In this document: positions 1-64,000 of the stretch, one piece after another
How the letters are laid out: each line of letters starts with the position of its first letter
How positions within the stretch are numbered: the stretch's first letter is position 1
NCBI GenBank assembly: GCA_965262715.1
Contig: OZ253553.1
Span: 128,001 to 192,000, forward strand
From: Bdellovibrionales bacterium
Lineage (GTDB): Bacteria > Bdellovibrionota > Bdellovibrionia > Bdellovibrionales > JAUICD01
Direction: 5' to 3'
Length of the DNA: 64,000 nucleotides
Notes under the pieces: generated by a model
The model's database searches: none
What the model was told of the DNA's origin: nothing
What the model saw: the letters and a program-made list of their open reading frames with translations, nothing else
Position numbers and translations under genes: made by a program

Positions 1-2
1 AA

Positions 3-773
3 AGATCAGGAATTGAGATGGTCTTTGTCATTGACACTTCATTGAGCATGTTGACCGAGGATATTAAGCCAAACAGATTAGATCTCGCCAAAAAAACCTT
101 AAAGAGAATCTTAGATCAATCTGTAGGTCATAAAATAGGTCTTGTAGCTTTTGCAGGTTCAGCAGCTTTGATTTCTCCAATCACTTCTGACTACTCAGCT
201 CTTAATATATATATAGATGCCATTTCAACTTCTTTAATTCAAAAACAAGGCACTTATTTTACTCAAGCCCTCCTTACAGCATCTGATAGCTTTAAAAGGA
301 TTCAAGAAGAAACCCAAGATTCAAATTCCAGTCAAGTTATCATTATCATTTCTGATGGAGAAGATAATGAACCTGGGGCCTTAGAAGTAGCTAGAAAATT
401 AACTAATGAAGGACTTCATATCTACACAATGGCAATTGGCACAAAAAAAGGAGCTCCTATACCTCTTAGAGATGATTTAGGTCAAATTCAAGATTACAAG
501 AGAGATAAATCAGACAATATTGTTTTATCCCGCGTCCAAGATAAGTTATTAAGAGATATGGCAAGAATAGGAAAAGGTCAATTTGCTTATGCTAGTGTTG
601 GAGGTAATGAAGTGAAATTACTGATTGATGATTTGAATCAACTAGAAAAAAGAAAGTTTGAAGAAGATCAATTTGTAAATCATCAAGAGCAATTTCAAAT
701 TATTTTAGCATTAGCTCTTTTATTGATGTTTGTAGAAATATTGTTGTCTGAAAGAATTAAGCACAAAAAATGA
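3..773 (+). CDS. batB: VWA domain protein, BatB-like (5'-partial; frame open to window edge)
   Basis: MIDAS motif DTSLSM, 'DIKPNRL', 'IIISDGED', 'IGTKKGAPIP', C-terminal TM helix; upstream in-frame codons RSGIE extend to the window edge. Confidence 0.75.
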   Translation, partial: RSGIEMVFVIDTSLSMLTEDIKPNRLDLAKKTLKRILDQSVGHKIGLVAFAGSAALISPITSDYSALNIYIDAISTSLIQKQGTYFTQALLTASDSFKRIQEETQDSNSSQVIIIISDGEDNEPGALEVARKLTNEGLHIYTMAIGTKKGAPIPLRDDLGQIQDYKRDKSDNIVLSRVQDKLLRDMARIGKGQFAYASVGGNEVKLLIDDLNQLEKRKFEEDQFVNHQEQFQIILALALLLMFVEILLSERIKHKK

Positions 774-885
774 GATTAAATAGCAGTTTTTTGTGTTAAT
801 TGATCTTACGCAATTTTTAAATTTTAAGAGATCTGTTATTTATTACCTAAGTTACACCATTGTTTAATATCTATCTTTTGAAATC

Positions 886-935
886 TGGCAGTCAGTCAAA
901 CAAGGCAATCTGTATCAGGCAATTGGTATCCGTTT
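886..935 (+). repeat. Left arm of 8-mer-periodic GC-rich palindromic repeat family (family R8)
   Basis: ctggcagt...ggcaatctgtatcaggcaat; 904-923 is identical to 29187-29206. Confidence 0.7.
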
Positions 936-1200
936 TTTGTTTCCTTAAAAGTGAACTAGTCTCTATTTTTATTTCTCAATAATTCTTAGAGTATTAAAGC
1001 CATTCCCTGTAAATTTTACATCTAAGATGTTTTAAGCAACCCAAGTTATTATGTAAATATTACAATATATCTAACTATTATCACTATCGATTGATAAATA
1101 ATTAAATTCAGTATATAGTTACGCCTTATATGAATCGCGGAAAAAATGCTTGTATGAAGACAACTATATCAAGTATTTTTTATATTGGATAAATAATATA

Positions 1201-2292
1201 ATGAAAAAACTTTTTTTTATAATACCTCTGCTTACAACTCCTATGGATGTTTCAGCTAGTATAGATGCTTCAACTAGCAATGTAGAAGTAGAAAGTTTAT
1301 GCGCAGAACATCTACTTTTTTCTGGAAGTTACACTCCAACATCTTCCGCTTTAGAAACAAATGCATTTTCTAGAGCCTCTCAATCAGAAATTAACAAACT
1401 TAAAAATGAATTATGTCCAGAATGTGAGACCACTGAATTTAGAGCTAAATTGTACAAATATTTATCACGTTATAGTGAATCTTTCAATAAAGATAGTAAA
1501 AGATATTATGATGATTTGAAACGTGTTTATCCTGAAATAGAAGATATGTCTGATGCCGAATCTTCTGCATTTATAGATTCAAAAATCAATGAAATTAAAA
1601 GAGTAAGAGACACTTTAATATTAAACAACGCTTTAGAGAACGCTCATTTTCTTAATGGGGAGATTGAAGGAGATCCTGTATTTTTTAGTTTTTTAAAACA
1701 CACAAGTCCTAGGTTCCAAGGCATATATAATAGTATGTCTAAAAAAGAACGCAATGCTTTAAATACTTATCTTTCCAATGAGGTAAGAAATGAAAGTGGT
1801 GATCGGTTTAATGAATATTTATTTTCTAGTGTTAACACTGTATTTAGAAGTCTTGAAACAAATCAAATACCAATACCTTATAGAAATTATATGCAAATTT
1901 TGGAATCAGCTATCACAAAGCTACCTAGATATGCAGATACAGCCATACGTCGCCTGAAGTTATCACCTCAGGAAATTGCACAATACGAGATCGGAGAGAA
2001 TATTCAACTTAGAGGTATAACATCTGCTGGACCAGAGGATGTTCAAAGCTACGTACAGAGACTTTACGGCACTTATACAAATGTAGAGCTACATATAAAA
2101 TGTAATAACAAATGTTATGATATAGGTATTCCCAACAATCCAGGTGTAGTATACCAATTACCAGAGGTTCTTTTGATTCACGGAACCACAGTGCGAGTCA
2201 CTCGTATAATAGAAGGAAATAATAGCTCGCAAACTGTTATGAGAGAAGGAATACCAATAAGACCAACTGTGATTGAATTGGAAGTGCAATAA
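1201..2292 (+). CDS. Secreted protein with C-terminal ADP-ribosyltransferase-like (R-S-E type) domain
   Basis: Signal-peptide-like start MKKLFFIIPLL at 1201; C-terminus has LPRY..AIRR (R), GITSAG (S), QLPEVLL..GTTVRV (E) in ART order. Confidence 0.6.
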   Translation: MKKLFFIIPLLTTPMDVSASIDASTSNVEVESLCAEHLLFSGSYTPTSSALETNAFSRASQSEINKLKNELCPECETTEFRAKLYKYLSRYSESFNKDSKRYYDDLKRVYPEIEDMSDAESSAFIDSKINEIKRVRDTLILNNALENAHFLNGEIEGDPVFFSFLKHTSPRFQGIYNSMSKKERNALNTYLSNEVRNESGDRFNEYLFSSVNTVFRSLETNQIPIPYRNYMQILESAITKLPRYADTAIRRLKLSPQEIAQYEIGENIQLRGITSAGPEDVQSYVQRLYGTYTNVELHIKCNNKCYDIGIPNNPGVVYQLPEVLLIHGTTVRVTRIIEGNNSSQTVMREGIPIRPTVIELEVQ

Positions 2293-2329
2293 TAACCCTG
2301 ATTTATAACTACTTAAGCCCCTTTCTTTT

Positions 2330-2430
2330 CTGGGATCTGACAAACAGGCATTCGAGGCAATTGGGCAAGCAGTATCTGGGAACTGATCCCGGGAACCGAT
2401 TCCAGATTGCCCGACTGCCAGATCCCGGAA
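2330..2430. repeat. Family R8 palindromic repeat
   Basis: ctgggatctg...ggcaattgggcaa...gatcccgggaaccg...ttgcccgactgccagatcccgg; GC-rich inverted arms in AT-rich background. Confidence 0.75.
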
Positions 2431-2796
2431 GAATATACATACCAATATTTCTGCAACAAAATATCATAAATATATCTTTTTGATCCATACCCTTTAGTTT
2501 CAATAATAAACATCCGAATAATTAATAAAGATATATAATAATTGGAGACTTTGTTTTGAAAACGAATCTTTTTGAGACAATTTCAAGGATAGTGAAAATA
2601 AACAATATTAGTTTTCTTATTCTTTTATTGATGTCCACTTGCCTCATCTTTTTTACAAATTGCTCTATAACTGATGAACTTATTGATTCCAAAGATATTG
2701 GAAGCAGTAGTAGCGAAACTACTCCTTATAAATATACAGAGAATCCCCCTCCTGGCCAATTTCCTGATCCAGATGATCCTGAAACTAAAGATGACA

Positions 2797-4136
2797 TTGT
2801 ATCACCAGAGGGCCTGGATATAGTCAGTTGGACGAAAACATCTGAACTCATAGATGTTCAAATCAATACTGAAAACGGACAGATTTGCATCCCGCACACT
2901 AAAGCTGGTCAATGGAGTCCTACACAAAATGTAAATGCACCAAGTGCTGAAGACCCAGTAGAAGGTAATGCATGGATTGTTGTTCGATTAGATGGCAAGA
3001 GTTATGCTGCCCCTTATGATTGGCTAAGCTCTGGAGAGCCCTGTCATATGCTAGATGTAGAAACTCTTAGTAACTTGTACGAACAACTACCACAACGCAC
3101 AGGTGTAACTGAACTAGCTAGATGGAAGCCTCTATCTGGAGATAGAATTGGCTTTCTAGTGTCAGGGCTTGCTAAAAATGGCTTAGAAAATGTCAAAGAA
3201 AGATCAAATATGTTAATTGTAACACTTCCTGATGCAAATGGAGAGATACCTACAGAAGTGGAAGAGCCTTGTTCTCAAGATCCTGAAAGTTCATTTTGTT
3301 TAGAAAACTGCCATGTTCCAAATAAAATAGAAGTTATAAGTAGTATAGCAGAAAGAAATTCCGATTCTCTAACAAAAGCTCATCAACTTTATACAGATAG
3401 ACAATCAAATGGATCTGAGTCAATAGCTAATACAGATGAACGCTGGGAATTTATGGATAGAGTTGCTCAAGTACTTCACGGTATAGATGATCGCTTTGGC
3501 TATACATGTACGAATGGAAACTGCAGTGATATCTCTACATATCAGATTGCCTACAAATGTGAAGAAGACCCTGAAGTAGAAGACCCTGAAGTAGAAGACC
3601 CTGAAGTAGAAGACCCTGAAGCAGAAGACCCTGAAGCAGAAGGTTCTGAAGCAAGTGAAAACATTGCCACTGTCAGTATTCTTACACAAGACGGTGAAAC
3701 TCAATGGCAACTTGATGTCCTTCAAGATACAACTGCAACAACTACTACAACTGTTATAGCTGCAACGACGACAACTGTTTCAACGACCACAACAACTATA
3801 ATGACCACAGCAAGCCTGGATATTCATAGCTGGGTATACCCAAGAGAAGGATCTACAGATTACTTTGATTGTTTTTTCTTTCCAGAGTCATCTTCTTGCC
3901 AACCAACAGATGATGATGGTGACGGTGATGGTGATGGTGATGATGATCAAGGGTTGCTTGATACACCATGCACTCAGGAGCAAGTGGATGATGGCTATGG
4001 TAATCACTCTGAAAAGAATGAATGTCTTCCAAGATGTTTTTCTTTCGCACGGAGTAATGCAAATGGAGTAGAGACTGGAGAAGGTGATGAGTGTGACGAT
4101 ACTTCCAATTACCATATCCTACCTATACAAAACACT
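2797..4136 (+). repeat. 1,340-bp direct repeat copy 1 (left target duplication of IS1634)
   Basis: Starts ttgtatcaccagag, ends atacaaaacact; same sequence at 6093-7432 (offset 3296). Confidence 0.95.
3564..3650 (+). repeat. 15-bp tandem repeat (gaagaccctgaagYa) encoding EDPEV/EDPEA, about 5-6 units; second copy near 6860-6946
   Basis: Direct reading of tandem units. Confidence 0.85.
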
Positions 4137-6092
4137 CCTGAGTTTGACACTTAATTTGAATTTTCGTGATATTTTTTTCAAGGAATGTTGTATTTATAGT
4201 CATTAGCGGTTATTGTGTTTGTATTTTGGTCAAAAAGTGTAGTGTACTTATTTATCATACACTACGCGTCATATACCTTATTTTCTTTTATTTTTTATAT
4301 TTTTCTTGTAATGTATTTTTATGTTCATAAGGTCTACAAGAAATCCGAGAGGAGACATATATTATCATCTTGTTGAGAGCTACAGATTAGGTTCTCAAGT
4401 GAAGCAAAGGATTCTAATGTCTTTAGGTAAAGCCGCGGATAAGGAAGTTAACTTGAAGAAGCTTCTAGAAGTATTATCTAAAGAGTTAGAGATAATTCCT
4501 GCTAGTAAGTTATTAAAAGAGATTGATGTTAAAGACACTTTTATATTAGGTCCCTTACTTATAATAGATGCTATTTTCAAACAATTAAATCTCTATGAAT
4601 TATTAACAGATTTAAAACAAAAGCACCCTAAAGTACAATTTGATTTTGTTAAGATTATTTTTACATTGGTTATAAGCCGTTTTGTAGAGCCATGTTCTAA
4701 GCTTAAAGTATTTTCACACTGGCAGAAGTTATTTTACCCTGATTTTTTAGAAGAGGAGCTTCATCTTCAAGACATTTATCGTTCTTTAGATATTCTAAGT
4801 AAGCATAAGGAAGATATAGAGAAGACTCTTTATACACAAGGTAAGTCTCAGTTAAGTTTTTTCAATGAGTGTGATGTTATTTTGTATGATTTAACGACAT
4901 TGAGATTTGAGAGTACCCGAGAGGATTTAGATAATCTTCGAAGATTTGGTTATAGCAAAGAGAAGAGGAGTGATTGTACCCAGGTGGTATTTGGACTTTT
5001 AGTAGATAGAGAAGGTATGCCCTTAGGCTTTGATGTTTATCCTGGAAATACCTTTGAAGGTAAAACCATACCTTCAGTTATGGAGAAACTAAAAAAGAAG
5101 TTTAAGATCAGAAGATTTATATTAGTAGGAGATAGAGGTTTATTTTCTAATGAGAATTTACAATCTGTAAAAGCAAAGGGAGATGAATTTATAGTAGGAT
5201 TAAAGCTAGGTTTATTAAAGGATCGTCATTCAGAGATATACAATTTAAAGAATTTTAAATTTATAAATGAAGATTTAGCTATATACGAGACGAGTTATAA
5301 TGATAATCGTTGTATAATTACCTGGTCAAGAAAGAGAGCAGAACGAGATAAGAAAGTAAGAGAAGATATTCTATCTAAGTTAGAAGATAAGCTTTCAAAA
5401 TCGTCATCAAGCACAAAGGATTTTGTATCTAATAGCAATTATAAGAAGTATATTATTCATCCTAAGAGTAAAGGCAAGCCTACTTTAAATAAGTCAGCCA
5501 TAGAACAATCAGAGAGGACAGATGGTTTTTTTGGAATCATTACAAATACAGATAGTTTAAGTTCTGAAGAGATTATAACGAACTATAAGCAATTATGGAA
5601 GGTAGAGAATTCATTTAGAGAATTGAAAGGTACATTAAAGACACGTCCTATGTTCCACTGGACAGATAAGAGGATCTTAGGACATTTAGTTGTGTGTTTT
5701 TTATCTTACTTATGTGAGGCTTATTTTTCAAAGAAGTTACATCAGAGAAACATCACATTAAAAGATAAAGCAATTACAGACAAGAGAATAAAGTCAAGGC
5801 CATTGAGTGTGGCAGAAGCTATGTCAAAGCTGAAAGAAGTACGAGCTATACCTGTGAGGGTAAAGGATAAGACACTTTGGATCAGAACAGATATTAACGG
5901 TAACAATGCTGATGTATTTAAAGCTATAGGAGCAAAGATCCCATCAAAACAACTTAAAGTAGAATCTACTTAGACCTACAAACAATCTCTTAAATCTCTA
6001 CCACAAAATCAAAATGTAGTGGTACAAAATCACACATCCACTGTAACTAACTAAAATAACTTAACTTTATTTTCGCAACTGTCAAACTCAGG
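4137..6092 (+). mobile_element. IS1634-family insertion sequence, 1,956 bp
   Basis: Perfect 13-bp terminal inverted repeats cctgagtttgaca (4137-4149) / tgtcaaactcagg (6080-6092) around a 550-aa DDE transposase. Confidence 0.93.
4321..5973 (+). CDS. IS1634-family transposase
   Basis: Motifs YYHLVESYR, YDLTTLRFE, FGYSKEKRSD, GDRG, YKQLWKVENSFRELK..L..RP.FHW. Confidence 0.92.
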   Translation: MFIRSTRNPRGDIYYHLVESYRLGSQVKQRILMSLGKAADKEVNLKKLLEVLSKELEIIPASKLLKEIDVKDTFILGPLLIIDAIFKQLNLYELLTDLKQKHPKVQFDFVKIIFTLVISRFVEPCSKLKVFSHWQKLFYPDFLEEELHLQDIYRSLDILSKHKEDIEKTLYTQGKSQLSFFNECDVILYDLTTLRFESTREDLDNLRRFGYSKEKRSDCTQVVFGLLVDREGMPLGFDVYPGNTFEGKTIPSVMEKLKKKFKIRRFILVGDRGLFSNENLQSVKAKGDEFIVGLKLGLLKDRHSEIYNLKNFKFINEDLAIYETSYNDNRCIITWSRKRAERDKKVREDILSKLEDKLSKSSSSTKDFVSNSNYKKYIIHPKSKGKPTLNKSAIEQSERTDGFFGIITNTDSLSSEEIITNYKQLWKVENSFRELKGTLKTRPMFHWTDKRILGHLVVCFLSYLCEAYFSKKLHQRNITLKDKAITDKRIKSRPLSVAEAMSKLKEVRAIPVRVKDKTLWIRTDINGNNADVFKAIGAKIPSKQLKVEST

Positions 6093-7432
6093 TTGTATCA
6101 CCAGAGGGCCTGGATATAGTCAGTTGGACGAAAACATCTGAACTCATAGATGTTCAAATCAATACTGAAAACGGACAGATTTGCATCCCGCACACTAAAG
6201 CTGGTCAATGGAGTCCTACACAAAATGTAAATGCACCAAGTGCTGAAGACCCAGTAGAAGGTAATGCATGGATTGTTGTTCGATTAGATGGCAAGAGTTA
6301 TGCTGCCCCTTATGATTGGCTAAGCTCTGGAGAGCCCTGTCATATGCTAGATGTAGAAACTCTTAGTAACTTGTACGAACAACTACCACAACGCACAGGT
6401 GTAACTGAACTAGCTAGATGGAAGCCTCTATCTGGAGATAGAATTGGCTTTCTAGTGTCAGGGCTTGCTAAAAATGGCTTAGAAAATGTCAAAGAAAGAT
6501 CAAATATGTTAATTGTAACACTTCCTGATGCAAATGGAGAGATACCTACAGAAGTGGAAGAGCCTTGTTCTCAAGATCCTGAAAGTTCATTTTGTTTAGA
6601 AAACTGCCATGTTCCAAATAAAATAGAAGTTATAAGTAGTATAGCAGAAAGAAATTCCGATTCTCTAACAAAAGCTCATCAACTTTATACAGATAGACAA
6701 TCAAATGGATCTGAGTCAATAGCTAATACAGATGAACGCTGGGAATTTATGGATAGAGTTGCTCAAGTACTTCACGGTATAGATGATCGCTTTGGCTATA
6801 CATGTACGAATGGAAACTGCAGTGATATCTCTACATATCAGATTGCCTACAAATGTGAAGAAGACCCTGAAGTAGAAGACCCTGAAGTAGAAGACCCTGA
6901 AGTAGAAGACCCTGAAGCAGAAGACCCTGAAGCAGAAGGTTCTGAAGCAAGTGAAAACATTGCCACTGTCAGTATTCTTACACAAGACGGTGAAACTCAA
7001 TGGCAACTTGATGTCCTTCAAGATACAACTGCAACAACTACTACAACTGTTATAGCTGCAACGACGACAACTGTTTCAACGACCACAACAACTATAATGA
7101 CCACAGCAAGCCTGGATATTCATAGCTGGGTATACCCAAGAGAAGGATCTACAGATTACTTTGATTGTTTTTTCTTTCCAGAGTCATCTTCTTGCCAACC
7201 AACAGATGATGATGGTGACGGTGATGGTGATGGTGATGATGATCAAGGGTTGCTTGATACACCATGCACTCAGGAGCAAGTGGATGATGGCTATGGTAAT
7301 CACTCTGAAAAGAATGAATGTCTTCCAAGATGTTTTTCTTTCGCACGGAGTAATGCAAATGGAGTAGAGACTGGAGAAGGTGATGAGTGTGACGATACTT
7401 CCAATTACCATATCCTACCTATACAAAACACT
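6093..7432 (+). repeat. 1,340-bp direct repeat copy 2 (right target duplication of IS1634)
   Basis: Begins at the base after the right TIR; matches 2797-4136 by eye and in translation. Confidence 0.95.
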
Positions 7433-7969
7433 TTTGAGGATAAATGTTGTAGGAGATATTCTAAAACCTCTTGTCCTCCTGGTCACAAGATACGTAATGG
7501 TATTTGTTACCCAACATGTCAGAAAGCAGCAGAACTAGCAGGACACACAATTAGAGCAACTGGCTTTACAGGCAACTACGTGCTTCATCAAAAACAAACT
7601 TTTGCCTTTGATTCAAACTGCAGAGCACTAGATGAATATGGCCCTAATGGGTATAATGACTGGCAGGATTTTAGTTTTTACGATCCTTATACATTTAAAA
7701 CTCGGCGAAATGATAGAAATACTATTTATAAGATAGTAGCAGATCCCAATGATGATTATCTCTGCTGTATAAGAGATATACCCAACATCACAAAAACTCC
7801 TACTTATAGACCAGATGGTTGGACTCAAGAAGAACGTGATCGTTTCCCTGCTACCACAACAACAACAACTTCTGGATCTAACAGTGATGAATGTCAAAAT
7901 AATAATGATTGTGCATCTGGTTATGAATGTAATGCAGGTGAATGCACATTCAGAGAAATAGGCCGGTAA
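6344..7969 (+). pseudogene. 3' part of the interrupted Cys-rich lipoprotein (no signal peptide, native C-terminus)
   Basis: Identical to the 2556 ORF up to ...PIQNT, then continues FEDKCCRR... to a Cys-rich C-terminus. Confidence 0.85.
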
Positions 7970-8263
7970 TGTAATTTTTACAAAATAGTGTATATTTTAC
8001 ATAATAAACTCTACATTTATTTACTTAGATCTTTTAAATTATTTTTTCTAGATATAAAATATCTTTACTTGTAAACCCAAAAACCTTCGGCAATTTGTCT
8101 TTAATCCAAATAAATTCAATACCTTATAATATTTAGTAAAATCATATCATACTTTAAAATCTCTATTTATATTCTTGTTAATATGAAATTTAAGATTTAA
8201 GTAACATGGTTTTAAGCTTGGTCTAAACCTTGCATAGTAAATTTTTAGCAAGGAGTTTATTTA

Positions 8264-9125
8264 ATGAAGCGTATTATTTCTAACTTAAGTAAAAACTTAG
8301 GTAGTATAAGTTATTTACTTTTGATGACATTCATATCACTTTGCCTATTAAGATGTAGTCATCTTGAAACTTCTGATGAAGATGACATAAGAGGATATAG
8401 CAACCTTGGAGCTCTTGAAGCAAAACAAGGAAATATAAGTAAGGCTAGAGAGCTTTACAAAAAAGCTTGTGATGGAAATAAAGTGTTAGGATGTACTAAC
8501 CTTGGAGCTCTTGAAGCAAAACAAGGAAATATAAGGAAAGCTAGAAAGCCTCTTAAAAAAGCCTGTGATGAAAATGACATGCTAGGGTGTATCATCCTTG
8601 GAACTCTTGAAGAAGAGCAAGGAAATATAAGGAAAGCTAGAAAGCCTCTTAAAAAAGCCTGTGATGGAAATGACATGCTAGGGTGTATCAGCCTTGGATT
8701 TTTTGAAGAAAAACAAGGAAATATAAGCAAAGCCAGAGAGCTTTATAAAAAGGCATGTGATGGAAATGACATGCTTGGATGTACTAACCTCGGATATCTT
8801 GAAAGAAAACAAGGAAATATAAGCAGAGCTAGAGAGCTTTATAAGAAAGCTTGTGATGGAAATGAAATGTTAGGATGTACTAACCTTGGAGCTCTTGAAG
8901 CAAAACAAGGAAATATAAGCAAAACTAGAGAGCTTTATAAGAAAGCTTGTGATGGAAATCACATGAAAGGATGTACTAACTACTAACCTCGGATATCTTG
9001 AAGAAAAACAAGGAAACATAAGTAAGGCTAGAAAGCTTCTTAAAAAAGCTTGTGATGGAAATGAAATGTTAGGATGTACCAACCTTGGAGTTCTTGAAGT
9101 AAAGAAAAAAAATAAAACCAAATGA
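8264..9125 (+). pseudogene. Sel1-like/Hcp-type cysteine-rich repeat lipoprotein, frameshifted by a 7-bp duplication
   Basis: 32-aa repeats (GCxNLGxLExKQGNIxKARxxxKKACDGNxML). tactaac is duplicated at 8974-8987; removing one copy extends the repeats to TGA at 9123-9125. Confidence 0.85.
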
Positions 9126-9177
9126 TATATTTTATAGGTAACAAATTGAGGCATTCTCAATATAAGAATCTTTAGTT

Positions 9178-9795
9178 ATGAAATTCAATCCTCAGATATT
9201 TATTTTAATTTTTGCAGCTTGGCTGCTTTCCTTAACGAGCATCAGTTGTACACATTCTCTTCTTGAACAGGCTTTTGTTGTCAATGAATCTGTGTTGAAA
9301 AAAAGAGTCTTACAAACTCAAAGATTTGAGAATATAAATGAAAAACAGTTACTGTCAGCTATTATTGGACTTATGCAAGATTTGAACTTTAGACTCGACG
9401 AAGGAGATAAAGATTTAGGAGTATTTACAGGTTCTAAAAGGCGGTCTTTTATAAGGAATCTCCCTGTAACACGTATGGTACAGAGGTATGAAACACGCAC
9501 CCAAGTGATTAATGGCAAGATTGTTAGTAGGCCTGCTCTTGTAAATGTTCCTGTAACTGTTTTTGAACCATTTGTTTTTATTGAAGAAACTCGTATAGCT
9601 ATAGTCATTTATCCTGTATCTCAAAGAAAAGATCGAGTAAAAGGAAACTTTTTAGTAAGAGCAAATCTTCAAAAAATGACTTGGAATGAGTCAACAGGAG
9701 GAATCACTCAAGCAGGACCTTTTGGTGACTCTGCCTTCTATGAGAGTTTTTTCTCTATCCTTTCAAAATCAATATTTCTAGAAACCAACTTATAA
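9178..9795 (+). CDS. Hypothetical lipoprotein
   Basis: Hydrophobic N-terminus with SISC lipobox-like motif; 205-aa ORF. Confidence 0.65.
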   Translation: MKFNPQIFILIFAAWLLSLTSISCTHSLLEQAFVVNESVLKKRVLQTQRFENINEKQLLSAIIGLMQDLNFRLDEGDKDLGVFTGSKRRSFIRNLPVTRMVQRYETRTQVINGKIVSRPALVNVPVTVFEPFVFIEETRIAIVIYPVSQRKDRVKGNFLVRANLQKMTWNESTGGITQAGPFGDSAFYESFFSILSKSIFLETNL

Positions 9796-9924
9796 AATTC
9801 TATCATTGTAGAACTAGCAAAAATAATTCTAAGATAATATAGTGGTATGCGCGGTTTGCTTTTAATATTAGATAAATGTATAAAGAATCCATAAACCTAT
9901 GATTATATCAAAAACTTTGTAGAT

Positions 9925-10830
9925 ATGAAAATATTCGTGATTTTTTTATTTATGGTTACAAGTATGATCTTAGAGGCAAATGAAGATATGCCTCTTAAAG
10001 ACTCTTTAACTTTATATGATACTTTTCAACACAATCGTATGATAAAAGATATAGAAAAGAGACAAGAAGAAATAAAGCAAGATTCAAAAAACCAACCACA
10101 TTCATCTTATATTCAAGAGTCTGAACACAAATTATTAGAAGGCTTTTTAGCAAAATACCCTGAAAATCTTTTTCTTCACTATAACTTTGGCATTTTTTGG
10201 ATATTTCAAGATATACAAAAAACTGTGACACAATTTTTATTTATACTGAAAAATAAAAAGACTGATGAATTAAGATTTAAGGCAGCCTTTAACTTAGGAA
10301 CTCTTTATGGTTATGATAAAAGATTAAATACTGAGGATGGTCATCATATAGATGAAGCCTTAAAGTATTATCAAACAGCTTTAGATATCAAACCAGACTC
10401 TTTAGAGACAAAGCAAAATATTGAAATGCTGTTTTTAACAAAACAAGCTAATAAGTCACAACAAGGTAAATCAGACCCAAAGCAACAAAGACAAGAAGGT
10501 CAAAACTCAGATCAAACAAAACAACAAGATGAAGATGAGCAAAAGTCTTCTAAAGATCAAGATGAGTCCATTGATGATCAGAATGCAGCTTATAAAGAGA
10601 GTAGAAAAAATCAAGGTGAACAAAAGTTTCAAGGCAAAGATTTAACAGAAAGAGATATACAAGATATCTTAGGAGAATTAAAACAACAAGAACAACAAAT
10701 CTTGGAAAAGCTAATCCAGGAAGAAGCCAAAAAACAAAATGCTAAAAATCAAGGAAAAACTCAATGGATGTTAGATGGCATTTTAAAAAATGAGACAACA
10801 AAAGATCAAGGATTAGACAAAGATTGGTAG
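9925..10830 (+). CDS. TPR protein, BatC-like
   Basis: Signal peptide, TPR motifs (FNLG, ALKYYQTALDIKPD, KQNIE), Q/D/K-rich linker, terminal KDW. Confidence 0.7.
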   Translation: MKIFVIFLFMVTSMILEANEDMPLKDSLTLYDTFQHNRMIKDIEKRQEEIKQDSKNQPHSSYIQESEHKLLEGFLAKYPENLFLHYNFGIFWIFQDIQKTVTQFLFILKNKKTDELRFKAAFNLGTLYGYDKRLNTEDGHHIDEALKYYQTALDIKPDSLETKQNIEMLFLTKQANKSQQGKSDPKQQRQEGQNSDQTKQQDEDEQKSSKDQDESIDDQNAAYKESRKNQGEQKFQGKDLTERDIQDILGELKQQEQQILEKLIQEEAKKQNAKNQGKTQWMLDGILKNETTKDQGLDKDW

Positions 10831-10911
10831 TATCTAGTAACAAAGCCATTTAGGTTTATGACTTTTTTTTCCTTGCATTAATAGGTCTATAAGTAGTAGG
10901 ATGCTTATAGT

Positions 10912-11925
10912 ATGAACCTAAAGAACCACCCCGTACAGATTCACGATATTCAAGAAGCACTGGGGGTTTTAAAAGGTCATATCCATAAAACTGATCTTAC
11001 CTTATCTCAACATATCTCACATCTCGCAGGATGTCCTATTTATCTTAAACATGAAAACGCCCAGCGTACAGGCAGCTTTAAAATTCGAGGAGCTTTAAAC
11101 AAACTCTCTACCCTTTCTGAAAAAGAGAAAAGTAAGGGTATTATAGCAAGCTCTGCAGGGAATCATGCTCAAGGCGTAGCTTGGGCTGCCAACATTTTCT
11201 CTATACCTTCTCATATTGTAATGCCTCAAACGACTGCTTTAGTTAAAATAAATGCCACAAAAGGCTATGGTGCCAACGTAATTTTAGAGGGACAAATATA
11301 TGATGAAGCTTATACTCATGCTCAGAGTTTAGTCCAACAAAAGGGTTATTTATTTGTACACCCTTATGAAGACCCTTTAATTATAGCTGGTCAAGGAACT
11401 GTAGGCCTAGAGATTGTGGAATGTTTAGAAGATGTATCTTCTGTTATTGTTCCAGTTGGTGGTGGAGGTTTAGCATCTGGTATAGCTGTTGCTATAAAAT
11501 CTCTTAAGCCTAAGTGTCGTGTGATTGGAGTACAAATGGTTTCTGCTCCTTCAATGACAGAAACCTTTCAAAAAAAACAAATTCAAGTGATTCATCCATG
11601 CTCTAGCTCACTAGCTGATGGGGTTAGCGTCAAAACACCTAGTGAAATCGTCTATAAAAACTACCTTTCTCGCTTATTAGATGATATAGTAACTGTTAAT
11701 GAAGATGAAGTCACCCAAGCTCTCTTATTCCTATTAGAAAGGAATAAGACTCTTGTAGAAGGGTCTGGCGCTTTAACTGTCGCTGCTGTTATTTATAGAA
11801 ACTTATCATTGAAAGGTAAAACAGTTGCTATTTTAAGTGGTGGTAATATTGACTTGAGCTTACTGGCTAAGTTAATTCAATTTCAACCAATTTCTCTCAA
11901 GCTTTCTAAACCTCCCTTAAAATAA
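10912..11925 (+). CDS. ilvA: Threonine ammonia-lyase (PLP-dependent), short form without ACT domain
   Basis: KHENAQRTGSFKIRGA, SAGNHAQG, VGGGGL, SGGNID. Confidence 0.88.
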   Translation: MNLKNHPVQIHDIQEALGVLKGHIHKTDLTLSQHISHLAGCPIYLKHENAQRTGSFKIRGALNKLSTLSEKEKSKGIIASSAGNHAQGVAWAANIFSIPSHIVMPQTTALVKINATKGYGANVILEGQIYDEAYTHAQSLVQQKGYLFVHPYEDPLIIAGQGTVGLEIVECLEDVSSVIVPVGGGGLASGIAVAIKSLKPKCRVIGVQMVSAPSMTETFQKKQIQVIHPCSSSLADGVSVKTPSEIVYKNYLSRLLDDIVTVNEDEVTQALLFLLERNKTLVEGSGALTVAAVIYRNLSLKGKTVAILSGGNIDLSLLAKLIQFQPISLKLSKPPLK

Positions 11926-12100
11926 ACTTTTCTTATAATCTTTAAATTACTTATTGTTTCTAAATGAGTCACTATTAAATGTTAACTTTTTATATATCTT
12001 AAAATTTTTTAAGATTATTCATAAACTTAATGTAAGTTTAGTCAATTTTTGTTATAATCATATTAATAGTTCTTTCATGATATAACTTTGAGGCAAACAA

Positions 12101-12400
12101 ATGATTACAAGACTACACTTCAATGGAGGGTATTACAAAGTCACTCAATTAATAGAACCAAATATTATAGAAATTGAGGGTATTTGGTTTATAAAACTAG
12201 AAGGAGTTGATGAAGAAACAACAAAAGAAGAATTACTCCCAGAATGTTTAAAAATAGGCAATACAATCAAAGTTATTCCTTACCGTCGCACAGAAAATGC
12301 TCTCATTGTTTGTGATGTTTGGTTAGACGACATCCACATCAATAAAAAATTTTCTAATTATGTAGGAACAAAAGATCTCTTCAGAAGACAGGTCGGATAA
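12101..12400 (+). CDS. Small hypothetical protein, possibly degenerate SNase-like fold
   Basis: 99-aa ORF preceded by gagg; pattern KV..IEPNIIE...IKLEGVD...VWLDD..IN. Confidence 0.55.
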   Translation: MITRLHFNGGYYKVTQLIEPNIIEIEGIWFIKLEGVDEETTKEELLPECLKIGNTIKVIPYRRTENALIVCDVWLDDIHINKKFSNYVGTKDLFRRQVG

Positions 12401-12712
12401 ATATTGTTTCCTTTTCAAGGCATTATTACATAAATATTAAAATATAAGTTTAAATAGCAAGAACAACTCTTACAGAGGTTTGCAACTTATCTGAGAAAGT
12501 GCTTATTTATAATAAATCCGGTATTTTTTAAGATAGGAAAAAATGTTATCTCTTATATGTTTATTTTCCTAACATTTGTCGAAATATCTAACAGTTGTTT
12601 TAGCAAATCAAACCCCTGAACATATCTTATAATCTGTTTCACTTTGATTCCCAAGCTTAGGCCTTAAATTTGCTACTTATAATAATATAAGGAAAGTATA
12701 AGGAGAAAAAGT

Positions 12713-13054
12713 TTGCAGACCAGAGCTTTATATAAAGCAATCCCTTTTATCCTTTGTTGTTTTCTATTATTCACAAACTGCAAAAGAGGCAATCTCAGTT
12801 CATCTCCGGGCGAAAGGACTCAATCAAGCAAACAGGAAGAACAAGTACCTTTCAATCAAGATCCTAATAATAAGAGTCATCAATTTTCTATCACACAACT
12901 TGCTTATGAAAATACAAAGGTAGACATTGTAATAGTAATGGATTCTTCACCTTCAATGGAAGATGATTTTATAGCATTAAGTCATCACTTTGACAGTTTA
13001 TTTAACCAAACTCTTGCATCTATAGATTGGCAGATGGCTTTTTTAGCTTCAGAT
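12713..13054 (+). pseudogene. 5' fragment of a VWA-domain lipoprotein truncated by an IS5/IS903-type element
   Basis: LFTNC signal, KVDIVIVMDSSPSM MIDAS motif; ORF runs into the IS TIR at 13055. Confidence 0.8.
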
Positions 13055-14376
13055 GGCCTTGTTGCACAAAGATTTAAATAGTTTTTATTTTATTTATTTT
13101 TTAAGTAAGATTGTCATTTAATATTTTTTTATCAAGCTGAAAGAGAAGAAGGCACAATCATCTGATTAAGGATTTTACATTTAATAAACACTTCATTTGC
13201 TTGACGATGAAATTCTCTAGAAGATAATTTATCACCTAATAAAGTTTTAAATCTATACATAGCTGTTTCTGATATAGACCTCCTGTGATATTTATGTTTT
13301 TTTTTCCACTTCTTTCTACCCATCTTCTTGATTTCTCTAATATAAGTATCTCTAAGAAGCGGCGATCCCCGACAATTTCCATGCCTCTTAATCACAGCAT
13401 TCTTTCTAGGTGGAGCAACCAATTTTATACTTCTATCACTTGTAAACTGATAACAATTCTTACAGTCATAAGCCCCATCAACTGAAACTTGGCCTATCTC
13501 ATCTTCATATCCTGTCAATAACTCTTCAAAAACCTCATTATCCTTTACAGAATTATCACTTAAAACAGATGCCTTAATCTGGGAATTTGACTCATCTACC
13601 GCTAAATGTAGCTTCTTCCATGTCCTTCTCTTAGAATACCCATGCTGACGGACTTTCCACTCTCCCTCCCCATAAACTTTAAGACCTGTGGAATCAATGA
13701 CAATATGAGGATTCTTGTGAGAAGATAGCTTTCTTTCTAGTTTTACTGATAACTTCTGTAATCTTCTGCAAAGAGTTGTATAATTAGGTATTTCTATATC
13801 AAGACCCATAAGTTCAACTAGGGATTTAGCAAAACCTTCTGTAGATCGCAATTTTAAACCAAATATGAATCTTAATATATTAAGAGTTTCAATAGCTTTA
13901 TCAGAGTAAACTTGTTGACCCCCTTGCTTTGAAGAACATTTTGCATACCAAGATTTGACGATATCTGCTGAAAACCAAAAAGTGATTTGACCTCTATTGA
14001 CTAGAGACTTATTATAAAGACTCCAGTTTATTTTTTTATTTTTACCCATCTCTAGCTCCTTCTGATTTAGTGATTGTGAAAGTTGGGGATGGGTAAATTT
14101 TATAATCATTAAAAACAAAAAATCAAAGTAATAGATATATCAAACTCAGGAAAGATCTTATTGCATAAAAATTTAAGAATGAGATTTGTGAAAGACTTCT
14201 GAAATAGGACTAGGCTAGCGGCTTAGGGTAAATATCTCTTAAACTATTTTATTCTATAATAAAATCTTAAAATAATAGCAATACAAGGCGCGGGGGTTGC
14301 CTAGAGCCTATGGAAGATGCCTGACTTAATTCTCTAATCTTTTATATACTTCCTTAAATCTTTGTGCAACAAAGCC
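13055..14376 (-). mobile_element. IS5-family (IS903 group) insertion sequence, 1,322 bp
   Basis: 23-bp TIRs ggcYttgttgcacaaagatttaa (one mismatch), resembling the IS903 end GGCTTTGTTG; no flanking target duplication seen. Confidence 0.9.
13132..14049 (-). CDS. IS5/IS903-group transposase
   Basis: NWSLYNKSLVNRG, IDSTGLKVYGEGEW, RRTWKKLHL, DGAYD, YHRRSISETAMYRFK; ATG at 14049 preferred over 14118. Confidence 0.93.
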   Translation of the reverse strand: MGKNKKINWSLYNKSLVNRGQITFWFSADIVKSWYAKCSSKQGGQQVYSDKAIETLNILRFIFGLKLRSTEGFAKSLVELMGLDIEIPNYTTLCRRLQKLSVKLERKLSSHKNPHIVIDSTGLKVYGEGEWKVRQHGYSKRRTWKKLHLAVDESNSQIKASVLSDNSVKDNEVFEELLTGYEDEIGQVSVDGAYDCKNCYQFTSDRSIKLVAPPRKNAVIKRHGNCRGSPLLRDTYIREIKKMGRKKWKKKHKYHRRSISETAMYRFKTLLGDKLSSREFHRQANEVFIKCKILNQMIVPSSLSA

Positions 14377-14377
14377 A

Positions 14378-14473
14378 TTTGGCTCTCAAAACAATAAGAT
14401 TATTTTTGATAATCCCCCAGAAAAAGGTACAAAAGTTGATGTTTCCTACAATTACCTAGATTCTAAATCTTAA
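14378..14473 (+). pseudogene. Orphan C-terminal fragment, probably of the VWA lipoprotein
   Basis: Open frame right after the IS: FGSQNNKIIFDNPPEKGTKVDVSYNYLDSKS*. Confidence 0.55.
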
Positions 14474-14556
14474 ATACTTCAACAATTTAACACTTACTGC
14501 TTGATTTTAATTTTTGTATATAAGTTGCAGTGTTTTTTAAGGTGATTCTATGAAAC

Positions 14557-16419
14557 TTAGGAATCTTTTATTACAGCTTTTATTGGTAACGTAATAATAA
14601 ATGTTGTACCTTTATTTTCCTTTGATTGTACAGTGATATCTCCACCATGTTTTCGAATAATATTGTAAGAAATACTCAAGCCCAATCCTGTTCCTTTACC
14701 TATTTCCTTTGTAGTGAAGAATGGATCAAAAATATAAGCAATTTTATCTTCATCAATACCCTTACCATCATCTCTAATTTCGATTTTTATATTAAGCTCT
14801 GTTTTTCTAACTGCAATCCATATATTGCCCTTATCCTCAATCGCCCCAGCAGCATTGGAGATAATGTTCATAAATACTTGATTGACCTGACCTGCATGAC
14901 ATTGAATTATTGGAATATCTTTTAAATCAAGGTGAACTTGAATGCGTGTCTTAATCTCGCCTGACAGAATATCCAGCGTGCTTTTTATATTTTCCTCTAC
15001 ATTATAATCTTGTAAACTACTACTATCTAAACGAGAAAAAGTACGCAACCCTGATACAATATCCATAAGTCTTTGTGATCCATCTTGGCACGACTTGATC
15101 AATTTTGGCAGGTCTTTAATAATGTAGTCATAATCTATATCCTGTTTAAACTCTGTAGCTTTCTCTGGAGACTTTTGCAGGACGTCCGCCAAAGCAATAA
15201 GGTTTTTAGAATATGTCTCTAAATGAGTCATGTTAGCATAAATAAAGCTAATAGGATTATTAAGCTCATGAGCCACCCCCGCTACTAATTGGCCTAAGCT
15301 AACCATTTTAGCAGAATGCACAAGTTGAGACTGCGTCTCTTGTAGTTCCTTATTAGTGAATTCTAATTCATGAATAGACTCTGCAATACGCAACGACATA
15401 TTATTGAATGTTTCAATGAGTTTGTTTATCTCCCTAGGACCACGAACAGTAGAAATTTGAGTTCCTAGTTTACCTACCTCAATTTCCCCAGTAGCAGTTA
15501 CAAGATTAGAAATAGGCCGAACAATGATACGACTGACCAAAATCCATATTACAATTAAAAAAAGAATAATAACTCCAAGACCTGTTAAAAGAGCCTTTGA
15601 TATCTTATTAATCATTGTATATTGATTGTCAGTTCTTACAGTTGTTACTCCTAAGTGTATGCGATCCCTTTCGGAATCAATAGATTCAACATGCAAGTTA
15701 TAAGGACGTATATGATCAGTAAAACTTTTAGATTTTGGATTAAAAAACCACCTATCTTGCAATAAAAGATCTTTATATGTAGCAATAACTGGTTTGTATT
15801 CATCATCTAGAACGACAATGTCAACATTGAGCATTTCTTTAAAATAATCTAAATCATGTTGATTAATATATCTCACTTCTTGAATAAACCCTTTTATTTT
15901 ATCTTCCACCAATATTTTAGAGTAAGCTATTAGTTCTATGCGATTTTTATATATATCACGAAAGGAAATATATTCCCTCGTTTGAAGCTCATTTTGAAGG
16001 TTTGATGGCAAATAAAGAACTTCTCTTTTTTGAATATTTTTATTAGCGTCTCTAAAAAGGATCAACTCAGAAGTTCCTTTAGCATCAAATAAAGATATTT
16101 GAGAGATGGGATAAACAGCCATCCAAGTTTTAAATAAGCTTTCAATTTGATTGGTAGAATTCGATGATAAGGCAGAAATAAGCTGAGGATCTTTAGCATG
16201 TTGCTGTGTATACAGTCTCAATTGATTTTCTGATATGTTAAAGGAAATAGCAACTTCTTTAAAATGAGACTCTAATCGCCTACGCTGCTCTTCATTAAAA
16301 ATAACTTGAAATTCAACAAGACTATAAGTAATCAATAAAAGCGGTATGATAGAGAATATCAAAAACCATAACGATAATATATAAAGTAAGCTTTTGCCTT
16401 TTTTTCTCTTATTTGTCAT
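14557..16419 (-). CDS. Membrane sensor histidine kinase (HAMP, HisKA, HATPase; NtrB-like)
   Basis: Two TM segments, GVAHELNNP H-box, NIISNA, DDGKGI, FDPFFTTK, GTGLGLS. Confidence 0.93.
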   Translation of the reverse strand: MTNKRKKGKSLLYILSLWFLIFSIIPLLLITYSLVEFQVIFNEEQRRRLESHFKEVAISFNISENQLRLYTQQHAKDPQLISALSSNSTNQIESLFKTWMAVYPISQISLFDAKGTSELILFRDANKNIQKREVLYLPSNLQNELQTREYISFRDIYKNRIELIAYSKILVEDKIKGFIQEVRYINQHDLDYFKEMLNVDIVVLDDEYKPVIATYKDLLLQDRWFFNPKSKSFTDHIRPYNLHVESIDSERDRIHLGVTTVRTDNQYTMINKISKALLTGLGVIILFLIVIWILVSRIIVRPISNLVTATGEIEVGKLGTQISTVRGPREINKLIETFNNMSLRIAESIHELEFTNKELQETQSQLVHSAKMVSLGQLVAGVAHELNNPISFIYANMTHLETYSKNLIALADVLQKSPEKATEFKQDIDYDYIIKDLPKLIKSCQDGSQRLMDIVSGLRTFSRLDSSSLQDYNVEENIKSTLDILSGEIKTRIQVHLDLKDIPIIQCHAGQVNQVFMNIISNAAGAIEDKGNIWIAVRKTELNIKIEIRDDGKGIDEDKIAYIFDPFFTTKEIGKGTGLGLSISYNIIRKHGGDITVQSKENKGTTFIITLPIKAVIKDS

Positions 16420-16480
16420 AAATGAATAAACTTTTTTGTCTTGTGATTAAAGATTACTTTTTCGTATATTCTTTAGAGCA

Positions 16481-16921
16481 TTATTTTTTGATGATACCTG
16501 TGGTATTTTCTATTTGTTGCTTTACATCTCTTGAAGATTTTATAGAGTCTATAGTCCAAAGAATGTCTTGAGGCACTTTTTTAAAGATATTAAAAAAGAA
16601 CCCAACAAAGAATAAAACTCCAATAAAGGCAACCCCTATTACGAGAGTTGTCCATTTATATATTTTAAATAAATTAATCATTTTATCTAAAATAGATTCT
16701 TCTAATGGTATAGTTTTTAAGAAATCTGGAGGCATTTGAATTTGAGACATTGTTTGACTATAGTTTAGACCTTGCTTAAGAGATTGAAATTCTGTTTCTA
16801 ATTCAGGATACTCTTTAATGCTAGTCTCTACTGCTTTTGTTCTAGAAGCATCCAAATCTCCAACAACAAAATCATAGAGCATCTCACGACAAAGAAACTC
16901 ACTGAGCTGACGCTGTTTCAT
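16481..16921 (-). CDS. Single-TM protein, anti-sigma-factor-like
   Basis: N-terminal CREMLYDFVVGDLD pattern, one TM helix, overlaps upstream sigma-like gene. Confidence 0.5.
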   Translation of the reverse strand: MKQRQLSEFLCREMLYDFVVGDLDASRTKAVETSIKEYPELETEFQSLKQGLNYSQTMSQIQMPPDFLKTIPLEESILDKMINLFKIYKWTTLVIGVAFIGVLFFVGFFFNIFKKVPQDILWTIDSIKSSRDVKQQIENTTGIIKK

Positions 16922-17450
16922 AGCTATTTGTTACTCCTATAAATTGAACTCCAGAAGGAGACATATTACCAAGACATCTTAAACCATATCCTAATCTGTA
17001 TTTAACGGTTCCTATGGATATTTTCATAGCTTTTGCAATATCTTCATCTTTAAACAAAAGAATTTTAGATAGAATAACAACAAGCACCACTTCATCTTCT
17101 GTTTCTCTTAGAAAATCACACCATGGTTCCAAATCAAAGGAAGGTGTAAAACTTACTTTATGAGCATCTCTTAAAGTCTGTTTATTTTTGTTTTTTGAAA
17201 AGCTATATTTTTGATATTTCTTCCAAATTTGCAAACAAGATGGAATCAATAAAGATATAACTTCTTGTCTTCTTTGTTGTTCTTGCATTTCTGAATAGAT
17301 AGGCTGACTTTGTATTGAGCTATTGGGAAGCTGAGTTGATAATTGCTTTTGTCTTTTCAAAACTTTACGTGTTGCCTTTAATGCTATTTTCTCTTCTAAA
17401 AATATATAATAAAAAAATAAAAATATGGATTTTATATAAGGCTCAAACAT
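16899..17450 (-). CDS. Protein with sigma-70 region 4-like HTH (degenerate ECF sigma-like)
   Basis: EDIAKAMKISIGTVKYRL motif. Confidence 0.55.
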   Translation of the reverse strand: MFEPYIKSIFLFFYYIFLEEKIALKATRKVLKRQKQLSTQLPNSSIQSQPIYSEMQEQQRRQEVISLLIPSCLQIWKKYQKYSFSKNKNKQTLRDAHKVSFTPSFDLEPWCDFLRETEDEVVLVVILSKILLFKDEDIAKAMKISIGTVKYRLGYGLRCLGNMSPSGVQFIGVTNSYETASAQ

Positions 17451-17466
17451 CCTACACCCTTAAAAG

Positions 17467-18534
<1,068 letters not shown>

Positions 18535-18733
18535 TTACTTTACAGTTATTCATATTAGAACTTCTTTTAACTTATATAGCTAGCATATTATGGTAATTAA
18601 GCTGAACCTTCAACCTATTTCTTTAACTTCAAAATCGCTGCTAAATTATGCATTTTTCACTCCATACTTCTTTTTGATTTTACTTTTTTATCATTTTGTT
18701 CAATATAATGTATAATGTCAAAATCCATGCTCT

Positions 18734-19045
18734 CTATGAAATAGCACTAAATAGAACTACATAATTTTTGAGAATATTTTTATGAAAAGATTGTGGAAGC
18801 CTAGCCCAATCAAAAATTTGAATTAAAATGGGGATATTGGACTCTTTAACAAGTTCTTCAAAGTCATTTATCTCTTTTATATCAATAGGACTCAAATCTT
18901 TTGCTCGTAAAACTAAATCTAAATCACTTGTTTCATGAGCTGTCCCATCCACGCGACTGCCATAAGCCCATATCTCTATTGGTGTTTTAAAAGCTTGAGC
19001 AGCAAGTTTTAATAATTGTTCTCTATCTCTTTCTCTAAGAATCAT
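18734..19045 (-). CDS. Minimal nucleotidyltransferase (MNT) domain protein
   Basis: YGSRVDG...SDLDL motif, 103 aa, overlaps partner gene. Confidence 0.88.
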   Translation of the reverse strand: MILRERDREQLLKLAAQAFKTPIEIWAYGSRVDGTAHETSDLDLVLRAKDLSPIDIKEINDFEELVKESNIPILIQIFDWARLPQSFHKNILKNYVVLFSAIS

Positions 19046-19457
19046 TGAAAGACTCTATAATTTGAACTAATTTTTTAGCTTCTAAAATAAATTGAGGCAT
19101 TAGCGGTAATGTTTTTTCTGCTAATCCAGCTCCATAATCATGACTTGTCGAGTTGCGATTGTCTCTATATTCCAACCAACATTGAACTTCATCAACTGTG
19201 AGCAAACCATGATGTCCAGCATGTCTAAAAATATCTTTAAAAGTCAAATGATCAACTGCTCTGGATGAATGAAAGTAAGGCTTTAATCTCTTTTTAAGAA
19301 GTCTGCCCAATTGTTCAAGAATAATTTCAAATTCTTTTATCGTAGCTGAGCGGTATAGATCATAATCTAAACTATCTTTCTCTACTTGTTGCAATTGTCT
19401 GAAAGCCTTCTCTAAGGTCTGAATACATCTATTTACAAAAGCTGTGTCTATTTTCAT
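19035..19457 (-). CDS. Nucleotidyltransferase substrate-binding / HEPN protein (HI0074 type)
   Basis: IKEFEIILE, KDIFR, RNSTSHDY (R-x4-H HEPN motif). Confidence 0.88.
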   Translation of the reverse strand: MKIDTAFVNRCIQTLEKAFRQLQQVEKDSLDYDLYRSATIKEFEIILEQLGRLLKKRLKPYFHSSRAVDHLTFKDIFRHAGHHGLLTVDEVQCWLEYRDNRNSTSHDYGAGLAEKTLPLMPQFILEAKKLVQIIESFNDS

Positions 19458-19593
19458 TATATCTGCTTTTTAAATTATTTTTCTTAGTTCATAACTAGTT
19501 ATTAAGCTTTCTTTGTTCCAGAATTTAACTATTAAGCCAGCTGATATGCTAGTGGAATCACAAAATCTATACCAATCATTTGAATTTTTGCAT

Positions 19594-20010
19594 CTAAAAA
19601 ATTTCTGACCTATCAAAGAAAAAAGCAACTTCTCTGGCCGCGCTTTCCTTACTATCACTACCATGTATGGCATTTTCTCCTAAACTATCACCATATAGTT
19701 TTCTAATAGTACCTACTCCTGCCTCTTTTGGATTTGTTGCCCCCATAATTTCTCTTGCTTTTAAAACAGCATTCTTTCCAGATAAAACCATCAATAGAAC
19801 AGGGTGAGAAGATATAAAGCTGACAAGCTCTTCAAAAAAAGGACGTTCCCTATGCTCCCTATAAAATTCTCGACATTGCGCTTTTGTCAATAAAACTAAC
19901 TTTGCAGCTACAAGGTGTAAATGATTCTCCTCAAATTTTTGTATGATAGAACCAATCACATTTTTTTTCATAGCATTGGGCTTGATGATAGTAAAAGTCA
20001 ATTCCGACAT
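19594..20010 (-). CDS. ndk: Nucleoside-diphosphate kinase
   Basis: TFTIIKPNA, GATNP, NAIHGSDS. Confidence 0.96.
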   Translation of the reverse strand: MSELTFTIIKPNAMKKNVIGSIIQKFEENHLHLVAAKLVLLTKAQCREFYREHRERPFFEELVSFISSHPVLLMVLSGKNAVLKAREIMGATNPKEAGVGTIRKLYGDSLGENAIHGSDSKESAAREVAFFFDRSEIF

Positions 20011-20026
20011 ATTCTCCTCCTTATTT

Positions 20027-20902
20027 TTATTTATCTTTCAGTGCTTCTTGAAGTGTTCTACCTAAATCAGATGGGCTCTTTGAAATGTGACAACCAGCTT
20101 GTTCAAGAGCCTTGAACTTATCCTCCGCTCGACCTGATCCTGCACTGATAATAGCACCAGCATGTCCCATGCGTTTTCCAGGAGGAGCTGTTGAACCTGC
20201 AATAAATGCAACAACAGGCTTAGTCATCTCTTCTTGAATATACTCAGCTGCTTGCTCTTCCGCGTTTCCTCCAATCTCTCCAATCAATATCACTGCTTCT
20301 GTTTGATCATCTACCTGAAATAATTTTAAGACATCAATAAAGTTTGTGCCATTGATAGGATCACCTCCTATACCTACACAAGAGCTTTGGCCAAGTCCTA
20401 TGTTGGAAACCTGCCAAACAGCCTCATAAGTTAAAGTTCCTGAACGAGATAAAATACCAATAGAGCCAGGCTTATGAATATTCCCTGGCATGATACCTAT
20501 CTTACATTGTCCTGGTGTAATAACTCCAGGACAATTAGGCCCAATAAGTCGAGTTGATCGATCTTTCATAAAGTTCTTAACCTTTAGCATATCTAAAATA
20601 GGTATGCCCTCAGTGATACACACGACTAAATCCAGGTCACTATCTACAGCTTCCATAATGGCATCTGCGGCATAGGCTGGAGGAACATAAATCATAGAAG
20701 CATTTGCGCCCGTCTCAGATACAGCCTCTTGAACTGTATTGAAAACAGGTAATTCTAAGTGTTTTTGCCCTCCTTTACCAGGAGTGATACCACCTACTAA
20801 CTTTGTGCCATATTCAATAGCTTGTTGTGAGTGAAAAGTACCGTGAGAACCAGTAAACCCTTGGCACAAAACTTTTGTTTTCGAATCAATCAGTATAGCC
20901 AA
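20027..20902 (-). CDS. sucD: Succinyl-CoA ligase alpha subunit
   Basis: [30 protein letters not shown]. Confidence 0.97.
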
Positions 20903-20906
20903 CGCT

Positions 20907-22070
20907 TTACTCCTTTCCTTTTTCTATAGCCTTAATAATTTTGTCTGCTCCATCAGAAAGATCATTTGCAGGAATGATATCAAGGCCACTTGATTGAAGA
21001 AGCTGTTTACCTTTTTGCACATTTGTACCTTCTAGTCGTACAACTAATGGAACATGAAGTTTCAAGTCTTGAGTGGCTGCAATAATCCCTCCTGCAATGA
21101 TATCACACTTCATAATGCCTCCAAAAATATTGACGAATATCCCCTTTACCTTAGGGTCCTTTAAGATAATCTTAAAAGCTTGAGTGACACTCTCTCTACT
21201 TGCAGTACCTCCCACATCTAAAAAATTGGCAGGCTCACCTCCATGGAGTTTTATAATGTCCATAGTCGCCATGGCTAGTCCCGCTCCATTAACAAGACAA
21301 CCAATTTCTCCATCTAGCTTGATAAAAGCTAGCTTGTACTTACTGGCTTCTAACTCCATGGGGTCTTCTTCTGTCTCATCTTTTAATTGCAATATATCTG
21401 GATGGCGAAAAAGAGCATTATCATCAAAACTCATTTTAGCATCTAAAGCAATTAACTGACCATCTTGAGTGACCACAAGAGGGTTGATTTCTAAAAGGGT
21501 AGTATCAAAATGCATAAAAGCATCATACAGGCCTTTTAAAAGACGAGTGGTTGCACTAGTTGGAATGTGGAGCTTAAAAGCTAATTGCCTTGCCTGAAAA
21601 TCCATCAAGCCAGTGTTAATATCTATATAAATATTATGTATTTTTTCAGGGGTTTTAGCAGCCACCTCTTCAATATTCATACCTCCCTGATCGCTTGCTA
21701 TTACAGCTACTTGACCCTTTGCATGATTAACAACTAAACTTAGGTAATACTCTTTTTGAATTTGGCAACCTGATTCGATATAGACTTTTTCCACAAGTTT
21801 TCCTTGAGGCCCTGTTTGTAAGGTGACAAGATTCATTCCTATCATTTGTTGTGAGATGGTTTTTACTTCATCTAAAGAGCGAGCTAGTTTGACACCACCT
21901 CCTTTTCCTCTACCACCTGCATGTATTTGTGCTTTGACAACCCAGCTTATTCCATCTAAACGCTTTGCTACTGTGCAGGCTTCATCAAGAGTACGAGCAA
22001 TTCCCCCATCTAATATTGGCACTCCAAATTTCTTTAAGATTTCTTTGGCCTGGTACTCGTGAATATTCAT
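20907..22070 (-). CDS. sucC: Succinyl-CoA ligase beta subunit
   Basis: [41 protein letters not shown]. Confidence 0.97.
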
Positions 22071-22088
22071 CTTTACTCCTTTGTTTTA

Positions 22089-22236
22089 CTGTATCACTAA
22101 AAATGAACTGGCCTCTGGCCATTTTTGGATAGTCAGCCTGACGATTTACATCGTCAGAAAATGCTGACTATCTCAAAAACCTGTTCATTTTTAGTAGGGA
22201 GACTCCCCTCGTTTCTTTACAGAATGTTAAGGAAAT
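22089..22236 (+). repeat. Structured ~150-bp repeat, family SR copy A
   Basis: ctgtatcactaaaaatgaac...gttcatttttagtagggagac...gttaaggaaat with nested stems. Confidence 0.9.
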
Positions 22237-22300
22237 CGTCCTTTTGCTATGTCTCCTCTTTCTCCCTTACAAATCACTCCAAATCTTTTATGGCTAATAA

Positions 22301-22400
22301 AAAATTGATTTTTAAGCCAAAGACGAGATCTTCCGCAGATGAGATCGCTTTTTGGCGATCTTATCGAGGACTTCGAGGATTAGCTTAAAATATCAATTTT
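22301..22400. repeat. ~100-bp MITE-like hairpin, family HB copy 1
   Basis: aattgatttttaagc...gcttaaaatatcaatt terminal IR; homologs at 29865 and 36884. Confidence 0.85.
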
Positions 22401-22871
22401 CAGCTTAAGGAAAACTTCTATTTCCTTTACTATCCACTCTCCTCCTATGTTTTCAAATAATTAAGTTTAGGAAGTTATAAACCATTCCCTTAGCCAATTT
22501 ATGATAGTTTAAGAAGGTTATTTTGAATATTTTTTAATGACTGCGTTGTTAAAAAGATTACCCCTTACTCGATGAATTAGGTTAAGTCTATATGCCATTT
22601 AAAAGCAAGTAAAAGATATGACCTTTTATATTTTTTTATTCACGGATAAATAAGTAAAAATAAACCTTAAAACACCTACAAAGAGATACCTACTTTTGTC
22701 ATTAAAATGACAAAAATAGTCACTTTTAGCACTGCGTCAAATCCTCTCCCTTGCACTGTGATTGAAAAACGACTGTTTTGTGATATGGCATTTTTCTTGC
22801 AACTTGACTCATGTTTTAAGCTTGTATCTTTCAATAATTTTAATTTTTTTATAATGTAAAGGAGTTCTTTT

Positions 22872-23561
22872 ATGAAACAATTTTTTAATCTAATAACTAT
22901 AACATGTTGTTTAGCGATAATAGTAGCATGTAGTAATGATAAACAAAGACCATTAATTCTCTTGATTGGCAATGATGCTTCAAGCAATGGTGCTTTAGGC
23001 AATGGTGCTTCAGGCATTAATGGAGTATTTTTTGATCAACCATCAATTAGAAAAGAGGCTTCATTTAAGTTTCATCATGAAATATCAGACGCATGTTTTA
23101 ATGCTGAACTAGAAGAAACACATCCAGAAAGGGCCAATAGTGGTTACAGTTATGTTCCGTATCGAATAGACGGAACTACTAATTTAAATATTATATTTAC
23201 TAACGAAGGAAATGTCAATATAGATGTGACAATAAACCCTAGTAACACTGCTTACGGGACTACGAATACTATCCTTGATAGTGCTCATATTTCTGTCAAT
23301 CAGACTGTGAGAGATTTTCTGGACAATTCGAGCCTTGAGGTTAACAATAGTCAGGTTACATGGTCAGACTCAGACACTAATTTGCTTCCACTGTTACAAT
23401 TAAACACTAAAAATGCAACAGTCGAGTTAGTAGAACAAAAAGTCGAAGGTGAGTCGGTATGGTTAACATTTGAAACAAACTATGTATCAACTGTTACATC
23501 ATCACCAGATTGTATGGATTCAAATTCAAAATCGGTTTTGGAAATTAAAACAGAGCAGTAA
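22872..23561 (+). CDS. Hypothetical lipoprotein
   Basis: RBS aaggag, lipobox IVAC, three 15-bp tandem units (NDASS/NGALG/NGASG). Confidence 0.75.
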   Translation: MKQFFNLITITCCLAIIVACSNDKQRPLILLIGNDASSNGALGNGASGINGVFFDQPSIRKEASFKFHHEISDACFNAELEETHPERANSGYSYVPYRIDGTTNLNIIFTNEGNVNIDVTINPSNTAYGTTNTILDSAHISVNQTVRDFLDNSSLEVNNSQVTWSDSDTNLLPLLQLNTKNATVELVEQKVEGESVWLTFETNYVSTVTSSPDCMDSNSKSVLEIKTEQ

Positions 23562-23659
23562 TTTTCTTTCTAGTATAATGAAATAGATATTTAGAAAGAA
23601 ATCTATTACATCAATCTTAGAAATCAATAGCTCTAAATCTGCAATCTAGTCATTTAACT

Positions 23660-23692
23660 TAGGAGCCGGGACTTAAAATGCCGGCTTCCTTG
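23660..23692. terminator. Hairpin between convergent genes
   Basis: aggagccgg...ccggcttcct stem. Confidence 0.5.
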
Positions 23693-23737
23693 TTAATTCA
23701 TTAACTTGTTAACTTACTAACAAGAAAGCCTTTATAT

Positions 23738-24676
23738 TTATAAGTTTGATAATTGAGAGACAAGGCTTTTAACTGCATTTACAGAATGATCAAACTGTTT
23801 TTGCTCCTCCTCATTGAACTTAACTTCTATGACTTTCTCTAAACCATTAGCTCCTAAAACAGCTGGCACTCCAACAAAAAGATTTTGCACACCAAACTCT
23901 CCCTCTAAATAAGCTGTACAAGGCAGTATACGGTTTTCAGCCTTCAAGATAGCCTCTGCCATCTGAACAGCACTGGCAGCAGGAGCATAATAGGCAGACC
24001 CTGTTTTTAAAAGCCCTACAATTTCAGCTCCACCTTTTTGAGTCCTTTCTATCAACGCATCCACCCTACCTCGATCTAAAAGCTCTAAAAGAGGAACTCC
24101 CCCAACAGAACAGTGGCGAGGCATAGGCACCATGGTGTCCCCATGGCCACCCAAAACAAATGCATGCACATCCTTAACTGAAACAGATAGCTCCTTTGCA
24201 ATAAAAGCTTTAAACCGAGCTGTGTCTAAAACTCCTGCCATCCCCATAATGCGATTTCTAGGAAAATCAAGCTCCCTCTTAGCAATATAGGCCATAGCAT
24301 CTAAAGGATTAGAAACAACAATCACCACACTGTTAGGGCTATACTGTTTGATACCAGAGCAGACCTCTTTCATGATCTTAGCATTTACAGCTAACAGATC
24401 ATCACGGCTCATCCCTGGTTTGCGAGGAAGGCCTGCTGTTACAATGATCAAATCAGATCCTGCAGTATCAGCATAATCTTTAGTACCTGTTACCATACAA
24501 TCAAAACCATCCACAGGCGAAGATTCTAACAAATCAAGAGCTTTGCCTTTAGCTACACCCTCATTGATATCAAGTAAGATGACGTCTCCTAATTGTTTAA
24601 AAGCCAAAAGATGAGCACATGTTGCCCCAACAAAACCACTACCAATCACTGTAATTTTCTTTCTTTGAAACGTCAT
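23738..24676 (-). CDS. mdh: Malate dehydrogenase (LDH-like)
   Basis: GSGFVG, RKPGMSRDDL, VSNPLD, LGGHGD, LKTGSAYYAP. Confidence 0.96.
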   Translation of the reverse strand: MTFQRKKITVIGSGFVGATCAHLLAFKQLGDVILLDINEGVAKGKALDLLESSPVDGFDCMVTGTKDYADTAGSDLIIVTAGLPRKPGMSRDDLLAVNAKIMKEVCSGIKQYSPNSVVIVVSNPLDAMAYIAKRELDFPRNRIMGMAGVLDTARFKAFIAKELSVSVKDVHAFVLGGHGDTMVPMPRHCSVGGVPLLELLDRGRVDALIERTQKGGAEIVGLLKTGSAYYAPAASAVQMAEAILKAENRILPCTAYLEGEFGVQNLFVGVPAVLGANGLEKVIEVKFNEEEQKQFDHSVNAVKSLVSQLSNL

Positions 24677-25010
24677 ACTTCCCCCTTTTATAACTTGTAA
24701 TATCCCTAGATCTCACTGCAAAGATATTTCCGACAGTTTGAGAAATAGTTTGCCAGTTGACCTAATGACTGACTTCCAGAAAAAATATGGAGAATCCCCT
24801 CTTCCTATGCTAATGAAGGTTTCCTCTTACTATTTTCTCTTCTTATAAATCACCCAACCCTTTATAGTAAGATCATCTATATATATCATCATTTATTTGT
24901 ATTTGTAATCTTATTTTAAAATGACTTTGGCAAAAACATAAATACTTGTGCGGTATGGTATACTCTCTACTCAAATTGACTGCCATACTCCCTTATGATA
25001 TAAGGCAAGT

Positions 25011-27089
25011 ATGCTGTCTTCTTCTGATTTGCTAACAGGTAAACAAAAAGCTCTAAAAAAACATGCTCAGTTAAAAAAAGAGATAGAAGAGCATAACTAC
25101 CACTATTACGCTTTAAATGAACCTGTTATTTCTGATAAGTCTTTTGATCAGAAACTTAAACAATTAGAAAGCCTCGAATCACAGTTTCCAGAACTTGTAA
25201 CAGAAGATTCCCCTACTCAAAGAGTTGGAGGATATGTTGCGCCTGAGTTTCAAAAAACAGCGCATAATAAGGTTATGTTAGGACTTTCTAATACCTATAA
25301 CCCTCAAGAGATTTTAGATTTTGATGCGCGTATTAAAAAACGTCTTCACATTGATAAAGATATCAAATGTCAAAATATAGAATACCTCTGTCAAGTAAAA
25401 TTAGATGGAGTTAGTATTAACTTAGTTTATGAAAAAGGTCTTTTAAAAAAAGGTATCACTCGCGGTGATGGTCAAATAGGAGAAGATGTCACTCAAAACA
25501 TCAAAACTATTAAAAGTATCCCTTTAAGACTAAGAATGAATATTCCTTTTATAGAAATTAGAGGAGAGTTATTTTTTTTACATCAAGACTTCTTAGATTT
25601 TAACAAAGACAGAGAAAAAACTGGCCTTTCTCTATTTTCTAATCCCAGAAACACTGCCTCTGGATCTATCAGGCAATTAGACGCGTCCATTACAGCTAGT
25701 CGCCCTTTATCTTTTATAGCCTACAGCTGTGGAGTTTTTAAAAAAAGTGATACTTTCCAAGCTCCTCAAACAGAAAATCAACTCAATCGTTTATTTTTGA
25801 AATTAGGGTTACCTTGCCTGCAAACATCATCATCCCTTCTTGATCTTAATCCTTCAAAAAGAGTTCTATCTTTTGCAGCGCGGTCTATTGAAGATGTCAT
25901 AGACTATTATAAAACTATCAATCAAATAAGGAAGAATATTCCTTTTGATATTGATGGTATTGTTGTAAAAGTGAACAACCGCAAACAACAGATGCAATTA
26001 GGAGAATTGCCTAGATTTCCCCGTTGGGCCATGGCCGCTAAATTTGAACAAAAAGTAGCTCACACAAAAATTAAAGATATCATTGTTCAAATTGGTAGAA
26101 CTGGAGCATTGACTCCCGTTGCCTTATTAGAACCTGTGATGATTGATGGAGTGACTGTTCAACATGCCACTCTTCATAATCAAGATGAAATCGATAAAAA
26201 AGACATCTGTATTGGAGATACCATCGTTGTACAAAGAGCAGGAGAAGTGATACCTGCTATTTTAGAAGTGATCAAAGAAGAAAGACCATCTGGCGCTCAA
26301 TGTTTTAAAATACAAGATACATGTCCTATTTGTCATACAAAGGCAATCAGAGACGAGAGTGAGGCCATACTTCGTTGCCCTAACCTTGATTGCGATGGGA
26401 GAGTTAAAGCAAGACTTAAGCACTTTATTTCAAAAAAAGCTATGAATATTGATAGAGTGGGAGAAAGCCTTATTGATCAATTGGTAGATAAAAAAATGGT
26501 TCAGAAATTTTCTGATCTTTACTTATTGAAAAAAGAGGACTTACTCAACTTAGATAAACAAGCAGATAAATCCACACAACATATTCTAGAGAGTATTGAA
26601 AAAAATAAACTAGTAGATCTGCAGCGATTTATTTTTGCGCTTGGATTTAGATATATAGGAGAACAAACTACAAAACTTCTTGTTCATCATTATCAAGATG
26701 TTCATTCTATACTTGGAGCTTCTTATGAATCTTTGATTTCAATAGAAGGTATCGGTCCTACTGTAGCTCAATCTCTTATAACAGAAATGCCAAAGATGGC
26801 CTTAGAAATAGATCAGCTTATTAAAAATGGTATAAATTTTAAAAATGTGAAATCCTCGCACCAAAAGACCAAAGGATCCATTGTCATCACTGGAACATTT
26901 TCCCAAAATAGAGATCAAATAAAAACTCTCTTAGAAAAGCACGGTTTTAAGATAATAAGTTCTCTTTCTAAAAACACAAATTACCTTTTAGTTGGAGAGT
27001 CTCCAGGCTCTAAAAAGGACAAAGCCAATCAATTGAATATACCAGTATTGACTTGGGAAGATCTACAAACTCTTATAAAAAAATCATAA
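25011..27089 (+). CDS. ligA: NAD-dependent DNA ligase
   Basis: KLDG, TRGDG, NPRN, DGIVVK, GRTG, Zn finger, BRCT. Confidence 0.97.
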   Translation: MLSSSDLLTGKQKALKKHAQLKKEIEEHNYHYYALNEPVISDKSFDQKLKQLESLESQFPELVTEDSPTQRVGGYVAPEFQKTAHNKVMLGLSNTYNPQEILDFDARIKKRLHIDKDIKCQNIEYLCQVKLDGVSINLVYEKGLLKKGITRGDGQIGEDVTQNIKTIKSIPLRLRMNIPFIEIRGELFFLHQDFLDFNKDREKTGLSLFSNPRNTASGSIRQLDASITASRPLSFIAYSCGVFKKSDTFQAPQTENQLNRLFLKLGLPCLQTSSSLLDLNPSKRVLSFAARSIEDVIDYYKTINQIRKNIPFDIDGIVVKVNNRKQQMQLGELPRFPRWAMAAKFEQKVAHTKIKDIIVQIGRTGALTPVALLEPVMIDGVTVQHATLHNQDEIDKKDICIGDTIVVQRAGEVIPAILEVIKEERPSGAQCFKIQDTCPICHTKAIRDESEAILRCPNLDCDGRVKARLKHFISKKAMNIDRVGESLIDQLVDKKMVQKFSDLYLLKKEDLLNLDKQADKSTQHILESIEKNKLVDLQRFIFALGFRYIGEQTTKLLVHHYQDVHSILGASYESLISIEGIGPTVAQSLITEMPKMALEIDQLIKNGINFKNVKSSHQKTKGSIVITGTFSQNRDQIKTLLEKHGFKIISSLSKNTNYLLVGESPGSKKDKANQLNIPVLTWEDLQTLIKKS

Positions 27090-27174
27090 GTTTTTCTTTT
27101 ATTCTCTAGGTTCTTTGAGAATGAATCATTTTTAAACAACTACAAACTCAAAGGCTGCAATCTTGTAATTTAAG

Positions 27175-27558
27175 AGCCTTGTTGCACAAATATTGACTTA
27201 TACTTAGTGTCACAGGTTGTGAACTAGTTGTGGTAAGCCACTTGTGGCGAGCCACCCCAAGTCAGAGTATTGTGAGATAAAGTTTTAAAAGAATTTTTAT
27301 TCTATAATTAATTAGGTCTTGTTGTATAAAATAAACATGTATAGGAGAGTTATGGTAGGCATCTGATCTAGTTGTGGCAAGCCACCTCAGGCCAGTACCT
27401 TATGAGACACCTTTTTAAAAGGATTTTATTCTATGTAAAATTATAAAGTCACAGTAGTACATGGCACGGGGGTCGCCTGCTAGCTAGTGAAGATGCCTAC
27501 CATAACTCTCTAACTTTTATATAAATGCTTCTTACCTTAATATTTGCGCAACAAATCT
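27175..27558. mobile_element. Nested or tandem MITEs with IS903-type ends
   Basis: gccttgttgcacaaata (27176), ggtcttgttgtata (27315) and tatttgcgcaacaa (27541) ends; internal IR gagagttatggtaggcatct/agatgcctaccataactctc; right part similar to 14190-14376. Confidence 0.75.
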
Positions 27559-27769
27559 CTTAAAATTATAAAAATTACATAAAGTTAGTTATAAATTGAT
27601 TTAAAACGACCTGAATCTATTCCTTTATAAATTCACAAAATAATATTTAAGCATTTATCATTTTAAGCCGATAAATAATGATATATGATAATTAAAAGAG
27701 GTTTCATAAGTTCCTTAGATCTTTAAGGATATATCAATAATACTACTAAGTTGACTGGTTATAATAAGT

Positions 27770-29002
27770 ATGAAAAAAAGTATAAAATTTTCTTCTCTCA
27801 TCTTTATAGTATTAATGCTCACTTTAACAATCTCTTATCAGAATTGTAATTTTGATAACAGTGGATCAACTCTTTCTACTTCACGATATGCTTTTAATGA
27901 ACAGATAAGCACTTCAACTTTCAAAGGGACTCTCGATTCTGATTGTATGACTTCATCTCAATACAATACTTGTCTCTTTTTAAAAAACCCTGTTGCTCAA
28001 AATGGAAGTCCATTTGATCCTCCTATTACATTTTCTACAGATCTATCATCTATACAAACTTATGGAGTTAACATCACAGATACTATAGGGGATTTTCTCA
28101 CAAATGAAACTTACAATATAGTTATTAACTGGGATGAGGCTCAAAGAACTCAAGTAAAAACAGATGGAACCTGGAAATTTGAATATGCAAATGACTCCAA
28201 TCATCATGTCGCGCAATTGATGGCTTATTATTGGTTAAATTATCAAATAAATTATATGCAGCAAAAGGCAAGATGGTATGCAGAAGATCAAAATATTCAA
28301 GTTGATGCCCTAAATTCTGATTTAGAAAATGAGGCCTACTTTAGTTCAAGTGAAAATAAAATTGCTTTAGGTTACTTTACCCTAAATGGAAAAGTTGAAG
28401 CTGCATTAAGTGCTGATATATTGCTCCATGAAGCCGCACATGCTTCATTTTATTACTCAAATCTAAGCAGAGCCACTTATAGTGATGCAACTCATAAATC
28501 TTGCTCAGAAGATAGAGCCACCTGTTGTAAGAGCTATGCAGGCTGTTTTAAAGCTATAAATGAAGGACAAGCTGACTTTCATTCACTTATTATCTTCTCC
28601 TCTTTAAATTCTTCTCTAACTCCGTTGATTGGAGATGGAGTCACCAATGAGCTAAGGTATGGGTTGGGAATTTGTATGCCTAGAAATATGGATTATCTCA
28701 GAAATCAATCAGTTACAGATGTGTACAACGGATGTGATTCAGAAAACGACTTACAAGGAGAGATTCATATGATGGGAGCATTATATGCCAGTATATGGTG
28801 GAATATTTATACACATCCCTCTGTCATTCAAGATGAAATTCTACAACTCTTTGTAGAACATCTACCTATTGTGTCTAGTGAAGATACATTTGAAAGTATA
28901 GCAACACGTATTTTAAACTTAGAAAATCAGAAGTTTAATGGAAAATATTACCAGATCATCTCGCAAGCCTTCACAGAAAGAGGTCTGATTCTCTCTCCCT
29001 AA
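27770..29002 (+). CDS. Lipoprotein zinc metallopeptidase (M4/M36-like catalytic domain)
   Basis: YQNC signal, NEAYF, LLHEAAH, INEGQADF, GEIH. Confidence 0.8.
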   Translation: MKKSIKFSSLIFIVLMLTLTISYQNCNFDNSGSTLSTSRYAFNEQISTSTFKGTLDSDCMTSSQYNTCLFLKNPVAQNGSPFDPPITFSTDLSSIQTYGVNITDTIGDFLTNETYNIVINWDEAQRTQVKTDGTWKFEYANDSNHHVAQLMAYYWLNYQINYMQQKARWYAEDQNIQVDALNSDLENEAYFSSSENKIALGYFTLNGKVEAALSADILLHEAAHASFYYSNLSRATYSDATHKSCSEDRATCCKSYAGCFKAINEGQADFHSLIIFSSLNSSLTPLIGDGVTNELRYGLGICMPRNMDYLRNQSVTDVYNGCDSENDLQGEIHMMGALYASIWWNIYTHPSVIQDEILQLFVEHLPIVSSEDTFESIATRILNLENQKFNGKYYQIISQAFTERGLILSP

Positions 29003-29151
29003 CTGTATCACTAAAAATGGTCTGGCCTCTGGCCACTTTCTGGTAATGACCCTGAAGGCTCACGCCTTCAGCAAATAGGTCATTACCTAGAAAGCCTGAC
29101 CATTTTTAGGAGGGAGACTACCTTCGTTGTTTAACATCATGTTAAGGAAAT
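29003..29151 (+). repeat. Family SR copy B
   Basis: Starts at the base after the peptidase stop; 29008-29117 identical to 29591-29700. Confidence 0.9.
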
Positions 29152-29167
29152 GTTTCCTTAAAATACA

Positions 29168-29220
29168 TCCGGCAAACCGGCAGTCTGGCAATCTGTATCA
29201 GGCAATAAGGATTCTGTTTT
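29168..29220 (+). repeat. Family R8 left arm upstream of four-helix-bundle gene
   Basis: ggcaaacc ggcagtct ggcaatct gtatcaggcaat (8-nt period). Confidence 0.75.
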
Positions 29221-29285
29221 AAATTTTTTCACCTAAAAAATTTCCTCCCAAGCCCTGGCGGGTTTTAATAAAGGAGGAAATTTTT

Positions 29286-29585
29286 ATGACGATGAAAAAA
29301 TTTAAAACTTATCAAGTAGCAGTTCAATTTTATCATAAATCTAATAGCTTAAAATTAAGAGAACCTCTTAGAAATCAATTTCAAAGAGCTTCTCTAAGTA
29401 TTGTTCTTAACTTAGCTGAAGGTAGTGCTAAGTTAACACCAAAAGATCGAAGAAAATTCTATAGAATTGCTTTTGGATCATTAAGGGAGGTTCAAGCTAT
29501 ATTAGATATCATCAACCATATTGAACTCATCAACGAAGCTGATAAATTAGGTGCTTACTTGTACAAATTATGTCAAAATACATAA
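29286..29585 (+). CDS. Four-helix-bundle protein (23S rRNA IVS protein / Avd-like family)
   Basis: RBS aaggagg; LRNQFQRASLSIVLNLAEG..K...DRRKFYRIAFGSLREV matches the family signature. Confidence 0.9.
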   Translation: MTMKKFKTYQVAVQFYHKSNSLKLREPLRNQFQRASLSIVLNLAEGSAKLTPKDRRKFYRIAFGSLREVQAILDIINHIELINEADKLGAYLYKLCQNT

Positions 29586-29586
29586 G

Positions 29587-29700
29587 TGTTTCACTAAAAA
29601 TGGTCTGGCCTCTGGCCACTTTCTGGTAATGACCCTGAAGGCTCACGCCTTCAGCAAATAGGTCATTACCTAGAAAGCCTGACCATTTTTAGGAGGGAGA
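29587..29700 (+). repeat. Family SR copy C (3'-truncated)
   Basis: Starts 2 nt after the four-helix-bundle stop; identical to copy B over 110 bp. Confidence 0.9.
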
Positions 29701-29702
29701 TG

Positions 29703-29851
29703 CTGTTTCCCTAAAAATAAACCTGCCTCTGGCAGTTTTTGGGCAGCCAGCCTGAAGACTTACGTCTTCAAGAAAATGCTGACTGCCTCAAAAATCCGTT
29801 TATTTTTAGGAGGGAGACTCCCTTCATTTCTTTACAGAATGTTAAGGAAAT
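29703..29851 (+). repeat. Family SR copy D
   Basis: cctaaaaataaac...gtttatttttagg variant directly after copy C. Confidence 0.88.
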
Positions 29852-29864
29852 CGCTGAGAGTGAA

Positions 29865-29963
29865 GAGTTGATGTTTTAAGCCAAAGACGAGATCTTCCGC
29901 AGATGAGATCGCTAAAAAGCGGTCCCATCGAGAACTTCGAGGATTGGCTTAAAACATCAATTC
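29865..29963. repeat. Family HB copy 2
   Basis: gagttgatgttttaagccaa...ttggcttaaaacatcaattc. Confidence 0.85.
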
Positions 29964-29975
29964 AAAGCTTTCTAT

Positions 29976-30010
29976 AAAAAAAGGGTTGGCACTTAAACCA
30001 ACCCTTTATA
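29976..30010 (-). terminator. Intrinsic terminator of the 30033-31073 gene
   Basis: aaagggttgg/ccaacccttt stem with T-run on minus strand. Confidence 0.7.
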
Positions 30011-30032
30011 ATCAAATTTAGATTTGACCACC

Positions 30033-31073
30033 CTAATAATATTGATCTTCGCAAAAACTCCAATCTTTCTCAGTAATCTCTCCGCTCACAATGTCAGGCA
30101 GCCTGCTCTTTAACTCCTCAAACATTGGTATGTAACTTGCGTTGTCTGTATAAAGATCACTTGTTGTGTCTGTTAGCTTATCTGATTTTTCATAAATCTC
30201 ATCAGGTTGCTCTATGGTTATTTCACCATGTGTGGTAGGATCTCTATCAAAACTGATCAACATATTACTCACCTCTGTCCCATTAATAATTCTTGCATTT
30301 GCAACATTACTAACATAATTATAAGCTGCATGTGTAACTGAACTTAACACGCCTATGATTCCATAGTAACCCATACAAAAAGGATCATTTGGATTATAAT
30401 CACAAGATGCTGATAATGTTGCAGGTACTTCACCACCATCTTCATTAATACTTAATAATCTTCCAGGACCTCTTCTAAATATTGCCTCTTTAGCATAAGA
30501 ACTGTCACTGTTAGTTGATAACAGTCGTAGTTCCTCTGTTGATCCTCTTAAAAAATAGTGAACAGAACCACTATTAAGTGTCACTGTTTTGATTGATACA
30601 TATCTTTTTTCATCATAATAGGACTCACTGTCAGAAGTTTCTATGTTTACACAGGTTTGATTAGTATTTAAGTTTGTAAATAACAAATTCGCATCCACAC
30701 ACTTAAGACTCACACTAGCGATGCTACTAGAATGTTGAGAGCCTTCGGAAGATAAAGAGTCATGGTCTACATTAAACGTTCCGTCATCTCCCTCTTCTAA
30801 TACACAACCTCCATTTACTTTGCTCACGATGTCCTTGAAGTTACTTACTTTGCCCTTTAATCTATTTATTTTATTAAATGCTTGTTCTTTCTCCCGTCTT
30901 ACTTGTAAGGTAAGATTTTCCTGATCCTCTAAGTCCTCAAGACATTGTTGTAATTCGGGGGAATTATGGGATGAAGATACCGAAGGAATAAAAAACGATC
31001 CTAAAAATAAAGTCAATGTTGTCATCACAATTAAATTAATATTTATAAGTTTCCTAATAACGTCCATTTTCAA
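30033..31073 (-). CDS. Secreted hypothetical protein with N-terminal coiled coil
   Basis: RBS aaggag at 31075-31080, hydrophobic leader, heptad-like segment. Confidence 0.7.
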   Translation of the reverse strand: MKMDVIRKLININLIVMTTLTLFLGSFFIPSVSSSHNSPELQQCLEDLEDQENLTLQVRREKEQAFNKINRLKGKVSNFKDIVSKVNGGCVLEEGDDGTFNVDHDSLSSEGSQHSSSIASVSLKCVDANLLFTNLNTNQTCVNIETSDSESYYDEKRYVSIKTVTLNSGSVHYFLRGSTEELRLLSTNSDSSYAKEAIFRRGPGRLLSINEDGGEVPATLSASCDYNPNDPFCMGYYGIIGVLSSVTHAAYNYVSNVANARIINGTEVSNMLISFDRDPTTHGEITIEQPDEIYEKSDKLTDTTSDLYTDNASYIPMFEELKSRLPDIVSGEITEKDWSFCEDQYY

Positions 31074-31082
31074 GCTCCTTTA

Positions 31083-31280
31083 GGTCTTGTTGCACAAAGA
31101 TTTATGGAATATGTGTATACAAGATAGAGTTATGGCAGGTTTCTGGAATAGGCCTAGGCCAGTGCCTTAGGAGATAAGGCTTGTATAAAATACTTTATTC
31201 TATAATGGACTCTTAAAATAATAGAAATACAAGACACGGGGGAAGCCTGCTGCCTATGGAAGAAGCCTGCCATAACTCTA
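31083..31280. mobile_element. MITE with one IS903-type end (right end missing)
   Basis: ggtcttgttgcacaaagattta end; internal IR tagagttatggcagg/cctgccataactcta; core homologous to 27345-27510 and 14190-14340. Confidence 0.75.
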
Positions 31281-31444
31281 GGTCTTAAATCTCAGAGGGA
31301 GTACATCAGATATTTGGTAGCTCAGACATAAGCTTAAAGCTCTCATATCAAAATCTTTGGATACTTTCTTTTTATCATAGCACTAGATAACTTGCCATTG
31401 CCAATGTAGTACTAATTATGAGCTTAATTTAAAGAGGAATAGTG

Positions 31445-32284
31445 TTAGTGGACAATTGTAGAGAAGTTCTCTAAAATACTTCCGGACACACCCCCAACAA
31501 CCACACGTCTGACATCAGATTGGCTAAACCTCACATCAAATACCCATGCAAGCTCTTGAACAGAATTTCTTATAAAAAGTTGAGGTCTTTGATATTGTTC
31601 AGCATTGATTTGTGTGGTAGCAGATGAAAGTTCGCTTCTTAAGCGTTCCCATGCTTGTTCTCGATCGTAATTTAAATTTGTATTAAAGTTCTCTACATTT
31701 ATTTCTTTCATAGAATTATTTACATTAAAAACACTCTGACTATCTTGCAATACAGAGATCTGCAAACCCCCACTGTAAACTTCATAATCATCTATAACTT
31801 GTTTATAAAAATAATGCTTCACAGAACTTGTTTCTGTGACTGAAGAACCACCAATTTGATCTGCGCTTCCTCCAAAAAGGGGTGCCATCTCCTGTGCCAA
31901 CAATAAAACACTTGCAGTCTGACTTTCTGCATCTGGTAATGGAAGATTTTTTTCTCTATCATCAGAACCTACAGACATGACATCACCTAGGCCATTTCTC
32001 TGTATAGTCCAACCATCGAAAAATGATTCTATATCTAACTCGCTTTCCTCTTCTTCTTCCTCTTCATCTGATTTTTTTAACTCATCTTGATCGTTTGGTA
32101 CTTTATCTGCTTGCTTTAAAGTGTTTTTTGAAGGAACAAAGGAAGGATACTTTGGTTGTTGTTCTACAGGTTCGGGGTGGTCTATGTCTTTAGATAAATC
32201 AAATGAGCCTTTATAAAAATAATAAAAGACTGTTAAACAAAAAATACTAGCAATTCCTATATAAATAATACTTTTTTTATCCAT
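31445..32284 (-). CDS. Membrane-anchored protein resembling a thermolysin/fungalysin propeptide (FTP+PepSY-like), paralog 1
   Basis: N-terminal TM; HYFYKQVIDDYEVYSG, ELAWVF, VVGGVSGSIL; no HExxH. Confidence 0.6.
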   Translation of the reverse strand: MDKKSIIYIGIASIFCLTVFYYFYKGSFDLSKDIDHPEPVEQQPKYPSFVPSKNTLKQADKVPNDQDELKKSDEEEEEEESELDIESFFDGWTIQRNGLGDVMSVGSDDREKNLPLPDAESQTASVLLLAQEMAPLFGGSADQIGGSSVTETSSVKHYFYKQVIDDYEVYSGGLQISVLQDSQSVFNVNNSMKEINVENFNTNLNYDREQAWERLRSELSSATTQINAEQYQRPQLFIRNSVQELAWVFDVRFSQSDVRRVVVGGVSGSILENFSTIVH

Positions 32285-32474
32285 AGCTTATAATAACCTT
32301 TACTTACCTAATTGAAGAACTAGATCAAAAGTACATCATAAATGTCAAAAGTGTTTATTTTGTTTTAATTGCAATTAATCTTCTTGTGCAAACCTTTATT
32401 ATTATTCATTTGTATTTTATCTCTTGAACTGTCTAGCTAGATTATTGTTTGAATGAAAGAAAGTAATTGGACAC

Positions 32475-33332
32475 TTAATAAGTAAGTGTAGATCTCTTTA
32501 CCAAACGTTCTCCAGACACACCTCCAACAACCACACGCATGACATCAGATTGATTTCCTTCTAGCTTTACGTCAAATACCCATGCGAGCTCTTGAACAGG
32601 ATTTTCCACTCTCACAAAAAGTTGAGGGCTTCTATGCTTTTCAGTATTGATCTGTGTGATCTGTGTAGTGGGAGATAAAGCCTCTTTTTGTAAACACCTT
32701 TCATTTTTTAAACATTCATCCCAAGCTTGCTCTCGATCGTAGTTTAAATTTGTATTAAAGTCTTCCATGTTTATTTCTTTAAGAGAATTAATTACACTAA
32801 AAACACTTTGATTGTCTTGCAATACAGAAACTCGCAGTTTTCCCCCATACACTTCATAACTATCTATAATTTGCTGAAAGGAATAATGCTTCACAAAATT
32901 TGTTCCTGTGACTGAAGAACCACCAACTTGATTTGCTCTTCCTCCAAAAAGGGGTGCCATCTCCTGTGCCAACAATAAAACACTTGCAGTCTGACTTTCT
33001 GCATCTGGTAATGGAAGATTTTTTTCTCTATCATCAGAACTTACAGACATGACATCACCTAGGCCATTTCTCTGTATAGTCCAACCATCGAAAAATGATT
33101 CTATATCTAACTCGCTTTCCTCTTCCTCATCTTCATCTTGATCTTTTGGTACTCTGCTTGCTTGCTCTAAAGCTCCTCTTGAAAGAGTAAAAGAAGGATA
33201 TTTTGATTCTTCTAAAAGATGGTTCTTAACATCTTCGCTAGGTAAATGAGACGGACTTCTATAAAAATAATAAAAGACCGTTAAACAAAAAATACTAGCA
33301 ATTCCTATATAAATAATACTTTTTCTATCCAT
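32475..33332 (-). CDS. FTP+PepSY-like membrane-anchored protein, paralog 2
   Basis: Tandem paralog of 31445-32284; HYSFQQIIDSYEVYGG, ELAWVF, VGGVSGERL. Confidence 0.6.
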   Translation of the reverse strand: MDRKSIIYIGIASIFCLTVFYYFYRSPSHLPSEDVKNHLLEESKYPSFTLSRGALEQASRVPKDQDEDEEEESELDIESFFDGWTIQRNGLGDVMSVSSDDREKNLPLPDAESQTASVLLLAQEMAPLFGGRANQVGGSSVTGTNFVKHYSFQQIIDSYEVYGGKLRVSVLQDNQSVFSVINSLKEINMEDFNTNLNYDREQAWDECLKNERCLQKEALSPTTQITQINTEKHRSPQLFVRVENPVQELAWVFDVKLEGNQSDVMRVVVGGVSGERLVKRSTLTY

Positions 33333-33907
33333 AACTTATAATAACCTTACATGACTTATGTAGGTTCATAAAAACCTCTCAAAGTCATGAATAATTTTTT
33401 CTTTTCACTTCACTAATATATTTTAATCTTATCTTTTTTCTGCATACATGCATTAACTTTAAATCATTAATTATTTCAAGAACATGACCTCCTTTTATTG
33501 AATAAACAAGCACTTAAGTTTTTAAAAAATAAGCTTGTAAACAGTATTTTAGCCTTATTTTCATAAACTTTAACACTACTTATATCATAACATAAAACAC
33601 TCATTTTTATGTAAAATAACTAAATAAAACCTTGAATCAACTTGAAGTACCGGACCTTTATCTAGCTACTGTAATAAAGTTAACCAACACCTACTTAAAC
33701 AAATAACAAACAAAAGATTTTATACCATACCATATAAATGGGGTACAAATCAAGTCAAAAATATCTTCAACAAAAAAAGTAAATGATGAAATTTTTAAGA
33801 ATTTCAAATGACTCAATGAAACAAGAACTCTTCAAATTACTTTGCAATAAGGGAAGTAAAAGTACATGATATTTCTTTAAATCACATACTATCAAATAGG
33901 AGATGAA

Positions 33908-35008
33908 TTGGAAGAAATATCTGCACAACTGCGCTCTCGTTCTTTTGCAAGTGATAACAACTCAGGAGTGATCCCTGAAGCTATAGCTGTTTTATTAGAA
34001 GTAAATAAAAATCATGTTGGAGCCTACGGTAACGATTCTGTCACTTTAAAAACAAAAGATTTATTTAAAGAAGTATTTGGCTCTTCTTGTGATCCTTATT
34101 TTGTGTTTAACGGAACTGCTGCTAATAACCTCTGTTTAACTCCTTTTGTAAAGCCTTTTGAAGCAGTGATCTGTTCAGAGCATGCGCACATTCATCAAAA
34201 TGAATGTGGAGCACCAGAACGTCTTTTAGGTATCAAGTTGCAACCATTGAAAACACAAGATGGTAAATTAGATGCTCAGCAAATCAAGACACATCTAAAA
34301 ACACAAAGGTATGGCGACATCCATTCTATCCAGCCGCGTATGGTGAGTATCACTCAACCTACAGAATTAGGTACTGTTTATTCCATAAAAGAAATGCAAG
34401 ATATTTCAGCCGTGGCAAAAGAACATGGCCTTTTCCTTCATATTGATGGCTCTCGCTTAGTCAATGCAGCAATGGCATTAAATAAATCTCTTAAAGAAAT
34501 CACTGTAGATGTGGGCGCAGATTGTATCTCTTTTGGTGGAACAAAAAATGGATTGATGCTTGCTGAGGCTGCGCTATTTTTTAACTCTTATCATCAAAAA
34601 GATATTCCTTTCTATCAAAAGCAACTCTTACAACTTCCTGGAAAAAGCCGTTTTGTTGCGGCGCAATTTTATGCATTACTTAAAAATAACTTATGGAAAA
34701 AATATGCCCGACATGCCAATCAGATGGCGCAAAAACTAGCTTTACAGCTTAAACCTCTAAAGCAGGTGAAAATCATACAACCTGTAGAAAGCAATGCTAT
34801 CTTTGCGCAAATCCCTAGAGCTTCTCTAAAGAAAGCGCGCGCGCGTTTCTTTTTCTATCTTTGGGAAGATAGTGACCGTATATCTCCAAACGATACTCAT
34901 GATACACCTTACTGTGTTGTAAGATGGATGAGCACATTTGATACCACTCAAGAAGACATTGATGCTTTTTGTTTAGATATTTCAAATTCTCTAAAAGAAA
35001 GCCTTTAA
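33908..35008 (+). CDS. ltaE: Low-specificity L-threonine aldolase
   Basis: FASDNNSG, YGND, FNGTAAN, HIDGSRL, FGGTKNG. Confidence 0.88.
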   Translation: MEEISAQLRSRSFASDNNSGVIPEAIAVLLEVNKNHVGAYGNDSVTLKTKDLFKEVFGSSCDPYFVFNGTAANNLCLTPFVKPFEAVICSEHAHIHQNECGAPERLLGIKLQPLKTQDGKLDAQQIKTHLKTQRYGDIHSIQPRMVSITQPTELGTVYSIKEMQDISAVAKEHGLFLHIDGSRLVNAAMALNKSLKEITVDVGADCISFGGTKNGLMLAEAALFFNSYHQKDIPFYQKQLLQLPGKSRFVAAQFYALLKNNLWKKYARHANQMAQKLALQLKPLKQVKIIQPVESNAIFAQIPRASLKKARARFFFYLWEDSDRISPNDTHDTPYCVVRWMSTFDTTQEDIDAFCLDISNSLKESL

Positions 35009-35713
35009 TCACTTTGACAGTGCTTGCATGTAATCCATTCGCACTTTAGAGTTCTCATTAAAATCACCTCTTAAATCATAAGTGTTTGTAACACTAAGCC
35101 TATCTTCAACACCTCTTGCGATCACACAATAATGTCTGGCACTTATTGAAACAGCTACATGAGGGGTGTCTAAAATATAACAGAGAGCATCTGTAATTTG
35201 CCGAGTTAGCCTTTCTTGAACCTGTGGCCTTTTAGAAAAAAAATGAGCTATACGATTGATCTTAGAAAGTCCAACAATTTGTTTACGAGGAATATAGGCA
35301 ATATCTGCACTGCCATGAATAGTCACAAAATGATGCTCACAAAAAGTAGTGATATTGACATTCTTCACCAAAATCATTTGATCATATTGAAGATTATTTT
35401 TCATAGTAGTGATTTTAGGAAAATGATTTAGATTAAGTCCTTGAAAGATTTCCCGAACATACATTTTTGCAACTCGTCGAGGCGATTTTTTCAATTCGCT
35501 ATCTTCAATATCTAAACCTAATATTTTCATTATACTTTCAAAATGCTTTGCAATTCTATTTTCTTTTTCTACATCAGATAAAGTGTTTGGCTTCGTATAA
35601 AAAGAATCTACATGAGACAAAATATCTTCTACTGAAAGTTGTCTTTGATCAGAAGATGTATTATTATAGGGGTTACAGTTATTGTCTGAATCCTGATTTT
35701 TAGATGAGTCCAC
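35009..35713 (-). CDS. folE: GTP cyclohydrolase I
   Basis: CEHHF, GLSKINR, RPQVQERLT, HYCVIARG. Confidence 0.95.
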   Translation of the reverse strand: MDSSKNQDSDNNCNPYNNTSSDQRQLSVEDILSHVDSFYTKPNTLSDVEKENRIAKHFESIMKILGLDIEDSELKKSPRRVAKMYVREIFQGLNLNHFPKITTMKNNLQYDQMILVKNVNITTFCEHHFVTIHGSADIAYIPRKQIVGLSKINRIAHFFSKRPQVQERLTRQITDALCYILDTPHVAVSISARHYCVIARGVEDRLSVTNTYDLRGDFNENSKVRMDYMQALSK

Positions 35714-35755
35714 GTAAGTCCTCCATTGTCAATAATTGAAAAAAGGTTTTATAAA

Positions 35756-36667
35756 ATGCAAGAGATTTCTAATTTAAGGTTACAAATTGCTGGTTATCAA
35801 GTCATTTCTTTACCTACAGGTCTTTTTGGGTTGGATGGTGGGGCCATGTTTGGCACAGTGCCAAAAGTTTTGTGGGAAAAATCTCATCCAGCAGATGAAT
35901 CCAATCGCATTCAACTAGAAGCTAGAGCATTACTGCTTCTTTCCGATGATAAAAAAATTATCATTGATACAGGTAATGGAGCTGACTTTGTTATCAAATA
36001 TGGGACAAAATTAGGTCAAAAATTTGCCGAGATGTACAATATTTCTACGACAGGAAAACCTCCTATCTTAGATACTCTTGATCAACACGGATTAAAGCCA
36101 GAAGATATTACAGACGTCATCCTCACACATCTTCACTTTGACCATGCAGGTGGTGGAACAACAGCACAAGATGGAACTCTTGTTCCTACTTTTCCAAAGG
36201 CTACATATTATGTTCAAAAAGACAATTTAGAAACAGCAAAAAAACCGAATCTCAGAGAAAGGGCTAGTTATTTTCCAGCAAACTTTGAACCCCTCTTAAA
36301 CGCTGGAGTATTAGAGATTTTAGAGGGTCCCTTAGACAACTTACTACCTGGAATATCTTTGAAACTCAGTTACGGTCATACTAGAGGACAACAAAATGTC
36401 TTTATCTCAGATAGTAACAATACTCTAGTTTATTGCGCAGATGTCATTCCTACGGCCTCTCATGTGAGACTGGCTTGGGTAATGGGATATGATTTAAACC
36501 CAGTTTTATTGATTGAAGAAAAGCGTAAAATTTTAAAAGAAGCTGGAGAAAAAAATTGGCTTCTATTTTTTGAACATGATCCTTACATTGATTGCGCTAA
36601 AGTTCAATATGACTCCCAGAGACAAAACTGGACCGTCTCTGAGAAATTCTGTTTGTTATTTCACTAA
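35756..36667 (+). CDS. MBL-fold metallo-hydrolase
   Basis: LDGGAMFG, THLHFDHAGG, GHT, FEHD; ATG at 35756 preferred. Confidence 0.9.
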   Translation: MQEISNLRLQIAGYQVISLPTGLFGLDGGAMFGTVPKVLWEKSHPADESNRIQLEARALLLLSDDKKIIIDTGNGADFVIKYGTKLGQKFAEMYNISTTGKPPILDTLDQHGLKPEDITDVILTHLHFDHAGGGTTAQDGTLVPTFPKATYYVQKDNLETAKKPNLRERASYFPANFEPLLNAGVLEILEGPLDNLLPGISLKLSYGHTRGQQNVFISDSNNTLVYCADVIPTASHVRLAWVMGYDLNPVLLIEEKRKILKEAGEKNWLLFFEHDPYIDCAKVQYDSQRQNWTVSEKFCLLFH

Positions 36668-36820
36668 AATGCATCCTCTGTTTCACTAAAATGCATCTAG
36701 CCTCTGGCTACTTTCTGGCGATAACCCTGATGACTTCATCAGAAAATGGTTATCGCCTAGAAAGCTTGATGCATTTTAGTAGGGAGACTCTCCTCATTTT
36801 TTAACATCATGTTAAGGAAA
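36659..36820 (+). repeat. Family SR copy E preceded by a duplicated 5' stub
   Basis: tcactaaaatgcatc occurs twice (36661, 36683); actaaaatgcatc/gatgcattttagt outer stem. Confidence 0.88.
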
Positions 36821-36883
36821 CTTTCCTTTTACTATCTTTTCTCTTTCTCTCTTACAAATCACCTAAATCTTTATAGCTAATAA

Positions 36884-36981
36884 GAATTGATGTTTTAAGC
36901 TAAAGACAATATCTTCCGCAGAGTGATCGCTACACAAGCGATCACTCGAGGACTTCGAGGCTTAGGTTAAAACATCAAGTC
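36884..36981. repeat. Family HB copy 3
   Basis: gaattgatgttttaagc...ggttaaaacatcaagtc. Confidence 0.85.
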
Positions 36982-37006
36982 ATTGCTTCAAAGATTTTTT
37001 CCTTGT

Positions 37007-37155
37007 CTGTATCACTAAAAATGGTCTGGCCTCTGGCCACTTTCTGACAGTAAGCCTGACAGTCTGCACTGTCAGCAAGTAGCTTACTGTCTAGAAAGCT
37101 TGACTATTTTTAGGAAGAAGATACTCCTCATTCTTTAACATCATGTTAAGGAAAT
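37007..37155 (+). repeat. Family SR copy F
   Basis: ctgtatcactaaaaatggtc...gttaaggaaat; near-identical to reverse complement of 49102-49251. Confidence 0.9.
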
Positions 37156-37185
37156 CATTTCTAAAAAACAATCACGCTCTATAAG

Positions 37186-38079
37186 TTAGAGCATTTTTTG
37201 GATAGAAGCTGAAATTGCCAAAGAGCTTCTTTTGCCTATATAATAACGAGGTTCTATTTTAAAAACAAGAGATTGAATATGCAACCCTAACTGAAGAGAT
37301 ACAACACCTCCAAAATTGAGCTTTGATTGCGCAGCACCTCCTCCTATGCCCATAGGATTTTCTTTTTTAAGACTCCAACGATTTACAGTAGGTCCAAGAC
37401 CAATAAAGAGAAATCCATTTTTCCCCATGATCGCATCTAATAAAAATAAAACTTGAATATCTAAAAAAATAGTTAAGTTACTCTGATAACCTTGGGGAGG
37501 AGTGAGTGTAAAATGAGTTGTGATATCCCAAACTTGAGAACTAGAAAAAAATTGAGATGCAAAGTTAAATTTTAAACCATAGGTAAGAAATTGACCTGTA
37601 TTATCAACTATATAATTGCGGTTTAAAAAATAACTTGCAGTGATCCCTGCATAAGGAATTTTTGTAAGATGAGCATCAACAGATGTATTTTTTTTCTGCG
37701 CTGGTGCCGTCCTTACCTGATTGGCCACCTTATTATCACTGTCTTGATCCTCAGATGTAGAATTAGGAGATGTTACAAGTTTCACATCTACATCTGAAAT
37801 GTATCCAACACGTTTTTCAAATTTAACACGGTAAAAAGCTCCTATAGTCTTATTGGAAATTCTAACTATTTCCCCAGCTCGCAGATAACCAAGTACGGCA
37901 CTATCAAAATTAGCTGTTTTATAAACAATAGCCCCATCTGTAAATACAGAGGCATCTTGCGCAGCTTTACTTTCTATCACAAAAGTCAATAAAAACATAG
38001 CGATGAAAGCAGTAGATATTTTACGTGATAAAATATTTTTATTTATACCATTGCTATTGGTTTTATAGATATATGACAT
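37186..38079 (-). CDS. Secreted SH3-like domain protein with probable C-terminal beta-barrel
   Basis: Signal ending SKAA; VYKTANFDSAVLGYL..GE...FYRV....VGYI; amphipathic strands at the C-terminus. Confidence 0.6.
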   Translation of the reverse strand: MSYIYKTNSNGINKNILSRKISTAFIAMFLLTFVIESKAAQDASVFTDGAIVYKTANFDSAVLGYLRAGEIVRISNKTIGAFYRVKFEKRVGYISDVDVKLVTSPNSTSEDQDSDNKVANQVRTAPAQKKNTSVDAHLTKIPYAGITASYFLNRNYIVDNTGQFLTYGLKFNFASQFFSSSQVWDITTHFTLTPPQGYQSNLTIFLDIQVLFLLDAIMGKNGFLFIGLGPTVNRWSLKKENPMGIGGGAAQSKLNFGGVVSLQLGLHIQSLVFKIEPRYYIGKRSSLAISASIQKML

Positions 38080-38343
38080 CTTGATCCTAGTTGTGCTATT
38101 TATCTTTTAAACAACTCACATTTTAATTATAAGTTGTAATTGAGGAAATGTGAAAGTTTTCAAAAAAAAGAGATTGTAAACAATTTTTATTCAAAACTTA
38201 ACTTTTGTCATAAAAGTTTATTCTTTTGTCTTAAAATGGGACACTTATTGTTATATAATATTAAAAAATTGAGCGTTTCTCTTGTATAAGAATAACTCAC
38301 AAAAATTTATTATATTAAACCTTAAAAGAAAGTTGATGTTGAA

Positions 38344-39687
38344 ATGGTATTATTTCGTATATTTATTGTCTCTTTTTTCATATTGTATTGTCCTCAAGCT
38401 TTCTCAAAGATTGAAATTACAGATGTAGTAGGAGCATCTAACTGGGAATATGAGGAATATGATGGAAATAGCTTGATTATATGGGCAGGTTTAGCAGGGC
38501 CTTCAACATGTAACAATGGAGTGTGTGACAACTGTAATGGCGGATTAGGAGACTGTAACAGAAATCGTATTGACGAGGATGGTTACTTAACTATACATTT
38601 CAGATCAGATGTGAGGCCAGGTATCCCTCTCATAACAGACGCTAACAACCGATCTACACCCCTTGGTGAAAGAAATATAACAATACCAGTAAATGCAAAT
38701 GATCCAGCTTCTTCTCGAGTAGCTTGGTCACGAATTTGCACGCAACCAAATGCTGACAATTGTACAGGCAATGCACAGCTCACTCTCCTTGTAGGAATAG
38801 ATGGCAGTAATAATGGGCAAGGTAATGTAAGCTTAGATAATGATGCTGAAGATGATTCATTATCGTTTACTGTATATATCAGAAAACGACTTCCTCAGGA
38901 AGGAATCAACACATTTTCACTTTTTCCAGGGGATGAAAAAGTTATTATGCTAACCCCAGCAGATGAAGGTGCGGGAGAGTTTGGACCAAAAAAAATTGAT
39001 GAACACCCTCCTATCATATTTCCAAATGGTTTTCCAACCTATGATGGCACACGCATCACATATATCCGTTTTTACTATGTAGAAGTTCCAAACGGTGAAG
39101 AGGGCTGCAGCATCGATGAACGTGGAATTGGAAACAATTCAGATTATGTTGAAACAGAAGTGATAGATCTACTTGAAGGGAGCAGCAAGGTTGAGTTAAG
39201 TAACCTCTATTTTACAAAAACTAATCAACGTAACACATTTAAAAATAATGTCACCTATGTCTTTAAAATTGCGCTTGTAGATGAAGCAGGTAATGTTGGA
39301 CGTTTCAATACAAGTTGTGATCCTGTGACTCATGTGATAACTCCTTCAGAGGTTCATGGACTCTTACCCGGCTGTTTTATTGCAACAGCTGCCTATGGAG
39401 AATCCCACAAAATTCTAGAAACCTTTTACCAATTTCGAGATCAAAAACTACTACCTTACACCTTGGGAAAACTCATTCACAACCTTTATTATATCTATTC
39501 TCCTCCTCTAGCAAATATCATTCAAGATAATGTACTTTTAAAATACATGGCTCGCATATCACTTATCCCTTTTTGGATATATGCTTTCCTAGCCCTTCAA
39601 ATAGGACATATCTTAACCTTCTTCCTATTGGCTAGCTTTACATCAATTCTTATATATTTCTTTATAAAAAAGAATGTAATAATATAA
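38344..39687 (+). CDS. Secreted protein with CFI-box-CTERM domain
   Basis: Signal peptide; GCFIATAAYG...FRD..L....G......YY.YSPPLA followed by TM and basic tail. Confidence 0.85.
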   Translation: MVLFRIFIVSFFILYCPQAFSKIEITDVVGASNWEYEEYDGNSLIIWAGLAGPSTCNNGVCDNCNGGLGDCNRNRIDEDGYLTIHFRSDVRPGIPLITDANNRSTPLGERNITIPVNANDPASSRVAWSRICTQPNADNCTGNAQLTLLVGIDGSNNGQGNVSLDNDAEDDSLSFTVYIRKRLPQEGINTFSLFPGDEKVIMLTPADEGAGEFGPKKIDEHPPIIFPNGFPTYDGTRITYIRFYYVEVPNGEEGCSIDERGIGNNSDYVETEVIDLLEGSSKVELSNLYFTKTNQRNTFKNNVTYVFKIALVDEAGNVGRFNTSCDPVTHVITPSEVHGLLPGCFIATAAYGESHKILETFYQFRDQKLLPYTLGKLIHNLYYIYSPPLANIIQDNVLLKYMARISLIPFWIYAFLALQIGHILTFFLLASFTSILIYFFIKKNVII

Positions 39688-39806
39688 TAAAAAAAAGCCA
39701 AAGCTATATTTAAAGAAGTGAAGAAATCCACAGAAATGAAGAATATAAATAGGTAAAAGGCTAGTTTGTAATTTTCGATGCTCTTTAATCATCAAGAGGT
39801 AACAGC

Positions 39807-41438
39807 ATGAAATGGAGCGCTGCTTCGAATCGAAATAAGAAATTAAAAAGTCTTATTGTTTTTCTATTTATATTAGAAGCTTTCTTTATTTTTTCTTCAA
39901 ATCTATCCCTAGCTCAAACAGATAAGTCATCTCCTCTTAACTTGGAAGAAGATTTAGAAATCTTTAATGAAGGTACAGTCAACGAAAATACTAAAGCCAC
40001 TCAAAATAAAAGTAATGAAGATACAAAAGCATTTGAGTCTGATTCTATTGAGATTGCAGAGGAAGATGAACTTGCTGGAGTAGAAGATGAGGCTTTAAGT
40101 AAAGATGAGGAAGTAGAAAATAATAACCAGGTAGAGGATTTGATTGATAGTGAGATGAGTTCAGATATATTAACTGATAATGAGGTCCAAGAAGAAGCAA
40201 ATGAAGAAAGTACTGAAGATATCGAACAGATAGCAAGTGATAATGAAAGTGAAGAAGAAGTTGCTGCTGAAGCCAATGAAAATATAGAAGAATCTGCTGA
40301 AACGACTCAAGAAAACATAGTGAGTGATAGTGATGAAGATACCATTGCTGATGATACACAGGAAGATACAGAAGTCATTGAAAGTATAACAGATGATACT
40401 GATGAAGGTGAAGAGGAGATTGTTCAAACAGATGAAGAAGAAAACACTGAGACCTTCGAAGATATAACTGGTAATGATGATGAAAGTGAAGAAGAAACAG
40501 CCGAAGCTGATGAAATAGAAAGTATAGAACAAGATGAGTTTATTGACATAGAAGACGAAATATTAAGTGAGGATGAACAGCCAGAAAGCTCTCCACAAGC
40601 AGAATCTTTAATTGGTAGTGAAATCAATACAGAAAATGATAACGTTTTATCACAAACTCTTGTGCAAGCAGAGGAAGTAGGTCTCTCTGCCTCTTTTATC
40701 AAGTTACCTTTTGAAGAAACTAAAGAAGAACGGCTAGCAAGACTGCAACAAGATGAGTACTTCGATGAGTTAATACATATTAGTCAAACAGGTGTACATC
40801 AATACAAGGTCACTACATCACGCATTATTGGTTCTGTCGGTTTAAATATTGGATATTTTCCAGCTCCTTCCATAAATATAGAGAACCTCACTTATGAGGA
40901 TATATATGGCAATAATTCTAATATAGCATTTTTCTTAAATTATGAATGGAAGTTTCTTAAAAAGGTAGGATCTCTTTCGCTTGTCCCAGAAATTGGGCTT
41001 TCTTGGGCTAGAGGAACCGGTCGGTTCGCGTCAGGGAGTATTAATGAAGGTGAAACTCCTAAGGAAAAGTATTTTTTATTTGTTATACCTGTTGGAGCTG
41101 GATTGATGTACCGCCTGCAATACTGGAAAAATCAAATATTCACTCCTTTTGCAATAGGCGGTGCAAGTTATTTTGTACTCTTAGAAACTAGAGATGATTT
41201 CAAATTTAGTGATCCTAAAGAAAGTCTAGCAGTGGCTGCTACTCCAGCTCTTTATTTTGGAGGTGGTATTCAACTTTCACTCGATAGTTTTTCTCGTAGA
41301 GCAATTAACACATTAGACAGAGAATTTGGAATCAATCATATCTATTTTGTAGCAGAGGTTCGACAATATTTTGGCCTTTCAAACAATTTGAACTTCACTG
41401 GCCTTGTTTTCTCTGGAGGCATTCGTGTTGATTTCTAA
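39807..41438 (+). CDS. Outer-membrane beta-barrel protein with long acidic N-terminal region
   Basis: Signal peptide, about 250 aa D/E-rich segment, C-terminal barrel-like region ending GIRVDF. Confidence 0.7.
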   Translation: MKWSAASNRNKKLKSLIVFLFILEAFFIFSSNLSLAQTDKSSPLNLEEDLEIFNEGTVNENTKATQNKSNEDTKAFESDSIEIAEEDELAGVEDEALSKDEEVENNNQVEDLIDSEMSSDILTDNEVQEEANEESTEDIEQIASDNESEEEVAAEANENIEESAETTQENIVSDSDEDTIADDTQEDTEVIESITDDTDEGEEEIVQTDEEENTETFEDITGNDDESEEETAEADEIESIEQDEFIDIEDEILSEDEQPESSPQAESLIGSEINTENDNVLSQTLVQAEEVGLSASFIKLPFEETKEERLARLQQDEYFDELIHISQTGVHQYKVTTSRIIGSVGLNIGYFPAPSINIENLTYEDIYGNNSNIAFFLNYEWKFLKKVGSLSLVPEIGLSWARGTGRFASGSINEGETPKEKYFLFVIPVGAGLMYRLQYWKNQIFTPFAIGGASYFVLLETRDDFKFSDPKESLAVAATPALYFGGGIQLSLDSFSRRAINTLDREFGINHIYFVAEVRQYFGLSNNLNFTGLVFSGGIRVDF

Positions 41439-41507
41439 TCTGTCTGATATGTACAATCAAGACACTAGACATTCTTTCTTATTAGAGTATTCTTATCTAT
41501 CTAAGAT

Positions 41508-41753
41508 ATGGCAACCCGGCACTCTGGCAGTCCGGCATGACCATTCGAGTTCAATTTTTCTATTTGAAAGCACTTTATTTGAATGCCAAGTGAGTAGGAA
41601 GTGATAAAAGCTAATGATAAGAAGGGGCAGAGGCTCGCCTCACGAGTCTGGCCTTAGGGCAATGACTTTGGATTTAAGAAAGAAATTGAAGGTCCAGCTC
41701 AATCAGTTGCCGGGAACTGTTAACTGCTTGCCCGTCTGCCGTATTGCCGGAAT
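41508..41753. repeat. Family R8 element with ~150-bp insert between its arms
   Basis: Left arm ggcaacccggcactctggcagtccggca; right arm cagttgccgggaactg...tgcccgtctgccgtattgccgg. Confidence 0.7.
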
Positions 41754-41917
41754 ACTCCTATGACAAACATTTTTATATTGAAAGCTCTTTCTTATTAACT
41801 CTCTAAATTACAGTAGATGACAAAAGACAAACTCTCACAAAGGTTTTCAATATATATTTGCCCATAGAGTAGAGAAGTGATAAAGTCTTGAGCTTTGATA
41901 GATACTATGGAGAGTTT

Positions 41918-43195
41918 ATGTCCTCTAAAAATACTCAGCTGCGCAAAGTATTAAATTTAAGTCAAACAGTGGGGCTTGCCATCACAGTGGTTATTGGTGG
42001 TGGTTTTTTGGTGCTTCCTGGATTGGTCTACCAAAAAATTGGTAGTTCAGCTATTTATGTATGGCTATCAGTTTCATTATTGATGATCCCGCTACTAGTT
42101 ATGGTTGCAAAACTTGGAGCTAAATACCCTTCAGCAGGAGGAGTTGCTGGTTTTATGCATAATGCTTTTTCTCGTCGTTGGGGCATGGCAACAGAAACTT
42201 TATTGATCGGAACAATAGGGCTAGCTGTCCCCGCTATTGCACTGATAGGAGGTCAATATTTTGCATTATTGTTAAATAATGATGATATTGTTTTTGAGTG
42301 CGCGCTTATATTACTTTTTGCTGCCACTATCATTAACTGGTATGGCGTAACTGTATCTGCTAATATTCAAAGAATATTGGCATTCACACTTTGTGCTGTT
42401 TTATTTGCTGTAGCTTTGATGGCTCTTGTATTTGGTGATCATACACAGGGTACTCAGCTAGCTCCAATATTTTCTTTAAAAACATGGTCGGAGGCACTTC
42501 CAGCAACTGCATTGGTATTTTTTGCATTCACAGGGTGGGAAGAGTTGCCGGCGATGTCAGAGGAATATCAAAATCCACAACGTGATTTTCCACTATCTAT
42601 TGCAATTAGCTTTGTTGTTGTTGTCTTATTGTATTTTCTGGTGGCTATAGCTACCCAGTTGACTCTATTACAATCTGATCCACAAATTGCGATAGCTCCT
42701 ATTGCTCTTTTATTAAATTTTACTATTGGTCCATTAGGTACAATCTTCATCTCAATCATTGCGGTTCTTATTATTTTCACACATTTGATTAGTGCTGTTT
42801 GGGTAACTTCCCGCATTATCTTTTTTTCTGCTCGTGAAGGCCTATTGCCCAAATATTTTGTTTCATTAAATTCTTCTTATCAAGCACCTCGTCCCGCTAT
42901 TTTACTATGCATACTTATTTTCATTTCTGTACTATATGTTTATCTTATAGGACTTCTAAACTTAGAAAGCATATTAAAACTTTCTGGACAAAACTTCTTC
43001 TTTTTATATGCCTTGTGTACAGCAGTGTACCTTAAACTTGCAAATAAGATGACAGAATATATACTTAGTGTCATTGGATTGCTGATTATTTTATCAATGA
43101 GTATTGTTTTTGGATGGATGGTATTGTATCCATTATCATTTCTATTTATTGGATTTATCATCTCTCATCTTATTGATGTAAAAAACAAGAATTAA
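41918..43195 (+). CDS. APC-family amino acid permease
   Basis: VIGGGFLVLPG, YPSAGG, FFAFTGWE, SEEYQNPQRD; about 12 TM segments. Confidence 0.88.
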   Translation: MSSKNTQLRKVLNLSQTVGLAITVVIGGGFLVLPGLVYQKIGSSAIYVWLSVSLLMIPLLVMVAKLGAKYPSAGGVAGFMHNAFSRRWGMATETLLIGTIGLAVPAIALIGGQYFALLLNNDDIVFECALILLFAATIINWYGVTVSANIQRILAFTLCAVLFAVALMALVFGDHTQGTQLAPIFSLKTWSEALPATALVFFAFTGWEELPAMSEEYQNPQRDFPLSIAISFVVVVLLYFLVAIATQLTLLQSDPQIAIAPIALLLNFTIGPLGTIFISIIAVLIIFTHLISAVWVTSRIIFFSAREGLLPKYFVSLNSSYQAPRPAILLCILIFISVLYVYLIGLLNLESILKLSGQNFFFLYALCTAVYLKLANKMTEYILSVIGLLIILSMSIVFGWMVLYPLSFLFIGFIISHLIDVKNKN

Positions 43196-43283
43196 TGGCA
43201 TAGATATTTCTTAGAAGCTATCTTAAAAATAAGGTTTGTATTTTGCTTTTGCGAATTAAAGCTGAAATAGCAAATCACTGTTA

Positions 43284-43392
43284 TACCGGGATATGGCATT
43301 CCGGCATTCTGGCAATGAAGTTCCCGGCAACTGCTTGCTGGACTGCCGGATTCCCCGACTGCCAGATTCCGGATAGATAAAGATACTTTAAT
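43284..43392. repeat. Family R8 complete palindrome
   Basis: ccgggatatggcattccggcattctggcaat-gttcccggcaact-tgccggattccccgactgccagattccgg, then atagataaagatactttaata shared with 52797. Confidence 0.8.
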
Positions 43393-43489
43393 AAGAAAGA
43401 ATATCCAGCTTATAAAATAGAAGTGTTACCTATTGCCTTGAAGAATTTGTTATCTATGTCTCTTGGTAAGACCAAATAATGAGGTAAAT

Positions 43490-43531
43490 AAAAAAATACC
43501 TTCAGTTATAAAACTGAAGGTATTATTTTTT
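43490..43531. terminator. Bidirectional intrinsic terminator
   Basis: 13-bp stem aataccttcagtt/aactgaaggtatt with A/T runs on both sides, between convergent genes. Confidence 0.75.
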
Positions 43532-43583
43532 CTTAAATTAATGGGTAGTATTTATCAAACTATCTCCACCATTTAATTATCAA

Positions 43584-45284
43584 CTACTGCTGCTTAGGAG
43601 CTTCTACTACTGCAGGATCTACATTACCAGCAGCAGGATCTACATTACCAGCAGCAGGATCTACATTACCAGCAGCAGGATCTACATTACCAGCAGCAGG
43701 ATCTACATTACCAGCAGCAGGATCTACATTACCAGCAGCAGGATCTACATTACCAGCAGCAGGATCTACATTACCAGCAGCAGGATCTACATTACCAGCA
43801 GCAGGATCTACATTACCAGCAGCAGGATCTACATTACCAGCAGCAGGATCTACATTACCAGCAGCAGGATCAGCAGTTACATCAGGATCAGCAGTTACAT
43901 CAGGATCAGCAGTTACATCAGGATCAGCAGTTACATCAGGATCAGCAGGTGCTATTACTACAGCAAAATCATTAAGTTCAAAACTATGTCCAGTAGCAAC
44001 TGTTGCCATCATAGCAATTCCATCATCATCAGTCATAGCAATTCCTTGATCATTAGTCATAGCTATATCTTTAAGTAATTCAAGAACAAGAGAGAATCCT
44101 TCACCATTAACGTTTCTTGTTAGTAAACGAGCACTGTAAGCTGTACCATCTTCATCAGTAAGACCTTCAAGAGAAGTAATTATACCACTCAAGTCGTCCT
44201 CTTCTAGTACACTACCCATTGCATTTGGATCAAGGCCATTACCATCTTCACCAATTGCTCTTCTAAAACTGTCTCTAGCCTCTGTAGCACTACCATCTGC
44301 CATTTCAGTAACATGAGAGATGATAATAGGATCAGCATCTGTTTTTGATAACTCAACCCAGATTGATCCTTCATAACTCAAATCTGTTGCCTCATTAAAA
44401 TTGCTCATATCTTCATCTGTAGTCAACCAAACTGCTTGAGTAATAGTCACATAACCATTTCTTTCACTAAGAAGTGTCTCAAGTTCATTTTCTGCATTTC
44501 CTTCACCTCCGTTAAACATATTTCTATAATCACGTATTGGACCGAAGTGTAATACAAAACGAGAGTTCAATGCACCATTGATTGTTGCTACTGTCTCACT
44601 TGCGACTTTCCCTTCTTCTATTACGATAAGTCCTTCAAGTGATTTAGTTGGTACAACAATCTCTTCAAATTCAATGTAGTGATTTGCAAGATAACCATCT
44701 GCTTCATATCGAAGAAGCCTAGCGGTATCTTCAGTAAAATCTGCTACTTTACCCTCTTCATTGGAAGGTAAAATATAAGTTGCATCTGCAGTCTCTATTT
44801 TGTTACTCAAATCATAATATTCATCACCTATAGACAATCCATTCACAACATTATTAGAAAGATCACGCATAACAGAGATATCGAGTTGATAATTCTCATC
44901 ATCATCATAATTTACAAGGTAAGCCTTAGCCTCTTCTTCTTCTGCTTCTATTGATGGTGTTGCCTCTACATTAGGTGCGCCCGTTGCTTTTATTTCAGCT
45001 TGCAGTTGTGCTCTAGCAACATCTTGAGATACTACACTCTCATCATTTAGGAAGCTCTCAAATACATCCCCTGATAGTTCAGGTGGAATATGTACAGCAT
45101 TTTTTGCACTGTATCGACTGGAATTATTCTTATCAAAATTAGCATTACTTAACTTAAGGTTGTTAGCTCGCCTCTGAATTTCATTAGGCTGATTTGTACC
45201 TGATGGGGAACATCCCGTCATCATAATTAATGCGCTCGTTATACCTAAAAGTGAAAGAATGGTTGATGGTGATTTTGCTCTCAT
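43584..45284 (-). CDS. Acidic lipoprotein with C-terminal tandem repeats
   Basis: RBS aaggagg, lipobox MTGC, (DPDVTA)4 and (AAGNVDP)12. Confidence 0.85.
   Translation of the reverse strand: MRAKSPSTILSLLGITSALIMMTGCSPSGTNQPNEIQRRANNLKLSNANFDKNNSSRYSAKNAVHIPPELSGDVFESFLNDESVVSQDVARAQLQAEIKATGAPNVEATPSIEAEEEEAKAYLVNYDDDENYQLDISVMRDLSNNVVNGLSIGDEYYDLSNKIETADATYILPSNEEGKVADFTEDTARLLRYEADGYLANHYIEFEEIVVPTKSLEGLIVIEEGKVASETVATINGALNSRFVLHFGPIRDYRNMFNGGEGNAENELETLLSERNGYVTITQAVWLTTDEDMSNFNEATDLSYEGSIWVELSKTDADPIIISHVTEMADGSATEARDSFRRAIGEDGNGLDPNAMGSVLEEDDLSGIITSLEGLTDEDGTAYSARLLTRNVNGEGFSLVLELLKDIAMTNDQGIAMTDDDGIAMMATVATGHSFELNDFAVVIAPADPDVTADPDVTADPDVTADPDVTADPAAGNVDPAAGNVDPAAGNVDPAAGNVDPAAGNVDPAAGNVDPAAGNVDPAAGNVDPAAGNVDPAAGNVDPAAGNVDPAAGNVDPAVVEAPKQQ
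43615..43938. repeat. Perfect VNTR: 12 x 21 bp (43615-43866) plus 4 x 18 bp (43867-43938)
   Basis: Units ggatctacattaccagcagca and ggatcagcagttacatca. Confidence 0.95.
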
Positions 45285-45325
45285 GATTGCCTCCTTAAAA
45301 GGGTAATTTAATTAAAATACATAAA

Positions 45326-45375
45326 CATAATATAAAAAAATAAACTAACTCATAATATAAAAAAATAAACTAACT
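45326..45375. repeat. 25-bp tandem duplication in the lipoprotein upstream region
   Basis: cataatataaaaaaataaactaact x2. Confidence 0.85.
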
Positions 45376-45601
45376 AACTAAAGTTAAATACACCAAATCA
45401 AATACTACAAAGCACTTGAAATGGTATATTTATAACCAAGTAGAGCCTATGTAATATTTATATAAGTAAAAGTCAAGAAGTTTTTCAATATAAACTATAA
45501 AATAATTTAATTGACTGTCTAAATCAAATCATCAAAATAAGCTTACCAATAAAACAATCAATGATAAAAGTAAGTTAAAAAATAATGCGACGAGTCTAAA
45601 A

Positions 45602-46279
45602 ATGTCTAAATATCAATCTATAAATATAGGATCATTTAAGGCCTTAGTGGCTGAAAAGTCATCAAATCCTTTATTTAATGTGGTTTTATTTCATGGATAT
45701 GGGGCAAATGCCCTCAATTTATATCCACTAAGCCGTTACTTGGATGTTGATGATCGTATCAAATGGATATTTCCAGAAGGCCCAGAATCTATTGATATGG
45801 ACCCTTCAGGCTTAGGCCGCACATGGTTTCCTGTAGATGTAGAGGCATTTTTACAAGATAAAGACAACTACAATGTTCCTCCATCTATCTTTGATGCGGC
45901 CATAGATAAAGCTTATCAAGCTCTTAAACCACTGCCAAATTTAATTATTGGTGGTTTCAGCCAAGGAGCTGTATTAACAACAAATCTTATTATGAAAACT
46001 GATCTCAATGTTGAAGGATTGATTGTGCTTTCAGGCGCTTTACTAGACAAAAAAAGATGGCATAAACACACAATAAGAGAAGGGCTGCCTTTTTTTCAAT
46101 CGCATGGATATTCTGATACTATGATTAAGCATTCAAGAGGTCAGAAGTTAGAAGTGACCCTTAGAGGATATGGATTGATAGGCAAACTTTTTAGCTTTGA
46201 GGGAGGTCATGAAATTCCAGAGAGCGTTCTTGTACAGCTTCAAAAATTCTTAACTTCTTTAATCTTAAATCATTCGTAA
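45602..46279 (+). CDS. Phospholipase/carboxylesterase (alpha/beta hydrolase)
   Basis: FHGYGA, GGFSQG, SHG..D, GGHEI. Confidence 0.88.
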   Translation: MSKYQSINIGSFKALVAEKSSNPLFNVVLFHGYGANALNLYPLSRYLDVDDRIKWIFPEGPESIDMDPSGLGRTWFPVDVEAFLQDKDNYNVPPSIFDAAIDKAYQALKPLPNLIIGGFSQGAVLTTNLIMKTDLNVEGLIVLSGALLDKKRWHKHTIREGLPFFQSHGYSDTMIKHSRGQKLEVTLRGYGLIGKLFSFEGGHEIPESVLVQLQKFLTSLILNHS

Positions 46280-46289
46280 CTTTCACCCA

Positions 46290-46457
46290 CCCTAAAAATA
46301 AACCTGCCTCTGTATCACTAAAAATGAACTGGCCTCTGGCCATTTTTGGATAGTAAGCCTGACGATTTGCATCGTCAGAAAATGCTGACTATCTCAAAAA
46401 TCTGTTCATTTTTAGTAAACAGATACTTCTTATTTCCTAACACCATGTTAAGGGAAT
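46290..46457 (+). repeat. Family SR copy G (46310-46457) preceded by a D-type 5' stub
   Basis: ccctaaaaataaacctgcct then ctgtatcactaaaaatgaac...gttaaggga. Confidence 0.88.
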
Positions 46458-46577
46458 TTTCCATTTACTATCTCTAGCTCACATTTTTGAGATGGCTTCA
46501 AGTAAAAAATTGCTTCAAGATGGCTTACCAGTTATTCTCTTATCAACATCATCAAGAAAAAATAAGGATAAATAAAA

Positions 46578-47855
46578 ATGCAAGGTGGGTTTGGAAACCA
46601 TATTACAAGTGAAGCTATTTTAGGGGCTGTGCCTAAAAATCAAAATAATCCACAGAAGCCACCTCTCGGCTTATATGCAGAACAAATCTCAGGGTCTGCT
46701 TTTACACAAAAACGTGCTGAGAACCTACGGTCTTGGATGTATCGTATATTACCATCAGTAAAGCATTCTGCTTATGAAGAGTTTTATCTAGAAAACTTCC
46801 TAACACCTCCGCTTAAAAAATCTTTTTGTTCTCCTATACAATACCGCTTTGACCCTCCTGAAATACGTAACACTCCCCATGATTTCTTAGAAGGTGTAAA
46901 GACAATAGCTGTTTCAGGTGATCGGCAGTGTGGTGTTGGTGTGCATTTATTTACTGCTAACACTTCTATGAAAGAGTGCTTCTTTTTAAACTCTGATGGT
47001 CATTTACTTATCCTCCCGCAAATAGGACATTTAGAATTGCACACAGAGTTTGGCCTTCTTGCCATAGCTCCTAAAGAAATGGCAGTGATTCCTAAAGGGA
47101 TCAAGTTTCAAGTCCATTTAAAAAGCCCTACAGCAAGAGGTTATATCTGTGAAAACTTTGGTTTTCCTTTTATTTTACCTGATCTAGGACCTATAGGCTC
47201 TAATGGACTTGCTAATCCTCGCCATTTTTTAGCGCCTTCTGCTTCCTTCAATGATCAAAAAGGTGAGTTTTACATTATCCATAAATTTGCAGGACAGTTT
47301 TTTAAAGCTCAGCTTGATTATCACCCTTTAAATGTTTTGGGTTGGTGTGGAAATTACTTTCCTTATAAGTATGATTTAACTCTTTTTAATGTCTTAAACT
47401 CAGTAAGTTTCGATCATACTGACCCTTCCATCTTTACAGTATTAACATCTCCTTCATTCAAAGATGGTCTTGCCAATGTTGATTTTGTGATTTTTCCTCC
47501 AAGATGGATCGTTGCAGAAAACACATTTCGTCCTCCTTATTACCATAGAAATATCATGAGTGAGTTTATGGGACTTATTTGTGGTGTTTATGATGCTAAA
47601 GAAGAGGGTTTTTTACCTGGAGGGAGCACCCTTCACAATAGTTTTGCAGCTCATGGTCCTGATGCGCAAGTATTTCAAAAAGCAAGTCAAAGTGAACTTA
47701 AGCCAGAGAAGCATGAAGGATCTTTAGCTTTTATGTTTGAGAGTTCTAGCCCTTTTACTGTGACTGATTATGCCCATAACGGACCTTTAAAACAAGACAA
47801 TTACAATCAATGTTGGCAAAATTTAAAAGATTATTTTAAGGACAGCAAGCTTTAA
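46578..47855 (+). CDS. hmgA: Homogentisate 1,2-dioxygenase
   Basis: GLYAEQISGSAFT, SWMYRILPS, GPIGSNGLANPR, FRPPYYHRN.MSEFMG, HGPD. Confidence 0.96.
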   Translation: MQGGFGNHITSEAILGAVPKNQNNPQKPPLGLYAEQISGSAFTQKRAENLRSWMYRILPSVKHSAYEEFYLENFLTPPLKKSFCSPIQYRFDPPEIRNTPHDFLEGVKTIAVSGDRQCGVGVHLFTANTSMKECFFLNSDGHLLILPQIGHLELHTEFGLLAIAPKEMAVIPKGIKFQVHLKSPTARGYICENFGFPFILPDLGPIGSNGLANPRHFLAPSASFNDQKGEFYIIHKFAGQFFKAQLDYHPLNVLGWCGNYFPYKYDLTLFNVLNSVSFDHTDPSIFTVLTSPSFKDGLANVDFVIFPPRWIVAENTFRPPYYHRNIMSEFMGLICGVYDAKEEGFLPGGSTLHNSFAAHGPDAQVFQKASQSELKPEKHEGSLAFMFESSSPFTVTDYAHNGPLKQDNYNQCWQNLKDYFKDSKL

Positions 47856-47969
47856 CCTAAATTCTCAAACTACTGCTTTAAAAATAACCTTTACTTAGAC
47901 AACCCTTTTTATACAAGAAATTAGAGGTAATAGGTACAAACGTTTATAGACTTTTACTGAAACAGCACG

Positions 47970-48130
47970 ATTCCCTTAACATGATGTTAAATAATGAGGA
48001 GTATCTCGTTTACTAAAATGCAGCAGGCTTTCTAGGTAGTCAGCTATTTGCTGACGATGTGAACCGTCAGGCTGACTACCAGAAAGTCGCCAGAGGCTTG
48101 CCTCGAGAGGCGACATGCATTTTAGTGAAA
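47970..48130 (-). repeat. Family SR copy H (minus strand, expanded side hairpin)
   Basis: Reverse complement reads tttcactaaaatgcat...tgcattttagt...ttaacatcatgttaaggga. Confidence 0.88.
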
Positions 48131-48222
48131 AAAAAATGAACACTGATATACATTGTATGTTAGATAAAGTTATGAACCGCTAGCAATGTTTATCAAAATT
48201 TTATTTTTGAGACTGGTTCTAA

Positions 48223-48642
48223 TTACAATCTAATGAAAGAACCTAAGATATATGGAGAGTAAAAACCTCCAGGAATATGAATTAACTCTTTACTTCCATT
48301 GAGATAACCCAGGTAACCAGCAACTTCATTTGGTTGAAGATGTTTTTTAAGAGTTTTGTTATAAACAGAAGAAACTTGTTTTAACTTATGTTTTGTCTGA
48401 CGAGAATAAGATTGATTTCTCTGAGATCGAATTTTTTTAGACCTCATATCAGCAGCGCTTGATACCTTGAAGTCATTAAGAAGTTTTGTTTCAAGATTTC
48501 GAATAGACTGAATATCTGCAGAAGCAACTCCTACCTTTGATAAATAATGAGCTCTTGTGCCTTCACTTGACATGGCCACTTCAGAGACTAATAAAACAGC
48601 TACGACTAAAAATAAATTGAAAATGATTTGCTTTGATTTCAT
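48223..48642 (-). CDS. Secreted basic hypothetical protein
   Basis: Purine-rich RBS, signal peptide, 139 aa. Confidence 0.65.
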   Translation of the reverse strand: MKSKQIIFNLFLVVAVLLVSEVAMSSEGTRAHYLSKVGVASADIQSIRNLETKLLNDFKVSSAADMRSKKIRSQRNQSYSRQTKHKLKQVSSVYNKTLKKHLQPNEVAGYLGYLNGSKELIHIPGGFYSPYILGSFIRL

Positions 48643-49010
48643 GACTTCCCTCTCTTTCCTCTTTGTTAAAAGAACATTTATAATTTAATAAAGAGCAAAA
48701 AAAGTGCCAACAATATAACTACTTGTTATTACTTAATAAATTTATAAAAAAGCCATTTAAGCAGTCAGGAAGTGGTAAGAAATGATCCATTTTATAAATA
48801 GGTATTCATAGGTTCTATCACCAACAAAAATGACAGAGGGCTTATGCACATAACCTATTGATATTATTAAATATAATAAAATATCTCTTATTGCAAAAAA
48901 ACTGAGAGGAAGGTTTTAATAATATATTTTGAACAGGGTGTTTAAAAAAAAGACAGAGTGACGTTTTTGCGCGCCTTTTTTTGTCATGAACCTATTTTTC
49001 AAATCTTTTT

Positions 49011-49091
49011 AGGGATTCTAGCATTCGGGCAAGCTGGCAATTAGTTGCCGGGAACCGTTTACCGGAGTGCCGGATTGCCCGATTCCCGGAG
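49011..49091. repeat. Family R8 complete palindrome
   Basis: gggattct agcattcg ggcaagct ggcaatta gttgccgggaac ... tgccggat tgcccgat tcccgg. Confidence 0.8.
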
Positions 49092-49101
49092 AAATTAAGA
49101 G

Positions 49102-49251
49102 ATTTCCCTTAACATGATGTTAAAAAATGAGGAGTATCTTCTTCCTAAAAATAGTCAAGCTTTCTAGACAGTAAGCTACTTGCTGACAGTGCAGACTGTC
49201 AGGCTTACTGTCAGAAAGTTGCCAGAGGCCAGAGGCATTTTTAGTGATACA
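49102..49251 (-). repeat. Family SR copy I (minus strand)
   Basis: Reverse complement nearly identical to copy F. Confidence 0.9.
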
Positions 49252-49343
49252 ATGAAATAAAATGAATATTGTAAATTACTCTATTATCATATAGTTTATA
49301 AATGAGTGATATAGTTAGGGGTTTTTATTATAGGGGTTTTTAA

Positions 49344-50006
49344 GTGGATACAAATGTATTAGAGTTTATAGTCAAGTTAAGTTTATTTATGGTGCCTTTT
49401 TTATTTGCTATATCTTTCCATGAGTTTTCACATGGATGGGTTGCCAAAAAAAAGGGCGATAACACTGCAGAGATTTTAGGTCGTTTGACACTTAACCCTG
49501 TAGCGCATCTAGACATTATAGGTACATTAATTATACCTTCTTTGGCTTTGGTTTTTGGATGGCCTTTATTTGGATGGGCTAAGCCTGTTCCTGTCAACTC
49601 TAGAAACCTTAAAAACATTAAAAATGATATGTTTTGGATTGCAGCAGCGGGTCCTCTTTCTAATATTTTATTAGCTATGTTAGGTGGAGCTGTTTTGCAC
49701 CTTATGCTTTGGTCTTCGACAGAAGTTCTTTCCTCAAATTTTTACGCGCCTATTTTACAAATGTTGATATTTTTTATAAAAATAAATGCTGTTTTAGCCA
49801 TTTTTAATTTACTGCCTATGCATCCGCTTGATGGTGGGAAAATCCTTGCTCGATTTTTACCATATAATGCCAATCGCTTTTTAGAGGATAACCAAGCTAC
49901 AACATCTATTATTTTATTAGGTCTAGTTGTAACAGGAGGGCTTACATTTATAAGCCTTCCAGTTTATTGGCTTACTCGTCTTTTTATACCAGGTGGTCTT
50001 CTTTGA
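49344..50006 (+). CDS. Site-2 protease family (M50) membrane metalloprotease
   Basis: HEFSH, GRLTLNP, GWAKPVP, AAGP, NLLPMHPLDG. Confidence 0.92.
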   Translation: MDTNVLEFIVKLSLFMVPFLFAISFHEFSHGWVAKKKGDNTAEILGRLTLNPVAHLDIIGTLIIPSLALVFGWPLFGWAKPVPVNSRNLKNIKNDMFWIAAAGPLSNILLAMLGGAVLHLMLWSSTEVLSSNFYAPILQMLIFFIKINAVLAIFNLLPMHPLDGGKILARFLPYNANRFLEDNQATTSIILLGLVVTGGLTFISLPVYWLTRLFIPGGLL

Positions 50007-51010
50007 CTTTGGGCAAGTACAAACCTTGTTTAATGAGCGGCATGCGTCCTACAGGTTCACTCCATTTTGGCAATTATTTTGGCGCATTAAAGCATTGGGT
50101 AGATTTGCAAGACAAGTACACATGTTTTTTTGGATCAGTGGACTGGCATGCAATGACAGATACCTATAAAAGCCCGGAAAAGATACCTGAAAATATACGT
50201 ATTATGTTTGCAGAATGGATAGCCTGGGGTATCGACCCTAATAAATCAGTACTTTTTATTCAAAGTAAAGTACCTGAGCACTTAGAGCTTCTTATTATCT
50301 TCGCTAATTTGACTCCTATGGGTTGGTTAGAGAGGGTGCCCACATGGAAAGATGCTATTGATGAGCTTAAATTAAATGATACTTACAATTTAGGAAGATT
50401 TGCTTACCCGGTTTTACAAGCTGCTGATATTGCTCTTTACAATGGCGAGATTGTTCCAGTTGGCCAAGATCAAGTTGCGCATATCGAATTAGCGCGAGAA
50501 ATTATTAGAAGATTCAATCGTATTTATAACACAAATATTTTAAAAGAACCCAAAGCCTTATTAACCAAAACCCCTTTATTACTTGGAATTGACGGAAAAA
50601 AGATGTCCAAGTCCAAAAATAACGTATTTCCTTTACTTACTGAGGTTTCTGAAGTTAAAAAACTATGTAACAAGATGCTTACAGACCCTCAACGCGCCAG
50701 AAGAGAGGATAAGGGAAATCCTAATGTCTGTTCTGTCTTTCACTTTCATAAACTCTTTTCCAGTAAAGAGGATCTTTCGTGGGCTTTTGAAGGGTGCACG
50801 ACTGCGGGCATTGGCTGTGGAGAATGTAAAGCAAAACTAGCAGATAATATCAACCACAAAATGGCAGAGCCTCTTGAAACTAAAAAGAAGCTTTTGGAAA
50901 AACCAAAGGCTTTAGATGAAATTATAAATGACGGTTGTTTTCGTGCTAAAAGAGTAGCTCAAGAAACCTTAAATAAAGTTTATAAAGTGATGTCATTTAA
51001 AACCTCTTGA
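50003..51010 (+). CDS. trpS: Tryptophan--tRNA ligase
   Basis: SGMRPTG.LHFGN, YPVLQAAD, VPVGQDQ, KMSKS; TTG at 50003 overlapping the upstream stop is the preferred start. Confidence 0.96.
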   Translation: MTLGKYKPCLMSGMRPTGSLHFGNYFGALKHWVDLQDKYTCFFGSVDWHAMTDTYKSPEKIPENIRIMFAEWIAWGIDPNKSVLFIQSKVPEHLELLIIFANLTPMGWLERVPTWKDAIDELKLNDTYNLGRFAYPVLQAADIALYNGEIVPVGQDQVAHIELAREIIRRFNRIYNTNILKEPKALLTKTPLLLGIDGKKMSKSKNNVFPLLTEVSEVKKLCNKMLTDPQRARREDKGNPNVCSVFHFHKLFSSKEDLSWAFEGCTTAGIGCGECKAKLADNINHKMAEPLETKKKLLEKPKALDEIINDGCFRAKRVAQETLNKVYKVMSFKTS

Positions 51011-51039
51011 ATATAAAGTATAGGAGAGGATACTGAAAG

Positions 51040-51810
51040 ATGAGTATACAAGTCCATTTAGAACGATTTGAAGGTCCACTAAGTCTATTGCTTTATCTAA
51101 TTCGTCGTGAAGAGATAGATATTTATAATATCCCTATCCATGAAATTACAAAGCAATATATGAAAGAATTAGAATTGATCTCAAAATGTGATCTGGAGAC
51201 TGCTGGAGATTTCATAGCAATGGCAGCTACTCTTTTGCAAATCAAATCTAAAATGCTCTTACCTGTAGAAAGCACTGAGGATGAAGAAGAGGCAAAGGAC
51301 CCTAGGGAAGGTCTAGTTCAACAGCTTTTAGTTTATCAAGCTTATAAGGATATATCTTCAACGCTTTATACACGTCCTTTATTAGGACGAGATATCTGGA
51401 TAAGAGGAGTGAGAGGATCTCTGCCCCAGAAAGACAGTGAAATTGTGATAGATGAAAACAGTCTTTTTACTTTAATTGCAAGTTATAAAAAGGCTTTCTC
51501 TTTTTACAACAAAAGACCTCATAAGGTAAAAACAGAGAAAGTCTCATTAACTTCTTGTATTTTAGAGCTTGCGGATCAGCTCCATGTAGGTCAAAAAATA
51601 ACTTTTAATAAATTGATCCAGATAAGAGGACATGTAAAATCTCAAATTGTGATTGTGCTCTTATCCCTCTTAGAATTAAGTCGTATGGGTATTTTATCTC
51701 TGCTTCAACCCAACATAGACTCGGAGATTTACATTGAAGTCAAATCTGAAGTCAACGCAATATCTCATATCAACATGACTCAAGATTATGAATACAACTT
51801 AAGCCTTTAA
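51040..51810 (+). CDS. scpA: Segregation and condensation protein A
   Basis: FEGPLSLLLYLI, IKSKMLLP, LLEL. Confidence 0.93.
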   Translation: MSIQVHLERFEGPLSLLLYLIRREEIDIYNIPIHEITKQYMKELELISKCDLETAGDFIAMAATLLQIKSKMLLPVESTEDEEEAKDPREGLVQQLLVYQAYKDISSTLYTRPLLGRDIWIRGVRGSLPQKDSEIVIDENSLFTLIASYKKAFSFYNKRPHKVKTEKVSLTSCILELADQLHVGQKITFNKLIQIRGHVKSQIVIVLLSLLELSRMGILSLLQPNIDSEIYIEVKSEVNAISHINMTQDYEYNLSL

Positions 51811-51823
51811 AAGGAGAGGTAAT

Positions 51824-52699
51824 ATGCCTAAAAATAAAGAAGAAAAAGAAACAAAAACATCAAAACAAAAAATCAATAAAAATAGCCCTAAATTATTTTT
51901 TGATAATGAAGATATCGACATTGAAGATAGCAGAGAGGTCTTAGATGATGATAGAGTGTATTCTATTCTAGAAAGTGTTTTATTTTTTTCTGATCGTCCT
52001 GTTACCTTAGATGCTTTTAAATGTGCTTTTGAGGGAACCAATATAAACCTTATCCAAATAAAAAAGTATCTCAATAAATATAGCACTTTATTAGCAGAAT
52101 CAAACAGAGGAGTCTATTTAGAACAAATTGCTAGTGGTTATCAATTAAGAACAAAGCAAGATAATACTGGTTTTTTAAACAAGTTAAAAAAAACAAGACC
52201 TTTTCGTTTATCTCCTCCTTCATTAGAGGCTTTAGCCATTATTGCCTATGAGCAACCATGTGTAAAAGCACGATTAGATGAAATCCGAGCAGTTGATTCA
52301 AGTCATTTGCTAAGAGGGTTAATGGATAAAGGTCTAGTTACCTTCTACGGCAAGAGTGATCTTCCTGGAAAACCTATGCTTTATAAGACGACAAAAAAGT
52401 TTTTAGAAATCTTTGGTTTAAAAAACCTTAAGACATTACCTCAAATGAGTGAAATAGACGCCTTATTGCCAAAGGGAACCATGGAAGAACTCGATAAGGA
52501 AGAAAGCTTACCTCTTCTTGCAGACCTCTCAGAGGATTTAAAGATGAAGTCTAGTGATTTAAGAGAAAAAAGCCAAGAAGATTATAAAAAGACAGAAGAA
52601 CAGCTTAAAAAAATTACAGAGGATTTACTACAAGTTCAAATACCGCAAAAAGAAACCGCCCTTAACTTTTCTAAAGATTCCTCTGACGTGCCTACTTAG
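51824..52699 (+). CDS. scpB: SMC-Scp complex subunit ScpB
   Basis: ESVLF, GYQLRT, LAIIAYEQP, PGKPMLYKTT..FL..FGL. Confidence 0.93.
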   Translation: MPKNKEEKETKTSKQKINKNSPKLFFDNEDIDIEDSREVLDDDRVYSILESVLFFSDRPVTLDAFKCAFEGTNINLIQIKKYLNKYSTLLAESNRGVYLEQIASGYQLRTKQDNTGFLNKLKKTRPFRLSPPSLEALAIIAYEQPCVKARLDEIRAVDSSHLLRGLMDKGLVTFYGKSDLPGKPMLYKTTKKFLEIFGLKNLKTLPQMSEIDALLPKGTMEELDKEESLPLLADLSEDLKMKSSDLREKSQEDYKKTEEQLKKITEDLLQVQIPQKETALNFSKDSSDVPT

Positions 52700-52750
52700 A
52701 ACTCATCTTAAAAGCCATGAATTTATTATCTATGTTGTAGGATCGATTTA

Positions 52751-52817
52751 AAGTTCCGGCAGCTGATCGCCCAATTATCGGGCTGCCAGAGACCGGATAG
52801 ATAAAGATACTTTAATA
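52751..52817. repeat. Family R8 right arm
   Basis: aagttccggcagctg...ctgccagagaccggatagataaagatactttaata. Confidence 0.65.
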
Positions 52818-52851
52818 TAAAGTCATACAAAATATAAATCTAAAATCTACT

Positions 52852-52899
52852 TCGAAGTGCTACTTCGATCTATCAGGATTAATCGAAGTAGCACTTCGA
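52852..52899. promoter_or_regulatory. Perfect 18-bp inverted repeat upstream of the ATPase gene (possible operator)
   Basis: tcgaagtgctacttcgat-N12-atcgaagtagcacttcga. Confidence 0.55.
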
Positions 52900-52951
52900 T
52901 ATGTCTAAAAAGACCTTTCTTTTTTTCCAATTATGTGTTTATAATGAAGCC

Positions 52952-54091
52952 ATGTATAAAAGGATTTTAAATTTACCTCAAAAGCAGTCTTTTTTATTAT
53001 TAGGGCCTCGTCAAACAGGTAAAACCACTTTATTGAAAAAGCTCTTTCCAAAAGCTTATTGGATTGACTTTCTTAAATCTGAACTTTATAGACGTTACAC
53101 AATCTATCCAGAGTCTTTAAGGCAAGAAGTTTTATCTGACCCCACAATAAAGCAAGTTGTTATTGATGAAGTTCAAAAGTTTCCTCAAATTTTAGATGAG
53201 GTTCATTGGTTGATAGAAAATAAAAAAGTGACTTTTGCTCTTTGTGGGTCAAGCGCAAGAAAAATTAAAAGACAGGGGGTCAATCGTTTAGGTGGTCGGG
53301 CTTTAAGATATGAACTGTCTGGTTTAACCTCAAAAGAGATTGGCAAAAACTTTGATCTCAAAAGGATGCTCAATTATGGTTATTTGCCCTCAATTTATTT
53401 ACACAAGCACCCTCAAAGAGCTTTAGAAACTTATGTATCTGATTATTTGAAAGAAGAAATTGTTCAGGAAGCACTTATAAAAAAACTCCTTCCTTTTTCT
53501 CAATTTTTAGAAAAAGCAGCTTTATCAGATACAGAAATGGTTCAATACTCTAATTTTGCTAGAGATTGTGGTGTTTCTGACAACACCATTCGAGAGTATT
53601 TTGAGATCCTTCAGGACACTCTTATAGGTCATTGGGTGCATGGTTACAGAAAGAGATTAAAACGTCGTCATGTTTTTAAGCCTAAGTTTTATTTTACAGA
53701 TGTTGGAGTTGTCAATCTTTTAGCAAAAAGAAGAAGCTTGCAACCTAAATCTTTTGTTTGGGGGAAGGCTTTTGAAAACTGGGTTTTCCATGAGTTAATG
53801 TGTTTAAAAAAATACAAATCATTATTTGATGATATTTTTTATTGGAGGCTTGCAAGTGGCGGTGGAGAAGTGGATTTTATTATTGATGATATGAGGCTTG
53901 CTATAGAAGCTAAAGCTGTTGACTTTGTTCACTCTGATCACTTGAAAGGTTTAAGGCAGTTGAATAAAGAATGTCATATCAACAAGAAAGTCATTGTCTC
54001 TTTAGATCAAAGAAAACGAAAAACAAGTGATGGTATTCTTATACTTCCTTATAAAAATTTTACAAAAGAAATTGAAGGTTTATTGACCTAA
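52952..54091 (+). CDS. AAA_14 ATPase with DUF4143 / PD-(D/E)xK-like C-terminus
   Basis: GPRQTGKT, IDEVQK, CGSSA, KFYFTDVG, EVDFI...AIEAK; ATG at 52952 preferred. Confidence 0.88.
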   Translation: MYKRILNLPQKQSFLLLGPRQTGKTTLLKKLFPKAYWIDFLKSELYRRYTIYPESLRQEVLSDPTIKQVVIDEVQKFPQILDEVHWLIENKKVTFALCGSSARKIKRQGVNRLGGRALRYELSGLTSKEIGKNFDLKRMLNYGYLPSIYLHKHPQRALETYVSDYLKEEIVQEALIKKLLPFSQFLEKAALSDTEMVQYSNFARDCGVSDNTIREYFEILQDTLIGHWVHGYRKRLKRRHVFKPKFYFTDVGVVNLLAKRRSLQPKSFVWGKAFENWVFHELMCLKKYKSLFDDIFYWRLASGGGEVDFIIDDMRLAIEAKAVDFVHSDHLKGLRQLNKECHINKKVIVSLDQRKRKTSDGILILPYKNFTKEIEGLLT

Positions 54092-54629
54092 ATGAAGATA
54101 GAAAGGTGGAATTTTCGCTGTTACAATGCAGGGATACATGTTGCCGGCTTTCAACTACTTACCTTTATGTAACAAAACCTAAAAATATTAGAAGCCATCT
54201 CAAAGATACTGCTAGAGATAACAGTTTTAGAAAAACTCTCTCCTATAAGTTATGTAGTTGAATATAAAGTTAAGTGATTTTATAAGTTATAAGCATAAAA
54301 GGATTTTATACCACTATATTTTCGCCTTATGGCTTCTCCTAAAAAGAACTTCAATAAAGTCTAAAAGACTACTCTACTTTGAAAGCGGAAAGGTTATTTT
54401 TTTCTTTATTCGAGTATTTTTTACAGGCTGCTACATCAAATTACCTGCTTATTTTGTAAAGTTTATAATGCTTCGAAGTTATTCACAATTAAAGTAAATC
54501 TTTTCTTGTTAATATTATAAATTATGATATATTTAAGATATTTTTAAAGTAAGCTAAAAAATAATTAATTTAATTTTTTGGGCACAGATACCAATGTTAT
54601 AAACTTAAGACTACTAGGATGATTATATT

Positions 54630-56259
54630 ATGAACTCTAGACTCCCATTTGTTACCTATATCTGTATTTTATCATGTCTTGCAGTTCCAAGATTAGAAGC
54701 TTCTGGCTTATCACAAACTCCTGTATCTCATTGATCTTGGGCGTATGGAATTGCGCTCAGGAAATTATGAAGAGGCGATTGCTCATTTTGAACAAACCAT
54801 AGCTATTGATCCACAAAACGCTGAAGCCTATTATTATCGTGGGGTTGCCAATACTGCTTTAGGTAATTATGAAGAGGTGATTGTTGATCTTGATCAAGCC
54901 ATAGCTATTGATCCACAAAACGCTAAAGCCTATTATTATCATGGAGTTGCCACAACTCATTTGGGTAGTAATGATGAAGAAGCTATTGCCTATTTTGATC
55001 AAGCTATAGCTATTCATCCAGAATATGCTGTAGCCTATTCTTATCGTGGGCGCGCAAAACAAAGACTAGGTTATGATGATGCAGATGTTGACCTCTATTT
55101 TGCCCGTGCATTGACTTGGTGGTCTTTGCGAAATACTCCTAGCTATGGAAGAAATGTTATTATTAATTTTAGTCGAGCCATAGCCATTGATCCACAAAAT
55201 GCTAAAGCCTATTATTATCGCGGGATGGCCAATGCGACTTTAGGAAATGATGAAGAAGCAATTGTTGATTTGGATCAATCCATAGCTATTGATCCAGAAA
55301 ATGCTTTAGCCTATTTGTATCGTGGAATTGCCAAAGCTGATTTAGGAAATGATGATGAAGCGATTATTGATTTGGATCAATCCATAGCTATTGATTCAGA
55401 AAATATTTTAGCCTATTTGCATCGCGGACGTATAAGGGCAAGATTAAATAACTATGAATATGAAGAGGCGACTGCTGATATAAACCAAGCTATAGAATAT
55501 TCTCATATCTTGCTTGATTATGGGCACAGAGACTTCCGACGAGATAATTTTGCAGAAGCTATTATTGATTATAGTTTATTTATAGATACCAATAATAACA
55601 CTGATAGCTATCGTATCGCCACTGCTTATCTTTATCGTGGGCTTTCCAAAACTAACTTGGGTAATGATGAAGATGTTACTGCTGATTATATTCAGGCTGT
55701 ATCTATTGATCCAGAAAAATATAGTATCTTATCTGATTTTGGGGAACAAGAACTTCAACAAAGCAAGTATGAAAAAGCTATTGTCTATTTTAGTCAAGCC
55801 ATAGCTATTTTTGATCAAACCATAGCTATTATAGATAATAATTTACAAAATGATCCATCTCCCTCTTACCACAACCTTCGTCGACACCTCCGCTATCAAT
55901 ATGTTAATAGCTATGTTAATCGTGGGCGCGCAAAGGCTGGCTTAGGCAATTCTGAAGAAGCTATTGATGATTATAATCAAGCCATAGTTATTGACCCAAG
56001 AAATTCTAATGCCTATTTCCATCGTGGGATTGCCAAAGCTGATTTAGGTAATGATGAGGGAGCTGTCGATGATTATACTCAAGCCATAGTCTTTAACTCA
56101 AGAAGTTCTAATCTCTATTTGTATCGTGGTGGGATTGCCAAACAAGTCACAGATATGAATTATAACACTAGCAAACGAATATATTTTCATCGTAGACAAG
56201 CCAATTTCAGGTTAGGCAGATATGGAGATGCTTTTATTGATAGCCTTTTTACATTTTAA
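54630..56259 (+). CDS. TPR-repeat protein; signal-peptide part (54630-54734) is out of frame with the body (54745-56259)
   Basis: Many 34-aa TPRs (AIAIDPQNAEAYYYRG); upstream MNSRLPFVTYICILSCLAVPRLEA in a different frame. Confidence 0.8.
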
Positions 56260-56282
56260 TAGGGCCAAATGAGGTGTACCCT

Positions 56283-57065
56283 TTATTTGGAGGATCCGTT
56301 CCATATTTTACTCACTTCTGAGATTCCCATTGTTGTTAATTCTCCTGTTTTCCGTTTAGCTTCAAATTCATTAGGTGATAAGTAACCTAATGAAGAATGT
56401 CGCCTTTTTTTATTATACATACCTTCGATAAACTTTGGAATACTTCTTAATACATCTTCAAAAGTTTTATATTCACACAGATGAACTTCTTCTCGTTTTA
56501 AAGAGCTAAAGAAAGATTCAACAAATGCATTATCCCAACAATTGGCTTTTCTCGACATACTGATCTTAAAGCCTTTTTCTTTAAGCTTGTAGGTATAATC
56601 TTTACTGGTGTATTGCACACCTTGATCACTATGATGAATACATCCTTTAGTATCTGATCTCTGCTCTAAACTCATCTCTAAAGCTCCTAAACAAAGCTCT
56701 GTGTTGATCTCTCTAGAAATAGCCCACCCTACAATCTTCCTTGAAAAAATATCTAAAATCACTGCTAAAAAAACAAAACCATCTTGAATCCTAATGTATG
56801 TGATATCTGTTACCCAAAGCTGGTTGGGTCTATTCACTTCAATGCCAAAAGTTAAATTCGGATAAACTCGATTTGAATGTTTAGAATCTGTGGTTGAAAC
56901 TCTAAAACCCTTGTAAATCAAAGCTTTTAAACCGTATTTCCGCATAATCCGAGCAATTCTCTTGCGGTTGGCTTTAATACTCTTCTCTTGCTCAAGTTCC
57001 AATTGAATACGACGTATTCCATACATCGGATATTTACACTGTATCCTCTCAATCTGCTCTTTCAA
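56283..57065 (-). CDS. IS3 transposase OrfB (rve integrase core)
   Basis: YGIRRI, WVTDITY, DIFSRKIVGW, HHSDQGVQY, DNAFVESFF; frame open upstream to the slippery site at 57230-57236. Confidence 0.93.
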   Translation of the reverse strand: MKEQIERIQCKYPMYGIRRIQLELEQEKSIKANRKRIARIMRKYGLKALIYKGFRVSTTDSKHSNRVYPNLTFGIEVNRPNQLWVTDITYIRIQDGFVFLAVILDIFSRKIVGWAISREINTELCLGALEMSLEQRSDTKGCIHHSDQGVQYTSKDYTYKLKEKGFKISMSRKANCWDNAFVESFFSSLKREEVHLCEYKTFEDVLRSIPKFIEGMYNKKRRHSSLGYLSPNEFEAKRKTGELTTMGISEVSKIWNGSSK

Positions 57066-57136
57066 ATCAAAATCCCTTTGCTCTCGCTCTTGCTGTGAAA
57101 CCTTTCTCTTGTAATAGTAGCTGCTTAAAGGTAATC

Positions 57137-57487
57137 CTAACGCTTTACACGTTTTTGAAATTGATCCAAATTCTTGCCAGTGATTACAGACGATCTCACG
57201 CTTCTCCTCTGTTGAAGCTCCTTTTTGGCCTTTTTTAAAAACTCGTTCTCTAAGCTGAGCTGTCCTACCTTTGCCTGAAGTGCATATATTTGTCTCTCTA
57301 GAGATCTCTCCCTTGATGAAGGGGTTCCCAAAGGTGTCCCTTGTTGATACTTCTTAAACCACTCTAAGACTGTTTGGCGATGAAGTTGATGCTCCCGGCA
57401 AATCTCTAACAAAGATCTGCCTTCATGCATCGATTTACAAATAGCTTCCTTAAATTCAACATTAAATCGTCTTCTTACTTTGCCCAT
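57137..57487 (-). CDS. IS3 transposase OrfA (HTH)
   Basis: RRFNVEFK...ICREHQL, ENEFLKK carrying A AAA AAG. Confidence 0.9.
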   Translation of the reverse strand: MGKVRRRFNVEFKEAICKSMHEGRSLLEICREHQLHRQTVLEWFKKYQQGTPLGTPSSRERSLERQIYALQAKVGQLSLENEFLKKAKKELQQRRSVRSSVITGKNLDQFQKRVKR

Positions 57488-57586
57488 GATCTTCCTCCTG
57501 ATCTTATAGCTTTTTATAGCTAAAATTCAGGAATCTCAAGTGAGTTACTTTATCACTTAACTCTCCAGTTTATGGGGTACAGACCA

Positions 57587-57745
57587 CTTAAGACTGGTAC
57601 AGTAGCGGGTGCCATTACTGGTCTTGGCACTCGTATTATTATTACCACTAACATTGCTCTACTTGCTATTAAAAGTATTGCTTATAGCATTTTTGAGAGG
57701 GCTTCATATTATCTCGAAACGGCAACCACTCCTAGTAATCCCTAA
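57587..57745 (+). pseudogene. Orphan 3' gene fragment abutting the IS3 end
   Basis: Open 52-codon frame from the first base after the IS: LKTGTVAGAITGLGTRIII...TTPSNP*. Confidence 0.5.
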
Positions 57746-57855
57746 TGAAAAATTTATGATATTGGCATAAAACAAAGTCAAAATAACAAATTGACATCCT
57801 TCGATAAGCCTTGTTCATCTTATATAAAGACAGTAAGCCTCAAGCACTCTAGGTC

Positions 57856-58818
57856 ATGTATTATACTGATAATGCGGACGGAGCTTATACAACAGAAAAA
57901 AGAGATTTTATGAAGATTTCACAGTTTTTCAGGAGCAATGTACATTTCCATCTGACTTATTTTGTGATGAGTGGGATATTATGTTTGCAATTTACAACAG
58001 TTATGGGGTTTGACATGAGCGATGAGGGAATAGAAAAAGCTATCCGACAATACCTATCTATCATCTATGAACCTTTTGACGAAGAAATAGATGCAGACTT
58101 AATCAATCGTTACATTCAAGTTATTAAAAGACATTCAGATGTTTTTCAGTACCTAGCAGATGCTCAAACCGCAACTGAAGTTTTACCTTATCTTGATGAA
58201 TACAATGTTTTGACACTCAAGTACACAAATCGACCTTTAGACCCAGACGTGAAAGTCATATTTACAAACCACCCATTAAAAAGAACTCCTCATGATTCAA
58301 GCTCCTATAATGCCGGAATTTGTGACCCAATAACTCGTGTTATTCTTCTAGATCGCAACTTTTGGGAGTATCATAACCAGAATGAAAGATTGAAAAAATC
58401 TGTTTTGTTCCATGAGTTAGGACATTGTGATCTATATCGAAATTATAGTAATGAAGAAGATAATTCAGAAGGTCCGATTGATCATACACATTTTTCTTTA
58501 ATGACTGATAGAGGACTCTTTTTTTCAGCAAGTCTCTTATTACCTGACCCATTCTTAAAGGCATCGCATGCAAGAGCTATTAGACCATTAGAAGAAGCTT
58601 ATAAAAATATATTTGATGCCAACTTAGATAGGGTTTTAGAGGCCATGTTTGAGGAGCTTTTCTCTGAAGCAAGAACTTCCTTTAAAGACTTAATTATTGG
58701 CAAAGTATGTTCTTACAACAATTCTCAAGAAATATGCTCTTATCAAAGCCTATCTCCAGAGGAAATGTTTCAAACTTTTCGCAGAGCTATAGACAGACAT
58801 AGAAATCTTATCTTATAG
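57856..58818 (+). CDS. Secreted hypothetical protein with HExxH zinc-binding motif
   Basis: LFHELGHCDL, AGIC, hydrophobic leader (likely start 57910). Confidence 0.7.
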   Translation: MYYTDNADGAYTTEKRDFMKISQFFRSNVHFHLTYFVMSGILCLQFTTVMGFDMSDEGIEKAIRQYLSIIYEPFDEEIDADLINRYIQVIKRHSDVFQYLADAQTATEVLPYLDEYNVLTLKYTNRPLDPDVKVIFTNHPLKRTPHDSSSYNAGICDPITRVILLDRNFWEYHNQNERLKKSVLFHELGHCDLYRNYSNEEDNSEGPIDHTHFSLMTDRGLFFSASLLLPDPFLKASHARAIRPLEEAYKNIFDANLDRVLEAMFEELFSEARTSFKDLIIGKVCSYNNSQEICSYQSLSPEEMFQTFRRAIDRHRNLIL

Positions 58819-58873
58819 GCATAGATAATAGCAGTATAGACCTTTGAAAAAAACAATGACTGAGTCAGTAAAA

Positions 58874-59707
58874 TTAAGGTTTAGCTGTGAGGATAATACC
58901 TGAATACACTATATCTATAAACTTATCCTCTGGTTTTGGAAATGGAGAAGCCTTATCAATTGCAGTAAGTACTATCTCATCAAATCTAGTATCTCCAGAT
59001 GATTTAATGAGTTCCCTGTTTATAACATATCCATTAGGATCTAAGTAAATCTTTACAACTGTATTTAAATTATCAGAAACTGCAAGCCATTGCGGCAACT
59101 CCCAGTAAGATTGAATATGACTGTGAAGCACGCCGATGTAATTATCATAATCTAATTTATCAAGCCCTTCTAAGGCTGTTCCTGGCACGATTCTATTACC
59201 TTTAACAAGATCTTCCTCTTCTAGCATGCTTTGAACTTGCTTGAGATGTTTAAGGCGTTCTATAGCTGATTGACCTACTTTTTGCAATTGTTTGTCATAA
59301 ACAAAAGAAGGTTTTGTCACTTCCTGTGTTTTTTGAGACTTTTTTGGAGTTTGAACCTTTTTCACTGGAGGTTTAGGAGGAACTTCAGCTTTTTTTAATT
59401 GAGGTTCAGGTTTTTTGGTCTCTATTTTAGGTGGGACCTTTGTTTGATTGATCACAACGCTCTTACGAGGTGCTTGTTTGTCAGGTAGAGCTACCATATC
59501 TACTTTGATAGCAGGAATATAAGTTATATCCTCTCCTTTAAAAAAAAAGAGATTGATTATAAATAAAGAAAAGATAAGACAATGAAATAAAATCGACCAT
59601 CCTAAAAAAGAATTAAAATGCAATTGGCCATTAATCTGTCTCAAAAGGTTTATCTCTTTCTTATTACATGAGTTTTTATCTAAACTGCGCTCTTGGAAGA
59701 GTAACAA
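58874..59707 (-). CDS. tolA: TolA/TonB-family protein
   Basis: S..FH TM motif, K/P-rich linker, C-terminal SSGD..FD....AI.KASPFP; follows tolQR. Confidence 0.8.
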   Translation of the reverse strand: MLLFQERSLDKNSCNKKEINLLRQINGQLHFNSFLGWSILFHCLIFSLFIINLFFFKGEDITYIPAIKVDMVALPDKQAPRKSVVINQTKVPPKIETKKPEPQLKKAEVPPKPPVKKVQTPKKSQKTQEVTKPSFVYDKQLQKVGQSAIERLKHLKQVQSMLEEEDLVKGNRIVPGTALEGLDKLDYDNYIGVLHSHIQSYWELPQWLAVSDNLNTVVKIYLDPNGYVINRELIKSSGDTRFDEIVLTAIDKASPFPKPEDKFIDIVYSGIILTAKP

Positions 59708-60098
59708 GTCCTATATTAGCAATACCTGCGGCTTTAACCTCCCCTATAACCTCAGCAACAACCCCATAATCTACACTTCTATCTGCTTGAATATAAACTT
59801 GCTTATTTGTTCTAGTTTCAAAAATAGCCATAAGCTTTTGTCTCAAAGATCTTATAGACAAATTTGCAGCTCCAGCTTTGATCTGACCATCTTTGTGAAT
59901 AATTAAAACAAAAGGGTCTTCATGAACAGCAACACCTGAACTAGCAGTCTCTGGTAAATTAACTTCAATCCCCTGTTGCATCATAGGGGTAGTGACCATA
60001 AAGATAACTAGGAGCACAAGCATAACATCCACAAAAGGAGTGATATTGATTTCACTCAACATGCTATCTCTAGAATCTTTGCTTTGATGCATACTCAT
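59676..60098 (-). CDS. tolR: TolR/ExbD protein
   Basis: EINITPFVDVMLVLLVIFM, IQADRSVDYG. Confidence 0.9.
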   Translation of the reverse strand: MSMHQSKDSRDSMLSEINITPFVDVMLVLLVIFMVTTPMMQQGIEVNLPETASSGVAVHEDPFVLIIHKDGQIKAGAANLSIRSLRQKLMAIFETRTNKQVYIQADRSVDYGVVAEVIGEVKAAGIANIGLVTLPRAQFR

Positions 60099-60855
60099 CA
60101 GAAGTACTCCTAAAGAATTTTTTCTTAGCTATATTTAAAAAATCAGAATTAAAATGATCCAAATCAACTTCTATTTGTTTAACTGTTGATAGATATTGAT
60201 TGTAAAAAATAACAGCTGGAATGGCAACGAGCAAGCCAAAAGCCGTTGCAATAAGAGCTTCAGAGATACCAGGGGCTACAACTGCTAAATGAGCAGCACC
60301 TGTTGTACCGATCTTTTGGAATGCATTCATTATTCCCCAAACAGTTCCAAAAAGACCTATAAAAGGAGATACACTACCGATAGTTGCAAGAAAGCTTAAA
60401 CCAAATTCTAGTTTTGTTGTTTCTAAGCCTGTCGCCTTTCTCAAAGATCTTTTGACACTATCTATATCTACAATATTAAAAACTTGTTCCTTACTTAAAG
60501 ATTTATGTTTTAAGGACTCCCCCGCGTGCTTCAATTCCTCAAAACCGGCATTAAAGATCACCTCTGATGGGCTATCATAATTGTTGCTATAGCTTCCATG
60601 ACTAATAGCATTCCAAGAAGAGGCATTCCAAAAACGCTTTAAAAAAAGCGAGTCTGCTTGTTTGATTTTTGAAAATTGCTTAAATTTCATAAAAATGATT
60701 GACCATGACAAAATAGAAAAAACAGCAAGTAATAATAGAGTTAATTGAACCACTGGGCTTGCAGACAATATAGAATCAATTGCATTGAAATGAATATCTA
60801 CATTCAAATTCCCACTACTATCTTCAATTGTGTCTTGAGCATATAACAAAGTCAT
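60070..60855 (-). CDS. tolQ: TolQ/ExbB proton channel protein
   Basis: LATIGSVSPFIGLFGTVWGIM, VAPGISEALIATA. Confidence 0.9.
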   Translation of the reverse strand: MTLLYAQDTIEDSSGNLNVDIHFNAIDSILSASPVVQLTLLLLAVFSILSWSIIFMKFKQFSKIKQADSLFLKRFWNASSWNAISHGSYSNNYDSPSEVIFNAGFEELKHAGESLKHKSLSKEQVFNIVDIDSVKRSLRKATGLETTKLEFGLSFLATIGSVSPFIGLFGTVWGIMNAFQKIGTTGAAHLAVVAPGISEALIATAFGLLVAIPAVIFYNQYLSTVKQIEVDLDHFNSDFLNIAKKKFFRSTSDEYASKQRF

Positions 60856-61007
60856 AAATTCATTATTCCTCTAAAGTTACAGATAAAGTTTGATATTTAT
60901 AGTGAAAAAGATTTATCTTACAAAATCAACCGTTGTTTAAGCTGTTGCTCGAGGACTACGAGATCTTGCTATAAATATCAAATCAATGGAAAAACAAGCC
61001 TATAATT

Positions 61008-61553
61008 TTAACTTTTTTCAATTTGCGCAAAATCAAGTTCTACTGGTGTAGGTCTTCCAAAAATATTTACTAAAACCTTAACCGTACCTTTTTCTGGATG
61101 AACCTCTTCTACTGTACCATTAAAGTTACTAAAAGGTCCTTCTTTTACATGAACAGATTCGCCAGGTCTAAAAGATACTTTATGTCTTGGTTTATCCACA
61201 CCTACAGTCATTTGCTTTGTGATTTTTTGAACTTCGTGATCTGGAACAGGAGATGGATTGGTGGAATGACCTACAAAACCTGTGACCTTTGTAGAACCTT
61301 TTATCAAATGCCAAGTTTCTTTAGTTAGGTGCATTTGTACAAAAATATAGCCAGGGAAAAACTTTTGTGCGGTTGTTTGTTTTTGACCCTTAACAAGTTC
61401 TACCACATTCTCTGTAGGGATTAAGACTTGAGCGAACTGGTCTTCAAACCCTTTTTCTTTAACACGGCTTTCAATAGAAGCTTTAGCTCTAGCCTCATAA
61501 CCTGTTTGGGTATGAACAACATACCATTGAAAATTTTCTGGTGATTTACTCAT
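61008..61553 (-). CDS. nusG: Transcription termination/antitermination factor NusG
   Basis: WYVVHT, FFPGYIFV, GPF..F.G, IFGRPTPVEL. Confidence 0.97.
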   Translation of the reverse strand: MSKSPENFQWYVVHTQTGYEARAKASIESRVKEKGFEDQFAQVLIPTENVVELVKGQKQTTAQKFFPGYIFVQMHLTKETWHLIKGSTKVTGFVGHSTNPSPVPDHEVQKITKQMTVGVDKPRHKVSFRPGESVHVKEGPFSNFNGTVEEVHPEKGTVKVLVNIFGRPTPVELDFAQIEKS

Positions 61554-61636
61554 TTCTTCCTACTTTGATTATAATAAGTCGTAGATTATTCATTTATATT
61601 ATTGTTCTCTTAAGTAGTTTTCAACAATATAAATTA

Positions 61637-61878
61637 AAACTCATCTCAAAATTACTTCTAATATCCACGTTGTCAAAACAACCTCTTACTTAAGTACCAT
61701 ATAAAAGGACTGTTTCACTCAAAATGGACCTTTCCGGCTTTCCGTAGGGCCACTATCGTGGCTCTCGTCAAGTCCGTCCATTTTGAGTAAGAAGCCATCT
61801 TTCTTTAGTTATATTATGTTTTGTATTTTGCAATTTTGTATTATTTACCGCTATCATGTATTTTTGAAATGGCTTCTA
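61637..61878. repeat. Degenerate MITE-like element containing a divergent SR-like hairpin (61710-61788)
   Basis: Ends aaactcatctcaaaa / ttttgaaatggcttcta (related ends near 46485 and 54189); inner ctgtttcactcaaaatggac...gtccattttgagt. Confidence 0.6.
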
Positions 61879-62256
61879 AATACTTATTATATAATCTACA
61901 ACATAATTGGATATGAGATCGAAAATTCCTAGCAATATCCCCGATATAATCAACATAATAGTGACGACTACTGTCATACCCATAGTATCTTTTTTAGAAG
62001 GCCATACAACTTTTTGCACTTCTACTATAACATCATCAGCTCTTTGAACAGTACGACGATTAAATTGAAGAAATAAAAACATAGCAATCCCTAAAATCAC
62101 AGGAACGCCATGAATAATAAAATCCCCTTGCAGGTACCTAGCAAATACAGCCCAACTCATTGATAATGTATCAATAATAACGCTGACAACATAAGATGTG
62201 CAAATGGCCAGCCCAACAAAGCAAACAGTGATATATTTTTGGTTACTATTTTCCAT
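61876..62256 (-). CDS. secE: Preprotein translocase subunit SecE
   Basis: EVQKVVWPSKKDT followed by TM; three TM segments; upstream of nusG. Confidence 0.9.
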   Translation of the reverse strand: MENSNQKYITVCFVGLAICTSYVVSVIIDTLSMSWAVFARYLQGDFIIHGVPVILGIAMFLFLQFNRRTVQRADDVIVEVQKVVWPSKKDTMGMTVVVTIMLIISGILLGIFDLISNYVVDYIISI

Positions 62257-62524
62257 AAAGTTTGTTTAACAGCTTAAATAATAGCAAGTCAAGGTAGAGA
62301 TACTTGTAAGTGACAATTTATGACTCTTTCAATAAATAGTGACACTATAAGCTTTCACTCTAGATTTAATTAAATTTTACTAAACTCACTTTATTTTAAG
62401 ATGATTTCATTAAACTCGTCAAAGAAATTGATATAAAAAAATATATAAATTGGTATATTTCTTGAAGTGTTATAAATAATAAGGTGATAAAACTTAAAAA
62501 TAAAGTCTATAAGGAAACTTTTTA

Positions 62525-63268
62525 ATGAAATACCATTCTATATTTATATTCTTTCTTGCATTTACTCTCGTGGCTTGCGCCCCTTACAATGATGCTTCAT
62601 GGAATCAAGCTTTAGACAGACTTCAAGGTGTTGTCGATTCTGCTGATCCAGGTTCTCTAGTACAGACAGATATTTTAGATATTCAGTGGAGTCTTTTACA
62701 TAATGAAGAAGGTAATAGCAACAATAGTGGTTTACCTCCAAATTTTAATCCTCTTGGCAATAATGAAGAAAGTAGTGGTGATAGCACTGGTATTACTGCA
62801 TACAAGATGGAAATTACAGATGTCAATACCAATACAAGCACAACTCTGACCTATAACTTTAGAGATGCAGTCAATATTGAAGGAACAAGCATTATTCTTT
62901 TAGCTTCTCAAGAAGACCTAAATTCTTCCTCAAGTCTTGTTACCACAAAAGTCCTTAAAATTGATACGAATGAAGAAACAGTAGAAGAAACCTCTTCAGG
63001 CACTACCCATACTATTTTAGGTACTATCCAAAAGATCACAGGTATGGCTGGAACTATCCTACTCAACCAATTAAGAAATAATAATAATGGAGAACCTATA
63101 TCTATCACATCATATATTGGTCAAACAGAAGCTTTTTTCTTACTAAGCATTGAGTACCCATTACCTGACACAAACCCAACTGATCACACTCTTTTTTATG
63201 CAACAGATTTAGTGCAACAGAGCTTAGATGGTATTTTAGCGACACCAAGAAGAATAACAAATCGGTAA
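62525..63268 (+). CDS. Hypothetical lipoprotein
   Basis: Lipobox LVAC, S/T/N-rich. Confidence 0.75.
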   Translation: MKYHSIFIFFLAFTLVACAPYNDASWNQALDRLQGVVDSADPGSLVQTDILDIQWSLLHNEEGNSNNSGLPPNFNPLGNNEESSGDSTGITAYKMEITDVNTNTSTTLTYNFRDAVNIEGTSIILLASQEDLNSSSSLVTTKVLKIDTNEETVEETSSGTTHTILGTIQKITGMAGTILLNQLRNNNNGEPISITSYIGQTEAFFLLSIEYPLPDTNPTDHTLFYATDLVQQSLDGILATPRRITNR

Positions 63269-63370
63269 TAACAGTAGGATTTACTGCTCAATATCATATA
63301 ATTCCAATATTTCTCTTGAACTAGCCTTCTGATTATGAATCAAAGAAATGACTGAGGTGTTATTTTAAGG

Positions 63371-64000
63371 TTATTTTAAGGCTCTTTTAAGTATTTTTCC
63401 TATATGACTTTTAGGTAGGCTCTTTCGAAATTCAATATATTTCGGGACTTTATAAGCTACGAGGTGTTTCTTACAATATTCCATAATACTACCTTTTGAG
63501 ATATCATCATTTTTAGGCACAATAAATACACAAACAACCTCTCCTGATCTGTCATGAGGAACACCAATTGCTGCAACTTCTAGAACATCAGGATGTTCTG
63601 CAAGTACATCTTCGACTTCATTAGGATAGACATTAAATCCAGAAACTAAAATCATGTCTTTTTTTCTATCAATAATTTTTAAGAAGCCTCCATCCTCAAA
63701 AAGAGCAATATCTCCTGTTTTTAGCCATCCGTCCTCAGAAAGGACTTGTTTTGTTTCTTCTTCTTGTTGCCAATAGCCTTTCATGACTTGTGGCCCTCTC
63801 AGACATAGTTCTCCTGCTCCTTTAAAAGATACATTTTTCCCCTTATCATCGATTAACTTAATTTCAGTAGATGGAAGGGGAAGTCCAATAGAGCCTACCC
63901 GTTCTTTTCCATCAAGAGGATTACAAGTAACAACAGGGGAAGCCTCTGTTAGTCCATAACCTTCTACGATGACTTGTCCTGTATTTACATACCATTGATC
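63371..64000 (-). CDS. fadD: Long-chain fatty acid--CoA ligase (5'-partial)
   Basis: EGYGLTEASP upstream of the called ORF, GWLKTGD, DRKKDMILVSGFNVYPNEVE, LPKSHIGKILK. Confidence 0.9.
   Translation of the reverse strand, partial: DQWYVNTGQVIVEGYGLTEASPVVTCNPLDGKERVGSIGLPLPSTEIKLIDDKGKNVSFKGAGELCLRGPQVMKGYWQQEEETKQVLSEDGWLKTGDIALFEDGGFLKIIDRKKDMILVSGFNVYPNEVEDVLAEHPDVLEVAAIGVPHDRSGEVVCVFIVPKNDDISKGSIMEYCKKHLVAYKVPKYIEFRKSLPKSHIGKILKRALK

Follow-up and report, generated by a model that had tools for sequence, protein, structure and literature searches.

Our results show that an intact insertion sequence (IS) of the IS1634 family is flanked by two identical copies of a 1,340-bp direct repeat within the window (the whole 64,000-nucleotide stretch of bacterial DNA analysed here), and that this repeat is very likely a target-site duplication generated when the IS inserted. 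Since 32 of the 34 copies of such elements in the same genome have flanking duplications of their own, the transposon likely copies gene-sized stretches at each insertion. At the locus itself (Table 1), alignment of 2797-4136 with 6093-7432 revealed 0 mismatches over 1,340 bp, and the identity between the copies breaks off exactly at 2797/6093 and at 4136/7432. That is, the repeat is flush with both IS ends, the geometry of a target-site duplication, as the first-pass annotation of this DNA had proposed. The 2.94-Mb genome, assembled as a single contig, contains exactly two copies of the repeat, and the 1,956-bp IS between them carries the same, perfect 13-bp inverted repeat at both termini.

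Table 1. Coordinates of the IS, its flanking repeat and the interrupted host gene (positions of the window).
Feature	Position	Strand	Remarks
Direct repeat copy 1, 1,340 bp	2797..4136	.	Stops one base 5' of the left inverted repeat
Left terminal inverted repeat of IS, 13 bp	4137..4149	+	Same end in all close copies
Candidate inward-facing transposase promoter	4144..4173	+	Consensus match only: 10/12, 18-nt spacer
Intact IS1634-family DDE transposase, 550 aa	4321..5973	+	NCBIfam NF033559; Pfam DDE_Tnp_1
Right terminal inverted repeat of IS, 13 bp	6080..6092	-	Mirrors the left end
Direct repeat copy 2, 1,340 bp	6093..7432	.	Starts one base 3' of the right inverted repeat
Interrupted host gene, 5' part, 532 aa	2556..4154	+	Predicted lipoprotein-like, Cys-rich; stop 18 nt within the IS
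Interrupted host gene, 3' part, 541 aa	6344..7969	+	Internal ATG start; lacks the N-terminal hydrophobic segment

The host gene parts had no Pfam or NCBIfam family match, and an uninterrupted, 781-aa paralogue of the host gene aligns straight through the 7432/7433 junction; a search for an empty allele of the exact locus in relatives returned only paralogues, in two of 20 genomes. The candidate promoter (4144..4173) is one of 19 promoter-consensus sites, compared to 15.4 in shuffles, and the match is therefore no evidence of function. It had further been claimed that each hop can duplicate gene-sized DNA. This applies to the six of 31 repeats in the genome that contain a whole ORF (one being lgt; two ankyrin-repeat genes are also among the duplicated genes), but not to the 2797-7432 locus, where the insertion only splits a 705-codon host ORF and duplicates no whole gene.

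Alternatively, the repeat might be an artefact of assembly at a multicopy IS, which we consider extremely unlikely. The public runs X2, X3, X4, and X5 have the same sample label, and X2 is possibly the source sample. In X2, a 59-bp contig (depth 19.7) joins the right end of the IS to the start of the repeat, a loose end behind 7432 reads into the left end of the IS, both unique-flank junctions of the repeat are present too, and the depth of the repeat is doubled (34.5-36.4 vs. 16.1-18.9 in the unique flanks). The support from X2 consists of these junction contigs and the k-mer depth, the largest pieces being shorter than the whole locus, and it indicates two copies; the misassembly that the first-pass annotation had named as a possible refutation, with only one copy in the reads, was not borne out. 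In X3, X4, and X5, contigs lead from unique flank through the repeat to unique flank and none of the pieces listed carries an IS junction, a pattern compatible with an artefact as well as with a genuine repeat. Run X1 yielded for the most part related IS copies, while X6 covered the repeat at depth 2 and lacked its unique flanks; neither was counted as support. Further, other IS families of the same assembly lack such repeats, the same pattern is found in separate assemblies, repeats of 1.4-1.6 kb occur in three other genomes, and some repeats have diverged or have a copy struck by a later IS, which argues for biology rather than assembly.

Across this genome, abutting direct repeats of 38-1,666 bp were found at 32 of 34 copies representing four transposase lineages (A-D), and hence the possibility that all other copies have only short duplications failed. 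Nine of the 31 repeats in this one genome exceed 514 bp and five exceed 1 kb; those of 1,593, 1,663, and 1,666 bp are longer than the repeat in the window. Lineage A has an abutting repeat at 19 of its 21 full copies, comprising 17 repeats (50-1,666 bp) whose copies differ at no more than one position, one 327-bp repeat interrupted by a later IS, and one 733-bp repeat at 96.5% identity; the two copies without a clean repeat are both within host tandem arrays, with a 4-bp match in one such array. Lineages B, C, and D, sharing 29-30% amino acid identity with lineage A, have a repeat at all 13 measured copies (38-1,663 bp). As controls, a fifth IS1634 lineage (E) showed 7 bp at 2/2 copies based on flank sequences, and the other repeated elements and IS families in the assembly showed 2-9 bp or none, with no abutting long repeat.

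These comparisons bear on a second alternative, namely that a short duplication is made first and the long repeat forms later, either when two independent insertions lying close together recombine unequally or when a single end attacks a sister site in the vicinity. IS-bounded tandem duplications are indeed well known. For Mycoplasma mycoides PG1, PMC1798306 attributes repeats of 8-24 kb to flanking IS elements; in the same paper, one IS1634 (IS1634-CE) sits between two 13-kb direct copies (1,824 bp between them by coordinates), one of which was lost on passage, an arrangement similar to ours but described there as an IS-flanked duplication, not a target duplication. Later recombination predicts many short duplications, however, and none was found among the 34 copies of lineages A-D, save the 4-bp match in the tandem array. 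In addition, flanks from one lineage A copy find no match at another, two fully identical IS copies have different repeats (1,340 and 118 bp), and no such repeats accompany other IS families of the same genome. We regard recombination after the fact as very unlikely, and it is highly probable that the repeat arises at insertion.

In metagenome contigs, which were mostly too short, a repeat (33-93 bp) was seen at only 4 of 56 two-ended elements, and a few elements with >1 kb on both sides had none; this scarcity would probably be due to the short flanks and to chimeric joining through the IS. Genome G245 has an IS-separated tandem array (5.5-6.6 kb) whose leftmost unit is truncated by 333 bp at the start of the repeat, and the array is therefore only a candidate target duplication.

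The transposase matched the NCBIfam IS1634 model (NF033559) with 369 bits, against a cut-off of 100, over model positions 1-482 of 483. Alignments of 8 and 90 rows show D190, D271, and E429 to be invariant, and the E follows a long spacer, as in the IS1634 family; Y422, L425, E429, and K436 are also invariant, with L425 replacing the R of the YREK motif, and according to the family entry in PMC2266710 the motif is mostly without arginine in IS1634 elements. The table of that source lists lengths of 1,500-2,000 bp and ends of C-----YT for the family, in agreement with the 1,956 bp and the inverted repeat (C at 1, TT at 7-8) found here. It also gives a 5-6 bp AT-rich duplication for the majority of the family, a rule that both type elements break (PMC2266710); lineages A-D do not follow the majority either (38-1,666 bp), and 32 of 34 copies have the long repeats of copy-dependent length that characterize IS1634 and IS1549. 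No solved structure was found by sequence search for the transposase, and its predicted fold appears closest to Tn5 transposase (Tn5/IS50 of the IS4 superfamily; E 4.5e-8, TM about 0.4, 10% identity). Duplications of the IS4 family are fixed at about 8-13 bp, however, according to PMC2266710, and the present transposase is without the R of YREK.

Typical IS1634-family elements (e.g., ISGka5 of Geobacillus) belong to the same family as our element and are similar in ends and size but have a fixed short duplication: three plasmid copies measured 5, 6, and 5 bp, and 6 bp is reported for ISGka5 in vivo (PMC8024623). In an unrooted tree of 25 proteins, whose rows do not include the type elements IS1634 and IS1549, one branch (support 97/95) splits 17 long-repeat from 4 short-repeat rows, with the typical elements on the opposite side from ours; no extra domain separating the two kinds of transposase was evident by eye. 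IS1634 (Mycoplasma mycoides) and IS1549 (Mycobacterium smegmatis) resemble our element in NCBIfam family, in having one large ORF for a DDE transposase, in their short inverted repeats beginning with C, and in long, variable direct repeats (PMC2266710), a likeness based on the family model and the published description. The long, variable duplications named for both in the first-pass annotation are confirmed by the 8-514 bp stated in PMC2266710, whose entry gives no mechanism as of 2008, whereas here nine of 31 repeats are longer than that range, five surpass 1 kb, and six hold whole ORFs. Insertion of restriction-modification units also leaves long variable direct repeats around the insert, but the pertinent account (PMC2853133) defines this class as lacking any other mobile element, and it has no transposase or terminal inverted repeats. 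Given the known range, our case extends a known but unexplained trait threefold in size, and the system is not a new one. Our literature search for kilobase duplications or their mechanism, with subscription papers mostly outside its reach, brought up the 8-514 bp range alone and no model later than 2008. Long duplications have also been reported for some elements of the IS1182 and IS30 families, for which the searches gave no confirmation.

The two target cuts made by a DDE transposase normally lie a small, fixed number of bases from each other. The long repeats are probably best explained by joining of the two IS ends at separately chosen sites on opposite strands, followed by unwinding and copying by the host; the first-pass annotation had likewise suggested that distant joining or coupling to replication may be the mechanism. 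At the 2797-7432 locus, the transposase would join the ends to opposite strands 1,340 bp apart. We lean slightly toward two successive strand transfers on the same duplex, made by a tethered complex while the intervening DNA is looped out, after which host enzymes would unwind and copy this stretch by strand-displacement or fork-driven fill-in. Homologous recombination between the repeat copies could then remove the IS cleanly or lead to tandem amplification, both established behaviours of direct repeats. Consistent with joints made by the transposase, both ends favour A at target position +1 (25/28 right-end and 27/28 left-end joints, i.e., 52/56, p about 1e-20), as do 33 of 36 joints in genome G201.

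It is also conceivable, albeit unlikely, that DNA synthesis sets the length of the duplication during insertion: after the first end has joined, strand displacement would extend the 3' end freed in the target (or a fork would move through) before the second end is joined at a more distant point, which may lie on the sister chromatid. An exponential law of repeat lengths, as this reading would have it, survives a KS test (p 0.15, n=74 pooled), with a log-normal fitting slightly better (AIC 1024.7 vs. 1028.9) and two explicit loop-closure curves fitting worse than the exponential (AIC 1030 and 1041); the length data do not tell looping from displacement synthesis. Synthesis would also yield duplications only, matching what was seen, and Okazaki-fragment size resembles the upper repeat lengths of 1-2 kb. 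Against it, there was no leading/lagging strand bias (16 vs. 15, with origin and terminus taken from noisy GC skew), one base preference is common to both joints although their geometry would differ, and none of the 74 repeats is 12-29 bp long, though only about 5 were expected.

Several other properties of the joints were considered and rejected. There was no helical phasing at 10.0-11.0 bp (30 values), and the best pooled value (p 0.014 at 10.8 bp) came from scanning 21 periods at four cut-offs and is not significant. TATAAT-like boxes lie within 12 bp at 4/28 and 3/28 joints and at 5/18 and 2/18 in G201, compared to a background of 23-29%, and a promoter-seeking reading is not supported here. 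With one ORF call, right and left ends differed 8:0 with respect to non-coding DNA; this asymmetry was later 7:1, 4:1, and 1:3 in three sets (pooled 12:5, p 0.14) and was dropped.

Returning to separately chosen joining sites, we tentatively propose, as a model that may or may not hold, a widespread IS1634-family clade with uncoupled strand-transfer sites, in which every hop would duplicate tens of bases to several kilobases. Such elements would constitute a RecA-independent, one-step duplication and amplification engine that lands without destroying genes, and the G245 array and the 13-kb IS1634-CE repeat may represent the tail of the same reaction. This genome offers about 30 measured events, a half-site preference common to both joints, a relative with short duplications as control, and an intact element that has spread recently, which makes the question of mechanism directly testable. 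Short-read assemblies and IS finders that seek only short duplications would miss the kilobase ones. If kilobase duplications are routine, genes would be duplicated in one step (lgt and the two ankyrin-repeat genes here), tandem amplification would be seeded, and gene disruption would be reversible.

In a pairwise comparison of the window, the two 1,340-bp segments beside the focal IS1634-family element are identical in every base and the match ends sharply at their limits, while the 1,956-bp segment between them carries a perfect 13-bp inverted repeat at both ends and one ORF of 550 aa that matches the NCBIfam IS1634 transposase model (369 bits); the identical copies abutting the IS ends, as described by the first-pass annotation, are thus borne out. 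No further copy of the repeat exists in the 2.94-Mb single-contig genome, and the nearest titled matches of the transposase are Bdellovibrionales MAGs, which makes a low-GC member of that group the likely host. Part of the region is present in six public runs, five of which were examined as contigs. In run X2, which is possibly the source sample of the assembly, contigs break at both repeat ends, a 59-bp contig at depth 19.7 bridges the right end of the IS and the start of the repeat, the loose end past 7432 reads into the IS left end, and k-mer depth, which is independent of assembler layout, is 34.5-36.4 in the repeat vs. 16.1-18.9 in the unique flanks. This junction contig and the about doubled depth favor the annotated target-site duplication over a misassembly. 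In X3, X4 and X5, runs of the same sample label, contigs cross from unique flank through the repeat, and the contig pieces listed include no IS junction; weak branches may have been pruned there, or an allele free of the IS may be present. None of the run records covers the whole locus end to end. Finally, an uninterrupted 781-aa paralogue aligns over the downstream junction and supports a single-copy ancestral state. The 1,340-bp duplication is real and was very likely made at insertion.

Coordinates of the features discussed (window positions unless a genome and contig or locus are named)
Feature	Location	Observation
Focal IS	4137-6092	Intact, 1,956 bp
Repeat copies	2797-4136; 6093-7432	1,340 bp each
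Interrupted host gene	2556-4154 (+); 6344-7969 (+)	5' part; 3' part
Host-gene frame	6065-6343	Open from within IS right end; no start codon before 6344
ORF, 380 aa	1150-2292	No Pfam match at E 0.01; C-terminal part, judged by motifs, presumably resembles an ADP-ribosyltransferase fold
Intergenic segment	2298-2430	Partial matches in many unrelated contigs suggest a dispersed small repeat
Sel1/TPR-repeat protein	8264-8986	Near-identical internal DNA repeats, 96-bp period
IS5-family transposase	13132-14118	Family duplications short, up to 9 bp, in this genome
Tandem arrays	43612-43850; 43865-43930	21-bp unit; 18-bp unit
Duplicated lgt	G000 (this genome):C1 1700152-1701744; 1703698-1705290	1,593-bp exact repeat; complete prolipoprotein diacylglyceryl transferase gene
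Lineage-E-like element	G010, L028 4579-6209	8-bp flanks are inverted, not direct, copies
Array of three IS1634 copies	G245:C3 7129-30660 (L133, L134)	Between 5.5-6.6 kb units (95-97% identity); same junctions at each copy, unique exit past final unit; one duplication of several kilobases seems to have been amplified in tandem, but the leftmost unit is without the first 333 bp of the repeat
Unit of 9.7 kb	G201:C11, L139/L140 joined 9319-18982	From lone left end through right end of a full IS, within a 303-bp exact repeat; likely a composite transposon with a long duplication

The genome-wide check of IS copies found that long repeats recur, and the focal duplication is therefore typical of its element and no freak. 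BLAST within the genome recovered 21 full-length relatives (lineage A, 79-100% nucleotide identity), together with four IS1634-like groups at greater distance. Direct repeats that abut the IS ends, 50-1,666 bp long and with one mismatch or none, flank 17 of the 21; another copy has a 327-bp repeat whose left copy was hit by a later IS, another a 733-bp repeat at 96.5% identity, and the last two, which lie inside host tandem arrays, show no clear-cut repeat. Lineages B, C and D (~30% protein identity to A) have repeats of 38-1,663 bp at 13/13 measured copies, a count that leaves out one D match without a right end. The 31 listed lengths, which leave out one D repeat nested in another IS copy, have a median of 251 bp, exceed 1 kb in five cases and total 14.5 kb. 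The shorter lineage E element has 7-bp duplications at both of its copies, as read from the flanks, and among the remaining repeated elements in the assembly the flanks match over 2-9 bp or not at all, with no abutting long repeat.

Repeats were also found in other genomes: 58, 307 and 761 bp (G001), 877 bp (G004), 1,377 bp (G053), 117 bp (G314), 30, 301 and a diverged 1,577 bp (G245), 31-1,406 bp at 20/23 elements (G201), 82-436 bp in Bacteroidota MAG loci and 33 bp on a Persicobacter plasmid; three Bacillota plasmid copies have short duplications (5, 6 and 5 bp). The 74 pooled lengths represent positive loci only, since at several loci a repeat was missing or the flanks did not reach far enough for a decision, and only 4/56 elements on metagenome contigs had one. 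In an unrooted 25-protein transposase tree, four rows of which are without a label, one branch (97/95) divides 17 long-repeat from four short-repeat rows.

That the repeat forms at insertion is well supported, since no copy of lineages A-D keeps a short duplication (the two tandem-array copies of A aside) and no flanks cross-match among the lineage A copies. With the IS 3' end taken as attached to target position +1, and three degraded or nested cases excluded, this position is A at 25/28 right-end and 27/28 left-end joints of the focal genome, with weaker preferences for T at +3 and A at +5; the focal insertion is an exception at its right-end joint (T). G201 has A at 17/18 and 16/18 joints, and metagenome contigs have A after the right end (49/56) and T before the left end (47/56). 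One preference at both ends, at any distance, would be expected from two transposase-made joints. As a model, the repeat would be an extreme stagger: each IS end would attach to a different strand of the target, at its own separately selected site starting with A, and the host would unwind and then copy the DNA between these sites. The predicted transposase fold (pLDDT 78.7) is closest to Tn5 transposase; the DDE triad is conserved and the arginine of YREK is missing. Repeat lengths fit a log-normal slightly better than an exponential, and two loop-closure curves give poorer fits than both; no significant phasing emerges, and strand bias is absent among repeats of the focal genome. Our preferred reading is that the two sites are captured one after the other on a single duplex, where the first nick would release twist and so erase phasing; a length set by DNA synthesis or joining across sister chromatids is less favored.

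The annotation's further claim, that each hop can duplicate gene-sized DNA, holds in part: a whole ORF lies inside 6/31 repeats based on crude ORF calls (lgt, two ankyrin-repeat genes and three without Pfam match), but the focal insertion only splits a 705-codon ORF, leaving a 5' part of 532 aa and a second part of 541 aa that lacks the N-terminal hydrophobic segment. Both joints fall inside one ORF in 6/30 cases vs. ~16/31 expected at random (95% range 11-21), and for genes that hold one joint but not the other, the repeat contains the gene's 3' end in 34/43 cases tallied by hand (p 0.0002). Both biases follow from selection to keep an intact gene behind its native promoter; alternatively, a targeting preference may cause them.

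As for novelty, PMC2266710 gives repeats of 8-514 bp for IS1549 and IS1634 with no model proposed, and 5-6 bp for the majority of the family; here, 9/31 lengths exceed 514 bp. The long-repeat trait itself was already known. Other sources report a 6-bp duplication for ISGka5 (PMC8024623), 13-kb repeats with IS1634-CE in between, interpreted as IS-driven duplication (PMC1798306), long target duplications by restriction-modification genes (PMC2853133) and, on size, only a 55-bp case in archaeal ISH2 (PMC3053259, PMC11004492, PMC7002104, PMC9330008, PMC3365025). Kilobase target duplications or a mechanism for them were not found in the literature searched, which covered few subscription papers. 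The finding is a known, unexplained trait enlarged about threefold, into the whole-gene range, and this genome offers material for testing how long duplications arise.

Follow-up and report, generated by a model that had tools for sequence, protein, structure and literature searches.

A non-coding repeat with a conserved branched fold and freely exchanged stems in a genus of Bdellovibrio-like bacteria, possibly spread as single-stranded DNA

Analysis of a 64,000-nucleotide window (the whole stretch of DNA under study) from a Bdellovibrionales genome allowed us to define SR, a repeat family of ~146 bases that is non-coding and present in hundreds of copies per genome in one genus of Bdellovibrio-like bacteria (Bdellovibrionales). 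The reverse strand of SR is predicted to form a three-way junction, and its helices are shuffled between copies as whole units while the branched fold stays the same. The reading that we favour, with about even confidence, is that SR spreads as single-stranded DNA (ssDNA), with primer-template switching at free 3' ends placing new copies in the chromosome.

All ten copies flagged by the first-pass annotation are present in the window at covariance-model coordinates (Table 1), seven of them belonging to the model's own alignment. The nine main copies score 119-168 bits, and the divergent copy at 61710 scores 43.8 bits. The entire genome (G000) contains 453 SR matches, 294 of which are near full length, and a congener (G001) contains 1,167 matches in 2.4 Mb; together the two genomes hold more than 900 near-full copies. 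A profile search returned 493 matches in G000 and 0 in the reversed G000, which, along with z-scores between -6 and -12 for folding relative to 200 shuffles (three copies, both strands), indicates that the family is not a product of chance. No further carrier was detected by the covariance model among 71 genomes of the order, three congener-like contigs aside. The SR copies of assembly G004 are confined to contigs C1, C4 and C11, which are likely mis-binned, since they are 82-92% identical to G000, compared with 65-73% for the main G004 contigs. A wider genome scan gave seven stretches in two Bdellovibrionales records, using a pattern that recovers only 25 of the G000 copies; the SR pattern had 0 matches in two metagenome scans, and the one match of a viral scan lacks the SR body (read by eye). 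No identity with a known Rfam family was found: Rfam 15 gave 0 matches in the window at the gathering threshold; all 19 matches obtained in E-value mode on 28900-30000 are far below gathering. SR was not found described in mainly open-access literature, searched without a Bdellovibrio term. G001 has 27 dispersed sets of identical copies and is the more recently active genome; dispersed identical copies are absent from G000, where SR activity may therefore be old. A separate hairpin repeat, SR2, stands after some SR copies, with a pyrimidine-rich linker in between, and is also found in the right end of the G000 IS30.

Table 1. SR copies and neighbouring features in the window. Strand is the likely folded strand; bits are covariance-model scores.
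Feature	Position	Strand	Bits	Remarks
SR, full	22089-22236	-	167.7	3' end 19 bp upstream of sucC start codon
SR2, second hairpin module	22308-22395			Separate repeat
SR, full	29003-29151	-	163	Directly 3' of stop codon of ORF 27770-29002
Repeat arm of four-helix-bundle cassette	29169-29195	+		7-9 nt
Four-helix-bundle gene PF05635 (23S_rRNA_IVP)	29286-29585	+		E 9.6e-17; enclosed by SR copies
SR without tail	29586-29701	-		Model positions 34-149; body matches 29003 copy; next copy follows at once
SR, full, other stem type	29703-29851	-	168	Followed by SR2 at 29873-29959
Stacked SR end fragment, 22 nt	36659-36680	-		Provides TAA stop of ORF 35726-36667
SR, full, apical hairpin shortened	36678-36821	-	150.5	Followed by SR2 at 36892-36977
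SR, full	37007-37155	-	154.9
Stacked end fragment, different stem type	46287-46312	-		Ends at side-loop CTG (read by eye)
SR, full	46310-46457	-	155.6
SR, full, one 14-nt insert in side hairpin	47970-48133	+	126	Interrupts another repeat; empty paralogues known
SR, full	49103-49252	+	140.5
SR, divergent subfamily	61710-61828	-	43.8	Same closing stem, different interior; inside 243-bp element with terminal inverted repeats, 61636-61878

The compensatory covariation claimed for the ten copies holds throughout the family: four nested helices covary, and of 10,296 column pairs the 15 ranked highest by MI-APC are all base pairs. The arms of the outer stem, located 80 nt apart, share 1.58 bits of information, whereas 0.60 bits are shared with the adjacent hairpin. 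In an alignment of 25 copies, 97.6% of cells pair compared to 82.4% in shuffles and 31-48% in slid controls, and both partners vary in 28 of 42 pairs; 0 of 500 shuffles attain this. The stem variants listed by the first-pass annotation are real. Its bulged T is retained by 96 of 98 G000 representatives and by 190 of 195 from G001, its 5-6 nt bulge persists over hundreds of copies, and a 3-nt junction is also kept. Two details of the earlier description had to be abandoned. The 3' hairpin is not a covarying helix: only the 5' arm drifts, the 3' arm stays constant, and 0 of its pairs are among the top 40 covarying columns. The 5' start, supposedly fixed, is ragged, with varying sequence ahead of TTTCAC-type starts (CTG in 153 of 368, TTG in 57, TTT in 43).

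The pairing originally described on the plus strand is real, but the strand that folds is most probably its reverse complement. On the plus strand, A.C combinations outnumber G.T by 95 to 36 in G000 (73 to 22 without two subfamily columns) and by 219 to 107 in G001. In G001, 465 of 581 unique cores have a GCGNNAGC loop on the minus strand, and 1 has it on the plus strand; the corresponding counts in G000 are 34 of 155 and 0. The G001 loops include 166 GNYA and 313 GNRA, GNYA thus making up about one third of the four-base G-N-N-A loops. As a DNA mini-hairpin GCGNNAGC is much more stable than its RNA form, according to the available text of PMC13037366. The wobble bias and the GCGNNAGC loops favour the reverse strand, and DNA over RNA; of the two options proposed earlier, a mobile structured RNA and an ssDNA substrate, the latter fits better. 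The source of the wobble bias could be deamination of a single strand rather than selection. Replication-strand bias is weak, with 73 versus 101 copies in G000 (p=0.04) and 184 versus 203 in G001, a genome with scrambled skew. The earlier proposal of selection on a single-stranded fold is supported by the nested covariation and the conserved bulges, together with the strand bias of the wobbles and the strand-specific loops.

The ends of SR are ragged, with 0-6 extra nucleotides at one end and 0-19 at the other, and form a loose inverted repeat of 12-17 nt. Outcomes of insertion range from ~80-nt duplications to ~23-nt deletions, and target duplications of at least 15 nt were observed for 5 of 82 isolated copies in G000 and 0 of 60 in G001. 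Comparison of filled and empty sites for the copy at 47970 revealed an imprecise event, with ~1 nt lost and 19 extra nt on the tail side. Junctions cluster at tRNA ends, at the foot of a CRISPR repeat and at the side loop of SR itself. SR starts 0-4 nt from the tRNA CCA in 5 of 38 tRNA calls in G000 and 4-6 nt from it in 3 of 33 in G001; the intron mode of ARAGORN gave noise only. Stacked end fragments measure 26-28 nt in 27 of 38 distinct cases in G000 and 26-27 nt in 57 of 119 in G001. Tandem arrays are common, and the spacers of head-to-tail junctions vary and define no circle junction; contigs from four runs were broken and had piled-up depth at every repeat, and yielded no interpretable empty-site or circle joint.

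Two loci common to G000 and a close relative have kept their flanks and tail, and their stems are replaced. In four orthologous copy pairs from these two loci, body identity is 0.67-0.80 (random-pair median 0.69), tail identity is 0.85-0.90 (random median 0.74) and alignable flank identity is 0.89-0.93. Stems are thus apparently rewritten in place, as judged from two loci at which repeated hot-spot insertion could mimic this outcome. The two SR loops also carry hairpin-born duplications of 14 nt and 15 nt, at 92 and 16 loci, respectively.

The favoured ssDNA route can be pictured as a cycle. The reverse strand would be set free as ssDNA. Its fold, with a GNNA mini-hairpin as cap, would protect the strand or make it a substrate, such that only copies that still fold propagate. 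The unpaired 3' end of the SR strand could then pair over 1-6 nt with a 3' end in the chromosome next to a hairpin, and a host polymerase would copy the SR strand and return to the chromosome by microhomology. Resident SR copies would be the preferred targets because both end motifs are common to all; re-targeting may thereby rewrite SR bodies, stack the 26-nt end fragments and seed tandem arrays. Mere candidates for a factor that releases or nicks the strand are the nucleases of the expanded Rpn family (PF04754) and the PF05635 protein that travels with SR. Products of RpnA prime polymerase, and RpnA may join DNA via primer-template switching, as outlined in the available part of PMC5350276. 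A more far-reaching version, which we regard as possible and on the doubtful side, makes SR a selfish DNA shape without a transposase of its own: the folded nuclease-resistant strand would be inserted or re-inserted by host repair or Rpn-primed synthesis, hairpin-bounded sub-modules would be swapped among hundreds of copies, the population would evolve by fold selection alone, and in one genome the ends would carry four-helix-bundle and Rpn genes as cargo.

The PF05635 gene in the window is one of 34 intact or partial loci in G000, 21 of which have SR within 300 bp, compared with 15% of all ORFs; in G001 all 30 loci do, compared with 31% of all ORFs, and 27 of the 30 have SR downstream and antisense. 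PF05635 first seemed to co-occur exactly with SR, and the local linkage in G000 and G001 remains. As a specific partner it was rejected: four loci on the main contigs of G004 have no SR within 1.5 kb, and the family is found in 58 of 151 genomes of the order, being multi-copy in genomes without SR. Rpn linkage is inconsistent: SR is linked to Rpn ORFs in 48 of 50 cases in G001 and 10 of 34 in G000, and SR-free G003 has 16 Rpn matches; with linkage in G001 only, Rpn was rejected as a dedicated mobiliser.

G001 has no detectable reverse transcriptase (RT), Y1 transposase or IS110, which leaves the suggested analogies to attC and REP/HUH substrates without a partner. For RT, Pfam gave 0 matches in the whole G001 genome and a custom profile none over 2.4 of 2.57 Mb (best E 0.42); G000 has five RT-like frames and SR-free G002 has one RT. 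For Y1 (PF01797), G000 has one IS200-type TnpA with its own hairpins and no SR flanks. IS110 (PF02371) gave 0 matches in G000 and G001 and 1 in G002 (control positive in 6 of 14), and Y2 (IS91) transposases gave 0 in five genomes, where the control was also positive nowhere. The only two tyrosine recombinases of G000 (320 and 185 aa) are not beside an SR array, and no single-copy enzyme gene has SR flanks in both G000 and G001. The possibility that SR represents IS ends was not borne out, as the readable G000 ends of IS1634 (four of five types), IS30 (left), IS256, IS5 and IS3 (right) all differ, in a comparison that left out IS1595 and one IS1634 type. Other rejected candidates are Cas1 or casposase (not discriminating, since SR-free G003 has it as well as G000 and G001), GIY-YIG (one gene with a 612-653 aa open frame in each of five genomes), PF01896 and PF13366 (0 of 5 genomes) and mimicry of a dif-like XerCD site (the two bases before ATGTT vary, and the tail motif is found 0-2 times in 78 of 81 genomes, the control level).

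Several features attributed above to ssDNA could also belong to a SINE-like retro-element, in which the reverse strand is RNA and an RT acting in trans copies it from the 3'-OH of a target or tRNA, jumping between templates, possibly with help from the Avd-like PF05635 protein. The G.U bias and the predominance of GNRA on one strand, junctions at the ends of mature tRNAs, which fit RNA priming equally well, variable duplications, stacked fragments from different templates, the proximity of PF05635 loci and the RT-like frames of G000 all speak for such an element and, in the case of the loops and tRNA junctions, against DNA. We nevertheless consider it rather unlikely, given that RT was found in an SR-free genome and not in the more recently active one, that a third of the loops are GNYA, and that PF05635 is multi-copy in SR-free genomes. 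A dedicated transposase acting on a non-autonomous SR, either HUH/RAYT-like and recognising the ssDNA fold or of the DDE type, like that of IS1634, and recognising imperfect terminal inverted repeats, is an already weakened and quite unlikely reading. A bulged base with hairpins, as in SR, is reminiscent of HUH substrates, SR has a loose inverted repeat, the 61710 subfamily lies within an element with terminal inverted repeats, and IS1634-family elements, which produce long variable duplications (PMC2266710, available text), are present in both genomes; yet the Y1 distribution, the dissimilarity of the readable IS ends, the raggedness of both SR ends, the occurrence of deletions and the lack of a single-copy enzyme gene flanked by SR in both genomes speak against this.

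If SR were neutral palindromic junk, with stems mended by arm-to-arm template switching and copies shuffled by gene conversion, no selection on the fold would be needed. The loop duplications do demonstrate local fold-back synthesis, and conversion is expected among hundreds of copies with common tandem arrays. However, the survival of the single bulge, the 5-6 nt bulge and the 3-nt junction, and loops that keep one polarity without flipping, largely refute this very unlikely explanation, which also leaves dispersal to new sites unaccounted for. Least probable of all is a domesticated regulatory element of mRNA leaders or trailers acting in stability, termination or processing. The end motif does face the nearest gene (before starts, 99 versus 16 in G001 and 42 versus 9 in G000), and an SR fragment can provide a stop codon (Table 1), but among 1,417 G001 proteins with a best match in G000 an upstream SR is found in both genomes for 36 and in one only for 290, and copies interrupt Rpn, PF05635 and tRNA genes.

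The movement of short structured repeats without an evident transposase (RPE, bcr1, many REP-like elements, heptamer cassettes) is an open question. SR offers unusually rich natural data, comprising many copies, empty sites, precise hot spots and orthologues with exchanged stems, and opens the question to experiments that compare folded synthetic DNA with RNA and involve two candidate proteins. It also serves as a warning that a structured RNA gene does not necessarily lie behind strong covariation among aligned copies of a repeat.

Integron attC sites have a strand-specific ssDNA fold with an extrahelical base and sequence-variable stems. SR shares the strand-specific fold and extrahelical bases, but its outer stem lacks a conserved GTT crossover, it forms no cassette arrays, no integron integrase was detected, and its junctions are imprecise, unlike attC or REP cleavage products. 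ERIC and Correia are further stem-loop interspersed repeats. The single-strand initiation signals and DNA mini-hairpins of phages G4, St-1 and alpha3 and of ssiA likewise present a GCGNNAGC-capped hairpin on one strand; in the available text of PMC13037366 such hairpins are reported to be nuclease resistant and to bind SSB poorly, and, in contrast to SR, these signals are single origins on phage or plasmid DNA. MITEs of the IS1634/IS1549 type, as described in part of PMC2266710, resemble SR in occasional long variable direct repeats and a loose terminal inverted repeat, whereas SR ends differ from the readable resident IS1634 and mostly show no duplication, with deletions and extra bases instead. 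Like SR, the repeats of REP/REPIN-RAYT systems number in the hundreds outside genes, occur in clusters and arrays, are predicted to form a hairpin as ssDNA and move in trans; in the available text of PMC3116915 REP/REPIN is a doublet of conserved short palindromes, while SR is one 146-nt three-way junction with free stem sequence, ragged ends and no RAYT or other Y1 found in G001. Closest in size are bcr1, RPE, RUP, BOX and Bru-RS, which are 100-170 nt long, clade-restricted and non-coding, with a conserved fold and an often unclear mobiliser; the available text of PMC2267715 reports no such covariation for stem-loop repeats (0 occurrences of 'covariation' or 'compensatory'), and SR differs from them in having no fixed target duplication and in the exchange of whole helices between copies and their apparent replacement at resident sites.

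The ten copies of SR, the ~146-base non-coding repeat, that the first-pass annotation had flagged are all present in the window, and a profile built on seven of them gives 493 matches in the host genome (2.94 Mb, 33.6% GC, single contig) and 0 in the reversed genome. A refined profile yields 453 non-overlapping matches, 294 of them near full length, which fall into 223 clusters and occupy 59 kb; in a congener, of whose 2.57 Mb the first 2.4 Mb were covered, it yields 1,167 matches that span 137 kb, 671 of them near full length. Short-read contigs show breaks and a depth pile-up at every copy, as a true repeat should give; two of the runs used may derive from the source sample itself. Carriers number 3 of 41 genomes by BLAST and 3 of 71 by covariance model, and the tail motif occurs 296 times in the host genome, 596 in the congener and nine in the third carrier, G004, compared with 0-2 in the remaining 78 of 81 genomes. 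In G004, SR is restricted to three small contigs, C1, C4 and C11, whose identity to the host genome is 82-92%, versus 65-73% for the main contigs; they are therefore treated as DNA of a third congener and appear mis-binned from a host-like organism. With these carriers, all SR found in the genomes searched belongs to a single genus. SR has no match in Rfam, and no published description was found in literature searched without the taxon name.

In its forward orientation, SR runs from a fixed 5' end motif through four nested helices, P1 (outer), P2 (side), P3 (middle) and P4 (apical), to a 3-nt junction, the return arm of P1 and a 39-nt tail with a fixed motif at its end. P2 is a 5-bp hairpin with the loop TCT in 90/98, P3 is interrupted by a single bulged T, and an A-rich bulge of 5-6 nt comes after the P4 hairpin. 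RNAalifold, unaided, recovers P1-P4 and leaves the tail unpaired. The covarying stems described in the first-pass annotation stand: in 25 copies 97.6% of cells pair, with both sides changed in 28 of 42 pairs (reached by 0/500 shuffles), and in 98 representatives of 116 unique cores (93% clustering; copies outside 138-156 nt omitted) the 15 column pairs that corrected mutual information ranks highest, out of 10,296, all belong to P1-P4. The 3' hairpin of the same description does not, since none of the top 40 column pairs of this set is a tail pair; it is a fixed motif rather than a covarying helix.

The helices move as units. Across a distance of 80 nt the P1 arms share 1.58 bits, compared with 0.60 for the 5' arm and its neighbouring hairpin; the arms of P2 and P3 share 2.2 and 1.9 bits, and values between different helices are 0.25-0.74. 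At two loci common to the host genome and the third congener, four copy pairs have alignable flanks with identities of 0.89-0.93 and tails of 0.85-0.90, whereas their bodies (0.67-0.80) resemble random pairs (median 0.69), with pairing mostly retained; one pair keeps P1 and P3a and has P3b and P4 replaced. This small sample points to in-place rewriting of resident copies, although re-insertion at a hot spot could also have produced the two loci.

Plus-strand mismatches in P1-P4 are more often A.C than G.T (95 vs 36 in the host genome, or 73 vs 22 without two subfamily columns; 219 vs 107 in the congener), and these A.C mismatches are wobble pairs when read on the reverse strand, where the apical loop is G-N-N-A. 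GCGNNAGC is found on the reverse strand in 465 of 581 unique congener cores and on the forward strand in 1; the host counts are 34 and 0 of 155 cores. Congener loop types are GNRA (313), GNYA (166) and GNNNA (48). According to PMC13037366, GCGNNAGC, with any N, is a DNA mini-hairpin far exceeding its RNA form in stability, nuclease-resistant, weakly bound by SSB and present at phage single-strand origins. As the third loop position accepts pyrimidines, the loop sequences would modestly favour DNA over RNA as the folded molecule.

Filled and empty paralogues, a comparison already proposed in that annotation, were found and reveal target duplications (25 nt at host position 1012675, about 80 nt at others), a near-clean insertion (window copy at 47970) and deletions of up to about 23 nt. 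The ends are ragged: the end motif carries 0-6 additional bases and the tail 0-19. Long duplications are a minority, seen in 5 of 82 isolated host copies, against a control mean of 0.2, and in none of 60 isolated congener copies. Junctions concentrate in hot spots of structured DNA. The end motif lies 0-4 nt past CCA in 5 of 38 host tRNA calls and 4-6 nt past it in 3 of 33 congener calls, and it also adjoins tRNA 5' ends. Three copies, possibly of common origin, occupy the same position in three CRISPR repeats, where the repeat's hairpin has its foot, each repeat being duplicated. Often a fragment of a different copy precedes a full one; it terminates at the P2 loop, where the bases CTG match the usual SR leader, and measures 26-28 nt in 27 of 38 distinct host cases and 26-27 nt in 57 of 119 congener cases. 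The same two loops also carry fold-back duplications, which are 14 and 15 nt long.

SR is associated with two gene families, both multi-copy. For PF05635, which we take to be linked to Avd, SR lies no more than 300 bp from 21 of 34 host loci and 30 of 30 congener loci (all ORFs, 15% and 31%); the cassette is often interrupted by SR near codons 64-70, and fusions of the SR tail motif to heptamer arms number 101 in the congener. For Rpn nucleases (PF04754-like), SR lies no more than 400 bp from 48 of 50 congener ORFs and 10 of 34 host ORFs, the congener genes being heavily flanked and interrupted by SR and the host genes far less. Read as coding sequence, the SR end can give a start codon followed by Lys-Gln. 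SR-free genomes, too, have expanded numbers of both families, and the gene copies are not independent; the two families may therefore be cargo or landing sites.

That SR is a real, fold-constrained mobile repeat is well supported, and its fold, exchange of modules, ragged ends and hot spots are direct observations. For its spread we give an even chance to a mechanism in which the reverse strand would be released as folded ssDNA, copied through primer-template switching where free 3' ends adjoin hairpins, and resolved into the chromosome through microhomology, resident copies being the preferred targets. PMC5350276 reports RpnA to be a non-specific nuclease; its cleavage products prime polymerase and could join DNA by primer-template switching.

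Recent activity is higher in the congener, with 27 sets of dispersed identical copies and nearest neighbours mostly 93-98% identical, than in the host genome, with no such sets and mostly 85-90%. Of the enzyme types that the first reading proposed to look for, the host genome has a single Y1, of IS200 type and with hairpins of its own, together with two tyrosine recombinases and five RT-like frames; in the more recently active congener no RT, Y1 or IS110 was found. We consider retro-copying unlikely. Mobilisation by a dedicated HUH or DDE transposase appears distinctly improbable; SR ends match no readable host IS ends. Neutral arm-to-arm correction seems slightly more doubtful still, and a domesticated regulator is very improbable. 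The mode of evolution of SR is unusual and open to testing.

SR2, a second hairpin module found after some SR copies, has a version in the right end of an IS30 element (25-26 copies). D14, another window repeat, is likely an IS5-derived MITE.

Locations of features in the window and the host genome
Feature	Location	Remarks
RT-like frames (five)	Host 2650522-2652294, 1928475-1929872, 1880068-1880928, near 1434261 and 1775273	One of the group II intron type, a broken copy of that frame, three unclassified
Four-helix-bundle (PF05635) cassette with heptamer arms	Window 29169-29585	34 loci in host, 30 in congener
CRISPR-cas locus with three SR copies	Host 476742-490620	
Rearranged tRNA loci	Host 2823907-2824093; 937316-937716; 1103535-1104264; 2198524-2198955	tRNA-Pro-like gene broken by SR relative; tRNA 3' ends duplicated around SR; four degenerate tRNA-Trp in tandem before intact gene
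SR2, structured repeat with own variable stems	Window 22308-22395, 29873-29959, 36892-36977, about 60900-60990	
Terminal-inverted-repeat elements hosting SR-like hairpin modules	Window 61636-61878, about 47780-48220	One filled/empty pair versus G004 contig C11, near 28774-28980
D14	Window 14240, 27416, 31186	Resembles left end of host IS5-family elements
tmRNA gene	Host 23340-23694, outside the window	ARAGORN
Other window features	Window 1150-7969, 4321-5973, 13132-14118, 56283-57487, 43549-43968	3.3-kb duplication around DDE transposase (IS1634-type by our reading), IS5-type and IS3-type elements, 21-bp coding tandem repeat

The systems used for comparison included attC sites, ERIC and Correia elements and dif. 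The earlier analogies to attC and REP sequences lacked support: SR failed as an attC site and as a REP-RAYT member on the features tested; it likewise failed as IS110 ends and as a DDE-MITE (cf. the IS1634-type elements of PMC2266710). As a non-autonomous folded repeat, SR resembles REPINs and other stem-loop repeats, as these are described in PMC3116915 and PMC2267715, respectively.
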